Source of the DNA: Paramecium tetraurelia
Taxonomy: Eukaryota
Direction of reading: 5' to 3'
Length of the DNA: 64,000 bases
NCBI GenBank assembly: GCA_000165425.1
Contig: CT868185.1
Coordinates: 372,001-436,000, forward strand
The notes under the pieces were generated by a model. That model saw nothing but the letters and a program-made list of their open reading frames with translations. It was not told the DNA's origin and did not search any database. Position numbers and translations under genes: made by a program. This document shows positions 1 to 64,000 of this stretch, one piece after another (within the stretch, counting starts at the first letter, position 1; every line of letters starts with the position of its first letter).

Positions 1-255
1 TCTAGAGAAAACAAGAAATCTAAACTATCACTATTTTTCATACCCTCTTCTGACACTGGCAGAATCAAATGTGCCCAAGAATCTATATTATGGCCATGAC
101 ATATGACCTCTATGTGTACCCACTTCTGTCACTTGCTCTTCATATCCCTTGATACCCCAAAAGGCACCAATATCATCTCTGTACAACCAGGCATGAACAG
201 TCTTGTCCTATTAGGTCATCAACATTCCAACTCCTAAACAGAAAAGAGCCTTCAT
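1..255 (-). CDS. CYC1: Mitochondrial cytochrome c1, 5' part (runs off window start)
   Basis: ATG at 255 gives MKALFCLGVG...HMSWPQYRFLGTFDSASVRRG|FLVFSR across a ~24 nt intron. This matches the cyt c1 'D..SVRRG..V' motif that precedes CxxCH; the heme motif itself is outside the window. Confidence 0.8.
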
Positions 256-954
256 TTTTAAAATATTTAATATCTGAATAAATATATTTAACAATATTTA
301 TTGCAAATTTATGAAAACAAATACTTCCATCATTTTATGAATATTCAGATCTTATGAGTCACTTTTGATGGCATTAAACTAATTCAGCTAACTTAATGAA
401 TTTTATTACATACATCTTCCAATGTATTGCAATCTATTAATATTTGGTTTTCATGAATTATTGAAAAATCAGACTTTTAATTTTCAAATCTCTATATTCT
501 ATCCTTTAGGGAAACTTTAAGGGATTAGTTATATAAATTCTTGTATACATCCTTAATTTCTAAACAAAAATTTATCTATTCTTTATAACATCACAGATCC
601 CTAAAATTCGATGAGTAATCCTAAATTATTTCAAAAAGAGTAAATAAAATTCTAATATCTATTTAATTTATCACCTATTTCCATAGTAGACAAATCTTAT
701 AAAATACTTCCAATTTTAGATTAGATTAAATTTATAAATTAAAATACGAGAAAATACTTAATTTTAATTTGATAATATATATTAAATCCAAGAATTGAGA
801 ATTTCATGATAAAATATCATTTGAGTTTTTTCTCATATTTCCAATAAGGATACTAATATATTATGAATACTTAAATCCTTCAAAATCGTCTTGCTTTACT
901 CTTCTTTCAACATAATAAATGCTTATAATATAATTTTAATCAATTATATTATTT

Positions 955-1885
955 ATGTTTTCTAGAATATTTAAGCAAAGTTACTTGACTAAGATTGCTT
1001 TATTTTCAACAGCCTCTTTTATTTATTGGGGTAGCAGAAAGAATTAAAGCGAAGAAGTCTTTTAGATATTACACAAATAGACATAGAATTCTATTGTAAA
1101 ATTTTTTCTGAATGGCAGAATTATAGGATAAGGAGCAGTTTTGAAAAATGGATATGTAGTTACTAGCTCTGAAGTGTTTGAGAATTAGCAATTACATATT
1201 ACAGCATAGATAAATGGCTAACTTTATAATTATGAAGTTTTAAAGGTGGAAGAAGGAATAGCCATCCTAAAAATATAAGAATAGAAACCTTAGTTTAATC
1301 TCTCGAAATATGAAATAGGATAAAATGTTTATGTTTTAGGAACTGACGAACAAGGCCTAAAAGAGTTTTTACAATGCCCTATTACAGATAGCAATTTCAC
1401 ATTAGACATCCGTTTAGTTGGTGAGGAAGCCTTGAATTAAACCTTTCCTTTTATTTTGATGAATGGATGTTCTTCTAGTCCAGGAAGTATGAGATGATTT
1501 TAATTAATGTGTAGGTCCTGTTTTAAATAAAAAAGGAGAATTGTTAGGGATAATAAATGGATAGTTTAGAAATAAGACCTAGGTGGTGCCATCCACATAT
1601 TTTTAGGGACTAGAAAATGGAAGGAATATTGTTAAGCCTTATTTGGGATTAACTTTAAAAACCTCAGATCAGGGAGGTGCTTTTATCATCAAAATCAATT
1701 CTGACAGTCCCGCAGAGAAGGCAGGCTTGAAATTAGGAGAAATAATTAAGTCTATTGATGGAGTTACCATTTAACATGGGAAAGATGTGACAAAGTTGTT
1801 GGGAGTAACTGAAAATGCAGATAGTCATGTGATGGTGGTGTTGAGAAATGGAAAAGAGAGAATTGTAAATGTTAATCTAAAATGA
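955..1885 (+). CDS. HtrA/DegP-like trypsin-fold plus PDZ protein, probably catalytically inactive
   Basis: Motifs GYVVTSSEV, GIAILKI and SPGSPVLNKKGELLGI, then PDZ KPYLGL...INSDSPAEKAGLKLGEIIKSIDG...VLRNGKE. One intron at ~1487-1514. Confidence 0.8.
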
Positions 1886-1981
1886 GAAAAATTTTGAGAG
1901 TATTTTATACTTTATTTAATATTAATATACAAGTAACAGTATATAATTTGTATTTGAATTTATTATTTAAAATAGAGCATC

Positions 1982-3365
1982 ATGTTTAATAATAAATCAA
2001 AAAAGCCTTCTTTGTTGTATGTTGAATGTAAATCAAGAGATATATCAAGAAGAAATTCGAGGATTAGTGATTTGCTTAATGATACTATGAACAAGGAAAA
2101 TTCAAATTATTAATCCACCTATATTCCAAACACTGCAAAAAAGATTGATAGAACTGTAGGAAGTTTGAACAAGATGTATAAACAAGCAATTTAAGATCAA
2201 TAAAATTTGTAGGAATAAGCTTCTATGTTGATGGAAGACTTGAATGGGAAGTTATTGTAAAGAGCAGAATTGATTGGTCAAGTCGAAGAAATGGAGGAAT
2301 TAATAGAATTTCATAAATTACATAGTAATTTTGAGTTTACATTCGCAACTAAAATAGAATAGTTAGATCTACAAATCTAATAGTTAAAAAAATCAAGTTC
2401 ATTTAAATTGTCAGGCAACACAGCAGATTTGATACGAGATAGAGAATAATAACATAGAGCATTAAAGGAGAAAATTCATTAAGAAACCATAATTGCTATG
2501 ACAACTTATTTGTAACAGTGGGGTAAAGTATTATATTCTAAATATAAGGTCATTAATTCGAGGCTATCAAGAATTAGTATGGAAATGAAGTTTATCACCA
2601 GGTTCTTAAAGAGCAAGAACTGCAAATCAATCAATTAATATCACAACAATATAATAAAAAAATTTAAGGTATTATCTTAATACTCAGAAATCAAGAGAAA
2701 TTGGAAAAGGCTATTCAGCAAAATATTGAATATGTCGACAATTCATTAAATGAAGACATTTATTCAATTAAATAAACAATGATCCAAAAGAAACAGTTAG
2801 TCCAAAATATTAAAAATAACCTTTTAGAAGAAGATTAATCTAAATTTTAATTGTAAAAAAGAGTGGAAGTTCTTGAACAAGAGAATTTATAATTAGAATA
2901 ATAATTAAATGAAATTACAATGAAAAAAGATCTTTACTAATAAGAAATCTTGAATAAGCAGAAAACAGAAGAAATATATAATGAAATACTAACAGGATTT
3001 GATTGCTTATCTTAAATTGATAATGATGATCAAAAAAGTGATACTAGTAATTCTTAAATTAAAAGTTGTACAAATATTTTAAGCAATATCAATAAATAAA
3101 CCAAGAAGGTGCTAAGTAATCATTTAAATAAGGATGATTCATTGCATTTTAGTCAACTTCAACAATATTTATAAATAAATAGTATTGATGGAGAGACAAA
3201 CTCAAAATGTTCATCAGCGTGTTAACTATCTGCAGATGATTCATTGTTATAACATTTTAATGAATTAAATTTAACATTACTTCAGTCAGAAAAAACAAAA
3301 AATAATTAATGCAATATGCCTTTGTAGTAGTAGTAGTAGTAATAGTAGTAATAGTAGTAATAGTA

Positions 3366-3431
<66 letters not shown>

Positions 3432-4562
3432 TTAATACAATTATTACAATTAAAAGAATCCCTCCATAGAAAACTAAACTTAATAAATTGATTTTATTAG
3501 ATTATAAACAATCACTGAAGAATAATTAAGCTCAAAAAGAGAAAAATCAAGAATGGAATAATCTACAAAAATTAATACAACTCCTATTCATTAAAATGGT
3601 TAAAATTACTTAAATTTACATAAAGTTTAAATTGTTGATAATTCATCATAAAGCACAGGTGCTCCATTATCTGATTAGACAAAACGTTTTACAAATAGGT
3701 TAGGCTCTTCCTAATTATAAGTGTCTAACTATAATGAAGTCACTTAGAAATAAATTTCAATACCATCTCCATACATGCCATTATTTTTTCACAATCAAGC
3801 ATCAAATCCATCGACTTAAAAGAGTTAGAAACCTTAAGTTTTTAAATTTAAGGAATAAAATTCATTATCTGAATAAATACAAAAGCATAAAAAGTCAAAA
3901 TCATTTGATTCAACTTCAAATAAAGAAATCTAATAAAAATAATTATTTTGTAATGTTTCAGCAAACAATGGACAAACCTATTATAATTCAAAGGACTCCT
4001 AATATCTCTCAAACAAATCTAATAATTTGGTTCCGATAGAGTACGAAATACTCAAAATAACTAAGCCTTTACAAAAGGGCGTAATGATCTTCAAGAGGTT
4101 TAATTCTACTAAACCTAACTTAACTAAAATGGAATTCGATCCATTTACTTGTTAAAATCCAAGCATTTGCGGATATTGTCCTAGAATTATGACCTTGTCG
4201 TAGAATTTGGATAAGATTGAATTCAAAAACTAGATGAGAGTTAATGTAAGAAATTTAATATTATGTAGCAAGTTGATTCAATTTTATAATTGGATTAAAT
4301 AATGAGAGTAATTATTCCAAAGACTATTCTACAGAGTATTCAAATAAAGAAATAGATATAGAATAAATTTATTTTAAGTCAAGAAGAGAGGATTGTTAGT
4401 GGAATAGTATATTGGCCTATGTCAATCATTACTTAAAATGACGGTAGGATCGAATTATTGTTTGACAATGAGGAAATATTGGAACAATGGTAAACAAGTC
4501 TTATTTTTCTCAAAGATAACATTAAAACACTTTAAATCATCAATAAAAAATTAAAAAAATGA
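1982..4562 (+). CDS. Coiled-coil, poly-Q protein with C-terminal PH-like domain
   Basis: Long open frame in the ciliate code with short introns. C-terminus LQKGVMIFKRF...GRIELLFDNEEILEQWQTSL resembles a PH fold. Confidence 0.65.
3325..3429 (+). repeat. (TAG/TAA)n tract encoding about 35 Gln
   Basis: In frame with the surrounding CDS; supports TAR=Gln. Confidence 0.9.
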
Positions 4563-4635
4563 ATGTGATTTGTTTAATTAATTTTTAATACTCATATTTT
4601 TTATTCATAATTAAATATATCCTAAATTAATACAG

Positions 4636-5071
4636 ATGCCAATTTATAACGAAGTTTGGGAAGAGGAAGGTAATTCATACATCTTATTAAACAGATTTCA
4701 TGTTCAGAAATATGATTAACCTTTAAACATTAACCAAAAATCATGTTAAATTGTTGGATAATCTAAAATTTGAGTTTGTCGAATATAAAGTATTCATATC
4801 AAATTATCAGTTAGGCAAATCAATTACTTGCTTGTCACCTCTATGATAGAATGGCATCACATTGCAAAAATCAATTTGGTCTATTTGAAGACTCCTTTGT
4901 GCCTGAATGTTTGGATGCAAGAAATTATTTCTAATTGTGCGTCAGAATGAATGCCTCATATGGGTTAGCTAAAAAATATTTCCCAGAGTAGCTTTTTTTA
5001 TTCATATTAGATATTTCTTAACCAACGAATACTCAAGACCAAATCCAAATTTCAAAGAATTAGGACTTTGA
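4636..5071 (+). CDS. Small twin-CX9C protein (mitochondrial intermembrane-space type)
   Basis: Three short introns. CHLYDRMASHC and CLDARNYFQLC are both CX9C motifs. Confidence 0.7.
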
Positions 5072-5356
5072 AAACATTATTCATAAACAATACATTAATA
5101 ACACAAAACATTTTTAAAGCAAGAATTCTTTATTATATATTCCACTCTATAATTTATTCTTAATATTCTTAATAACATATTTTTAATGAGAAATAGTAAA
5201 GTTTAAGATCAATAATATAAAATATGATAACTCGCAGAAATATTAAATTGGGCAGCACTTTCCCATTTTGTGTTAGTTTTATGTTTTAAATAAATATATT
5301 AAACAGTATTACAAATTTAAAAATTTTAACATTTAGTTTTATTTGAATTCGAAATA

Positions 5357-7171
5357 ATGTCAGAATCATTTAAAGTAGTCAATTATGAAAGAGAATCTAA
5401 ATAATCGTTTTAAGAGTTTTTATAAATGCATCTAAATGAACCATAAGATTCACAATTAAGATCGCCGACCTAAGAAAATAATTATAATTCGACAAAGCAA
5501 ATAGGAATAAGAAAAACTATTAAAAGGGAGGAATCTGAACCCAGTTTTAGAATCACAGAATAACCCATCGAAAATAATGAAAAAAACCTTACTTCTATGC
5601 AATCTAAAATTTAATTACTCATCACTGAAAATTCAAAGTTAATTGAAATAAACTCTGGCTTAATGAGAGAAATAGAGATTATGAAACAAAATAATTCATC
5701 AAATCGAACTCTCTTAGTGCAAGAATCCCAATAAAAATTAATGAATTATTAATAAAAAGTAGTTCAACTTACTTAAGCAAATGAATAATTGAGTAGTAGA
5801 TTGATTGATGAGTAAACTAAAAATAAAAAGGAAATAGAATAGAGATTCTAATAAATATTATTAGAAAACAAAAATCTCAATGAAATGCTATAAACACGAT
5901 TAAATGACATAGACATATTGAACAATTAATTGTTAGAAAAAAATGATTAAATCGCCTTAATGAATGAAGAAATTAAAGTTGTCAATGAGTAATTAAATAT
6001 TAATATCATAGAAAATGTATGGTCTTGGAATAATAAAAATAAGTCTTAATAGCCTAGTAGTAATAGTATGTCGATACAATAAAAGAATTCTAAGCAAAGG
6101 AACAATAATTTATGCAATAACTTTATTAGGAACAAACCTCTTATCAATCCTGCATAGCCAATTTAGAATAAAATTATAATCTACAAATAAGTGAATTAAG
6201 AAACTCATTTTTGGTAATGTTATTATTTATTTTAGAAAGAAATTGAGTAATAATAAGAAACAATTGCGCAATAATACTAAAACTATTTTAATTAACAGAT
6301 TATTACATTCTAATAGCAAATAAAAGCATTATAATTGGAGAACACATAAATTAAGGATGAATTAACAGAAAGATCTAAAATTTGGTCTCAAGAAAAGGAG
6401 AGACTCGAAAATTTCATTAAAAACATTCAATAATCCTAATTAAAAAAATAAAATTCTTAAGAATCTATTCAACCACTAGCAAATATTACTTAAGCCCAAC
6501 AAAATATAAATCAAAATTAGAAACTTTCACAGCAAATTAATTAACCAAATCAAAACTTAGATCAACAGCAGATCATCTAACCATAAAATTAATAGTAACT
6601 TAACCAAATTTAAAATCAATAATAATTTACTTAAGAATAGTTAATTTAACAAAAACAAGAATTATAAAAATAATAATATTATTAAGAAATATTATAAATT
6701 TAGTCATAATCATCCTTATTACAATAATAGTAATAATAGTAGAAAATATTACAATAATAATAAAACTAAAATCATCATTAATCAAGTAACTATACTTTTA
6801 GATAAAATACTTAAGAAGATTCAAGGGAAGTAAGTCCAGAAAAAGATGACTTATTTCAAAATTTTGATTAAAAGGCTAGATTGCATACTGAAAGTTATGG
6901 ATATGAAAAAACAATACCACAAAGAGCTCCTTTACAAGTTAAAAATTATCGAGTTCCCTAGTTACACACAATTACAAGGTATGATCAAAAGCAATACAAT
7001 TTTGGAGTCAATTAGCCATAGTACTATTAAAATTCTCAATAACGATTTATGATTAATAGGGATCCTCAATATTAGAGATCTCATTCTCAATATTAAGAAA
7101 GAGATGATAAACCTAAGAGTTAGCAATATCAAAATTAAAATGAAGGGTATCTAGTTCCAAAAAGATATTGA
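5357..7171 (+). CDS. Hypothetical coiled-coil, Gln-rich protein
   Basis: ATG 5357 MSESFKVVNYERE...; heptad-rich and Q-rich with short introns; TGA at 7169-7171. Confidence 0.6.
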
Positions 7172-7239
7172 ATGAATTAATTTATATGATATGAAATGAA
7201 ATCGAATTTATAACACAAACTTTGAAACAAATGAACAAA

Positions 7240-8448
7240 TCATTATTTTCTTTTTTTTTATTTTTCAGTAATAGTTAATTTAACTTTGACAATTGGATTA
7301 TCAGATTCAGAAAAGTGTTCCTGATTTGGATCTTCTGCTTTGTTAGTTTTCTTTTTAATAACTTTTGATTTTTTATTAATAGAATCCTTTTAGTCAATTT
7401 TGATTTCTTGAACTTATAAGTTTTGGTTTAGGCTCTCTTTTTTTGGGTTTTCCTATTTTTATAACTATTCAATTGCATCTTCTTGTGGTTGTACTTTATT
7501 TAAACAATTTTCACATTTACAAAGATCTGTGCATCTTTGATTAATACTATAGCATTCACAATATTTCTTTTTGCATTCTGATTTCTTACAATTGCATCCT
7601 TTTCTTGTTGTAATATCTTTTTAGGATTCCTTTTATGATTTTTCCTCTAAAAATTGAATGAAAGTTACCTTAAATTATTTGTGGCTGTTATCCATTGTTA
7701 GTTAAAATTGCTGCAAATGCATCTGGATTTCTCAGTAGAGCTTCCTCAATAGCCTTTGATCTTTCATTAGGGTTATCAATCCTATTTTTGCATTCACAGC
7801 AATTACAATTTTATGAGCATACCTATATAGTTTGAAATCATACCCAATTATTGGCAAAGCATTCACAATATAATTTGAGACATTTGCTTTTTTTACAATT
7901 GCAAGCAAAAGGTGATACTTTTTAGTATTGCACCAATTGGCTGACTTTGGATTGTAGTTCTTTAGATAATGTATTTTAATAATGCTACCCATCATATTAA
8001 GGATAATATATAGGTGGTCTGTACCAGTAAGGAATAGGATGTGGATATTAATGCATAAAAATTTGGGATGGATGGGGAGGATATTTCATCGGGTAAGGTT
8101 AATAGTAAGGTGGGTAATATGGATAGTTTTATTTGGGGTCTTCTTCATTCCCATCTTCATGAGCAGAATATTTTCGAAAGGGATTTTTCTTACCTTATTT
8201 GTCTTAGCCATCATCATAACCTTGATATAAGGGAACTATGAACTTTTTTCTAAATTTAAAGGAGGCAGGTGTGAAAGAGGAGCGTTAAAGAATTACGAGG
8301 GAGTAAAATGAGGAGAAGGATTATTTGCATAATTTGGCCATTCTTAATCAAAATGGTGTAATTTTTTATCAGGACATGGTTTGAGGTTTTCATTTGAATT
8401 TTCACTAGCAAAATCTATAAAATAATCATTACTTTTAATCATCTGCAT
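7240..8448 (-). CDS. Tesmin/TSO1-like (LIN54-type) CXC-domain protein
   Basis: Two CXC domains: [18 protein letters not shown] and [32 protein letters not shown]. Start codon uncertain. Confidence 0.85.
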
Positions 8449-8916
8449 TATTATTCATAACTTAATTAATATTATTTATAAATATAAAAATTTAACTTAC
8501 CTTTAGAATCTATTAAATAATTAAAGAGAAAAAAATTTAAATGGCCAAAATCTTAGGGATGATGTAAAATCCATTTGGAGCTATAATATGTAATTACAGA
8601 AATTGACTTTAATGAGTGAAATTGAGAAGGAAGATACAATAATCAAAGTAATTAAAGTTACTGCAAATTTTGCGTTAACCAAATTTTATTGTTTTGATTT
8701 TGAATAAAAATAATTTTAATGATAATCTTTTGCAAAGTATTTCAAAATTTTACGAGAATTTAAAATAAGATCAAGCAGTGCCAGCAACACTTTTTGTAAT
8801 AATTTTGGTTACTTTTAATTAATTTAAATAGAAATAAATTATATTATATTTTTACACGAATTTAATGCTCTGAAATTAATGTGTACAATTATAAAATAAA
8901 TTAAGGTTAATTTTTT

Positions 8917-9769
8917 ATGATTATTGATTAAGGAGTAATTGAAGCTGTGAAACAAAAATTCAAGCCTGAAGATTTATCAAAAGCAATTGCCTTAATTCAT
9001 TATGTTAAGAAATGGTCTAATTTGGAACAATAATACGAAGAAAATGTCAATAAAGTGACAACAAATCACTTAGAAAAGTTGTCTTCCAGAATTATCAGAA
9101 GTAAATGCTTTGGCTAATGGAACAAGACAACCTAGTGAGGAAGAGATGAAGGATTCAACTATTAAGGAAGCTGAACCAATCTCTGATTATTGGTCAAAAG
9201 TACTACAACATGCAGGTATTACAGGATCAAGAATCACATAAAAAGATGCTGATGTATTGGCACACTTGAAAAGTATTACTGCTAGTTTTGGCGATAATGA
9301 CAGAGATTTTAAATTAAGATTTGAGTTCAATCCAAACTAATACTTTGATAATAAGGTATTAGAGAAAGAATTTATTTACAATAATGAAGAAAGCGATTTA
9401 CCATATAAATGCAATGGAACATAGATAAATTGGAAGGAAGGAAAGAATGTTACAAAGACAATCAAAAAGAAGAAGTAAAGAAACAAGAAAACTAACTAAA
9501 CCAGAATTATTGAGACAGAAGTGAAATTAAAATCCTTCTTTAAATTTTTTGATGACATAGCTCCTGCATAAACAGATGAAGAAGAATTACAAAAAGAAGA
9601 GAAAATTACAGCTGATCTTGAAGTCGGAGAAGCAATAATCGAAGAAATTATTCCACAGTCTTTGACATATTATTTAGATTTGAAGGATGACGAGGATGAA
9701 GATGACATGGATGAAGAAGATGATTAGGATGATGATGATGAGGATGATGATGATGATGACGATGATTGA
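8917..9769 (+). CDS. Nucleosome assembly protein (NAP1/SET family), with an apparent +1 frameshift near 9079
   Basis: PISDYWSKVL, FKLRFEFNPNQYFDNKVLEKEF, INWKEGKNVT, KSFFQFF and an acidic D/E tail. Confidence 0.85.
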
Positions 9770-9979
9770 TGTATTGTATAAAATTTAATGATAATTTTAT
9801 TATTTATAATCATAATTCTTCATCCAATTCGATGTTCAGATGAATAGGTATTATTAATTAGATTCTCAAACAATTTTGACTAAAAATACATCACTTGACA
9901 TCTAATACATGTTTTGAATGTAAGTTATATGGACCCCCAGTACTATTTTAAAATTAAATTAATATATATATTAAAGGAT

Positions 9980-12251
9980 ATGTAAAATTCTCCCAAAGAA
10001 AATCCTCTTATTGGTAACTATAATGATTTAATCAATTATTTAGATACAGGAAGCATTGTTTAGGAAATTTATAGGGAGGAATATATTCCAGTTTAATAGA
10101 TTTAAAGAAGAGAGGAGGATGCAGTATTTATTGATGAAAACCCTTAAAATGTTTTGGAGAAACTCATGAAGCTCAAGGATTGCCATTACAAAGAGAGGTA
10201 AAATAAATGGTAAAGATAGACTGGCTTTTACCAAAAGATTAGGCGAACTATTGGCATGGATAGGAGATTCTTCAATTGAGAATTTAAATACAATCATTCA
10301 GTAGATAGTATATATCTGATTTTAATGGGTAGTTAGAAGATGCTGATGAAATTAAGAAAAATTTTATAGCCCAATTAGAGTAAATCTGTGTACTTTTGAA
10401 AACTAAATAAAATAGTTAAGAGCTCATCAAACAACATGTTGTGAAGGCTCTGCAGGAATTATTAAAATCTAATAATTTTGATGTAATGAATTGATTCAAA
10501 ATAAGATCAAAGAATAAGCCGGAAACTCTATAAGTATAGTAGCAAAAGAATTGAATGAAAGAGACCGAGGAAATCTCATCCTAACCTAAGTGATTCAGAT
10601 GGCTCATGATGACAATAATGACGAGAATGTGATGATTGCCGTTAAAGTTAATTTCATAAATTATTTTGTAGCTATTTGGTTAACTGGCTGGGGATTTTGG
10701 ACCAGAATTATCGGAATCCTTCATAGCATTGGAAATCTTATCCAAAGGAGATGATGCCAAGTAACCAATACGCAAAGAGGCCGTTCTTCAATTAGCCAAC
10801 ATTGCTAAAGTTCTCTCTAAGGATTTTATCAAGCATAGACTCATCCCATTTTTTTCAAAGTAAATTTAATATTGAAGAAAAAGAAAAACCGAGGAGAGAA
10901 CATGGTAAACAAGAAAGGCCTGTCTTGATATCATAGTTAAATTAGCTGAATAGACAGACACAGAAAATTTTGATTTGATCACTGGAAGATTACTTGCTTT
11001 ATTAGAGTAAAATTCAATTAAATAAAAAGTGATCAAAACAAATGGGTCAAATAACATGCATATAAATAATTAGGCAAATACATATCAATTATCACAAGAT
11101 AAGAAAATATAAATGATAAGCTATTAGAATTCTATATGAAAATGAACGATTCTGATATTAGAGAACTGGGAATTGATAACGAGGTAAACTCATTTATAAA
11201 ATTAAAGATTGTTATTGAATGCGCATTATATTTCCCAGCCGTTCTCTAAGTCTACACTGACAAAAAGTGGCCTCAACTTAGCAAATTATTTATGAAATTG
11301 ATTAATCACAAGGATAAGGTATAAATATATAATATTGCTTTGAGAGTCAAAAAGCCTTTGGCTTGTAGTATTCATGTTTTAGCAAAATTGTTGGGACCCT
11401 AGCTGGCTTACTCAGAATTGCTTAAAGTCTTAGAGTAATTGCTTTAGGATCCAAATGATGAAATCAAGCATGGTGCAGTCGAGAACCTAGGCTTATTTTT
11501 TGATGCTATCGAAGAATCTAAAAGAGCATCTCTTATTGATATCTTATTGATTATTTAGAAGGACTAAAAGAAATGGAGAATTAGAGAACTAATCGCAAAA
11601 TAAATTTCTCACCTTGCTTAAGTCTTTGATGTAGAAACTGTATTTTCTATTATACTACCAGTTTCAACTAAATTGTGCAATGATAATGTGTTTGCTGTTA
11701 GAAAAGCTGTAAATATTTTTCATTAGAATTTTAGGCTGCAAAACAAATCTTTGAACTCTATGATAAATTTTAGAAAAGTAAAAATGAATTGTATTTCAAT
11801 GTTTTGAAGTAAAACATTTTAGGCTTTGCAAACAGTGATATGTTCAATTAAAGATAAAGGTATTTGATTTTCTGATTATTAGTTTTGTCATTATGTGTGA
11901 AAAACTAATGAAATTTGAACAATTTCAAGTTGATTTTCTTGAAGCTTTCATTCATTTGGGTTAGGATCCTATCAAAAATGTTAGAATTACAGTTGCCAAA
12001 GTACTTCAAAAACATTTATTTAAACCAAAATAAGAAGCAAATGAAGGATTGTTTAGGGACTAAACTTCAATTTAAACGCTTTGGAATTTGTTAATTAAAG
12101 ATAAAGTAGTTCTGAACTCTTTAGATAATAAGAAATATCCAAATACAATGTAAAAATTGTTTTTATTTAGTTTGCAAAAGTCTCAATAAGTCTAATTGAC
12201 ATAAAGCTAAATTAAAGTTCAACAACCTGAATAATAGTAATAAGAATAATA

Positions 12252-12306
<55 letters not shown>

Positions 12307-12807
12307 GAATAATAATAGTAATAATAATAACAAGAAATAGAATAATAATAATAATAATAATAAGAAATAGAATAATAATAAGTAATATAATAATAAGAAT
12401 AATAATAATAATAATAATACTAAGAATAGGAATAGGAATAAATTTTATCTAATTAGGAATAATAAAGTTTAAATACTTCAGTTCCTGAAGAAAATCAAAA
12501 TAAAGAAATAATGATTTTAGAAGAATAATTTGAAAAGAGCAATCATATTGATCAAAACAATACCAATGTTGAAATTAATTAAGAAGAACAAATTACACAA
12601 ACTATTGATAATAACGAAATTGATATTAAGTAACATACTTAAGAAGAAACTTAAGAAGCTCAAATTCAAATGGAGTCAGAGATTAATGAGAAATAATAAG
12701 AAGATTAAACTTAAGAATTATAATAATAATAAAATGAAGAAAAGGAAATTTAAGAGGATTTCTAAAATATTCAAAAGAATGATGAAAAAGAAATAGAGTA
12801 AGAATGA
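9980..12807 (+). CDS. HEAT-repeat protein phosphatase 4 regulatory subunit 1-like, with Q/E-rich tail
   Basis: CALYFPAVL...KWPQL...VKKPLACSIHVLAKLLG...KWRIRELIAKQ...KLCNDNVFAVRKA parallels the PPP4R1 C-terminal HEAT repeats. Many short introns. Confidence 0.75.
12230..12440 (+). repeat. (TAA/TAG/GAA)n low-complexity poly-Q/E coding tract
   Basis: Trinucleotide run in frame inside the PP4R1-like CDS. Confidence 0.85.
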
Positions 12808-13360
12808 TTATTTTAGTATGAATTAGAAATAATTCCAAATCATTTTAATTTATTTGTGATATTTAAAGTATTTTAAATTTGATCATTTTATAATGGCTCT
12901 TCTCTTTATGTAAAAACTGTATTATTTATAAATGTTAATAACTGAATAGTAAAATTATAATAATATAAATACTTTTTTCGAAATTAGAATTCGAATATAT
13001 TATAAATAATATTTCTAACATGTAAATTAAATTAATCATTTACCTAAATCGTTTATTTTATGCTAAAGACCCGAAACATAAATTTCAATTTATTACATTA
13101 AATATACTTTAATATAACCTTATCATAACTAATTGTTATTATTTAATTCAACAATCCTCCTATAGAATATAGACCATACGATAGCGGATTTGAATAATTA
13201 AGAATTTGACTAGAATTGATAATTTGTAGTTTAATTATTTATAATAATTCTATATATATTATATTTATAATATAGCAATTATAAGAAATTAATATTTCTT
13301 TTATAATTTTTTATATAAAAATTAGAAATAAGGTATGAGAACAGATAATAAAAGAAAATA

Positions 13361-14674
13361 ATGAGAGAAATAATACAATTACAAATAGGATAATGTGGAA
13401 ATCAAATAGGAACTAAATTTTGGGAGGAAATAGCTCAAGAACACAGAATTGATGAAAATGGTTAACTAATTGAATAAGCACATGAATTTTAATAATACTT
13501 GGATGTTTACTTTAACGAAGTCAATGGAAATAGATACATACCAAGGAATGTATTGATAGATTTAGAACCAGGAACATTGGATAGCGTAAGGGCAAGCAGA
13601 TATGGAAAATTATTCAGACCTGACAATTTCGTATTTAGTTAAGGTGGAGCAGGTAATAACTTTGCAGTTGGACATTATACAAATGGAACTGAAATATTGG
13701 GTGAAGTTTTGGATGTAATAAGACATCAAGTTGAAAGTTCTGATTGTTTACAAGGATTTTAGTTGACCCATTCATTGGGAGGTGGTACAGGATCAGGATT
13801 TGGCACTTTATTACTATCAAAATTATAAGAGGATTACTGTGATAGAATATTTTAATCCTATTCAGTATTTCCTTCAATAAAAGTAAGCGATGCAGTGGTA
13901 GAATATTATAATACTGCTGTGTCTGTAAATCACTTAATTGAAAATTGCTCATAGTGTATGTCAATAGATAATGAAGCCCTGTACAACATTTGTACTAATA
14001 CATTAAAGCTAAAGAATACTTGTTATGGAGATCTAAATCACATAATATCAGCTTCAATGTCAGGAACTACTTGCTCACTTAGATTTCCAGGTTAATTAAA
14101 TAGTAGTTTGAGAAAATTAAGTGTGAATTTGGTACCATTCCCCAGATTACATTTCTTCACTACTTCATTTGCTCCTCTAACTTCAAGACATAGCATGTAA
14201 TATAGATCGTTAAAAATATCAGAAGTGAGTGATCAGATGTTTGATCCTTAGAATTAAATGTGTGCAATCAACTGCAAATAAGGAAGATATTTGACTGGAG
14301 CTTGCTTATTTAGAGGGTAATTTTCAAGTTCAGAAGTTGAGAAATAAATAACTCAATACTAAAAGAAGAACCCTTAGAATTAGGTTTAGTGGTTGCCCAA
14401 TAATATGAAGGTTTCTCAATGCAATGTTTCTTAGAGGGGAGTAGTTAATTCTGGTACGTTCGTTGGAAACACGACTGCTATAAATGAAATGTTCAGAAGA
14501 ATTTACAATAATTTCTAGGCCATGTTCAAACGAAAAGCTTTCCTTCATTGGTACACTAACGAGGGAATGGATGAATTGGAATTCACTGAAGCTGGTGCGA
14601 ATGTGCAAGATCTAATCTCAGAATACTTACAATATTCAGAAATTAATGATGATGATGGTGACGAGTAAGAATGA
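13361..14674 (+). CDS. Divergent beta-like tubulin (theta-tubulin-like), intronless, 437 aa
   Basis: [57 protein letters not shown], with many non-canonical substitutions. Confidence 0.9.
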
Positions 14675-14766
14675 TTAATTAAATTTATTGTATATACTTT
14701 GATAAGAATTTAGATCATTTAAATATTTTCCTCTCTTTTAATTTTTGCTGATTATTATTTCACAAA

Positions 14767-16421
14767 ATGAATAATCAGAAAATTATCAACAATGTTTACA
14801 TTACAAAAAAAAGAATTTCTGCTGGGTCATTTGGAGTTGTCTATCAAGGGTAAGATATTAATACAAGAAATTTTGTTGCCATAAAGATCGACAAAGAAAA
14901 TAAAGAAGACTCAAGCTTATTAAGAGAAGTATTAGGATTTCTTATTTTAGGCCGAAATTTTAAGAAGACTGCAACATTTATAACACATACCGAAATTGTA
15001 CTGGGCTGGAAAGGAACAAGAATCCTATGTTCTAGTCATACAATATTTAGGGAGAGATTTAACTCACTATATGAAGACTTTTCGAAAATTTTCTCTCAAA
15101 TGTGTCCTTAATGTAGCTGAATAGATGATCAACATATTAGAAAGTTTACATAAGAAGTATATTGATTACTTAGTTTAGCAAAGTCTTGCATAGAGACATA
15201 AAACCAGAAAATGTCTTAGTTGGAAAGGATGACGATGATAATCAGCTCTACATTGTAGATTTTGGCATCAGTAAGTTTTACAAAGATGAAAATGAATCCC
15301 ATATGTATCATTTCAATTAATTTAAACTTAGCTCTTTTCGAGAGAATTAGCCATTTATAGGGACCTCTAGATATGCTAGTATCAATGCTCACAGAGGCTA
15401 TTCCTTGAGTCGAAGGGATGATATGGAGTCTCTTGGCTATATGCTCATATTTTTACTCAAAGGTATTGATGATTATTAACAAAAAAGGGTAGTTGCCATG
15501 GTAAAATTTACAGTTCACCTCGGAGGAAAACAAAATTAAGTAGGTAGGTTAAATGAAAATGAAGATGGAAGTGAGTGAATTATGCAAAGGCCTACCCATT
15601 GAATTTGGAAGATATTTAGATTACGTTAGAGGCTTACCTTTTAAATCCGAACCAAATTATAAATACTGTTAATCCTTATTTAAAAAAATATAAAACGAAC
15701 ACAATTATGTCCCAAAAGAGCTGGTTTTTGATTGGAACATCTCTCAAAGGGGGGATAAAGAAGGTTAGAGCTCGAGCAGTAACTTATTCAATAGTAAACC
15801 GTCGATGTAACTAAAGATACATGATAATTTTAGATTTAAAAAATCCAAGGAAGATATGTCATCCAATAACATTTTGGGATCTTAACTAAATTAGTCAATC
15901 GAATAAGAGATTAATTCTTTATTAAAGACACCTGAATAGAAAAGATCTACCTTAACTCCTGAGATCCATCGAAATAAGGGTAGAATGTAATCTATGAGCA
16001 GTTATAATGACTCAATATCAGAGATTGATTTCAATAATAGTGTCATGTTGGGAATCTAGCCTAGCATATTAAGTAGATTAAGCAAGATTTCTTTTAACTC
16101 AAATTCAATTGTGAGAAATAGTAAGTCAAATATTTCTTTGACTCCTGAGATTAAAGCATAAGGCAAGATCTAGCAAATTCAACCGGATCCATATTTAGAA
16201 AAATTAACAGGAGTAAAGAAACGTAAATCTTAGCTTAGTTATTCTTCGCGTCGCGGCAAGAAGGATGATGAAACTATTTTCGAGTGTTCAAAGATGAATG
16301 AAGCTGAAGAAGGAATAGAAAGAAAATACATAGAATTAAAGCATCGTTTTATAAATGCGTATGTAAATTTAAGTTATTAAATAGTCGTTTCAAATTTTAG
16401 CCAAATAAAAGTCTAAAGTGA
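14767..16421 (+). CDS. Casein kinase 1 family kinase
   Basis: [46 protein letters not shown]. Confidence 0.92.
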
Positions 16422-16559
16422 ATGTTTTAAGAGTAATTTTTTTCATATTCTCTGCCATATTTATTATACATATAAAATATCAAATTCATGACTTTGAAAT
16501 TCTGAGCACATTATCTGTTTATTTGAAAGCTAATAAGATTATGCAAATATAATTACTTT

Positions 16560-18056
16560 TCACTTTGTTTCTTGCTAAGTCAAAGTGGACACTCTTGTTG
16601 TGTGTGCAATGAGTTCCCTTTTCTTTTTACAAAGCCTCTTAGAATCTCGTATTGATAGATTTGAAGTATTTGCGTTTCTCTGCTGGATTCATAAACAAAT
16701 ATACAGGAACAGAATTCATAATTTCCTTTAGAGTTTTCAATTTGTTAGGATTCTTTCTAACTTCACTATAATCGTCACCCTCTATGGTTTCATCTTCATC
16801 TTGAATAGGACTATCTTACTAATCCTAAGAATTGACTTATTCTTCTTATTTTTTATGTAATTTCAAAATGGCTTTCTCTTCCTTTTATTTAATCTTGGTG
16901 TTCTGCTGTTATTGCAATTCCTTTTTTTCTTTTCCATTTTTTTTTTAAACCTTTTAAGGTACCTAAATGACTTATTCTTCTTCCTGTTCCTCTTATTCTT
17001 CTTATTAATTGAATTCTTGTTGTTCTTCATTTTATTATTATTATACATGGTGTTCGTCCTATTATTTTCCTACTTTTGGTTTTTGTATTTATTGAGTTTC
17101 TTAATTATTATTTTTTGTCTTCTTCTTCTTTGGAGCCTCTTGAACTTGAACTTGAGGTGACTCCTCCAATTCCTCTGTGAAATTAAAAATCTCAGCAACT
17201 CTATAAAGAGACTTCCTATTTTAAGGATTGACACTCCTACAGATAGTAAATATTCTATTACTCAGATGATGCTAATTTGAAGACGTAGTTCCCATATTTT
17301 CTAGAATCGAATGCTGGCAAATAATTTTCATTTTTTTGTCTCTCCTCTATGTACTCATAGACGTATTGAATAGTTTTATCTCTCAGTGTCTTATTGGGAC
17401 TGTGCTTAAGAATGTCCAAGAATCCTTCAAGGAGATCCTTAACCTGCACATGTGTAACAGTGGAATCACTCATATGTTTAGCCAAACACTAAACAAATAT
17501 TTGGATGAAGTGCAATGTGGCTCCCTATACTAAATAGAGTTATGATAAGGAGTCATACCAGTCTGAAATTCTGTCAGATTCAGAACACTCTCGTGATACA
17601 GAGCTATCAATTGGGGAACTGTCTTCCAATTAAAATGCTTGCATATTTTTATTTACTCTTCTATGATTTCCCTAAATAGAAGCATAAATTTATTGATGCG
17701 CCAATAATCAATCTTCTCCCATTCGAACATAAACACATGGAACATGGCTTTGGAGAATTGGATGAATGCATTGAAATTGGAGTAGAACATTCTTGTGAGC
17801 TATGAAATTTCAGTCGCAAGAATCTATTGATTTTGATACTTGTCCGAGCTCCACATTGCTTACAATTAGAAAGTGAAATACCATAATAGAGAGCCTTCCA
17901 TATTTTTTTATAATCCGACATTAGCAAAGGCTTGGTGAGGACCTTCTTTAACTCTGTGATAGTTTGCTTCCTATTCATCGGGTCTATCGCAATTAACAAA
18001 AACTCCTTACCGAGAAGAGTAATCTGTTGCAAAAAATCCACAGACACTGTAGTCAT
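16560..18056 (-). CDS. RRP1: RRP1/Nop52 rRNA processing protein
   Basis: KIWKALYY|AMWSSDK...EWEKIDYWRINKFMLLFR matches the Nop52 domain; charged C-terminus. Confidence 0.8.
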
Positions 18057-18124
18057 ATATTAATTTTTATTTAAATAAATCAATTCCTTTCATTTTTATA
18101 TTTTTACAACATTTTCATATATTA

Positions 18125-18315
18125 CAAATGTGTCCAACTGCAATTGCATTCCCAATCCATGTGACTTTCTTGGTTATGGCGTTTCTCACAAAGTTTATTT
18201 TTGGCATTCCGTAATTTCTTACTTTACCCTCCTATTTGTGAGAGATCGGGAGGCCCTTTGTAAATAGGGGGTAATATAATTAAATGGGGAGACCTTGAGT
18301 TTAAGTTGATCTAAT
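18125..18315. ncRNA. Candidate structured non-coding RNA, class unassigned
   Basis: GC-richer intergenic island with several stems, e.g. TTACCC(T)CCTATTT/AAATAGGGGGTAA and TCTCACAAA/TTTGTGAGA. Confidence 0.4.
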
Positions 18316-18415
18316 GGATGATGAATATGCCTTAATTATATTGAGTTTAATTAAATTATATTAACAAATGAATCGGGCATCTCATAAATGATTGAAGAGA
18401 GTAGTAAATAACCGA

Positions 18416-18488
18416 GCCGGTTTAGCTCAGTGGTTAGAGCTTTTGCCTTGTAAGCAAAGGGTCGAGAGTTCAATTCTCTCAATCGGCT
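18416..18488 (+). tRNA. tRNA-Thr(UGU)
   Basis: Cloverleaf: acceptor GCCGGTT/AATCGGC, D arm GCTC/GAGC, anticodon arm TTTGC-CT TGT AA-GCAAA, T arm GAGAG-TTCAATT-CTCTC. Confidence 0.96.
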
Positions 18489-18492
18489 GTTC

Positions 18493-18498
18493 TTTTTT
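18493..18498 (+). terminator. Pol III T-run terminator of tRNA-Thr
   Basis: T6 run 4 nt after the discriminator base. Confidence 0.75.
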
Positions 18499-18799
18499 AA
18501 TTTTTTAATATTAATAAAATATTAAATAGCCAATTACGAGGGGTTGAATTTTAATTAATTATCCACACAAACATTGGAAGAAGCAATCAGATATTTTTTA
18601 AATTAGGAACAAAAATAAGAAATTGCCTATTTGTTAACCTCTTTCACATTAAGCTCTGAAATTTTTGATTACTAAATTCAGATTTTGTGATTTCTATGAA
18701 TGTCAAAAGACAAGACACTTATTTGAAAATAAATAGATAAAGAAGCAATGATACGGAAGAGGATGACAATTAATTAATAAGAATCTTGCTTAGACAATA

Positions 18800-19806
18800 T
18801 CAAATATATTTCAAATTTTGTATCAACCACAGGGTATATCTATAGAGCATCTGATATTACTCGGGTGTCTAGATCATTAAGGCTCTCTACTCTCTCAATC
18901 TTCTAACAATGCTAAATATAGATATTTTTGCTTTATTATTTATTAATAACTATTTTATATGGCATATGGCTAAAAATGTCCCTGTTCTTCCAACTCCAGC
19001 ACTGCAATGGATCACTGGTCTCTTATTTTACATACCAGCCTTATTTGAGATATCAGCAAGCATATCAAGAATTCTTAATTCATCATTGCCTACAACACCA
19101 AAATCATTCCAATTAGTCCATTGATAATGAATGATCTCTCTGTATTCCACCTAAGTTTTGATGATGATTTTATGTTAAAAGATAGACTTCAGAATCTCCT
19201 CTTAAGAAATCGATTGCACCTCATAAGGACCAAATTATGCCTTCTAACCTGTTTTTGGCCAATACTTTTCACATTGGACCTAAGAAAAACAACAGAAAAT
19301 ACTCTCCCTTTATCAAAGAAATTACACAACATGATCACTACCTAAACATTGTTGGTCCAAACCATATGCCAAAAATCAATTATGGACTCTGGAATTGGGC
19401 CCTAAGTTGCTATGTATTGCTTTTCAACATTATTAATTCCCCGTATGTAATTTGCATTGATGTAAAATTTATCTTTAGACATAATCAATTTATTTGGTGA
19501 TTAGACTTCTGGTTTTACAATCGAATGAGAAACTAAGAAATTAAGGGTAAATATACATGGCAAAATATTTGAGTATCTATTTAGTTTTTAAACTTGGACA
19601 TCCTTAACTAGATACTTTTCATGTTATGCAGTTTCGGTGTTTTGTCTAAGGTATTAAAATTCGTATTCATAATTCCTTTTCTGAACTGTCTTAACGAATT
19701 CTTCAATTGGTTATGCTCTTTCGAATTACATAAACTTCTAGTCCTATCCACGAAATGATAAATCAAACGGTATTAAAGGACCATCCTCTTAAGGTTTTTA
19801 AATCAT
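18800..19806 (-). CDS. Classical protein tyrosine phosphatase
   Basis: KLNRYSNILP, YINANYI, YIATQGP, DFWHMVW, QCEKYWP, WNDFG, IHCSAGVGRTG, QRALMIQTPEQY. Confidence 0.92.
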
Positions 19807-21658
19807 AATTAATTAATTTTAGTTATAAACTCATCCAATTTCATTGATTAATGCTTATGATTATCTCCTCTCTCCCTGACATCCACTGTGTTTGACTCTT
19901 ACTCCTTGGCTCCAACAGTTATAATATAATTGAAGTGTAGCATCTCCCCCTTTCTTATTCTCTTCCCCAAAGTCTACTCAGTATCCTCCAATTCCACTTC
20001 AAATCCTAACTTATACAATTAATCATAAATTTCCTTTGCATATTACTTTGAGATTTCACTTACAGGAATTATCATTACCTATCTAGGGGATAACCAAAAT
20101 GGCCATTTTCCATTGTATTGCTCTGTGAGAATGGCCATCATTCTTTCAATTGAACCCAGAATGGCTCTATGGATCATTACTGGTCTTGAGAATTTATCAT
20201 TTTCATGATGATAAGTGAGATCAAATCTCTCAGGTAAATTGAAATCTAATTGAATTGTACCACATTGATGCTATTTCTGATTATGATCCCTTATTAAGAC
20301 ATCTATCTTCGGACCATAGAATGCTCCATCTCCAGGATTTTCTGTGTATTGCGTGTCAGACAATGCAATTCTCAATTACCTTTCAGCCTCATCCCATATC
20401 TGCAAATCCCCTATATACTTATCAGGCCTAGTTGACAAGGTCAGCTCCCAAGTAAACCCAAAACGACCATAAACCCTACTCAAAAAGTCTAAGGTATTCT
20501 TAATTTCTTATTGAATTTGTTCAATCGTACAAAATATGTGAGCATCATCTTAAGTGAACTTACGTACCCTTGTTAATCCAGTCAAAGTTCCATGCACCTC
20601 ATTTCTGTGCAAAACACCAAAATCAGCAAATCTAATTGGTAACTCTTTATAACTGTGCTGTAGTGTTTTGTACAGTAAACAATGACCAGGACAATTCATA
20701 GGCTTCAATCCCATCTAATGATCATGAGTCATATAGATGTTTTCTGCATACTTATCCAAATGACCAGATTACTTCCACAACTCCTTATTGAACAACTATG
20801 GTGTTATGACCTCTTAATACCCACGTTCTCTATACTCCTTACGAATCATCTCTATTAACTTATTATATATTTTGGTTCCATGAGGTAAAAAGAAAGCACT
20901 TCCTGGAGCTAATTTGTTGAATACAAATAAATGCTAATGCTTTCCTATGTGTCTATGATCGCATTCTTATTATTTTTGATATTCTTAAAATAGCTTTGAA
21001 TTTGGAAATGCTATGCCCTAATACCTATAACTATTCTAATATGGTTATGAGTGATTAATTATCAATTTATATATGCGATTTGTATGATCAATGTGAGGAC
21101 CTTTACATAAATCTATGAAATCATCTAATTTATAAATCTGATACTGTTGGAAGGCAGTCTATTTGATTTTACTCAATTTATATGAGTTTTTGCTGAATAA
21201 TTGCAATGCTTCATTCTAGGATATGCTCTGAATTTCAAAAAGGTGTTTTTTCTATTTCAAATACTATTCAATTTCCTAGTTAAGTTAATCTAATTCAATT
21301 TCCTTATCCATTTTGCATTGATAATAGAATCTAAGAAATGTGATTTATAATCTTACCCATTTTCTGTGGATGGTCCAAATTCCAACTCAGCTCCAAATTT
21401 ACTTAGAATGGCACCTAAAACATGAGCGCTTGAATGCCAAAAGACTCTTCTGGCGTCTTAGTTGGAGAAATCCAAAAATTCAATAGTGCAATCCTATTTA
21501 ATTTCTCTATTGAGATCATGCAGAGATGTACTACCATCTTTGTTTGTTACCTTAGCAATGAAAGCATCTTTAGGGACACTCAATTACGATGGCTTAAGTA
21601 TCGAATACTGCTTATTCTAATAAAGAACTTACTAAGTAAATTTATAAACAATTTTCAT
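19803..21658 (-). CDS. Threonyl-tRNA synthetase, probably mitochondrial
   Basis: [90 protein letters not shown]. Short basic N-terminus. Confidence 0.93.
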
Positions 21659-22094
21659 AAATAATTATTTTATAGGAGAGCCTAAAATTTTATTAGAGTA
21701 ATGAGTTAACTATTATAAATTTTAAATGATTACAAACTCATAGGGCATTTTCGTATATAATTAGTTAATGGTCTCCATTGAAGAATTATGATTATCTATT
21801 TGAATCATAGCGATTATTCATAACAAATGATAATCCTTAGAGATTGAACTTATAAGCCCAGTGAATTTAAAAGTCAAGAAGTTAGACAATTTGGAATAAT
21901 ACTAAATCAGTTAAACAGTTAAGAGTAGATTTTTCAATACAGAGTAAGCTTTGGTAATCATTATTTAAAAGTATTGTTATCATTTATTCCTTTAGAAAAG
22001 GAGAATAAATTCAATTAGAATTTTCTTTTATTGGAATTAAAAATAATTGTACTAAATGTATATATTGAATTATAAACGTGTATTAATAATCATA

Positions 22095-23627
22095 TCATTA
22101 CAAATTTCTTTCTTCATATAGCAAACAATTATCTGGTTCAACGCAATACAAGAATTTCATTCCAAAAGTAATATCCTTAACCTCAGGGTTCAATGTAATC
22201 TTGTATTATCTCACTAATCTAGCTACAATCATTTTGACTTCCATAACTGCCATATGTTGTCCAATGCAATTTCTAGGTCCAGCAGCAAATGGAATATGGA
22301 TAAATCCGTTATCATTCTTAATTACATTTCCCTTATTCAACCATCTCTTATAATCAAACTCCTAAGCATTTTCAAAATGTTTGTCAAGCAATCCTGGACC
22401 AATGTGGTATGCGACACTAAACCATCCCTTCTTCATCTTAACATCTAATAATTATTTGTCTTATCTAACAGTTCTAAACACTGGAGAAAATGCAGGGTTT
22501 CTTAATCTTAACACTTCTTAGATCAATGCATTTACTCTGACTAACTTATTCAAATGCTCTTCCTTAATATCTCCTTATTCTCCTACTACTTCAATGACCT
22601 CCTTCAATATCTCTTCTTACATTTCTGGGAATTATGCCAAATAATATAAACATGTTCCTGAAGTAGTAGCAGTTGTGTCTGTACCTGCGAAAAACAATGT
22701 AATAAATTAATGGAGTATCTCCTCAGCATCCATGTCTTGCTTATTTTCTTTTTATTATTTTAAGTACTCTGTAACATATAAATCCAAGAATACCATTTTA
22801 TCCTAATTTTCTATTTATTAATTTTTAAGTTATTCAATTCTTTTCTCTATCATTGCCATAATAACCTATTTAAAGTCGCTTATTCTTTTGAGGAGCTACT
22901 TCTCCTTTTTTGTTGGGAAAATAGACCATGACTTGTACTCGAATAACATTTGCTTTAATTAAATGAATGGATTGTTCATTGGCATTAAGAATATTTCGCT
23001 TAGGATTTCTACTATAGCAATCTAGGCATCTTTTCCTTCTATTTGAAATCCCTTGGCCAAATCTCCAAAGAAACTGTGAATCACCACTTCACCAGTAATT
23101 CTTGAAGTAAATTGATTCAGATTTGTCTTTGGATCACTCTTTGAAACTTTCTCAACCACTTGGTTGATCATGGGTAAACGAGAAGTGAGTTTCTCGAATG
23201 TGAATGCAGTTCCCAAAAACTTTCTTTATCTTTTCCAAGCTTCTCCTTCACTTAAAACCATCCCTTTTTATGCTATAGATTCCACCATGAAAGGATCTAC
23301 TTTAACATAACTTGTGTGATCCAAATAAATATCCTTTATGTATTCTGCTCCTGTCCATACCAAAACAGGTTTGTGGATGAAATTCGACAATATGACTACT
23401 GTCTATGGGTTCTTTTTTAATTGATTATTTATGATCTTTAGTAAGTCTCTCTCTTTAGCAAGAGAATCGTTGAAGATCTTATTCAATCCTGATAAAGGAT
23501 AGAACATCAATGCTGCCTTTGATCCAAGTTGCATTTTTATTTTTAACAAAGGAATAAGTGGTAAGAGTACCAGGAAGTAAATAATAGCGATTATCAATGA
23601 AGCTAGAGCTATATAGATGCTTAACAT
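22095..23627 (-). CDS. Cytochrome P450, intronless
   Basis: N-terminal TM anchor, I-helix FFAGTDTT, ExxR (QEVLR), heme motif PFAAGPRNCIG. Confidence 0.93.
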
Positions 23628-24843
23628 TTTTTATTATTAATAGATTAAATGAAAAAATCGAGTTTATAAACTTCGGGAATTCTAATTGGGATATTTTGTA
23701 ATTCCTAATTTTTAAGTATTTGGGGATAAATTCGAATTCTGAAATAAAATAAAAATTTAATATATAATTAATTTGTAGAATATTCAAATTCTTTTTTAAA
23801 TTTTTTAATTTATTATTTATAATGAATAAACTGATATTGCCTGACAATAAGAATATTGTTAATTTTTCACTCCATCTGCCTTGATTTGATGAAAGCTTTC
23901 AGTGTAATTAATGAGATCATCAGTTAGAACACATTTTTTTCATTGTTCAGATCTTGTTGGGTTTAAGTATGAAATCTGTCTGTTTTAATTGATCAAAAAT
24001 AATAATAGCATAGGAGATATCTAAATTAACATTATTTAATTATACTATCATATGATAGCTAGATATATTTATATGATTGATAAAAGCAACCAAAAAAATG
24101 AGATTTAAATTTAAGTTATTTTTAAAAATTAGTATGAAATTTTATATTATTATTTGTTCTCCCTTATAATATGACAATCTATATTATTTTCAACTAAGTT
24201 TCTTCCTGTCAATAATAATTATAACATATTTATTTCAATTATAGAATGTAATTACATAATACAATCGATTTTATATCCGTAAAATGGATTGAATATTTTA
24301 AGTTATCCTTAACAATAATAACAAGCGAATATGTTATTATTCAATAAATCTCTATTATAATCATTAATTTAATATGAAAAATATAAAACTGAAAAACTTT
24401 GAAGAATTCAAAAAGTTTTATAGATGAAAATGCCAAAATAAAAGTGTTCAAATATTTCTACAAATACAACAATTGCTTTGGTCTGATTTCTCAAGATGAT
24501 ATATAAGATTGCTAACAGGCTAAATTTTTAGAAAAAGTGACTTTGGATAAAACCATATTTAAAGGTGTTCATTCAGACCAACTAAGTTCCTATTCTAATA
24601 TGGAGTTCTACCAATTAAGTCATTTTAAATAACAAAGAAGTATTTCTTTAGAAATGCAGAATAAACATTTCATGACATGAATTAGAAGTATCAAATTTGG
24701 AGTAATATTATTGGGAAATGGAATTGATGACACAAGTCCATGAGGCGAATCGTTTAGGGGAATTCTTGGAGAAAGTAGTCGATTTTGATTTAATCGCGGT
24801 TGAGAACTAGTGAATATTATTATATACACTTCTCTCAATAATT

Positions 24844-26606
24844 ATGACAACTTAAAATTAATGGTCTGAATTGAACCTAGAGCCAATAATTCAAAAAGTG
24901 ATTGCAAACGAGTTTAAATTCTAGTACTTGATGCCTGTTTAAAAAGCAGCTATACCACACTTCATAAAAAACTATGATGTAGCTGTAGAAGCCTAGACGG
25001 GATCTGGTAAAACATTAACATTTTTGGTTCCATTATTTAACCAATTCTCAAAATAGAAGTACTCGGATCATTAACTATTTGGTTTGGTATTGTCACCTGC
25101 AAGAGAATTGGCACAATAGATTTACGATGTAGCAAAGAATTTCTAAAATGTGAACTAAGCCAAGATTGCCTTTGCTATAGGTGGAACTTCGAATGAACAC
25201 GATGTCAAATATTTAAATGAGAAGGGATGCAATATACTCATAGCAACACCTGGTAAGTTAAGACAGTTGTTGGATATGGCTGATTTGTAAGTAAATGTGA
25301 AAACTTTGGAATACTTGATCTTCGATGAGGCAGATAGACTAATGAGTAACGAATACTCGGATGACATTAGATTCATACTGTCCAAGTTACCTAAACAGAG
25401 AAGAACTGGCCTATTTTCAGCAACATTGTCATCTGCTAAAATCCATGATTTAATGAAATTGGGTTTAAGGAATCCAGTATAAGTTAAGGTAAATGCTAAT
25501 GAGACTATGCCAGCCAAATTGAGAAACTATTATCATATCTTTGAAAATAGAATGGACAAGATATCTGGATTAGTTGATCTGATTGAAAAGAAATGTCAGA
25601 ACAACAAGAGCATTATATTCTTTAATACTTGTTGTTCTGTTGTCTATTACAGTATCATATTTAAACAGCTATTTCCTGATTGCAATTTTTTGAGTATGAA
25701 TGGATAGATGGCTTAAAAGAAGAGACAAAAGATAGTGGCTAATTTCAAATCTACAAATAGTGTGATATTATTCACAACTGATGTTTTGGCAAGAGGACTT
25801 GATTTTGACGATGTTCCTTTGGTCATCTAATTTGATCCACCTCAGGATCCAAGTTTCTTTATTCATAGATCAGGTAGAACAGCAAGACAGGGAAGAGATG
25901 GGGAAGCTATTCTATTGCTCGAATAACATGAAAGAGGATTCATCTAATTCTTAGGAAGATCGAATATCGAAATGAACTAATTGGAGGATGTTGCATTTGA
26001 TTGTCAATTTTAATAGTTGAAGGAGAAATGCTTAAAAATAGTAACTACTGATAGGGATATTATAGAGAAAGGCAAGGCAGCGTTCATTTCATTCATTCGA
26101 AGTTACAAGGAGCACAAATTATAGATATTGTTTCAATTCAATTAATTGAATATAGGTAAAGTAGCTTGTTCATTCTTCCTTTTAAGAATTCCAAGAATAA
26201 AAGAGATATTGAGTAAGAAAATTGAGTTTGAATAAAGTCAGATTGATCCAAACTCCATACCTTTTTTAGATAAGAATCAAGAAAAGCAATACTTATAAAA
26301 AAGGGAAAATAAGGATAAGAAATTGGAGGAAAAGAACATACAATAATTGCCGAAACAATAGGTGCCTAAGAAATAAGAAAAAAACATTAAGAACATCAAA
26401 TCCATTAGAAAGAAGGTTAAGCAATAACATGTATAAGAGGATGATGAAGAATTGAGAGCGTAATTATTGTGATCAATTTTAGGGAGTAAAATCTAGTCAG
26501 GAAATTGAAGCAAGGCAAAATCACACTTCAGCAATTTAAGGACAGAATGAAGGATTTTGATCCAGAAGATTTATAAGATGCTGATTATGATAAAGATGAT
26601 TTGTGA
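24844..26606 (+). CDS. DDX55: DEAD-box RNA helicase, DDX55/Spb4-like
   Basis: [64 protein letters not shown]. Confidence 0.88.
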
Positions 26607-26630
26607 TAAATTATTATTGTATATAAACAA

Positions 26631-27070
26631 ATGCTGAATAGACAAATCAAATCTAAGAAGGTTAAGAATCTGATCAAGAAATTCGATGCAGAGGATGAAG
26701 ATGAGCATTAGGAGGAACACGAAAGTTAACAAGAAGAAGTGCAATAATAAACGAAACAATCATTAAAATAATTGTTGTCGGGAGTGATTAAGAGAGATGT
26801 TAAAAGTGAGAAGGCAATTATGGCAGACAAATAAAAAATATTGAACGAACTCACTGGTGAGAAGTAAAAACAAAAAGAAATTGGAATAAAGAAAAGCATT
26901 AAAAAGTTAGATAAATTAAACATAGTAGGGCTGTAGTCGAAAAAGGACATGTTGATCCAAGAGTGTCAACCAATAGAGATCAAGAAAGAGAGTTGAAGGT
27001 TATAGCAGCCAAAGGTTTGGTTAAAGTATTCAATGTACTTGCTGATATGAGATAGAAACAAAATGAATGA
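26631..27070 (+). CDS. RRP15: RRP15-like ribosome biogenesis protein
   Basis: After a ~20 nt intron: ERELKVIAAKGLVKVFNVL, matching the Rrp15 'ER.L..IA..GVV.LFNA' motif. Confidence 0.7.
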
Positions 27071-27183
27071 GTTTGTGGTGGAAATTGTTTGTATTTAATT
27101 AATTAAAAGTATCAATTTTTAATGCTCATTAATTTATAAGAAAACCTCTATTGGAGGATAAATTAATTAAATATCTTTAATCT

Positions 27184-28079
27184 TCATTTATAAAAAGTCT
27201 TCTTCTTGATGTCTGGCATCTTTTCGACAAGTTTGTTCCTCTAATACGTCACTATCTGAGGGCCTTGATATGTATGATTGAATGTAGGCTCAAAGATCTA
27301 CTTCTTCATTTAGGAATTAGTTCTAGTAGAATTCTAAGTTATTGAACTTTACTTTGGCTCTTGACTTCCAACCTTAGCAGATTGGTACAACATCCTCTAC
27401 TTCTACAACTATTTTTAAGGTGTTGAATAACCACTATTGAATGTTGGATTACCTGACACAGGTTTTAAGAGGATCTTTGCTTTCTATTCCAAATACTAAA
27501 TACTGAATTACTCATGCTTCTCCATTGCGATTTCTTAAGGCGTTTTCTGTGTCTATTTCATGGGCATCTCTGGTTCTTTCGCTCTTATTTGTTTGAGATC
27601 TTTCTCATAATTCCTTAATTATCTCTGAAACCCATTATTCGGGAATACCACGCTTCTACGCTTCCTTACGTAATTGAAGGCCTCCTAAAAATTCAGTCCT
27701 CTCGTCTTCATTATGTATGCTATCACTGCTGAGGCTGATCTCGACACTCCTGCTGCACAATGAACCAATACACCTCCTCGCTTCAACCCTTCTCCAATCT
27801 GATTACAAGTATCCCCAAAAAGTCTGGCGATATTAGCTGACTCAATATCCAATATGTGATACACCTCCCCATAACAATCTATTTTACTTTGTGCACTATT
27901 CCACCCTCAGGATAAGACACATTTAATCCGGCTGCCACTGTTAAAACTGTCTTAATTCCTCTCCCATCCAAAAGACTTCTATCATATGCAGCAGTGCAAT
28001 CTCCCAACCATAAAATATTACCGTTTTCCTCGAGAATTTAGTTCATCGACTAATACATTGGATCAAACATACGAAACAT
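27184..28079 (-). CDS. Dual-specificity protein phosphatase
   Basis: LWLGD...VLVHCAAGVSRSASAVIAYIM...PNNGFQRQL. Confidence 0.9.
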
Positions 28080-28269
28080 TGTAATTATATATTTATTAAT
28101 ATCAAAATCCCTCTTTAACCAAATCGCTTTACTTGTAAAATTAATTGGTAAAATCCCTTCACCAAAAATCAGTAGTAATTTATTATTCTATATTCCATCC
28201 TAATCTATTCCCTGGTCACCCTCCTGTTAATATAATATAATAATAAATTTCGTTTGTTTAAATTAAAAA

Positions 28270-28459
28270 GTAGCGGGTTAGCCGTTCCCCGAGGTCGTGT
28301 AAGTCAGGGTCGACTATGCTGGGACCGGGGCAAGCCCCAAGTAAACCCAGCCCCATTTAAAAATTGCAGTGATATCATTCTCCTCGTAGGAGATATCAGA
28401 TATCACTCTGATAAGAACAGATACTACACTTGATCTTAGCCAAAAGGCCGAGAAGGTAT
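28270..28459 (-). ncRNA. U2: U2 spliceosomal snRNA
   Basis: Reverse strand reads AUACCUUCUCGGCCUUUUGGCUAAGAUCAAGUGUAGUAUCUGUUCUUAUCAG, with the branch-point recognition sequence GUAGUA, an Sm-type site AAUUUUUA and 3' hairpins. Confidence 0.97.
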
Positions 28460-28512
28460 GAAATTTAATCGTCTTTTTATTTCCTTTAAATATTAATATT
28501 AACTTTATTATT

Positions 28513-28522
28513 TTATGGGTTT
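28513..28522 (-). promoter_or_regulatory. snRNA upstream sequence element (AAACCCATAA)
   Basis: AAACCCATAA about 55-63 nt upstream of the U2 start; resembles the ciliate snRNA USE. Confidence 0.65.
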
Positions 28523-29522
28523 ATAATTTAATATTAATAAATTTTCATACTTTAAATGATAAAACTTAATTCAGATATGCAAATTTGATAAGATACAAAT
28601 ACATTCTTAATTGAAGTTCTCTAACTATGTATGTGGTAAAGTTTAAGAATTCTACCAATATAAGTATAAAGTTATTTTTAAAACAAACAGTAGTAGTTTG
28701 TTAATTTATAAGGTAAAATCTGAATTTGATGGAGTGTTTATTGATTAGAGTTTATTACTTATGATTTATTTAATGATATATTTTAGGTTCTTTAATACCC
28801 TATCATATTGGGGGGGGTTAGCTTACTACTTTTGATTTATATTTATAATAGATCTTTATTTTAAATTATAGTGAAGGTTATTAAGGAAATAATCTAGCAG
28901 AAAATGAAAAGATTAGGGTAATGATTGGATTTACTAACATTTTGAGTAGCCATCAAATATTTGATTATTATTTTAATTTACTAAGTCATTAACTATAAAA
29001 CAATGATTACTATTAACTTATGCTATCTAATTAGATTGATAATCTCAATATCAATCAAACTTATTTACATAATTAAATCATTTTCATATAATCCAATAAT
29101 TATTTAGTAAATGTTTTTAAATTTTCAAAAAAAGAGAGATATTTGGTTTGCTTCTCTCAATTTTGAATATTATTATTTAATTAACCCAAACATTATACTC
29201 AAATATCAACCGGATTACCGATTACTTTTTAATATATAAATTACTTTAAACTAACAAAAAGATCTAGAATTGACTTATTTTTCAATTGAATTTATATCTG
29301 TAAACTATTTTTTAATATATATCAATATTTAAATAGGATGAAAATCTCAATCTATATACTTAACTCAATTTTATAAAATTAATAGAGAATACTCTAGATA
29401 AACTAATTTTATTATCAAACCTTGGATAGAATAGTTAGAGGCACTCTTGAGGAGGTGATAGGATAATTCTTAGAAAATGATAGTATTATTCTTTAGTTAT
29501 ATTAATAAAATAAATTTTAGTT

Positions 29523-31679
29523 ATGAAGGTAAGTATTATATTTATGATAATTTTAGTTAGCTGCATCTGAGGCATTCAAGAAACTAAAGTTGAAACATTA
29601 TTAATAGGCCAAAATTACTACGACCAAATTTTATCAAACAAAGCCATTTTTTTCAATGCCTGAATAAATTGAGAAGGAATCAGGTGTTTTAGCACCAAAA
29701 AGAGTCAACTAAGTTGATCTATTCAAAAGATATACTTATGAAGTATTGCCTGCACTTGAATAATCAGTAGAATTGGATTTACTGGATAAGGTATTTCAAA
29801 AAGTAGATCCTGTAGTAAGAGAATCAATCACATAAGTATAATCCTACATAATCTAATTAAATAGGCTTACATTAGAAAGTAGGTGGAATAATTAGCATAA
29901 CAACCAGATCCAGCATCAATCAAAGATCTCGATGATAATACTAAAAGTAATATGCCAAGAGAAAAGGCTAAATTGTTTTTAAAAGATTGGTTGGATTTGA
30001 ATCCAATATAAATTGGAAAATGGATCCCTTTGAATTATGAGTTATTTAAGAAAACCTTCAAATTCTTATCTCCAGGTGATTTCCAAAAAAACCTAATTGA
30101 ACTTTCCAAAAACTTTTCACTCATGATGACAGATGTGGGTTTCAAGACTATTGATTATGTGGATTCAAGCATAAGAGTGCCACAAATATTCCAATATAAA
30201 AAGTTATCCAAAGATAATTTCCATAAAGAAGGATTTTTCATAATAATGTTCAACGTCTTGAAAGGAGACTTTAATGATGAACTTAGAAAACATAGAAACA
30301 ATGAACTATTTTAGAGAGTCTTTGCAACCAGTGTAAATTTTGATGCTCTATTAACTGTAATTTTGAATCACTGGGAATTAATTTAATAATTAAGAACTCC
30401 AGATTAGAGAAAAGAATTCTTTAAGTCTCTTGTTGATTAATTATTGGAAAAAATAGATAAATAATAAGCAAATGCATCTATGCCTGAACTCTTATTTTCA
30501 ACAGTGAAAACATTGCAATTCTAAGACTTCACTTTGGATCTCACAAAATACGCAAATAATCCACTCCCAGTTCCAAAATCATTAATTGAGAATAGATTTG
30601 GGGTATGAACTTTTGTATTTAAAAATAGGAATAATACTATGGATATTCAAGTAATTTGCTTTTCTATGGAGATCATGGAGCTGGTAAATCTGGTGTGTTA
30701 ATGTAGGCAATCATATTTGCCTAATAAACTGGATGGATAGTAGCAGTCGTTCCATCTGGATATAAGTATTAAATGTATCAATACTATTATAGTTGGACTT
30801 CATTGAAATATGAGGCAAAGAGACATTTTAAAACTGGATTGTATATGCAACCAAAAGCAGCTTAGGAATGGTTGGAACAATTCAAAGAAGCCAATCAAGA
30901 GCATTTGAAGACCTTTTAAGTTGATTTGAGTCTTTATGGCAAATTCAATTTGAGTGGTGTTCATGATGATGATCCTGATCCTTGTCCCAATTTGTATGAT
31001 GAAAGAAGAGGATATCACTTCAAGGACTTTGAGAAATTCACAACACAAGAAGAAAGAGATTTCGAAGAAGCTCAAGATTAAATCATGTCTGCAAGAATTA
31101 CATTGAAAATTCCTAAGCCCCAATACTTACAGGAAATTATTGATTATGGCATCTCAAATGCTCATTATGCAACAAATGCTGTCTATGAAGTGATGGAACA
31201 ATTGTACAATACTGAAAAATATAAAGTATTAGTAGCTGTTGATGGTATTAACTGGTTCTATAGACCATCACAAATACCATCATTTCGTTATGAATCTGAT
31301 AAAGATCTAAGGGTAATTCTATGGTATTCAGTATTTTAAGGGACATGTACCACCATATCATATGTCATTACCTCGATTGTTTATGCATTTTGATGGCCAC
31401 AAAATTAAAAATGGTACTAAAATCACTGCTTCCTCTATTTTCAAACTATTTTAACATGATTTCCAACCTAAACATGTATTGTTACCTTAGAAATATGGTA
31501 TAAAATTGAATGGAGCCCCTTTGGATATGTTTAGATCATTCTGTGAGTATGGAATTCAAACAGGAATGTGGAAATGCGATGAGTTTTCTTAGAATACTCT
31601 TGAACAATTTTGGATGGAAACACAAGGTAACTATTTTGAAACAATAAAATGCATGAAAGTTCATTGGAGGGATATATGA
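29523..31679 (+). CDS. DAP3: Mitoribosomal protein mS29/DAP3-like
   Basis: LLFYGDHGAGKSGVLMQAIIFAQQTGWIV, YMQPKAAQEWLEQFKEAN, VLVAVDGINWF. Several short introns. Confidence 0.8.
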
Positions 31680-31765
31680 AAAATGTAAAATATTTTAACC
31701 ATTAAGAATAACAGAAATTTATATATTTATTAATTATCATGTGTATGTAATCTCTAATAATCATT

Positions 31766-32257
31766 TCAATTTTAACGAAGCAATTATGGATCTTTATACT
31801 ATTGGTTTAATGCTTGGATTTAGTTTAATAAAGATTAAGTCCACTATTAAATTGATAAATCTAAAGATTGCAATTCTTATTTATTCTCCTCCTGAACTTC
31901 TTCTGTTTCAAGTCGACTTTTTTGTGATTGCTCGACACAATTTTCCACATTTTTTTACATTTATACTTAAGAAAGTAGTGGTTAAAGTGGATTTAAAATG
32001 ACATGGTATGTTGTTACTACTTTTTTTAATTTACGAATTCTTGATTCTTTTTTACCAACTCTGCCTTCTTTCATGTAAGTGTTAACGATAGACTTACACG
32101 TAGATGCCAATAACGAGTATTCTTAAGCAACCTTTTTAAATACTTAAAATTAACGAAATACCTCTAACAAAGGCTTTTTTTGTAAGCAGATTTTATCAAT
32201 AATCTCCTACCTGATCTCTTTGTTGATTTTACTATATTATTTTTTCTCCTCGTCCAT
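31766..32257 (-). CDS. Small helix-turn-helix (homeodomain-like) protein
   Basis: IRQEIIDKI...LLE|VAQEYSLLASTCKSIVNTYMKEGRVGKK; one intron. Confidence 0.65.
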
Positions 32258-32472
32258 GGATTAGTATTTGGCCTGATTAATTTTAGAAAATAAAAATAAT
32301 TTACAAAATTTTAAGATATATATGATCATTGATTTATTTCGTCGATTTCTCTATATTCTGTCTATTTCAAAAATTTTTAAATAAATTTTCATTCAAATAA
32401 AATCTAAATACTTTAAACTTAACTCTAAAAAGTTTAATTTAAAATTATAAATTTGTGAGAATAATAACAATA

Positions 32473-34506
32473 TCAAATATGTTCTAATTTTTCTAATTGC
32501 TTTTTAATTTACATAATCATCTTCTAGTCATCATTTTCCAATCCTTAAGTTTGGTTCATATTTTTCATCTATGATTTATATATAAATATATGTACTGATT
32601 ATTATTCTATCAACTGCTTTTTGATTCTCTGCTCTTTCAAATAATCCTTGATAACTAACTTTTATTCCGATTAACTTGACTTAGGTGGTTCAGGCGGTCT
32701 TGGCAATGGAGGAATATGTTTCTTATTGTAAGTAGCATGCTCCTTCAAATAGAAGTCCCCTATACGTCTAGGTGAAATGGGAGTAGGGATGTTCTCCAAT
32801 GGCTTCAGCTTCACTTTCTTGTTGCTTGATTAATCCTTCTGATCAACTCCAAAATATATATGTTTTTCTTTAACCTTCTCAGATAACTCTCTGTATTTTT
32901 TAAAATCCGGTTCGTATTTCAATTTCCTTTTGTTCTCCTCAATTTCTTATCTCTTCTCTTAACTCACATGAGGTTGATATCTCTACTTCACCTCATTCTC
33001 ATATGATCTCTGCAAATTGATTCTTTCCTAGGCTCTAAGTCTGTTTTCATCCACTTTTGAGTCTTACTCTTTGTAATACTGTCTAGCCCTCTTATAACTC
33101 TAAGAGTAATATTATGCTTAGAACTTGTTCCATTGTTTTTCTCTCTCATCCCACTCTTTTTGTCTCTCTGCTGCTTTTTCCTTTCTAAGTTCTATAAATT
33201 TCTTATCAAATTGCATAATTTCCTGCAAATCAAATTCAGGATTCCTCATCTCCTTTAACTTATTTTTTCTAATTTCCTACAACTGCATCATATACGCTGC
33301 ATCCTATTAAGCATACTTCTCTGCTAGATGATGTTGCTTCTTCTTCTCCAAATATCGCTTGTTTTATTCTTATAAATCTTATTCTCTTTGCTTCTATTTC
33401 TCCTTCAACTTATTCAATCTTTAATCAATCTCCTCTCTCTTTTCTTTAGTCTTAGCCTCTTGAATAAGTGCTTGCTACTTTCTTATTTTATCTTCAGTCT
33501 TTTATATTCTTTCTTTTTGAATTTCTATCTGCTTTAATCTCTATTCCTATAATTCATTCCATTCCTTCATTTATTTCTTAATAAACTCTTGTCTCTGCTG
33601 TTCCTTCTATGGATCCACTTCAGGCTTAAGAATTGGTTCTCTATACATACTAATCTAACTCAACTCTGCCATACTGTTCATAATAGATTGAGATGCATGT
33701 TTATTCAGCTAATCCAATTTCAAATGTCTCTTTAAGTGTTCAATTTTTTCTTCGATATATAATAACTTTTAGACTAGCTCTTTTCTTAAACTCAAAATCT
33801 ATTGCTTCTGTTCTGGCTATTCAAATCTCAAATCCATATCATCCAAGTCTAGGATTTGTAAATTAACTTCTCTCCTGCTCTTCTCATATTTTTGTAGATC
33901 CTTCTTAATGAGTTCCTTCTAAAGAGCTTTAATTTTAGTTTATTCAATAACATTCTTCTAATCGTAATCATCGAAATGAAATTGATTCTCATTAATTTTC
34001 AATCCTTTTATGACTTTCTACAATGATTCCATTGTTAAATTTTAAGCTGTTTATTTAGATTAATGACTCAATTCGTGATTCTCAAATTATTATGCGAAAT
34101 ACTCTTAGATATTTCCATAATTATTTTGAACTTCAGCACTTAAGGACTCATTCAATCTTTTGATTAAGGATTATGGCTTTTCTAATTTATGATTGACTTT
34201 AGGATTTTGAAGCTCTACTTCCTTGTATTCTACTACCAGAACCCCTTCTTTTTTTCCTTGTCCCACAATGTCAAGTTGGTGGATCTATTCTTACTTTGGA
34301 ACTATGGATTCTCCAATCAAATGAAATTCTTCATCTTTCTACCATACTTCCACTTTTAAATCAACTGCCTTCTTCACATCAAGAGTGAACTTTTGATTCC
34401 AATTGTTTCCCACAGTAGTTTAATGAACTTAAGTGCCGTACTTGATTTTAACTAAGAAGTTAGCTAGCGGATTATCGTAATTTAAAATTTCGAGATTAAG
34501 TTTCAT
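32473..34506 (-). CDS. N-terminal C2-domain, long coiled-coil protein
   Basis: MKLNLEILNYD...FLVKIKYGTQVHQTT...WNQKFTL...LKVEVWQKDEEFHLIGESIV, followed by an E/K/Q-rich coiled coil. Confidence 0.75.
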
Positions 34507-35376
34507 ATTTTAATTATAGGTGGTTTAATCATTCTAAACGTATTTCTCCACACATTCGCATTGTCTAGTTCCTTTTTAGATATCAAAACGCTATCCAACT
34601 TTTTAATGGTCGGCAACAATCCAATTATATACAATCTAAAATTTGGAATGGCATCAAAGGGATTTCCATGAACAGTCAAAGTCCTCAATTCTGTCAAACA
34701 CTGCAATCTATCAAATTCCATTATGTCCTTTAGTTTGTTCGCATGCAAGTACAACGCCTTTACATTTGGTAATTCAGCAAAATTCTGTATATATATAAAC
34801 AATAACACTTACATAATCTAGACTTTCAATCATATTATGCGATAGATCAATCCACTGCAATTGCTTACAATTGATCATTATTTGATCAATGATATTGTAA
34901 AAGTTATGCAAGGATGTCAATTTATTGTAACTTAAGATCAAAGAACACTGGATTAATTGTACTTAAAATTGCTTCTTAGTTTATTTTTTCTCATCGATTG
35001 TTGGCTTGTACACGTTGGTTGATTGTTAGACAGGTTATCCAATTGTTCGCACAATTACTGGTGTCAATTTTTCCTCCTTCTATCTCTGCAACTCCCGCTT
35101 TTCTCTCTCTTTCTCATCCCCTTCTAACTTATCTTCATCCTCTTATTCCTGTTATTGATTCTATTGCACTTGAATATTCTCGTTTTCTTATTGTTGTTGC
35201 TGCTGCTTTTCCTTCTTTTTATCATCCTTCTATTCATCGATCGGAGCCTACTTACGTTTCCCTTGCTTCGGTATAGCATGTTTTAAATCAGCCAATGATT
35301 TGATATTCAGATTGGAGAAGTCCAAAGGAGGTGCATCATATGAAACCTTAGTATCCTACATAGTTGATTTGGACAT
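34503..35376 (-). CDS. LRRC51-like leucine-rich-repeat protein
   Basis: APPLDFS, LQWIDLSHN, KALYLHANKL, LRTLTVHGNP...FRLYIIGLLPTIKKLD; one intron. Confidence 0.8.
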
Positions 35377-35429
35377 GTTTTATTTCATTAAAATAAATAT
35401 CAGTAAGTAAATATCACAATTAGAATTAT

Positions 35430-35760
35430 CAAATTTTCAAAGTTCTAGGCATCGTAATGAATTTTATTTGTATTAAGGGAATGTGTGTGATTGTCTATCA
35501 AGCTTAGAATATAAGAATCAAGGAATTTGTAGCTATAGACGTAATCTTTAAACTTTATTAATAAATTAAGATTGATAACTTAGAAGGGATTTACAAATAA
35601 CAAACATTGAAATTGCTCGAATCCGAAATAATAAGAATAACAAAATCGATAAACTATATACATATTTTTAGAATTGAAAGACATTCAACAAAGTTAGAAT
35701 TCAATTAATCTAATATTAGAATATTGTTCTTAAGGAGATTTAGCAATATCTATCTGATTT
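35430..35760 (+). pseudogene. Degraded protein-kinase N-lobe remnant
   Basis: Fragments VYQAQNIRIKEFVAI and LILEYCSQGDL without a continuous frame. Confidence 0.4.
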
Positions 35761-35854
35761 AAATATGAAAATGATAAAGAATGCTAAAAAATTACTAAAA
35801 TTATTACAACAATTGTCAGTATTAATTATAAATTAGCTTTAGTAATCTGATAAT

Positions 35855-36420
35855 GAGGAATTTAAGTTCATATCAACAACTTCAATACATAATTGTAACA
35901 AATAGAATCCAAATTTTAAATTAGAAAATAGTTAATTACAAAATTGTAACTGCATTGTTTAAAGAAATAAGAGATTGACTAATAAAATTAGTAAATTGAA
36001 CTAGGGAATGATTAATAAATTGAGTGAGTTGAATAAACATTGTCAGAAACTTTAGCTTTCTTTTAATTAAAATAATAAAGTTCGGATAAAATACCTCAAA
36101 CTTTAGACCCTTAAAACTTAAATATTATCAATACTCTATGTGAACAAGTGATGATAAAAAAGTCAATATTTGATGTATTGTGAATTGAAAAGTAATAAGG
36201 ATTGTAAAGAATATATTTTAGATCTTGTAAAGTTTTTAATTGAATTATTTAATAATAAAATATCAAAGAAAATAAACCATACCAATTTTCTCTTTATTCT
36301 GTTCGCAAGGAAATATTGAATAAATAATATTTGATTTAAACAATGATTATAAAATTAAAGAATTCCTAGCTTATAATTTAATAAAGCTATAGTAAGGAAT
36401 TAAAGGAGACAAAGTAGTAA
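35855..36420 (+). pseudogene. Fragment paralogous to the pre-NACHT part (~41180-41630) of the NACHT-WD40 gene
   Basis: Clear nucleotide similarity (e.g. AATAATAAAGTT.GGATAAAATACCTCAAACTTTAGA.CC), with a deletion and a 152 bp insertion. Confidence 0.8.
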
Positions 36421-36426
36421 TATTAC

Positions 36427-36605
36427 TCAAACAAAAAATAAAATGACAGATTCTAAAAATGATGGATTAAGAATGCATATACCCCTAGAGAGTGTTTTCA
36501 TGTAAAGACCCAAAAAGAATATAAGAAGTGAAAATATAATTAGTATCTACATAATATAATAATAGATCATTATTTTTACTATAAATATATTATATCCAAA
36601 TTTAT
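36427..36605. repeat. ~180 bp direct repeat, copy 1 (copy 2 at 51457-51634)
   Basis: Shared core ATAAAATGACAGATTCTAAAA(A)TGATGGATTAAGAATG...CCCCTAGA...AAAGACC...GAAGTGAAAATATAATTA. Confidence 0.85.
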
Positions 36606-37569
36606 GATTTTTATTCATATTGACTTTGGCCAACAAAGAGTGAAAATTAAAAACGTACTTTCTTATTTAAGTCTGAATCTTAATTATTTTCTGCACATGA
36701 CTAAATTTTATAAATTTAACTATATAGATAGATTATTTGTAATTTGATGTTATAATAATATTCAATAAAAAAGTTTAGAAATCAGAATTTTGAAATTTTG
36801 GTAGATTTAAATTTAATAAATCATCTGTTACAGATTAATTTACCTACGATGATGCCTCCAGTATTTAATTTGGATTAATACATCTCACAATGAAATAAAA
36901 AATTGTAAGAGCTTATTTAATCGAATTTCTTCCTTGGCTATCCTAGGCTGAAAATTATTGCTCTTTTCTTTCCCAATTGTATTTAATTAATGATTCCACT
37001 TCATGTTCAACAAATTCGATACCCTACGAACAATTGTGTTATTCTTCTTAATTAAGGATATTAAAATGTTTAATCTATACAATGAAGACGCCTTGAGAAA
37101 AAATTTTATATACTGAAATGAACATTCTGGTAATTTATTGTTTATAACCAATAATCAATATTAAGTAAGCGAAGCTTATGAATAATCTTATTGATTAAAA
37201 TATGCAGACAATCATCAAATATTAAATATTGCACTTTTAACATGTTTATTTCATTAATGAAGCTATTTGTCTTTGAGAAAATTTTCAGATCTAATTCGTC
37301 TAATTTTAAATCAGAATAATAGATTAGGAGTATGAAGAGTAGAAGTTTTAGATAACAAATTAAAAATATTATTTTTCTCCTTAAAATTTAAATAGAATAT
37401 GAATATTTTCCTTATATACTGATTGATCAGTTTAAAATGGAATGTACACAATTTAAAATAAAACTATATTGACTTTGATATTGCATTGTACAATCTTAAC
37501 TCTTAACTGTCCTTTTAATACTAGCATAAAAAATCATTGTATTCATGAATATTAAAAATATCAAATAAG

Positions 37570-38130
37570 AAAATTGGATAAAAATTAAACAGGTAAGTAA
37601 ATTAAGGTTAGATATTCTACTCAAATAATGGGAACTTGAAATTGGTTATTTTATACTAGACAATTTAACTTTTTGATTCTATTAGTTTCAAAAAAGTTAA
37701 AGAAATCAAATTAGATTTTCAAGCCACTCAATCTGAATTTTCATAAAATCAGAAATATTTGGCCTTGATGTGTTCAACCAGCGTGTAAATTTTTGGTTTT
37801 TAAGACTAGAAGGATCTTGTTTAACTTTGGACTATCAAAGGAGATAAAAATTATATTAGCTCTATTGCTTTATCACCAAAAGGCGATTTCTTCTTAACGA
37901 GAGGTTAAAATTAAGTAGATTTCATAAATTCAATTGCGTTATGGAAAGTTTAGCAATCTTAATAATTTGCTTGAATGATAAAATAAATGATGAAGTAAAA
38001 ATTCTTAAGTTTTGTCCAGACGGAATTAATTTTGCAGCAGATCCTTCAGATGATCAATTTATATTCTATTGATGCTAATTAAACAAATTTTGTTAAAAAG
38101 TAGTATTTTGAAGAGTTGAAATTAAATAAA
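37570..38130 (+). pseudogene. Degraded WD40-repeat gene fragment
   Basis: EFSQNQKYLAL, LWTIKG...ISSIALSPKGDF, LKFCPDG, with in-frame TGA codons and frame breaks. Confidence 0.5.
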
Positions 38131-38478
38131 GATATTACTAAATTTTAAATGTTTTATTATAAATCCTTTGCCAAGTAATCATTATTGACTGCTCAATAGT
38201 CCACATTATCAAAATCAAGCGTAAAATAAGAAATTTCTAATAATTTTTTTTTCATATATATATTAGCATTATCTATTTATATTTATTGAATTTGAAAAAT
38301 AGATATTAACTTATATTATTTTCAAAAGTAAAAAAGTTTTGAATGACTGATGTCTTTAGGAATAAGGAGTAATTTGAAAATACAACCTATATAATACATC
38401 TAAGGTGTTCCATACATTTAATTTATTCTCCCAATTAAAATATTAATACAAATGTAACTCTCATTATTATTATTATTA

Positions 38479-41400
38479 ATGTAATAATTTGAAATACAAT
38501 TGAGAGGAGGAGGCTGTGGAAAAGCTAAACCAATTTTAAAGGTTGAAGAAAATTTAATTATCGGTGTGCCCAAGGATTTATTGATTAAACTAGAAAATTA
38601 GATTAACATTATCAATACAAAAGCCACACTTTTAGTTGATCCTTAACAAAGAAATGAAGTAATAATTGCAATTTAATGGTTTATATACAATAGAGAGCAT
38701 TTAAATACTTTTTGTGTTAACCAAAATTTAACTTAATTAATATATACAAAATCATTGAATTCTGCTAGAGATTTGCTAAAAATTCTTCCTGTTTATTTAA
38801 GATCTTCATGGTTTTTATGCTATTAAGTACTTTAAATCTGTAATGACTTTTTGAGAATTATATATTCATTCTAAATACAAAATGAGGGTAGAGAAATGGA
38901 ATTAACTATGCAATAAGAATTACTATAAGATGTAGAGGAAATTAAATAGAGTTAGATATTGAATAAGCAAATTTATGGAGTACAGGAATAGAATATGAAA
39001 TACCTCTTATGAAAATAATGTTGATGAATTGTCAAACCAATTCAGAAGAAGGAAAAAATTTATTAATAAATATTGTTAAAAATGTAGCTTAGTCAGCTTT
39101 GGCAATGTCACCTACTGAAGACTTAATCCCAAGTCTTATTGAAGGAGCTAAATTTTTATTTTTACAATATAAAGACAAAGTATTATATCCTGAAGAGGTA
39201 TATGCTACTTATTATTTATTCCAAACTCTTAAATGGTCTATTGTGAGGCAATTAAAATCATAGTACTCAGTTTATAATCAAATGAAATAACTAAAAGATG
39301 CATTTCAATAATATATTCTAAGTTCAGATAATTGGATCATTCATTTTAGTTGGATATCAATGATAATGGATATTTTAGCATATAGACCTATTCTTGATAA
39401 ATTTGAAATTGTTAAAGGTTCTCCAATTGAATAATAATCAATGTGGAACAATTTAATTGAAAATAACTTAATTTTAAGTCTTCCATATAATAGAAATTAA
39501 GGTTCTATATTGTTATTTCAAAATCAAGTAAAATATTTTAGCAAAGAAATAAATAATATGTTAGAATAATAGAGTATTCCCAAGTTTAAATTAATTTCAG
39601 AATCTCTTATAAACGGGCAATTTTCAAAATAAATTAATCTATGGAATTTCTATAAAGATTTTACCTTTAAGAAAAAGCAATAAACTACTAGAAGGGAATA
39701 TGAAATAATTTTACAAAATAATGATTTATTATTTATAGAGAAGTAAATTGAAAGATTTAATTTTTAGTTAGATAGGTTAATTCCTCTTTACTAATAAATT
39801 TAAGAATCATTTACAGATTATTTTTAAATATAGGATTAATAGGATAATGCATAGCTTTAAATCAAATTACTCTAAGATGATTATAATGTTTTTAGAAAAT
39901 AATTTTTAGATGGATATAAATAGGCCTTATATTATCTACTTTTTATCATAGAAAGAAGTACTATTGAGTTTGAAAAGTTAAGGTCACTTTTTCCTTGTTT
40001 TGAAAAATTTGAGATTAAAGATAAAGAAAAATTAGAGAAGATTTTTTAAATTATTGAAGAATTTATTAAAGTCAAATTTTTTACCTTATACGAAGATTTT
40101 ATTTCAAATTTTCTAGAAATGATCGAGTATTTGAGCTATATTTCTGAAATTAGTTTAAATCCAATGTCAAAACAGTAAATTAATCTAGAGGAAGTAAATT
40201 CCAAATTTTAGATTCAAAATCACTTAAGTTATCAATAAAATTCCTAAAATTCATTAATATTATAATAGTGCATAATAAATATAAAGGAATTTTAACAAAA
40301 ATTTTATATCTCAGCATCAATTATTATAAAAACACATGATTAAAATATCAAAATTACTCCGTTCTAAATATAGGCTATGTCACATGCTATATGCTCAGGG
40401 TAATGGATCAAAATAATAAGGAAACAATTAGGTGATAGTTTTTCAGATAGATTTGATTTGAGTCAAAATTAAGTTAAAAATAAAGAGGATATCGAAAAAT
40501 TATATAGAAATTGTATTTTTAGCCTATCAATTTTAAAGCTGATGAAACAATTTTGCTATATCCACTAATACAAAATGAACATATTTTACTAAAACAAAGA
40601 AGAAGAAAAAAGTGTCGCAAATCAAGAGTAATAAAGGTTATATAAAGACTGTAAATTAATGTTAATCAATTAGTTAACATAATAAAAGGAAGAATTAGAT
40701 TTTATTTTGAAATCAAAAGATATTGATAAGGGTAGTATTTAAAGTAAGGAAAAAAGAAAATAACTCCTTAAATAAATAAAAACAGATTAATAGAGAATCC
40801 AAAGTGAATATGAAAATATTATAAGCTAATAAACGAAAACAATAATATCATAGGTTAGTAAATTCATGCAAGAAGCCTAGTTTATCGTTTAATAAAATTA
40901 AAATGAATATTATGACTTTGATGCTTTAAAAAGTTAAATGGGAAAATATGATAGTATCATAAGAGAAATTGAAAATAATTAAGGATAATTTACCAATAGT
41001 CCAAGAGATGAAAAAAAATTGACTTTCTAACATTGGATCACAAAGTATAAGAATTTAGATTTCTGTCATTTTTGTGTTGATGAAGATTTGACAATGATAA
41101 AGGATACAAATAAATAACTGAAATTATTAGAACTATTGTTAATATTAATTCTAAATTAACTTTAATAACCTGACAACAAAGAAATTTAACTTCATTTCAA
41201 TAACTTTAATACATAATTATAACAAATAGAAACTAAATTTAACATTAAGAAATCAATTACTACTTTTATTGAAAGTTTAAAGGGAAATAGTTAATTAGAG
41301 AGTTGTGAATGTATCATTTAAAGTAATTAAGAGATTGATTAATATGATTAGTAAATTGACAAACGGAAAGGCTAATAAATTGAGTAAATTGAATCAACCT

Positions 41401-44400
41401 TATAAGAAACTTTAGGTTTCTTTTCATTAAAATAATAAAGTTAGGATAAAATACCTCAAACTTTAGATCCTTTATACTTAAATATAATAAATAATCTATG
41501 TGAACAATTGACAATAAAAAAGTCAATATTTGATGTATTTGATTTAAACAATGATTATAAAATTAGAGAATGCTTAGTTTATAATTTAATAAAGCTTTAA
41601 TAAGGAATTAAAGAAGACAAAATAGTAGAGTTTTCATCAAAAATGATTCAATACCTTTGGGTTTTCGAAAAAGATTAAAGAGTTAGAAATCTATTGAAAA
41701 ATAAGGAATTAATTGAAATGTAAAAACTTGTTTTTTCAAAGGATATCAAGTCAACATCAGAATAAATAAAATAAGAAATGAAATTAAGAATCAACAGCAT
41801 AGAAAGTATTTCATAAGAATTAAGACTTCAAGGAAATTCTCAAATAAAAGAGCATCTTAAATAATAACTCAAGCAAGCTTATGAAGAACTTGAACAATAT
41901 AATGATAATATTACTGAAATGTCAGAAAAAATGGATATAAGTTTAATATTTTTAAAGGATATATCAAAGGATGTGAAGTAAATAAAAAGTTAAATTGATA
42001 ATTTATAAGAGAACTTAAATTAAGTTGGTGACGATATTCGTAAATTAAAAGGAAAAAGATATGATGAATTATTAGAAATAAGAAAATAAAAGATATTATT
42101 ATAATCTAGATTAGCAGAAGTAGATTCTGTATATGTATAATTAAAAACTATTGAATATGATCCTGTTACGGGGGAAAGTATTAAATCCAAAGATGGAGTA
42201 ACAATAACCAATTTAATGAGTGAATAATGGAATGATTTTACTGGAGAAGTTAATGAATTCATTTGGGATGAATCTAAATCAAATGATGTTATGTTACTTT
42301 CAGGAAATGCTGGTTCTGGTAAAAGTAAAGCAGCCAGAAAAATTGAAGAATTTCTATGGAAATAAAGAGAAATTAATTCGAAATGGATACCAATCTTTGT
42401 ATCACTTCCAACTTTAAAAAATCCAAAATATAATTTATTTGAATAAGCTTTAGAATCTGATAATTATTAATTTGATAAATATTAACTAAGAGAATTTAAA
42501 GATGCGATTTAAAATAAAAAAGAATTTATCATTTTAATACTTGATAGTTACGATGAAATGAAATAAGATTGTATCTAATAAAATCTAATTACAACGAACA
42601 AGCTAATTAATGATTTGAATATTGATGAAAAATAAAAATAAGTCAAGATAATCATCACAACCAGAAAAGAAATATTAAACACCTTGGGTTATTAAACTTG
42701 GTTTTATGGGAATAGCATAAGCAGTTTAAAAGAAGTTTAGATCTAGGATTTTGATGAAGGTTAAAAAAGTAATTATTTAATTCAATATGCTGAACTTAGT
42801 GTAAAAAGAAAAATAAGAGCAGTATATGATTTCTTGAAATAGATTGCATAATAAAATTTTAATTTAGATGAATTTTTAAGAATATGGTACGATGTAAATG
42901 TAAAAGTTTAAAATGGCATTTAAAATTCATATAAAGAATAATCAGAGTCAATTTTTGAAAGCTCCTCGAGGGAAGAATTAATTGAAAAAATTTTAGAGCA
43001 TTCTTCATTTAATTATTTAAAAGAGGAATAAATTACAGGACTCAGGAAAGATTTGGCATCCTTATGGAGTGTTTATAAATTTGAAAAGGCCATCGAAAAC
43101 GTAGGTATTTCTGATTTATTATCAACTCCCTTCATGTTTGAAATTATTGTCTAAGTTTTACCTAATATGGCAAAGAAATAGCAAGGTTCGATGGATTTAA
43201 AAAATAGATTTGTTAAGAGTTATCTCAGTATTATATAAAAATCTAGTTTCTCTAAAATTTTATAAGAGAGTTACAAAAATAATTTAGATAAAAAAGAAAA
43301 TAATTAGGTAATTTTGCCATCTTTTGATGGAAAAAAAAGCCAAAAAATTAAATATTATGAGTAACCAGAATTATAAGCAAAAACCGTTTAACTTTTAGAT
43401 AAATTGGAAAGCTTCAAGTTTTTTTAATTTTACTCAATTACCAGCATTCTTAAAATCCATGGCTATGACTTATTAGTTGATAATAAGTCGTTTAATATCT
43501 ATCCAGATATAGAATATGTAGTTTAAGCTTTGAAGATGAGAAAGTATACAATATTTGAGTTCTATGAGAGCTTCATTCATTTTTATCATGATTAATAAAT
43601 TCAAAAGTTGAGAGAGACAGGTAAAATTTCAAATTGGGAAGGTTTTTAAATAGATATTCTTTAATTTTCATCTAATTTAGCAATAGATATGACTATAAAT
43701 TAACTATCTTAAATCACCTATTAACAAAAAGGAAAATTAAAATTATCAAATAATTATAATAGGTAATAAAATGATGATGATTGGTTTGATGATTATTTTA
43801 ATGATTCATAATAGGAACTTGATTATAATAAATTAATACGAAGTTGTATTCTCTTAAATGCTAAAGGAAGTAACTATTCCTTTACTCACAAATCTATTTA
43901 AGAATTTTATGTTGCTAAATATATCATAGACTTGTTGCTTTAATCTGGTTCTTAATTTTTGAATGAAGAAAATTTTGATTAGAAATATGCTGCCAGATTG
44001 ATAGAATAATTATATAATAAACCTGAATTAAATATTTGCAAGGATCATTTTAAAGGAGTATTAACTTTTATTAAAGAAAAAATAAGTATTCTAGATAATA
44101 TCAAAAGAGTTCTTATTAATATTGCTAAATTATCTAAAAATAAGGAATATATTTATGCTGCTTCAAATAGTATTTTCTTGTTATCTTAACTGGATGTGTA
44201 TTTAGGATACGAAAATTTTTCAGAAATTTAGTTAATTGATACAAATATCTCAGGTTTAAGTTTTTGTAATTCAGATCTTAGTAAATCTAAATTTACTAAT
44301 ATTAATATTAATTCTTGCAATTTTAATTATGCTAATTTGACAGATGTTGAATGGAACAATGTAAGATGTAAAGAAAAACCATTTTTAAAAGAAGATGAAC

Positions 44401-47400
44401 AAGTTAGACTAGTTGAATTTTCTTCAAATGGCAAATTAATTGCATCAAATGGAAAAGGAAATTTAGTAAGTCTTTGGGATGTGGAAAGTTATAAAGTAAT
44501 ATAACAATTAGATGGTCATCAAGATTAAATATTATCAGTTGCTTTTTCAGCTGATAATAAAACTCTAGCTTCTGCTAGTAAAGATAAAACTATAAAATTA
44601 TGGGATATTTAGAATCCATAAATTAAGTCTTTTTTGATATTTACAATAGATTATCACGACCATCCAGTCACAGGAGTCAAATTCACTTTAGATGGAAAAA
44701 AAATAGTTTCAGTTGATAGTTCAGGAACTTTGATAATTTGCAATTTGGAATTTATCACAGAAAAACCAAATGATATTATATTTTAGTGTCAATAGGAAAT
44801 CTTGGTTTACACTTTGACATAAGATGATTAATTGATTGCCTTTGGATTAGACGATTCTAGCATTAAATTAGTTGAAGTAAAAACTAGTAATGAAAGGATT
44901 TTAGTAGGTCATACTGGAAAGATTTCAGCCTTAGCTTTTAGTAAGGAAGGAAATAGATTAGTATCTGCATGTACAAATTTACTATTATTATGGGATTTGA
45001 AAGATAAATGTAAATGCTAAGTTTTATCTTTTTAAGAATATTAAATCTAATATTTAACCTTACCCAATGAAAGAGAAATAGTCATTGGAGCAGAAAACTA
45101 TTTAGCCTATGGGGAATTTTAGTATGATGATTCTGCCTATCTTGCTAATATATAGTATTCCTATCCTGTTTACTTATTCCCTAATTCTAATTTTGCTGTT
45201 ATTGTTTAAGATTAAACACTATTAATATTAGATCTTATTACTTAAGCAATTATTAATAGTATATATTTTGATAAAAAAATAACCTAAATTGATATTACTA
45301 GTAATGAATAGAGATTAATAATAAACGAAAAATATTATAATTAAAGATTTTTAGATTTAAATACTTTCTAGGAAGTAGTGCTTAGTGAAAGCGAGCAAAG
45401 TTCATTTTATTATCACAATTTAATATTTGAACAATGTGAAAAGGAAATTATTATTTATGATGATAAATGTAAATAATGTTGTGAATCAGAAGATTATAAA
45501 ATTATTTCCTATCCAATAACTTATTTTTCATTTTCAACTAACTATTAAATATTGGCTATGATAGATGAATATTACAAAAAAATATGTTTATATGATTCTA
45601 AAGAACTAAAATTGATGGATAATTAAATTGAAAATAGAAATAGTGTTTGTTCAATGGCATTTTCCCCTTGCAAGCCTATACTATCTACAGTGTATGAAGA
45701 TGGAAGTTTATATTTTTGGAATATTAGCAAAGCTCCTTATGAGTATGAGAAATTCAATGACATAGATGAGGGCATTCAAATAGAATACATCATTTATTCT
45801 CCTGATGGCTCATTATTAATTATTTAGACTAATGATTAGAAAATCAGAATTTTAGATGAGATTAATGGATCAGTAATAAAGATCCTTGATTAATATAAGC
45901 CGGAAAGGAATATTATTTTAGTGTCTTATGATAATAATACCTTAGCTATTAATCAAATATCTAGTAAGAATTAAATAATATTATGGAACATAAACAAGAA
46001 TGAAGAAAGAGTTTTAGAAATTCAATATGAATATACTTACTCCCTCATAATTCAATTTTGCCCAGATGAAATATCTTTAGTGTGTTTATACAATGAAAAC
46101 CTAAGGTTTTGGAATTACATATCAGGAGAGTTAATTATTAATTATTAACTTCCTTGGGATTCAACATATAAATGTATTAGTTTTTCTAAAAATGGTAATT
46201 TATTTGTGACTGGTGGGAATTACATTGGGGTTTGGAAATATTTTGACAATAAAATTGAAATGATTAATGCTTTTCAACCTTACAGGAAAATCAATTAATT
46301 AATGTTGATTGATGATGACTAAAATCTTATTTATCTTACTAAGGATTAAATAAAAATAATTCCTTTATCAAAATGTAATTTAAAGGGAATAATTTGTACT
46401 TCAAAATAATTTGCCTAATTTTTAACAAATGGATACCTTGTTACGAGAGATTATAGAGGTATTGAAATTTTTGATTGGAATTAGTAGAAATTAATATCTA
46501 GTATCAACTGTTCTTATCATTATCATGTACAACTCTTTTAAGATGGCTTACATTGCATAATTTCAAATGGATCAAATATTTGGAAGTAGAATATTCATTC
46601 GAAAAAGAAAATCTTTAATATCACTATTTGCGAAGAATGTTAATCTCTCAAGCTAAGTAAAAATGATTAGGTTCTAATTTTATAATGTAAAAATACCATA
46701 AAACTATTTAATATCTAAGACCCTTAAAATATATTTGAGATTTAAACTTATAAAAATTAAGAATTATAATAATTTTCATGGACATGTAACAATGATTATA
46801 TATGTTACATATCGAATTCTGATTTTGTCATTCGAGAAATAAAAACCTAATAAAAAATTAAATTTATAACTCCAAAAAGTAAAATACTTCAAGTAAATTC
46901 ATTTGATAGTAATAATAAAATATTTATACGAAATAAGGAGGGTTCAGGTATCTTTGATCTAAGTTCTTAAAAATTTGAAGTTTTTAAAGAATTATTTTAG
47001 GAATCTGCAATATCTTATGATGGATAGTTAATAGCTTGTAATTATGATACATACTCATAAAAATTGAAATTTTTATGACATTCAAAATGATAAAGATTTT
47101 CCAGATAATAATTCTAGTCATATAGTTCCAATCAAATTTTCTAGGAATGGCAATTTATTGCATTACTATAAAGAGCATAACTAAGCAATAGTAGGTTCTC
47201 TTGATGAAAATAAATAACTAAAACTTCTCTGTTCTTTCGAGTGTGGATCTGATGTAGATGAAGTGTCAGTTACACCTTCTTTTGGTTTTATATCTATTAA
47301 GTAATCAAATAGACTTAAATTAATGAATTTGAATTGGATGTCATAAGCATAAATAGTAAGTATAAATTAATCGAATGAAAAGGGTGACAATAATTATTCT

Positions 47401-50400
47401 TTTGTAATATCTTCTGACAATTCAAAAATTATATCTGGATATTCTTAATCTATTAAATCATATAGTTTAGATGCTAATTCAAAATAAAATATTGATAGAA
47501 GTGTTCCTTAGAAAATAAATTGTTTAGTATAAATTGATTTAAATACTGTTAGTATTGGTTGTGGTAAGAAGATATATCTGAATTAACTTAATAAATCTGA
47601 AGATCTAGTACTAGGAGAACATGAATACAATATAACATGCCTCAGTTACTCATAGATAACATCATTACTAGCATCTGGTAGTGAAGATGAAAAGATATTT
47701 TTATGGAATGTGAATGCTCAAAAGAAAATAGCAGTATTTGAAGGTCATAGAGGGTGGATTAATTAATTATCTTTTTCTCCTGATGGATAATGTTTGGCCT
47801 CTGCAAGTGAAGACTAATAAATTAAATTATGGAATATTGAATAAAGTGAATAATCAAATATTTCAAAAGGACATTAAAAATGTGTAAACTAAGTTGCCTT
47901 CTCAAAAGATGGTCTTATTATTGCATCATGTAGTGCAGACTGTTCAATTATATTATGGGATTTAATAGAAAAAAACTTTATTATTATGTTAAAAGAACAT
48001 ACTGCAGATGTGCGTTGTCTAGAATTCTCTTTTAGTTCTAAATGGTTGGCATCAGGAAGTATTGATGGATCAATATGTTTGTGGGATGTTAAATTTCCAT
48101 AGGAGACTACTTTATACTGTAAAATAAATGAGCTTTATTTATATCCGGATTTCTTATGTTTTGCTCCATCAGATTGTTTTGCTACTATTTCAAATGATAG
48201 AGGTTAAAAAATGAAATAAAAAATAGTTACTAAAATTTAAGTTTGGAGTTTGGATTAAATAGATAAAAAAGATGATAAAAAATTGGAAATCTAAAAATAT
48301 GGGATCAATCCTATGTGTTTATCTGATCGTTATAGAGATGAGGATTATATATTTTAAGGTTATGATACTCTAGTAAAGGTTCATAATTTATCAAATGACT
48401 AGATTGAAATCCTTGAAGGACATTCATCTAAAGTTGTAATTATTAAATCATGGGATTATGATAGACAATTATTATCAATAGATAATAAAAATAATATGAT
48501 TATTTGGTAAAAAACAAACAATAGTTGGAAATAGCAATCACAAATTTAATTAGAACCAGGCACTGTTTAAAATGATATAATTGATTCTCAATATCAAGAT
48601 TAGTTTGTATCCATAAATAGTAATGCTAATGCTATTATCATATCAAATCTTAATTAAATGTAAAAGTAGAGGCCTTTTATTGATTTAGATATAAAATTTT
48701 GGAGAAGTTATCTATCAAACAGTTAATAATTATTTATAACAATGGGTGACTAATAAATAACAGTGATAGATAGCTGTTCTGGAGAAATTAAATTTAAAAT
48801 TGAGAATCCTATCAATTCAGATCAGTCAATTATATCCAATGATGATGGATTTTTAGCTATTTTAGAAAGGTATTCAAATAAGATCTTTATTGTTGATATT
48901 TTCTAAAAAATAAGAAGATGTAAATTTAGAATTTGAAGAAGCTCCTAAACTTTTTTAATTTAGCAAGGATGATTCAAATATTCTATACACAGCATCAAGA
49001 AGATGTACTATTATGAAGTGGAACATAAAAAATAAATAAAACGAAATTGTTGTTAATTTAGAATTTACATATTCAGATGATATCTTATAGATTTCTAACT
49101 CATGCAATCATATAATCTATCATAAAAATAAAATGCAACTTTTATTAGTCAATCTCAATAATTAATAACAGTATTAAAAAGATATTCAAAATTTGAATGG
49201 TATAGCAGTCATTTCTTAAAATGAAATTTTAGTAGCCTTGGCTAATAAATATTATACAATTTATTTATGGAATTATGAGAAATCAATTACTACAGAAATT
49301 ACTTTGTTTCAAAAACAATCAATTCAAAATTTATAATTTATAAATGATGACAATGAATTGGTTTGTTGTTAAAAAGAAACAATTTGTATCTTTTCTGTTT
49401 AAAAAGATTTTCAATTAAAATTAAAGAATATTTGGTAGATAGAAAGTTGTTAAAATTATACTTTCTGTCCTAAGCATTTATCGGTTTTATGTTATAATAA
49501 TAGTTGGAAGCAAGATATTTGGTGTGGATATAAAAGAATCAGCTTTTTGAATCCTGGATAAAGTATGATTTTAATAGATGAACAATAGAAACCATTAAAA
49601 TTTTCATCAAATTAAGATGGAAATTATATTGTATAATTAAATTAATAAGGTTTTATCATATGGGACTGGAAAAACGAAAAATAAATATTAAATAGTGATC
49701 AATGGTCTGGAAATAATGCTATGCTTATAGATTTAAAGATATTGGTAATAGCAAATGAAGAGGAAATCAATATTTTAGATATTAAAGAATTGCATAATAT
49801 TAAATTACTCTCATCGCTTTCTTTCGATTAACCTATCCAAAATATTTCATTTGCTTCAAATTAGGAATATTTTGTTTGTGGATTTGATACAAAAATAAAG
49901 TTGTGGAAACTTTTAAAGGATGGATAATGTTAATAAGTAGCTGTTTATGATATAAAATATAATGGCAAAACAAATCCTGTTATTTCACCAAATGGAAAAT
50001 TTATAGTTTACAAAGCATAAGAATCATATTAAATAATTAGGATTAAATAATTACATACATTAGAGTTAAACGATCAAAGTGTATTTGGCCTTGTATATTC
50101 ATCAGATTTCTAAAATTTAATTACACTTATAAATGGACATCCTATATTGTTAACTCCTACTTTGGAAATTATAGAGAGCTAATTAGAAGGAGTTATAAAA
50201 GATAATGAAGCCAAATCAATTGTATCAGCTTCTGTGGATTCAATATTTGCTATTTTATATGATGCTTTCATTTTAATAGTTAAAATTATAGATTAAAAGA
50301 AATTAATTGTGATTAGGTAGATATCATCAGAAGGTTTCAGAGATTGTATTACTATCAGTATCAATCATTTTGGAACTCAATTAATTGTTGGCAACCCATC

Positions 50401-50800
50401 TGGATCAATTTATTTTTTGGATTTAACAGATTCTAATGATGAAGAGTTAAATAAATTTGAACAACATTTGAAAATAGAAAATTAAAATGATTAAGTTAAT
50501 TGGTTTGCTTTCAGTCTTAATGGAACTGATATTGCAGCTGCAATTTATGATGGATCTATAAATTTATATTCAGTTGAATAAATTGAGAATGATTAAAATA
50601 TAAAACATAATGAAGAAAATTAAGAATAATAAAATTAATTATCTGAAAGTATAAAAAAAGAATTCAGACTAATTTGTTATAAATCGTTTTCCAGACAATC
50701 TTTATTATTAGCCAATTAATGCATGGTAAAAGATTCAAAAATCACTTAAAATGGTAAATCAATCATTTAGCTATTCAGATAAAAAGGAGCAAGAGAATGA
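38479..50800 (+). pseudogene. Giant NACHT-pentapeptide-WD40 (NLR/NWD-like) gene, ~4100 codons, three apparent frameshifts (pseudogene or assembly errors)
   Basis: MQQFEIQLRGGGCG start; Walker A LLSGNAGSGKS (~42300); Walker B ILDSYDE; TPFMFEI; winged-helix FTHKSIQEF; pentapeptide repeats ~44200-44370; many WD40 repeats up to TGA 50798-50800. Confidence 0.85.
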
Positions 50801-51052
50801 TATAAATATTATTTAAAAATATTCAAATTAATATATATATTAATATATACATCCTGTATACTGATTCAATAATTTTAAGTTCTAATAGCAAATGATTGCA
50901 AAGATTCATTCCTAATATCTTACAGGATTATGTTAAAACCATAATGCATAGAAAGTTTTGAATTACCTTAACAACATAAAATTATTATTTTTCTTAAGAT
51001 GAGGTAACTCCTCTATCAGTTTATAAATATTTTAGATATATCAGTTTCTATC
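44078..51052 (+). repeat. Left arm of a large inverted duplication (right arm 57004-64000, continuing beyond the window)
   Basis: Colinear reverse-complement similarity over ~7 kb, including ~250 bp of 3' flank. Confidence 0.92.
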
Positions 51053-51327
51053 AAATAGTATTTTTTTTCCTAACTCCTATAAACAGATTTATTATCTAAT
51101 CTAATTTAACTTTCCAAGGTCGACTTATATCTTTTAGATTTGTCCTTCATTCCTACATTAGCGATTCTGTCATTTCTGCTACTTTTAATTTTTACAAATT
51201 CATACTCTCTTGCTCTCTGGATCAACCAATATTAGTAATTCTTCAGTAAGCAGATTGAGTTCCTTACACATAACAATAACTTCCATTAGGAGGAATTTAA
51301 TAATTAATTAGGTTGTGTTGATTAATC

Positions 51328-51363
51328 TTGTTATTAAGTACCTATCAAGGTACTTAATAACAA
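51328..51363. repeat. Perfect 16 bp inverted repeat with 4 nt loop
   Basis: TTGTTATTAAGTACCT-ATCA-AGGTACTTAATAACAA. Confidence 0.9.
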
Positions 51364-51456
51364 TCTACAGGTTACTTCACCTATTTTCATTCCTGAAATA
51401 TATCAAGATTCCTTCTGATAAGAAAAAAGAGATGAGTATCCAAAAGTCGATATAAT

Positions 51457-51634
51457 TCAAACAATAAATAAAATGACAGATTCTAAAATGATGGATTAAG
51501 AATGTATCTCCCCCTAGAAAGTTGTCATGCAAAGACCAAAAAAAAGAAAAGAAGAAGTGAAAATATAATTAATATCTTCATAATACAATAAACGATCACT
51601 ATTTTTACATTAAATATAGTATATTCAAATTTAT
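51457..51634. repeat. ~180 bp direct repeat, copy 2
   Basis: Similar to 36427-36605. Confidence 0.85.
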
Positions 51635-52016
51635 AAGAGTTCTTGAAATTCTCAATATTTTAATTATAAATAAGAATTGCTTTTATTTCTTATTAACATA
51701 TATGAAATAGCACTATAAAATAAAATCAATATTTAGGAATTTATTAATTTGAACATCTTTTAGTTTTAGATCTGTAACCAATTTTAAGTATAATATTAAG
51801 ATTATAGTGTCACTCTTTTTTGATCAATAATTTTAAATAGAAAAATTTGGAAAATTGTTCTATGTTAAGAAAATGATAATTAAATTTTAAATTCTGATTT
51901 GTAGATTTTAACAGAATGCATAATAGCAAGATGTAAAAATTGATAATATGTATTCTATATATAATGAATATAAAAATCTATTATAATATTTATAGATATT
52001 TAATTCAATATCCGAT

Positions 52017-52754
<738 letters not shown>

Positions 52755-52767
52755 AATAAATTAAATT

Positions 52768-54233
52768 ATGAAACCTAAACCAAAAATTGAAACTAATAAT
52801 ACAATTGATTTATTATCAAGGACAACTCAAAATCTCAATTCTTATCAATAAGATCTCCTAAATACAGTTCGGAGCATCAATTCAAAGTCCAATTCCAACC
52901 CCAATATTTTTTGGAAAGAAGTTCTCAAACAAAAGTATACTCAAGACTCACCCCTGAAAAGGAGGCAATAGAAAAATATGGAAATAGCAACTGCATTGCA
53001 AAAGCAAAATCAGATTATCCTATCAAAATACTATAAACCTTAGAACAATCAATCGAAAAGTTAATAAACTTTGTTGTTAAATCAACTTGTCGCCAAAATA
53101 AATCCGAGTAATGAAATCAATATGTTCAAACAATCTTAACCATCCTCAATTGATCCTAGACCCCTTACATCCAAAATCAATTAAACAAACTCTGCTTAAA
53201 ACAGAAGATAAGAATCAATAGGATCCAAATATCAAAATGTTTATGATGGAATATATCAGAAACCAAAGAAAGTACACTCACATTAGATATCTCCGGTGCA
53301 CTCAAGGCAATTATCCTTATAGCAACCTTAATCAATAACAAATAGAGTATAAAAATATTTTGAAAGCATTAAATTTAATACAGAAGATGTCTAATTTTAG
53401 TACTACTTAGGAAAAATCAAGGCAGTTTTCACTCAGCCTTGTAAAGATGATTACTTTAGTTCTCTCTACAGAGACCATTTCTTTTAAACTTATTAAGGGA
53501 TTTATGCAGCATCTCATCTAAGACTAGCTGATCCAAATGATTTCAAAAGGAAAGCAGTCAAAATTAAGAGGAAAGAATAACATATAGGTATTAAGAATTT
53601 ATAGATTAGATAAAATCTCTGTGATCTTTGATTTGGATGAAACTTTAGTTCATTGCAATGAGTCAATATTGTAGAAATCTGATTTCCATTTGAATATCAA
53701 GGTGAGTCCCAATTTAATGGTTAAAGCTGGAGTCAACATACGGCCAGGAGCAATTGAATTATTGGAGTCTTTGGTAGAGCACTTTGAAATTATAGTATTC
53801 ACTGCTTCACATTAATGTTATGCTAAACAAGTATTGGATTATTTAGATCCTGAAAATAAGTTGATTTCACATAGATTTTTTAGAGATAGTTGCTGTTAAA
53901 CAACAGGAAGTATGTATACTAAAGATTTGAGAATATTTGACAGACCATTAAGTCAAATGGTTTTAGTTGATAATGCATCTTACAATTATGCTTGGTAATT
54001 GGATAATGGAATACCTATTGTTCCATTTTATGATAATAAAGATGACCGAGAACTTTGGGGGTTATAGACTTATTTAATGGGAATGCGAGGGGTTTCAGAT
54101 GTTAGAGAGTACAATAGGTAACAGTGGTTTCAACTTTATTTTTAGAAACAAATTGAAATTAAACCAATTCTATGATGCCTCTAGTGCTGCTGGTGTTTTT
54201 GAAAAGCTTTTTCAATAAAAAATGGAAATATGA
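52768..54233 (+). CDS. CTD small-phosphatase-like (NIF/FCP1 HAD family) protein
   Basis: VIFDLDETLVH, NIRPG, FEIIVFTAS, YAKQVLDYLDP, KDLRIFDRPL, LVDN, NGIPIVPF. Confidence 0.9.
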
Positions 54234-54267
54234 TTTTAGTACATTTCTTATTTAATTTTATAATCTA

Positions 54268-55150
54268 ATGCAATAAACAACCGATTATGATGAAATGCAG
54301 CATTATCTCAAGCTGGCTTAGGATGGGGACACTGAGGCTTAATTCAAAGTAGGTTTAATGTATGAGGATGGGAAGGGGGCACAGTAAAATATTCAAGAAT
54401 GCATTCAATGGTATTTTCAATATTATTTATCTCAGGTATCAATTGGCTGCCAACAAACATGCTTAAGCAGCACATAATTTGGCATCCATTTATTATTTAG
54501 GCAGAGTTGTTGCTCCTGATTATAAAATTGCATACAAATACTTTAGCAAGGCTGCTGAACTATAAAATGAATAAGGAATGTTCTAACTGGGCTTGATGCA
54601 TTTATTTGGATAAGGTGTAGAATAGGATTTTGAGAAGAGTAGAGGTTGGTTTGAAAAGGCTGCTAAATTAGTACTTATTCATTTTTAATCACTTTTCAAG
54701 GGATCAGTATCAGCGATGAACAACCTCGGCAACATTTATAGATCCGGCATTGGAACTCATATTCAAATTGAGGAGGCCAAGAAATATTATCGGATGGCAG
54801 CAGATAAGGGTGATTATTGTGCTATGACCAACTTGGCTACAGTCTTATTGTAAAGTAATCCAACTGAAGCTTTTGATTGGTACCTCCAGGCAGCCAAAGG
54901 TGGCTTTGAAAATGCTTAGTATAATCTGGCTGTGGTTTACGAAGAAGGAACTGGAACCAAATTGAATTTATAATAGGCACTATACTGGTATAAATAAGCA
55001 GCACAGGCTGGTAACATTGAAGCAAAAGAAGCAGTGACCCGTTTAAGTCCTATAGTTCAAAATTAACCATAAAATGACAAATAATAGTAAGGTTAAAATA
55101 CATAATAATCGTCTGCCAAAAAAGGTGGGTGTGGCTGTATTGTATTTTGA
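54268..55150 (+). CDS. Sel1-repeat protein with C-terminal CaaX motif
   Basis: AQFKVGLMYEDGKG, AMNNLGNIYRSGIG, AQYNLAVVYEEGTG; ends KKGGCGCIVF*. Confidence 0.88.
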
Positions 55151-55184
55151 TATTATAACTATTTATTATATATATAAATTAATA

Positions 55185-56990
55185 ATGGATAATGTTGAGG
55201 TGGAAGTCAAAACAAATTGAACTATTTGAGAAGTCTGCAGAGCTATCTTTCAGAATCATCAAGCTTTCCAATTGTTTAATCCTATGATACAGCATTTTAT
55301 TAAATTATCGAATAGTATAATTCAACCACCCAATAGGTCGACTGATTTCCATTATGAAAGATTGTGTGCTCTCAATTCCATATTGCAATTGCTACTAGCA
55401 AAAGAAACAGAAGTAGATTCAATTGAAATGACAAAACAAACAATAACTAAAATTTACTTGAGAGTTGCTGAAAATTGTTTTTCCAATAACAAAGACATCT
55501 CAGTTAATTGCATAATTTGTTTATCTGAAGTTTTATAAAGTTAATTACAGAATCCCAATAACCATACCTAAGTCAATTATGATACCCAACAAATTAAACA
55601 ATATTTATTGCTTAGAATCCAACTCCCATATGATAAAATCTGCAGCTATGAAGTTCTTTTTAGATCTAAAATGCTATTTCTACTAAGTTAAGTCTTGCTC
55701 GATTCTCCCAAATAGGTGCAGCAATAAAACACAGTTCAATATACCAAAATACACTAAATTATAAACTAAACGTCATGAATTTCAATAATAAAATTATCAA
55801 AGCTGGCTTGTATGATATTCTGTAATATAATTTGAGATAGACATTATAGTGCGAATTCCGAACTTCCTAAACAATGTAATATCTTAATGTAAATCATATG
55901 AATACTTTAATACGAGATTGTGTGCTAGTTTTTTTGATTGCATTGATAAATACATTAAGAAGGTCAATTATAAAAAAGAATTAAACCAGATATTGCTCGA
56001 AATTCTATAATTAGACATGAATTTGAATAAAAACATAGCTATATCCATACGAATCTTAGAGATTTCTTTCCTTATTTAAAACTAATTGACTCGCCTTTTA
56101 TTCCTCCTGTATTGCTTCAATATTTTAATCCAATAGAATTATTTACCAAAAAATTCTATTGCCATCTTAGGGCTATATGATTAGACTTGCTTCCTAACCA
56201 AAATAAAGGATGAATCTGAAGAGCTAATTTGTTGCCTAATTATTAAAGTTATCCATTAAGAAACTAATAAATCGATACATTTAGAAATTATGGAAATTTG
56301 CAAATGCTTTTATTAGGGATGGTTGCAACATTGAAGCCATTATTGTATATCTATTATTGATTGAAGAATGCATCAGCTTCATACCCTCTAAGGAAATTAT
56401 GATTTAATTAACAGAATGAACACTAATTAAATCAGCTTCAATCTGAAGGTTTAGACTCTCTTAATAATAAAAAGGAAATTCAATGAGAGTAGTCTAAATT
56501 GTAAATTAGATTTCATCAATATATTGGCAGAGTTTAGAACCTTCATGATATAACCTGTGTGAACTTAAATTTGTTAGCTTAATCTCTTACAAAATGTCTT
56601 TAAGATTGTTTATTATTTATCAATCAATTTTCAGAAAAAAAAACGATCATATCGCTGAACATTTGATTGAGTACAATCGAAACATTGTTAAATCGCTTAA
56701 ATACAAAGAATCCCTTCAACAGGATAAATTATAAATAAAAATTTGCAAAATCTAACAACCTATCAAATAGCTTACAATATATTTCAATAAAAGTAATTTA
56801 TATCTGAATAAACAATGCAATTACCTTAAAAAAAATTTATACTATTACATTTGAGTTCCAAACTAATTACTGGAGTAAGCTATTTTGTTTAAATCTATTG
56901 TTTTCATACATTAGATTTATAAAAGTCTTTTATTTGTTTAGGAATTAGAGTCATCAACGATTGCCCATTTAAATTAGATAATTTAGGAAT
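55185..56990 (+). pseudogene. Degraded HEAT/ARM-repeat gene, weakly resembling the TRRAP/Tra1 N-terminus
   Basis: ATG followed by two in-frame TGA codons within 15 codons, a helical open stretch at 55272-55660, then more stops and frameshifts. It ends at the inverted-repeat boundary. Confidence 0.45.
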
Positions 56991-57311
56991 TAATATAGTA
57001 CCGGATAGAAACTGATATATCTAAAATAATTATAAACTGATAGAGGAGTTTCCCTTATCTTAAGAAAAATAATAATTTTATGTTGTTAAGGTAATTCAAA
57101 AACTTTCTATGCATTATAGTTTTGACATAAAGACATTAAGAATGAATTTTTGCAATCATTTGCCATTAGAACTTAAAATTATAGAATCAGCATAAATCTT
57201 CATTTGATTACTTAGAATGTAATCAAATTCAACAGAAATCCTATTGGAGGTATTTATGATGTATATAATATAGATTATATAGTAGTTTGAATATTTTTAA
57301 TAATGTTTATA

Positions 57312-60300
57312 TCATTCTCTTGCTCCTTTTTATCTGAATAGCTAAATGATTGATTTACCATTTTAAGTGATTTTTGAATCTTTTACTATGCATTAATTGG
57401 CTAATAATAAGGATTATCTGGAAAACGATTTATAACAAATTAGTCTGTATTCTTTTTTAATATTTCCAGATAATTAATTTTATTATTCTTAATTTTCTTT
57501 GTTATGTTTTATATTTTAATCATTCTCAATTTATTCAACTGAATATAAATTTATAGATCCATCATAAATTGCAGCTGCAATATCAGTTCCATTTGGACTG
57601 AAAGTAAAATCCTAAATTTAGTCATTTTAATTATTTATTATCAAATTTGGATTATTGTTATCTATTTGGTCAGAATTTGCTAAATCCCATAAATAAAGTG
57701 ATCCAACTTCATTGCCAGCAATTAATAGATTTCCTAAGGGATTAATATCTAAAGAAATAAATTTATCTTCATATTGTATCTTCCGAATCAAAATTAATTT
57801 ATTTTCCTCTAGAATTTTAAATATTAAAATTTAATTAGTGTAAGAAATTGCAATTATTGAATTTATGGAAGCTCTTTTAATGACTTACCTTTCAAGTTAA
57901 CTTACTAATTCACTTTCTAATTAGCTCTCTATAATATTCAAAGTAGAAGTAAACAATATAGGACTCCCATTTATTAATGTAATTAAATTTTAGAAATCTG
58001 ATGAGTATTAAAGGCCAATTACAGTTTGATCGTTTAACTCTAATGTTTGTAGTTATTTAATCCTAATTAATTAATATGATTCTTATGCTTTGTAAACTAT
58101 AAATTTTCCATTTGATGAAATAACAGGATTTGTTTCACCAGTATATTTTATATCATAAACAGCTACTTATTAACATTATCCATCATTTAAAAGTTTCCAT
58201 ACCTTTATTTTTTTATCAAATCCACAAACAAAATATTCCTATGTTGAAGCAAATGAAATACTTAGGATAGGTTAATCGAAAGAAAGCGATGAAAGTAATT
58301 TAATATTATGCAATTCTTTAATATCTACAATATTGATTTCCTTTCGATTTGCTATTACCAATGTCTTTAAATCTATAAGCATAGCATCATTTCCAGACCA
58401 TTGTTCACTATTTAATATTTATTTTTCGTTTTTCCAGTCCCATATGATAAAACCTTAATAATTTAATTATACAATATAATTTCCATCTAAAGTTGATGAA
58501 AATTTTAATGGTTTCTATTGTTCATCTATTAAAATAATACTTTATCCAGGATTTAAAAAGCTGATCCTTCTGTGTCCATCCCAACCAACTCTATAACTTA
58601 AAAAGGATAAATGCTTAGGACAAAAATTATAATTATAACAATATTCCACCTACCAAATATTCTTTAATTTTAATTGAAAATCTTCTTAAACAGAAAAAAT
58701 ACAAATTGTTTCTTTTTAACAACAAACCAGTTCAGTATCATCATTTATAAATTATAAATTTTGAATTGATTGTTTTTGAAACAAATTAATTTCTGAAGTA
58801 ATTGATTTCTCATAATTCCATAACTAAATTGTATAATCACTAATAATCAAAGCTACTAAAATTTCATTTTAAGAAATGACTGCTATACCATTCAAATTTT
58901 GAATATCTTTTTAATACTGTTATTAACTATTGAGATTAACTAAGAAAAGTTGCATTTTATTTTTATAATAAATTATATAATTGCATGAATTAGAAATCTA
59001 TAAAATATCATCTGAATATGTAAATTCTAAATTAACAACAATTTCGTTTTATTTATTTTTTATGTTCCACTTTATAATAGTACATCTTCCTGATGCTGTG
59101 TATAGAATATTTGAATCATCCTTGCTAAATTAAAAAAGTGTAGGAGTTTCTTCAACTTCTAAAAATACATCTTCTAATTTTTAAGAAATATCAACAATAA
59201 TGATCTTATTTGAATATTATTCTAAAATAGCTAAAAATCCATCATCATTGGATATAATTGGCTGATTTGGATTGCTAAGATTCTCAATTTTAAATTTAAT
59301 TTCTCCAGAACAGCTATCTATCACTGTTATTTAATATTAATCCATTGCTATAAATAATTTTTAACTGTTTGATAGATAACTACTATTAAATTCAAATTTT
59401 AAATCAATAAAAGGCATCTACTTTTACATTTAATTAAGATTTGATATGATAATAGCATTAGCATTACTATTTATTGATACAAAGTAATATTGAAATTGAT
59501 AATAAATTATATCAACTTAAACAGTACCTGGTTCTAATTAAATTTGTGATTGCTTTTCCCAACTATCTTTTGTATATTACCAAATAATCATATTATTTTT
59601 ATTATCTATTGATAATAAATGTCCATCCAATGATCTAATTATTACAACTTCAGACTAATGTCCTTTAAGCTATTCACTTTAATCAGTTGATAAATTATGA
59701 ACCCTAATTAGATTATCATAACCTTAAAATATAACATCATCTTATAAACAAATAGGATTGATCCAATATTTTTAGATTTCCAATTTTTTATCATCTTTTT
59801 TATCTATTAAATTCAAACTCCAAACTTAAATTTTCGTCACTATTTTTTATTTACTATCTTTTTATTTGCCTCCATCATTTGAAATAGTAGCAAAACAACC
59901 TGATGGAGAAAAACGTAAGAAATCTGGAAATAAATATAGCTCATTTATTTTATAGAATAAAGTTGTCTCCTGTGGAAATTTAACATCCCACAAACATATG
60001 GATCCATCATAACTTCCTGATGCTAACCATTTAGAACAAAAAGAGAATTCTAAACAACTCACATATGCAGTATGTTCTTTTAACATAATAATAAAGTTTT
60101 TTTCTAATAAATCCCATAAAATAATTGAGCAATCCCCACTACATGAAGCAATAATAAGACCATCTTTTGAGAAGGCAACTTAGTTTACACATTGTTAATG
60201 TCCTTTTGAAACATTTGATTATTCACTTTATTCAATATTCCATAATTTAATTTATTAGTCATCACTTGCAGAGGCCAAACATTATCCATCAGGAGAAAAA

Positions 60301-63300
60301 GATAATTAATTAATCCACCCTCTATGACCTTCTAATACTGCTATTTTCTTTTTAGCATTCACATTCCATAAAAATATCTTTTCATCTTTACTACCAGATG
60401 CTAGTAATGATGTTGTGTATGAGTATCTGAGACTTATAACATTGTCATTGTGATCTCCTAGTGGTAGTGGTTTTTCATTTTAATTAACATTTATAAGATA
60501 TATCTTGTTATCACAACCAATACTAACAGTATTTAACTCGATTTATACTAAACAATTTATTTTCCCAGGAGCACTTAGATCAATATTTTACTTTTCATTA
60601 GGATCTAAACTATATGACTTAATCCATGAAGAATACCCACAAATTATTTATGAATTGTCAGAAGATATTACAAAAGAATAATTATTGTCACCCTTTTCAT
60701 TCGATTAACTTATACTTACTATTTATGATTATAACATCCAATTCAAATTCATTAATTTAAGTCTATTTGATTACTTAATAGATATAAAACCAAAAGAAGG
60801 TGTAACTGACACTTCATCTACATCAGATCCACACTCGAAAGAACAGAGAAGTTTTAGTTATTTATTTTCGTCAATCGAACTTACCATAGCCTAGTTACGC
60901 TTGTTATAGTAATGCAATAAATTGCCGCTCCTACAAATTTAGATTGGAACTATCTGACCAGAATTATTATCTGGATAATTTTTATCATTTTGAATGTCAT
61001 AAAATTTAAAGTTTTATGAGTAACTATATCTATCATATTTATAATTACAAGCTATTAACTATCCATCATAAGATATTGCAGATTCCTAAAATAATTCTTT
61101 AAAAACTTCAAATTTTGAAGATATTAGATCAAAGATACCTGAACCCTCCTTATTTCGTATAAATATTTTATTATTACTATCAAAAGAATTTACTTGAAGT
61201 ATTTTACTTTTTGGAAACATAAATTTAATTTTTTATTGGGTTTTTATTTCTCTAATTAAAAAATCAGAATTCGATATGTAACATATATAGTCATTGTTAC
61301 TTGTCCAAGAAAATTAATATAATTTTTAATTTGTATAAGTTTGAATCTCATATATATTTTAAGGGTTTTCTATATTGAATAATCTTATGGTATTTTCACA
61401 TTATAAAATTAGAACCTAATCGTTTTTGCCGAGTTTGAGAAATTAACATTCTTCGCAAATAGTGATATTAAAGATTTCCTCTTTCGAATAAATATTCTAC
61501 TTCCAAATATTTGATCCATTTGAAATTATGCAATGTAAGCCATCTTAAAAGAACTGTACATGATTATTATAACATTTGATACTAGATATTAATTTCTACT
61601 AATTCCAATCAAAAATTTCAATACCATGCGAATTTGTCGTAGCAAGGTATCCATTTGTTAAAAATTAGGCAAATTATTTTGAAGTAGGAATTATTCCCTT
61701 TAAATTACATTTTGATAAAGGAATTATTTTTATTTAATCCTTAGTAAGATAAATAAGATTTTAGTCATCATCAATTAACATTAATTAATTGATTTCCCTG
61801 TAAGGTTTAAAAGCATTAATCATTTCAATTTTATTGTCAAAATATTTCCAAACCCTAATGTAATTCCCACCAGTCACAAATAAATTACCATTTTTAGTAA
61901 AACTAATGCAATTATATGTTGAATCTGAAGGAAGTTAATAATTAATAATTGTCTCTCCTGATATGTAATTCCAAAACCTTAATTTTCGATTGTTTAAACA
62001 CACTAAAGATATTCCATCTGGGCAAAATTGAATTACGAGGGAGTAAGTATATTCATATTCAATTTCCAAAACTCTCTCTTCATTCTTGTTTATGTTCCAT
62101 AATATTATTTAATTCTTACTATATATTTGATTAATAGCTAAGGTATTATTATCCTAAGACACTAAAATAATATTCCTTTCCGGCTTATATTAATCAAGGA
62201 TCTTTATTCCCGATCCATTTATCTCATCTAAAATCCTTATTTTCTAATCATTAGTCTAAATAATTAATAATGAGCCATCAGGAGAATAAATGATGTATTC
62301 TATTTGAATGCCCTCATCTATGTCATTGAATTTCTCACACTCATAAGGAGCTTTGCTAATATTCCAAAAATATAAACTTCCGTCTTCAAATACTGTAGAT
62401 AGTATAGGCTTGCAAGGGGAAAATGCCATTGAACAAACACTATTTCTATTTTTAATTTAATTATCCATCAATTTTAGTTCTTTAAAATCATATAAAGATA
62501 TTTATTTGGAATACTTGTCTATCGAAGCCAATATTTAATAATTAGCTTAAAATGAAAAATATTTTATTGATGAATAGCAAAAATTGTTATATTCTTCTGA
62601 TTCTTGAAATTATTGGCCATCTTTATCATAAATAATAATTTCATCTTGACATTTTTCAAATATAAAATCCTGATAATAAAATGAATTTTGTTCGCTTTTA
62701 CTAAGAACTACTTCCTAGAAAGTATTTAAATCTAAAAATCTTTAATTATATTCTCCTATTATTAATCTCTATTCATTACTAGTAATATCAATTTAGGTAA
62801 TTTCTTAATCAAAATATATACTATTAATAATTGCTTCAGTATTAAGATCTAATATTAATAGTGTTTAATCTTAAACAATAACAGCAAAATTAGAATTAGG
62901 GAATAAGTAAACAGGATAGGAATACTATATATTAGCAAAATAGGCAGAATCATCATACTAAAATTCTCCATAGGCTAAATAGTTTTCTGATCCAATGACT
63001 ATTTCTCTTTCATTGGGTAAGGTTAAATATTAGATTTAATATTCTTTAAACGATAAAACTTAGCATTTACATTTATCTTTCAAATCCCATAATAATAGTA
63101 AATTTGTACATGCAGATACTAATCTATTTCCTGCCTTACTAAAAGCTAAGGCTGAAATCTTTCCAGTATGACCAACTAAGATCTTTTCATTCCTAGTTTT
63201 TACTTCAAATAATTTAATAGTAGAGTCTGCTAAGCCTAAAGCAATCAATTAATCATCTTATGTCGAAGTGTAAACCAAGATTTCTTATTGACACTAAAAT

Positions 63301-64000
63301 ATAATATCATTTGGTTTTTCTGTGATAAATTCAAAATTGCAAATTATCAAAATTCCTGAACTATCAACTGAAACTATTTTTTTTCCATCTAAAGTGAATT
63401 TGACTCCTGTGACTGGATGATCGTGATAATCTATTGTAGATATCAAAGACTTAATTTATGGATTCTAAATATCCCATAATTTTATAGTTTTATCTTTACT
63501 ACCAGAAGCTAGAGTTTTATTATCAGCTGAAAAAGCAACTGATAATATTTAATCTTGATGACCATCAAATTGTTATATTAATTTATAATCTTCCACATCC
63601 CAAAGACTTAATAGATTTCCTATTCCATTTGATGCAATTAATTTGCCATTTGAAGAAAATTCAACTAGTCTAACTGGTTCATCTTCTTTTAAAAATGGTT
63701 TTTCTTTACATCTAACATCTTTCCATTCAACATCTGTTAAATTAGCATAATTAAAATTACAAGAATTAATATTAATATTGGTAAATTTAGATTTACTTAG
63801 ATCTGCATTACAAAAACTTAAACCTGAGATGTTAGTATCAATTAACTAAATTTCTGAAAAATTTTCATATCCTAAATAAACATCCAATTAAGATAATAAG
63901 AAAATACTATTTGAAGCAGCATAAATATATTAATTATTTTTTGATAATTTAACAATATTAATAAGAACTCTTTTTATATTATCTAGACTACTTATTTTAT
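57312..64000 (-). CDS. Inverted paralogue of the NACHT-pentapeptide-WD40 gene, 3' part (pentapeptide plus WD40); 5' end beyond the window
   Basis: Reverse complement matches 44078-50800 and ends LFRQKGARE*. It is in frame at the two sites where the + copy is shifted. Confidence 0.88.

What the first reader, a model, noticed from the sequence alone, without database searches (positions are those of the whole stretch)
38479..64000. Inverted pair of giant NLR-like NACHT-pentapeptide-WD40 genes with patchy WD40 divergence: candidate ciliate non-self recognition locus
Seen: two convergent paralogues ~6.5 kb apart. Near-identical blocks alternate with divergent patches rich in amino-acid changes and small in-frame indels. 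For example, YHNLIFEQCEKEIIIYDDKCKQCCESENYK (~45410-45500) contrasts with YQDFIFEKCQDEIIIYDKDGQQFQESEEYN (~62590-62680). A third family fragment (35855-36420) and a WD40 remnant (37570-38130) lie just upstream. Established: in fungal NWD receptors (Podospora HET-D/HET-E), NACHT-WD40 proteins sense non-self and their WD40 propellers evolve by concerted evolution and positive selection. Inference: this is a birth-and-death cluster of innate-immune-like STAND receptors with an uncharacterised ~1250 aa N-terminal region, possibly sensing endosymbionts or pathogens.
Basis: partly seen in the sequence, partly recalled or inferred. Interest (0 to 1): 0.75.

Follow-up and report, generated by a model that had tools for sequence, protein, structure and literature searches.

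The report
Paramecium giant NACHT-WD40 gene cluster
Two inverted copies of a roughly 4,100-residue NLR-like switch protein, part of a larger Paramecium-only gene cluster, are kept as a patchwork by gene conversion; no immune role or positive selection is shown.

Summary
In this Paramecium tetraurelia macronuclear window, read with the ciliate code, 44079-51052 (+) and 63998-57004 (-) form an inverted repeat, 90.7% identical over the main 6,816-column alignment. The two stop codons lie 6.5 kb apart. Divergence is far patchier than chance.

The + gene (38479-50800) has intact NACHT motifs, a pentapeptide stretch and about 2,300 residues of WD40 propellers. Its first ~1,250 residues match no family and are seen only in Paramecium.

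Three single-base frame breaks in the + gene are contradicted by contigs of other sequencing runs, the third only in part. Read through, it has 4,105 codons and no stop, so it is probably intact.

The patchiness comes mostly from mosaic ancestry. Synonymous differences are patchy too. Patches have dS 0.31-0.34 against 0.13 elsewhere. The largest patch groups copy A with P. octaurelia proteins, not with copy B. The NACHT core is homogenised even with a paralogue only 47% identical overall.

dN/dS is about 0.5 overall and about 1 at most in patches. The WD40 repeats are not alike as in fungal HET-E.

Two decayed family relics lie upstream, and three more gene models of the family lie on the same scaffold. 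I read it as an NLR-like STAND family that grows, decays and converts. A defence role is plausible but untested.

The parts
38479..50800 (+). Gene A (+ arm). It reads as 4,105 codons across three single-base breaks. The public annotation starts it with GSPATT00010712001 (P0006, 2,646 aa), which stops at the second break.
   Evidence: ORFs and translations. Homologues P0007 and P0008 map on it in frames 1>3>1>2. There are no in-frame stops when read through with X at the breaks.
38943..38946 (+). Break 1: one base missing in an A run, relative to the homologues.
   Evidence: The frame changes here. One contig of run X16 (depth 4.9) has an extra A behind 38943; the other three runs do not cover the place.
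47070..47074 (+). Break 2: an extra T (T5 against T4 in the - arm).
   Evidence: One base is left out in all contigs that cover it in X16, X5 and X13; X20 does not cover it.
48899..48905 (+). Break 3: one extra base in a T4/A6 homopolymer context.
   Evidence: One base is left out in X20 (4.3 of 4.3), X16 (17.7 of 17.7) and X5 (10.9 of 48.7), but not in X13 (0 of 69.6). DNA contigs end close to this place. Unresolved.
38479..40100 (+). N-terminal conserved domain, specific to Paramecium. It is all-alpha and follows a disordered head that carries the nearly invariant LRGGGCG motif.
   Evidence: No Pfam match and no PDB sequence match at E<=1 for 38949-42100. The P0007 1-609 model has pLDDT 69.8, is all helices, and gives only generic solenoid or bundle matches. 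There are 44 representatives among 1.84 billion proteins; 10 of 10 checked are Paramecium.
40100..42284 (+). Variable helical or coiled-coil linker, then a conserved pre-NACHT segment.
   Evidence: Identity to P0011 is 0.12-0.36 in the linker and rises before the NACHT. Pfam gives only sub-threshold coiled-coil-type hits.
42285..42791 (+). NACHT NTPase domain, with GNAGSGKS at 42303, LILDSYDE at 42534 and IITTR at 42651.
   Evidence: Pfam PF05729, E 2.8e-13, 50.5 bits against a cutoff of 26.7. Motifs are located. The model of 42102-44300 has pLDDT 80.7. Its best fold matches are NLRC4 (E 1.3e-8), NOD2, NLRP3 and NAIP5.
44214..44369 (+). Pentapeptide repeats between the NACHT module and the WD40 region. 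The - arm equivalent starts at 63836.
   Evidence: PF00805 E 1.7e-5 (24.7 bits, cutoff 20.2). PF13599 E 1.3e-6 is below its cutoff. Located.
44380..50797 (+). WD40 beta-propeller region, about 2,140 residues and several propellers.
   Evidence: Many WD40 and beta-propeller Pfam matches in P0001, P0003 and P0004.
57312..63998 (-). Gene B (- arm). One open frame of 2,228 codons covers pentapeptide and WD40 sequence. It runs off the window, so its 5' part is not visible.
   Evidence: No database protein of 1,225-5,000 aa matches it more closely than 88%.
44079..51052 (.). Left arm of the inverted repeat. It includes about 250 nt beyond the stop codon.
57004..63998 (.). Right arm of the inverted repeat, cut by the end of the window.
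45354..45580 (+). Divergent patch 1 (- arm about 62732-62507). It is hypervariable in every paralogue and orthologue compared.
   Evidence: Identity 0.78-0.88. Amino-acid identity is 0.41-0.73 to all eight other rows. dS is 0.29 and dN/dS 0.65-0.71.
47364..47660 (+). Divergent patch 2 (- arm about 60711-60411).
   Evidence: dS is 0.38-0.39 and dN/dS 0.39-0.42.
48255..48400 (+). Divergent patch 3 (- arm about 59811-59676).
50055..50500 (+). Divergent patch 4 (- arm about 58048-57610), about 70% nucleotide identity. The two arms have different ancestry here.
   Evidence: A is 0.73-0.87 identical to P. octaurelia P0007 and P0026 but 0.39-0.57 to B. B is nearest to P0008 and P0009, at 0.55-0.66. 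dS is 0.29-0.34 and dN/dS about 1.0.
35756..36419 (+). Relic 1: a decayed piece matching residues ~905-1090 of P0007/P0008-type proteins, from the N-terminal linker.
   Evidence: tblastn gives 54-59% identity (71-74% in the last 31 residues), with in-frame TGA stops and a frame change.
37582..38232 (+). Relic 2: the decayed C-terminus (residues 3978-4196) of a P0011-like paralogue, directly upstream of gene A.
   Evidence: 74% identity, E 1.3e-65, with one stop and one frameshifted stretch.
52958..55147 (+). Unrelated genes in the spacer: a NIF/FCP-like phosphatase (52958-54172) and a Sel1-repeat protein (54203-55147).
   Evidence: Pfam PF03031 E 1.8e-51 and PF08238 E 1.7e-39.

Best explanation
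This is part of a cluster of giant STAND (NLR-like) ATPase genes on one Paramecium tetraurelia macronuclear scaffold. The N-terminal domain these proteins share was found only in Paramecium; the named relatives are all species of the P. aurelia group.

Each protein is built in four parts:
- a helical N-terminal domain of unknown activity, preceded by a disordered head with an invariant LRGGGCG motif;
- a NACHT ATPase module with intact Walker A, Walker B and sensor motifs;
- a short pentapeptide-repeat stretch;
- about 2,300 residues of WD40 propellers.

Inferred mechanism, by analogy with solved NACHT proteins: the repeat region holds the protein inactive and binds a trigger. Nucleotide exchange in the NACHT then drives oligomerisation, which brings the N-terminal domains together as the output.

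Shown here: the patchwork divergence of the two inverted copies is mainly a record of gene conversion among clustered paralogues. Conversion keeps most of the sequence alike and is strongest at the NACHT core, where even a paralogue only 47% identical overall is 95-100% identical. Some propeller stretches are older or were imported from other copies, and they are under weak constraint. Whole copies are also gained and lost, as the relics show.

The + copy is most likely an intact gene that the reference sequence breaks by three homopolymer errors. It appears to be transcribed.

Biological role, inferred only: the lineage-specific expansion, clustering, relics and fast-evolving sensor region fit a surveillance or conflict receptor best. 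I put that at about 0.45. The confidence below is for the structural and evolutionary account.
For: Architecture:
- Pfam NACHT 50.5 bits (cutoff 26.7), Pentapeptide 24.7 bits (cutoff 20.2), many WD40 matches.
- Motifs GNAGSGKS, LILDSYDE and IITTR are present.
- The NACHT-module model has pLDDT 80.7. Foldseek finds 70 PDB matches at E<=0.001, led by NLRC4, NOD2, NLRP3 and NAIP5.

The + copy is intact:
- 0 stops in 4,105 codons when read through.
- 14 of 16 coding indels between the arms are multiples of 3.
- Other runs' contigs restore the frame at 38943 (X16), 47070 (X16, X5, X13) and 48899 (X20, X16, part of X5).
- Derived amino-acid changes are A 97, B 138, ambiguous 128, of 363 differing columns. 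A does not evolve faster than B.
- Contigs of the RNA library X20 cover 17 of 19 bins of the + gene. The intergenic bins 50974-52307 have no cover.

Gene conversion and mosaic ancestry:
- Synonymous differences are over-dispersed: 1.61, reached by 0 of 2,000 permutations.
- dS is 0.31-0.34 in the patches and 0.13 in the rest.
- In patch 4, A groups with P. octaurelia proteins and B does not.
- P0011 and P0012 sit in a deep separate clade for the N-terminal, post-NACHT and C-terminal segments. For the NACHT core they fall inside the A group with 100/99 support.
- Sites where the two species differ but the paralogues within each species agree number 8 of 26 variable sites in the NACHT core. In six other segments they number 0-1 of 78-366.

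Cluster:
- P0006, P0047, P0010, P0008 and P0011 lie on one 539,671-bp scaffold, with gene numbers 10712-10729.
- Two relics lie upstream.
Against: - No functional data of any kind exist for this family.
- The N-terminal output domain has no recognisable fold or enzyme signature, so the 'output' step is pure analogy.
- Break 3 is not resolved. DNA run X13 shows only the broken form there, as does most of the depth in X5. All runs are assembled contigs, not raw reads, and contigs of paralogues can lie on conserved parts. One example is a loose end at 38958 in three runs.
- The first ~48 residues of the homologues have no in-frame counterpart upstream of 38488.
- dN/dS is pairwise and approximate. 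Methods disagree: NG86 gives 0.72, LWL85 1.03 and YN00/ML 0.5.
- The longest identical run (136 nt) is not beyond permutation (mean 76, maximum 160). There is therefore no sign of a very recent conversion tract.
- Within the NACHT-core clade the tree is unresolved. Conversion after speciation rests on the 8 site patterns alone.
Confidence: 0.62

Rival explanations
1. These are innate-immune-like non-self receptors, and the WD40 patches diverge because positive, diversifying selection acts on ligand-binding surfaces, as in Podospora HET-D/HET-E.
For: - The amino-acid divergence is strongly patchy: non-synonymous var/mean 6.0, against a maximum of 2.06 in permutations.
- Patch 1 is hypervariable in all nine rows compared.
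- dN/dS is about 1.0 in patch 4 and 1.1-1.4 in 48430-48960, where dS is low.
- The family shows expansion, clustering and relics.
Against: - No stretch has dN/dS clearly above 1 with the two better estimators.
- dS is also raised about 2.5-fold in the patches.
- Patch 4 differs between the arms by ancestry, not by change in place.
- The WD40 repeats within a gene are only 28-38% alike, unlike HET-E-type repeats.
- No HET or other known death or effector domain is present.
- No infection or expression data were available.
Confidence: 0.25
2. The + arm is a recently dead pseudogene, broken by three frameshifts and with a lost 5' end. Only the - arm is functional, and the raised dN/dS reflects neutral decay of one copy.
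For: - The window has three frame-breaking single-base indels.
- Break 3 is present in DNA run X13 and in most of the depth of X5.
- The first ~48 codons of the homologues are not in frame upstream.
- The overall dN/dS of about 0.5 is high.
Against: - There are no in-frame stops in 4,105 codons once the three bases are bridged.
- Contigs of other runs lack each of the three lesions in at least one run. For break 2 this holds in 3 of 3 runs that cover it.
- A has fewer derived amino-acid changes than B: 97 against 138, or 85 against 98 without the last 300-column block, which holds patch 4.
- RNA-library contigs cover most of the gene.
- An ATG at 38479 lies just before the conserved LRGGGCG motif.
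Confidence: 0.12
3. These are giant scaffold or regulatory NACHT-WD40 proteins with a cell-biological role, for example in trafficking, cilia or nuclear events. They have no recognition role, and their clustering and conversion are by-products of local duplication.
For: - WD40 propellers and helical solenoids are common scaffolds. The N-terminal model resembles only generic solenoids and helical bundles.
- Purifying selection dominates: dN/dS is 0.04 in 44079-44380 and 0.43-0.45 outside the patches.
- Some animal NACHT-WD40 proteins, such as TEP1 and NWD1, are not classical immune receptors (recalled, not tested here).
Against: - The N-terminal domain is confined to Paramecium. There are 44 representatives among 1.84 billion proteins, and 10 of 10 checked are Paramecium.
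- There are many paralogues per genome, copy number differs between sister species, and there are decayed relics. This is unusual for core scaffolds.
Confidence: 0.25

Closest known systems
Fungal NWD / HET-E, HET-D, HET-R type NACHT-WD40 STAND proteins (Podospora)
   Same: NACHT followed by WD40 repeats. Multigene family. Sequence exchange between paralogues. Fungal NACHT-WD40 proteins, one of them named HET-E-1, appear as distant hits to the WD40 region.
   Different: - No HET domain; the N-terminal ~1,250 residues match no family.
- The WD40 repeats are not highly alike within a gene (28-38%).
- Here exchange homogenises the NACHT core between genes rather than shuffling repeats.
- The repeat region is about 7 propellers long, not one.
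- A pentapeptide stretch is inserted.
- Positive selection is not shown.
Animal NLRs (NLRC4, NAIP, NOD2, NLRP3)
   Same: These are the best structural matches of the NACHT module: Foldseek E 1.3e-8 to 1e-4, probability 1.00. They share the same Pfam NACHT family.
   Different: The sensor is WD40 plus pentapeptide, not LRR. There is no CARD, PYD or BIR domain. No PDB sequence match was found at E<=0.01. Sequence identity in the fold matches is 10-15%.
Animal NACHT-WD40 or NB-ARC-WD40 proteins (TEP1, NWD1, APAF-1)
   Same: A STAND ATPase followed by WD40 propellers. Pfam Beta-prop_TEP1_2nd and NWD2-type propeller models hit the repeat region.
   Different: No TROVE, CARD or other known N-terminal domain. 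The protein is much longer, and the family is expanded and clustered. The comparison with these proteins' functions is recalled, not tested.
NACHT-pentapeptide-WD40 proteins outside ciliates (Reticulomyxa filosa P0056; metagenomic P0058)
   Same: The precomputed Pfam lists give the same core combination: PF05729 NACHT, PF00805 Pentapeptide and WD40 propellers.
   Different: They are only 24-33% identical over 10-32% of the query, and 1,424-1,473 aa long. They were not among the 44 relatives of the Paramecium N-terminal domain, though I did not scan them for it directly.
Cyanobacterial STAND/WD40 proteins with CHAT, TIR or caspase heads
   Same: Long WD40 arrays behind STAND-type NTPases with a variable N-terminal effector. 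They appear among distant hits to the WD40 region.
   Different: They are prokaryotic, mostly of nSTAND1 type rather than NACHT, and carry recognisable effector domains.

Membership tests
NACHT STAND NTPase (Pfam PF05729) | Profile match above the curated threshold | tested here: met
   50.5 bits against a cutoff of 26.7, E 2.8e-13, covering 164 of 167 profile positions. The whole-protein scan gives 47 bits.
NACHT STAND NTPase (Pfam PF05729) | Walker A (GxxxxGK[ST]), Walker B with acidic residues, and a sensor arginine after the fourth strand. The motif definitions are recalled. | tested here: met
   GNAGSGKS at residue 1099, LILDSYDE at 1176 and IITTR at 1215 of P0001. G68, G71, G73, K74, D151, E152 and R188 are invariant in 37 family rows.
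NACHT STAND NTPase (Pfam PF05729) | NBD plus helical and winged-helix module folded like solved NLRs | tested here: met
   The model has pLDDT 80.7. The top Foldseek matches are NLRC4, NOD2, NLRP3 and NAIP5 (E 1.3e-8 to 1e-4; TM only 0.2-0.3 over the whole multi-domain model).
NLR-like receptor (STAND with a repeat sensor and an N-terminal effector) | C-terminal superstructure-forming repeats | tested here: met
   WD40 propellers span about 2,140-2,300 residues, preceded by pentapeptide repeats.
NLR-like receptor (STAND with a repeat sensor and an N-terminal effector) | A recognisable signalling or death effector domain at the N-terminus | tested here: not met
   No Pfam family at E<=1 in residues 1-560, and only sub-threshold coiled-coil-type hits in 540-1090. 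No PDB sequence match. The model gives only generic helical matches, Z<=12.7 for bundles.
NLR-like receptor (STAND with a repeat sensor and an N-terminal effector) | A role in non-self or danger sensing | not testable with these tools
   No functional or infection data. No paper on this family was found.
Fungal HET-E/HET-D type NWD proteins | N-terminal HET domain (PF06985) | tested here: not met
   The Pfam scans of the N-terminal pieces list no HET match.
Fungal HET-E/HET-D type NWD proteins | WD40 repeats highly alike within one gene (concerted evolution of repeats) | tested here: not met
   No off-diagonal self match by blastp at E<=1e-3, and only one 26-nt DNA self match. Repeat-to-repeat matches are 28-38% identical.
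Fungal HET-E/HET-D type NWD proteins | Positive selection at repeat surface positions | tested here: inconclusive
   Only pairwise dN/dS could be run: 0.5 overall and about 1.0-1.4 in two stretches. No site model or structure mapping was possible.
TEP1-type NACHT-WD40 | TROVE domain N-terminal to the NACHT | tested here: not met
   No such match in the Pfam scans.
Processed or decayed pseudogene (+ arm) | Frame breaks that are real, in-frame stops, and faster protein change than the sister copy | tested here: inconclusive
   The window has three breaks, and each is contradicted by at least one other run. Break 3 is mixed. There are 0 in-frame stops and no excess of derived changes.

The most novel reading that the evidence does not exclude
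The P. aurelia species group carries its own NLR-like surveillance repertoire. Its output is a new kind of N-terminal domain: helical, with an invariant LRGGGCG head. The NACHT core would be kept identical among otherwise very different paralogues, by gene conversion under selection, because the paralogues must co-assemble into mixed oligomers, like sensor/helper NLR pairs or NAIP-NLRC4. The long, mosaic propeller arrays would supply many different recognition surfaces.
Probability: 0.2. Interest if true: 0.8.

Novelty: new variant of a known kind. Interest (0 to 1): 0.5.

Why it matters
I found no paper that describes this family or any NLR-like repertoire in ciliates, though the library searched is incomplete. 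This locus gives a concrete, testable candidate family in a model organism where feeding RNAi and natural endosymbionts are available.

It also shows an unusual pattern: conversion confined to the ATPase core between paralogues that are otherwise only 47% identical, seen in two sister species.

Practically, it suggests that the public model GSPATT00010712001 and the reading frames downstream of it are pieces of one ~4,100-codon gene, split by probable homopolymer errors. If the defence role is wrong, the finding remains a well-documented case of mosaic concerted evolution in a giant gene family.

Tried and rejected
- **Whole genome.** None is held for this window, so copies B (5' part), C, D and E could not be read as DNA. 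No outgroup DNA was available for codon models.
- **Earlier notes of this scan.** None exist for this genome.
- **ESM Atlas.** I dropped it.
- **PDB sequence searches.** The N-terminal 1,050 residues gave 0 matches at E<=1 and the NACHT-to-pentapeptide part 0 at E<=0.01.
- **Fold searches of the N-terminal model.** Foldseek gave no match at E<=0.001. VIA-align gave only generic helical repeats and bundles: Z 12.7 at best for residues 461-609 and about 9-10 for 75-282. That is below what the tool says is meaningful for helical proteins. Residues 283-452 were barely tested.
- **The - arm's own annotated protein.** It was not found among proteins of 1,225-3,899 aa or 3,900-5,000 aa. I therefore cannot say whether the - arm has a NACHT or is complete.
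- **Cover of the - arm.** Only its last ~1 kb was laid. The RNA-type runs X20 and X16 have no cover in 57644-58300, and X16 has none in 56977-57643. Contigs cannot show absence, so this says nothing about expression of the - arm.
- **Recent conversion tracts.** The longest identical run is 136 nt, against a permuted mean of 76 and maximum of 160. There is no signal.
- **The 33-nt intron implied by P0006** (it lacks QIERFNFQLDR). No RNA contig covers that bin, so it stays untested.
- **An in-frame upstream start** matching the homologues' first 48 residues. An ATG at 38344 opens a different frame, and an (ATT)n stretch lies between it and 38479. Unresolved.
- **Literature.** Five searches found nothing on this family. 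Passages read in PMC9004412 and PMC3499355 were irrelevant.

Full report
**What the window is.** Base composition is 22-33% G+C. With the ciliate code (TAA and TAG read as Gln) very long frames open. A database search matches the + strand frame at 99% to a Paramecium tetraurelia macronuclear protein: P0006, 2,646 aa, on a 539,671-bp scaffold. Its gene ID is GSPATT00010712001. The rest of the window carries ordinary genes: a tubulin, a class II tRNA synthetase, a P450, a DEAD-box helicase and DAP3.

**The observation.**
- BLAST of the two regions gives one alignment of 6,816 columns at 90.7% identity between 44079-50853 (+) and 63998-57258 (-). A further 198 columns beyond the stop codons join 50857-51052 to 57194-57004.
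- The genes converge, with stops at 50800 and 57312.
- The quoted peptides lie at 45411-45500 and 62675-62586.
- In a global alignment, 14 of the 16 indels inside the coding part are multiples of three. The other two are single extra bases in the + arm.
- Identity in 150-nt windows runs from 0.70 to 0.99.
- The variance/mean of mismatches per 100 nt is 4.9, against a maximum of 1.47 in 2,000 permutations.

The patchiness is therefore real.

**Gene anatomy.** The + gene has four recognisable parts.
- **NACHT.** The Pfam match is 50.5 bits against a cutoff of 26.7. The motifs GNAGSGKS, LILDSYDE and IITTR are present and invariant or nearly so across 37 family rows.
- **NACHT module fold.** A model of 42102-44300 has pLDDT 80.7. 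Foldseek finds 70 PDB matches at E<=0.001, led by NLRC4, NOD2, NLRP3 and NAIP5. Plain sequence search of the PDB found nothing.
- **Pentapeptide repeats** follow at 44214-44369.
- **WD40 propellers** run to the stop codon.

The N-terminal ~1,250 residues match no Pfam family and no PDB sequence. A model of the first 609 residues of the P. octaurelia relative P0007 has pLDDT 69.8. It is all-helical after a disordered head of 73 residues, which holds the nearly invariant LRGGGCG motif. It gives only generic solenoid and helical-bundle matches. A search of 1.84 billion representative proteins found 44 relatives of this domain. All 10 of the more distant ones that I looked up are Paramecium proteins.

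**Is the + copy broken?** Full-length relatives map on it in four successive frames, changing near 38946, 47060 and 48901. The public annotation ends its first model at the second break.
- Breaks 2 and 3 lie in T or A homopolymer runs. Break 1 lies in an A run.
- I laid contigs of four other public runs on 38301-58300.
  - At 38943, one X16 contig has the missing A. The other runs do not cover the place.
  - At 47070, all covering contigs of X16, X5 and X13 lack the extra base.
  - At 48899, X20 and X16 lack it and X5 lacks it in 10.9 of 48.7 depth. X13 shows the window's form, and the DNA contigs end close to the site.
- Bridged with X, the gene has 4,105 codons and no stop.
- Polarised with five other family proteins, the 363 differing columns split into 97 changes on A, 138 on B and 128 ambiguous. 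A does not evolve faster.
- Contigs of the true RNA library X20 cover 17 of 19 bins of the gene and none of the two intergenic bins that follow.

I conclude that gene A is probably intact and transcribed, and that the reference has homopolymer errors. Break 3 remains open. These are contigs, not raw reads, and contigs of paralogues can lie on conserved parts.

**Why the divergence is patchy.** Synonymous differences are over-dispersed too: var/mean is 1.61, reached by 0 of 2,000 permutations. They correlate with non-synonymous ones (rho 0.35, p 0.02). With YN00 and ML under code 6:

| Region | dS | dN/dS |
|---|---|---|
| Four divergent patches | 0.31-0.34 | 0.67 / 0.64 |
| Rest of the alignment | 0.13 | 0.45 / 0.43 |
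| Whole alignment | 0.16-0.17 | 0.50 / 0.49 |
| Patch 4 (50055-50500) | 0.29-0.34 | about 1.0 |
| 48430-48960 | 0.08-0.10 | 1.1-1.4 |
| Pentapeptide and first WD repeats (44079-44380) | 0.59-0.68 | 0.04 |

NG86 and LWL85 give higher ratios, so these values are approximate.

Sliding-window identities against seven other family proteins show a mosaic.
- A is usually nearest to B.
- In patch 4, A is 0.73-0.87 identical to the P. octaurelia proteins P0007 and P0026 and only 0.39-0.57 to B. B is nearest to P0008 and P0009 there.
- Patch 1 is variable in all rows.

The patches are thus older or imported segments under weak constraint. They are not demonstrated targets of diversifying selection. Within one gene the WD40 repeats are only 28-38% alike, so the HET-E style of repeat homogenisation is absent.

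**Concerted evolution at the NACHT core.** P0011 lies on the same scaffold and is 47% identical overall. It is 95-100% identical to A across A residues 1167-1347. Segment trees place P0011 and its P. octaurelia counterpart P0012 in a deep separate clade for the N-terminal, post-NACHT and C-terminal segments. For the NACHT core they fall inside the A group with 100/99 support. In those trees, rows with under 70% of a segment were left out, so B, P0010 and P0026 are missing from some of them. Sites where both P. tetraurelia paralogues share one residue and both P. octaurelia paralogues share another number 8 of 26 variable sites in the core. In six other segments they number 0-1 of 78-366. This points to conversion in both species after they split, although the tree inside the core clade is unresolved.

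**The wider cluster.** Upstream of gene A lie two decayed pieces.
- 35756-36419 matches the N-terminal linker of P0007/P0008-type proteins, with stops and a frame change.
- 37582-38232 is the C-terminal end of a P0011-like gene, at 74% identity with one stop and one frameshift.

P0047, P0010, P0008 and P0011 carry gene numbers 10724, 10725, 10728 and 10729 on the same scaffold. None of them is the - arm: tblastn identity to it is 71% for P0008 and 81% for P0010, and BLASTP identity to P0002 is 69% for P0047. P0011 was not compared with the - arm by tblastn; in the family alignment its identity to B is 0.11-0.56 in 60-column windows. The cluster therefore holds at least five family loci plus the two relics. 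P. octaurelia has three models of the family on one 553,171-bp scaffold. The C-terminal tree joins A and B with 100/100 support, with P0026 as their sister. The pair is therefore either younger than the species split or was homogenised after it. The spacer between the arms carries a NIF-type phosphatase and a Sel1-repeat gene.

**Comparison with known systems.** The core is a NACHT STAND ATPase with a repeat sensor. That is the logic of NLRs, of fungal NWD proteins, of APAF-1, TEP1 and NWD1, and of many bacterial STAND proteins. The NACHT-pentapeptide-WD40 combination is also listed for a Reticulomyxa protein and a metagenomic protein. The family here differs in four ways:
- its Paramecium-only N-terminal region;
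- the length of the propeller array;
- the clustering;
- conversion focused on the ATPase core.

I found no paper on it. Five searches gave nothing, and the passages I read in two papers were irrelevant.

**Verdict.** I read this as a functional NLR-like STAND gene cluster that evolves by duplication, decay and gene conversion. A surveillance or defence role is the most plausible biological reading, at about 0.45, but nothing here tests it. Positive selection is not shown.

Noticed in passing
window 38943, 39003, 47070, 48886, 48899, 55929: The window differs from contigs of other public runs at single bases, several of them in homopolymers. Examples are 39003 C>A in all four runs and one base left out at 55929 in three runs. 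The reference sequence here seems to carry small errors or stock-specific changes that split gene models.
   Followed up: partly
window 53380-53605: One contig each in DNA runs X5 and X13 joins 53380 to 53605, skipping 224 bases (ends CA..AG) inside or next to the NIF-phosphatase gene. This could be a deletion variant or an alternative macronuclear form.
   Followed up: no
window 53627-53661: Contigs of X20 (RNA) and X16 have loose ends at 53627 and 53661. The rows shown for the DNA runs have none there, but 266 further rows were not shown. This would fit a small intron in the phosphatase gene and suggests that X16 is an RNA library.
   Followed up: no
window 50906: Contigs of X20, X16 and X13 run on from 50906, about 100 nt past the stop of gene A, into unlike sequence beginning TAATCGACTT. 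This may be the 3' flank of another family copy joined in assembly.
   Followed up: no
window 38344-38480: An ATG at 38344 opens a short frame whose start (MTDVF...) faintly recalls the homologues' MNNVFD... An (ATT)5 run then shifts the frame before the ATG at 38479. The ancestral first ~48 codons may have been lost through a microsatellite change.
   Followed up: partly
P0008 (GSPATT00010728001), residues around the P-loop: The public model of P0008 lacks the Walker A motif: it reads ...SNDVIGSSARKIEEF... where the relatives have ...SNDVMLLSGNAGSGKSKAARKIEEF... This is probably a mispredicted intron rather than a real loss.
   Followed up: no
window 2335-4302, 5228-7168, 11839-12804: Long open frames with very long poly-glutamine runs (TAA/TAG-rich) and no Pfam match.
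   Followed up: no
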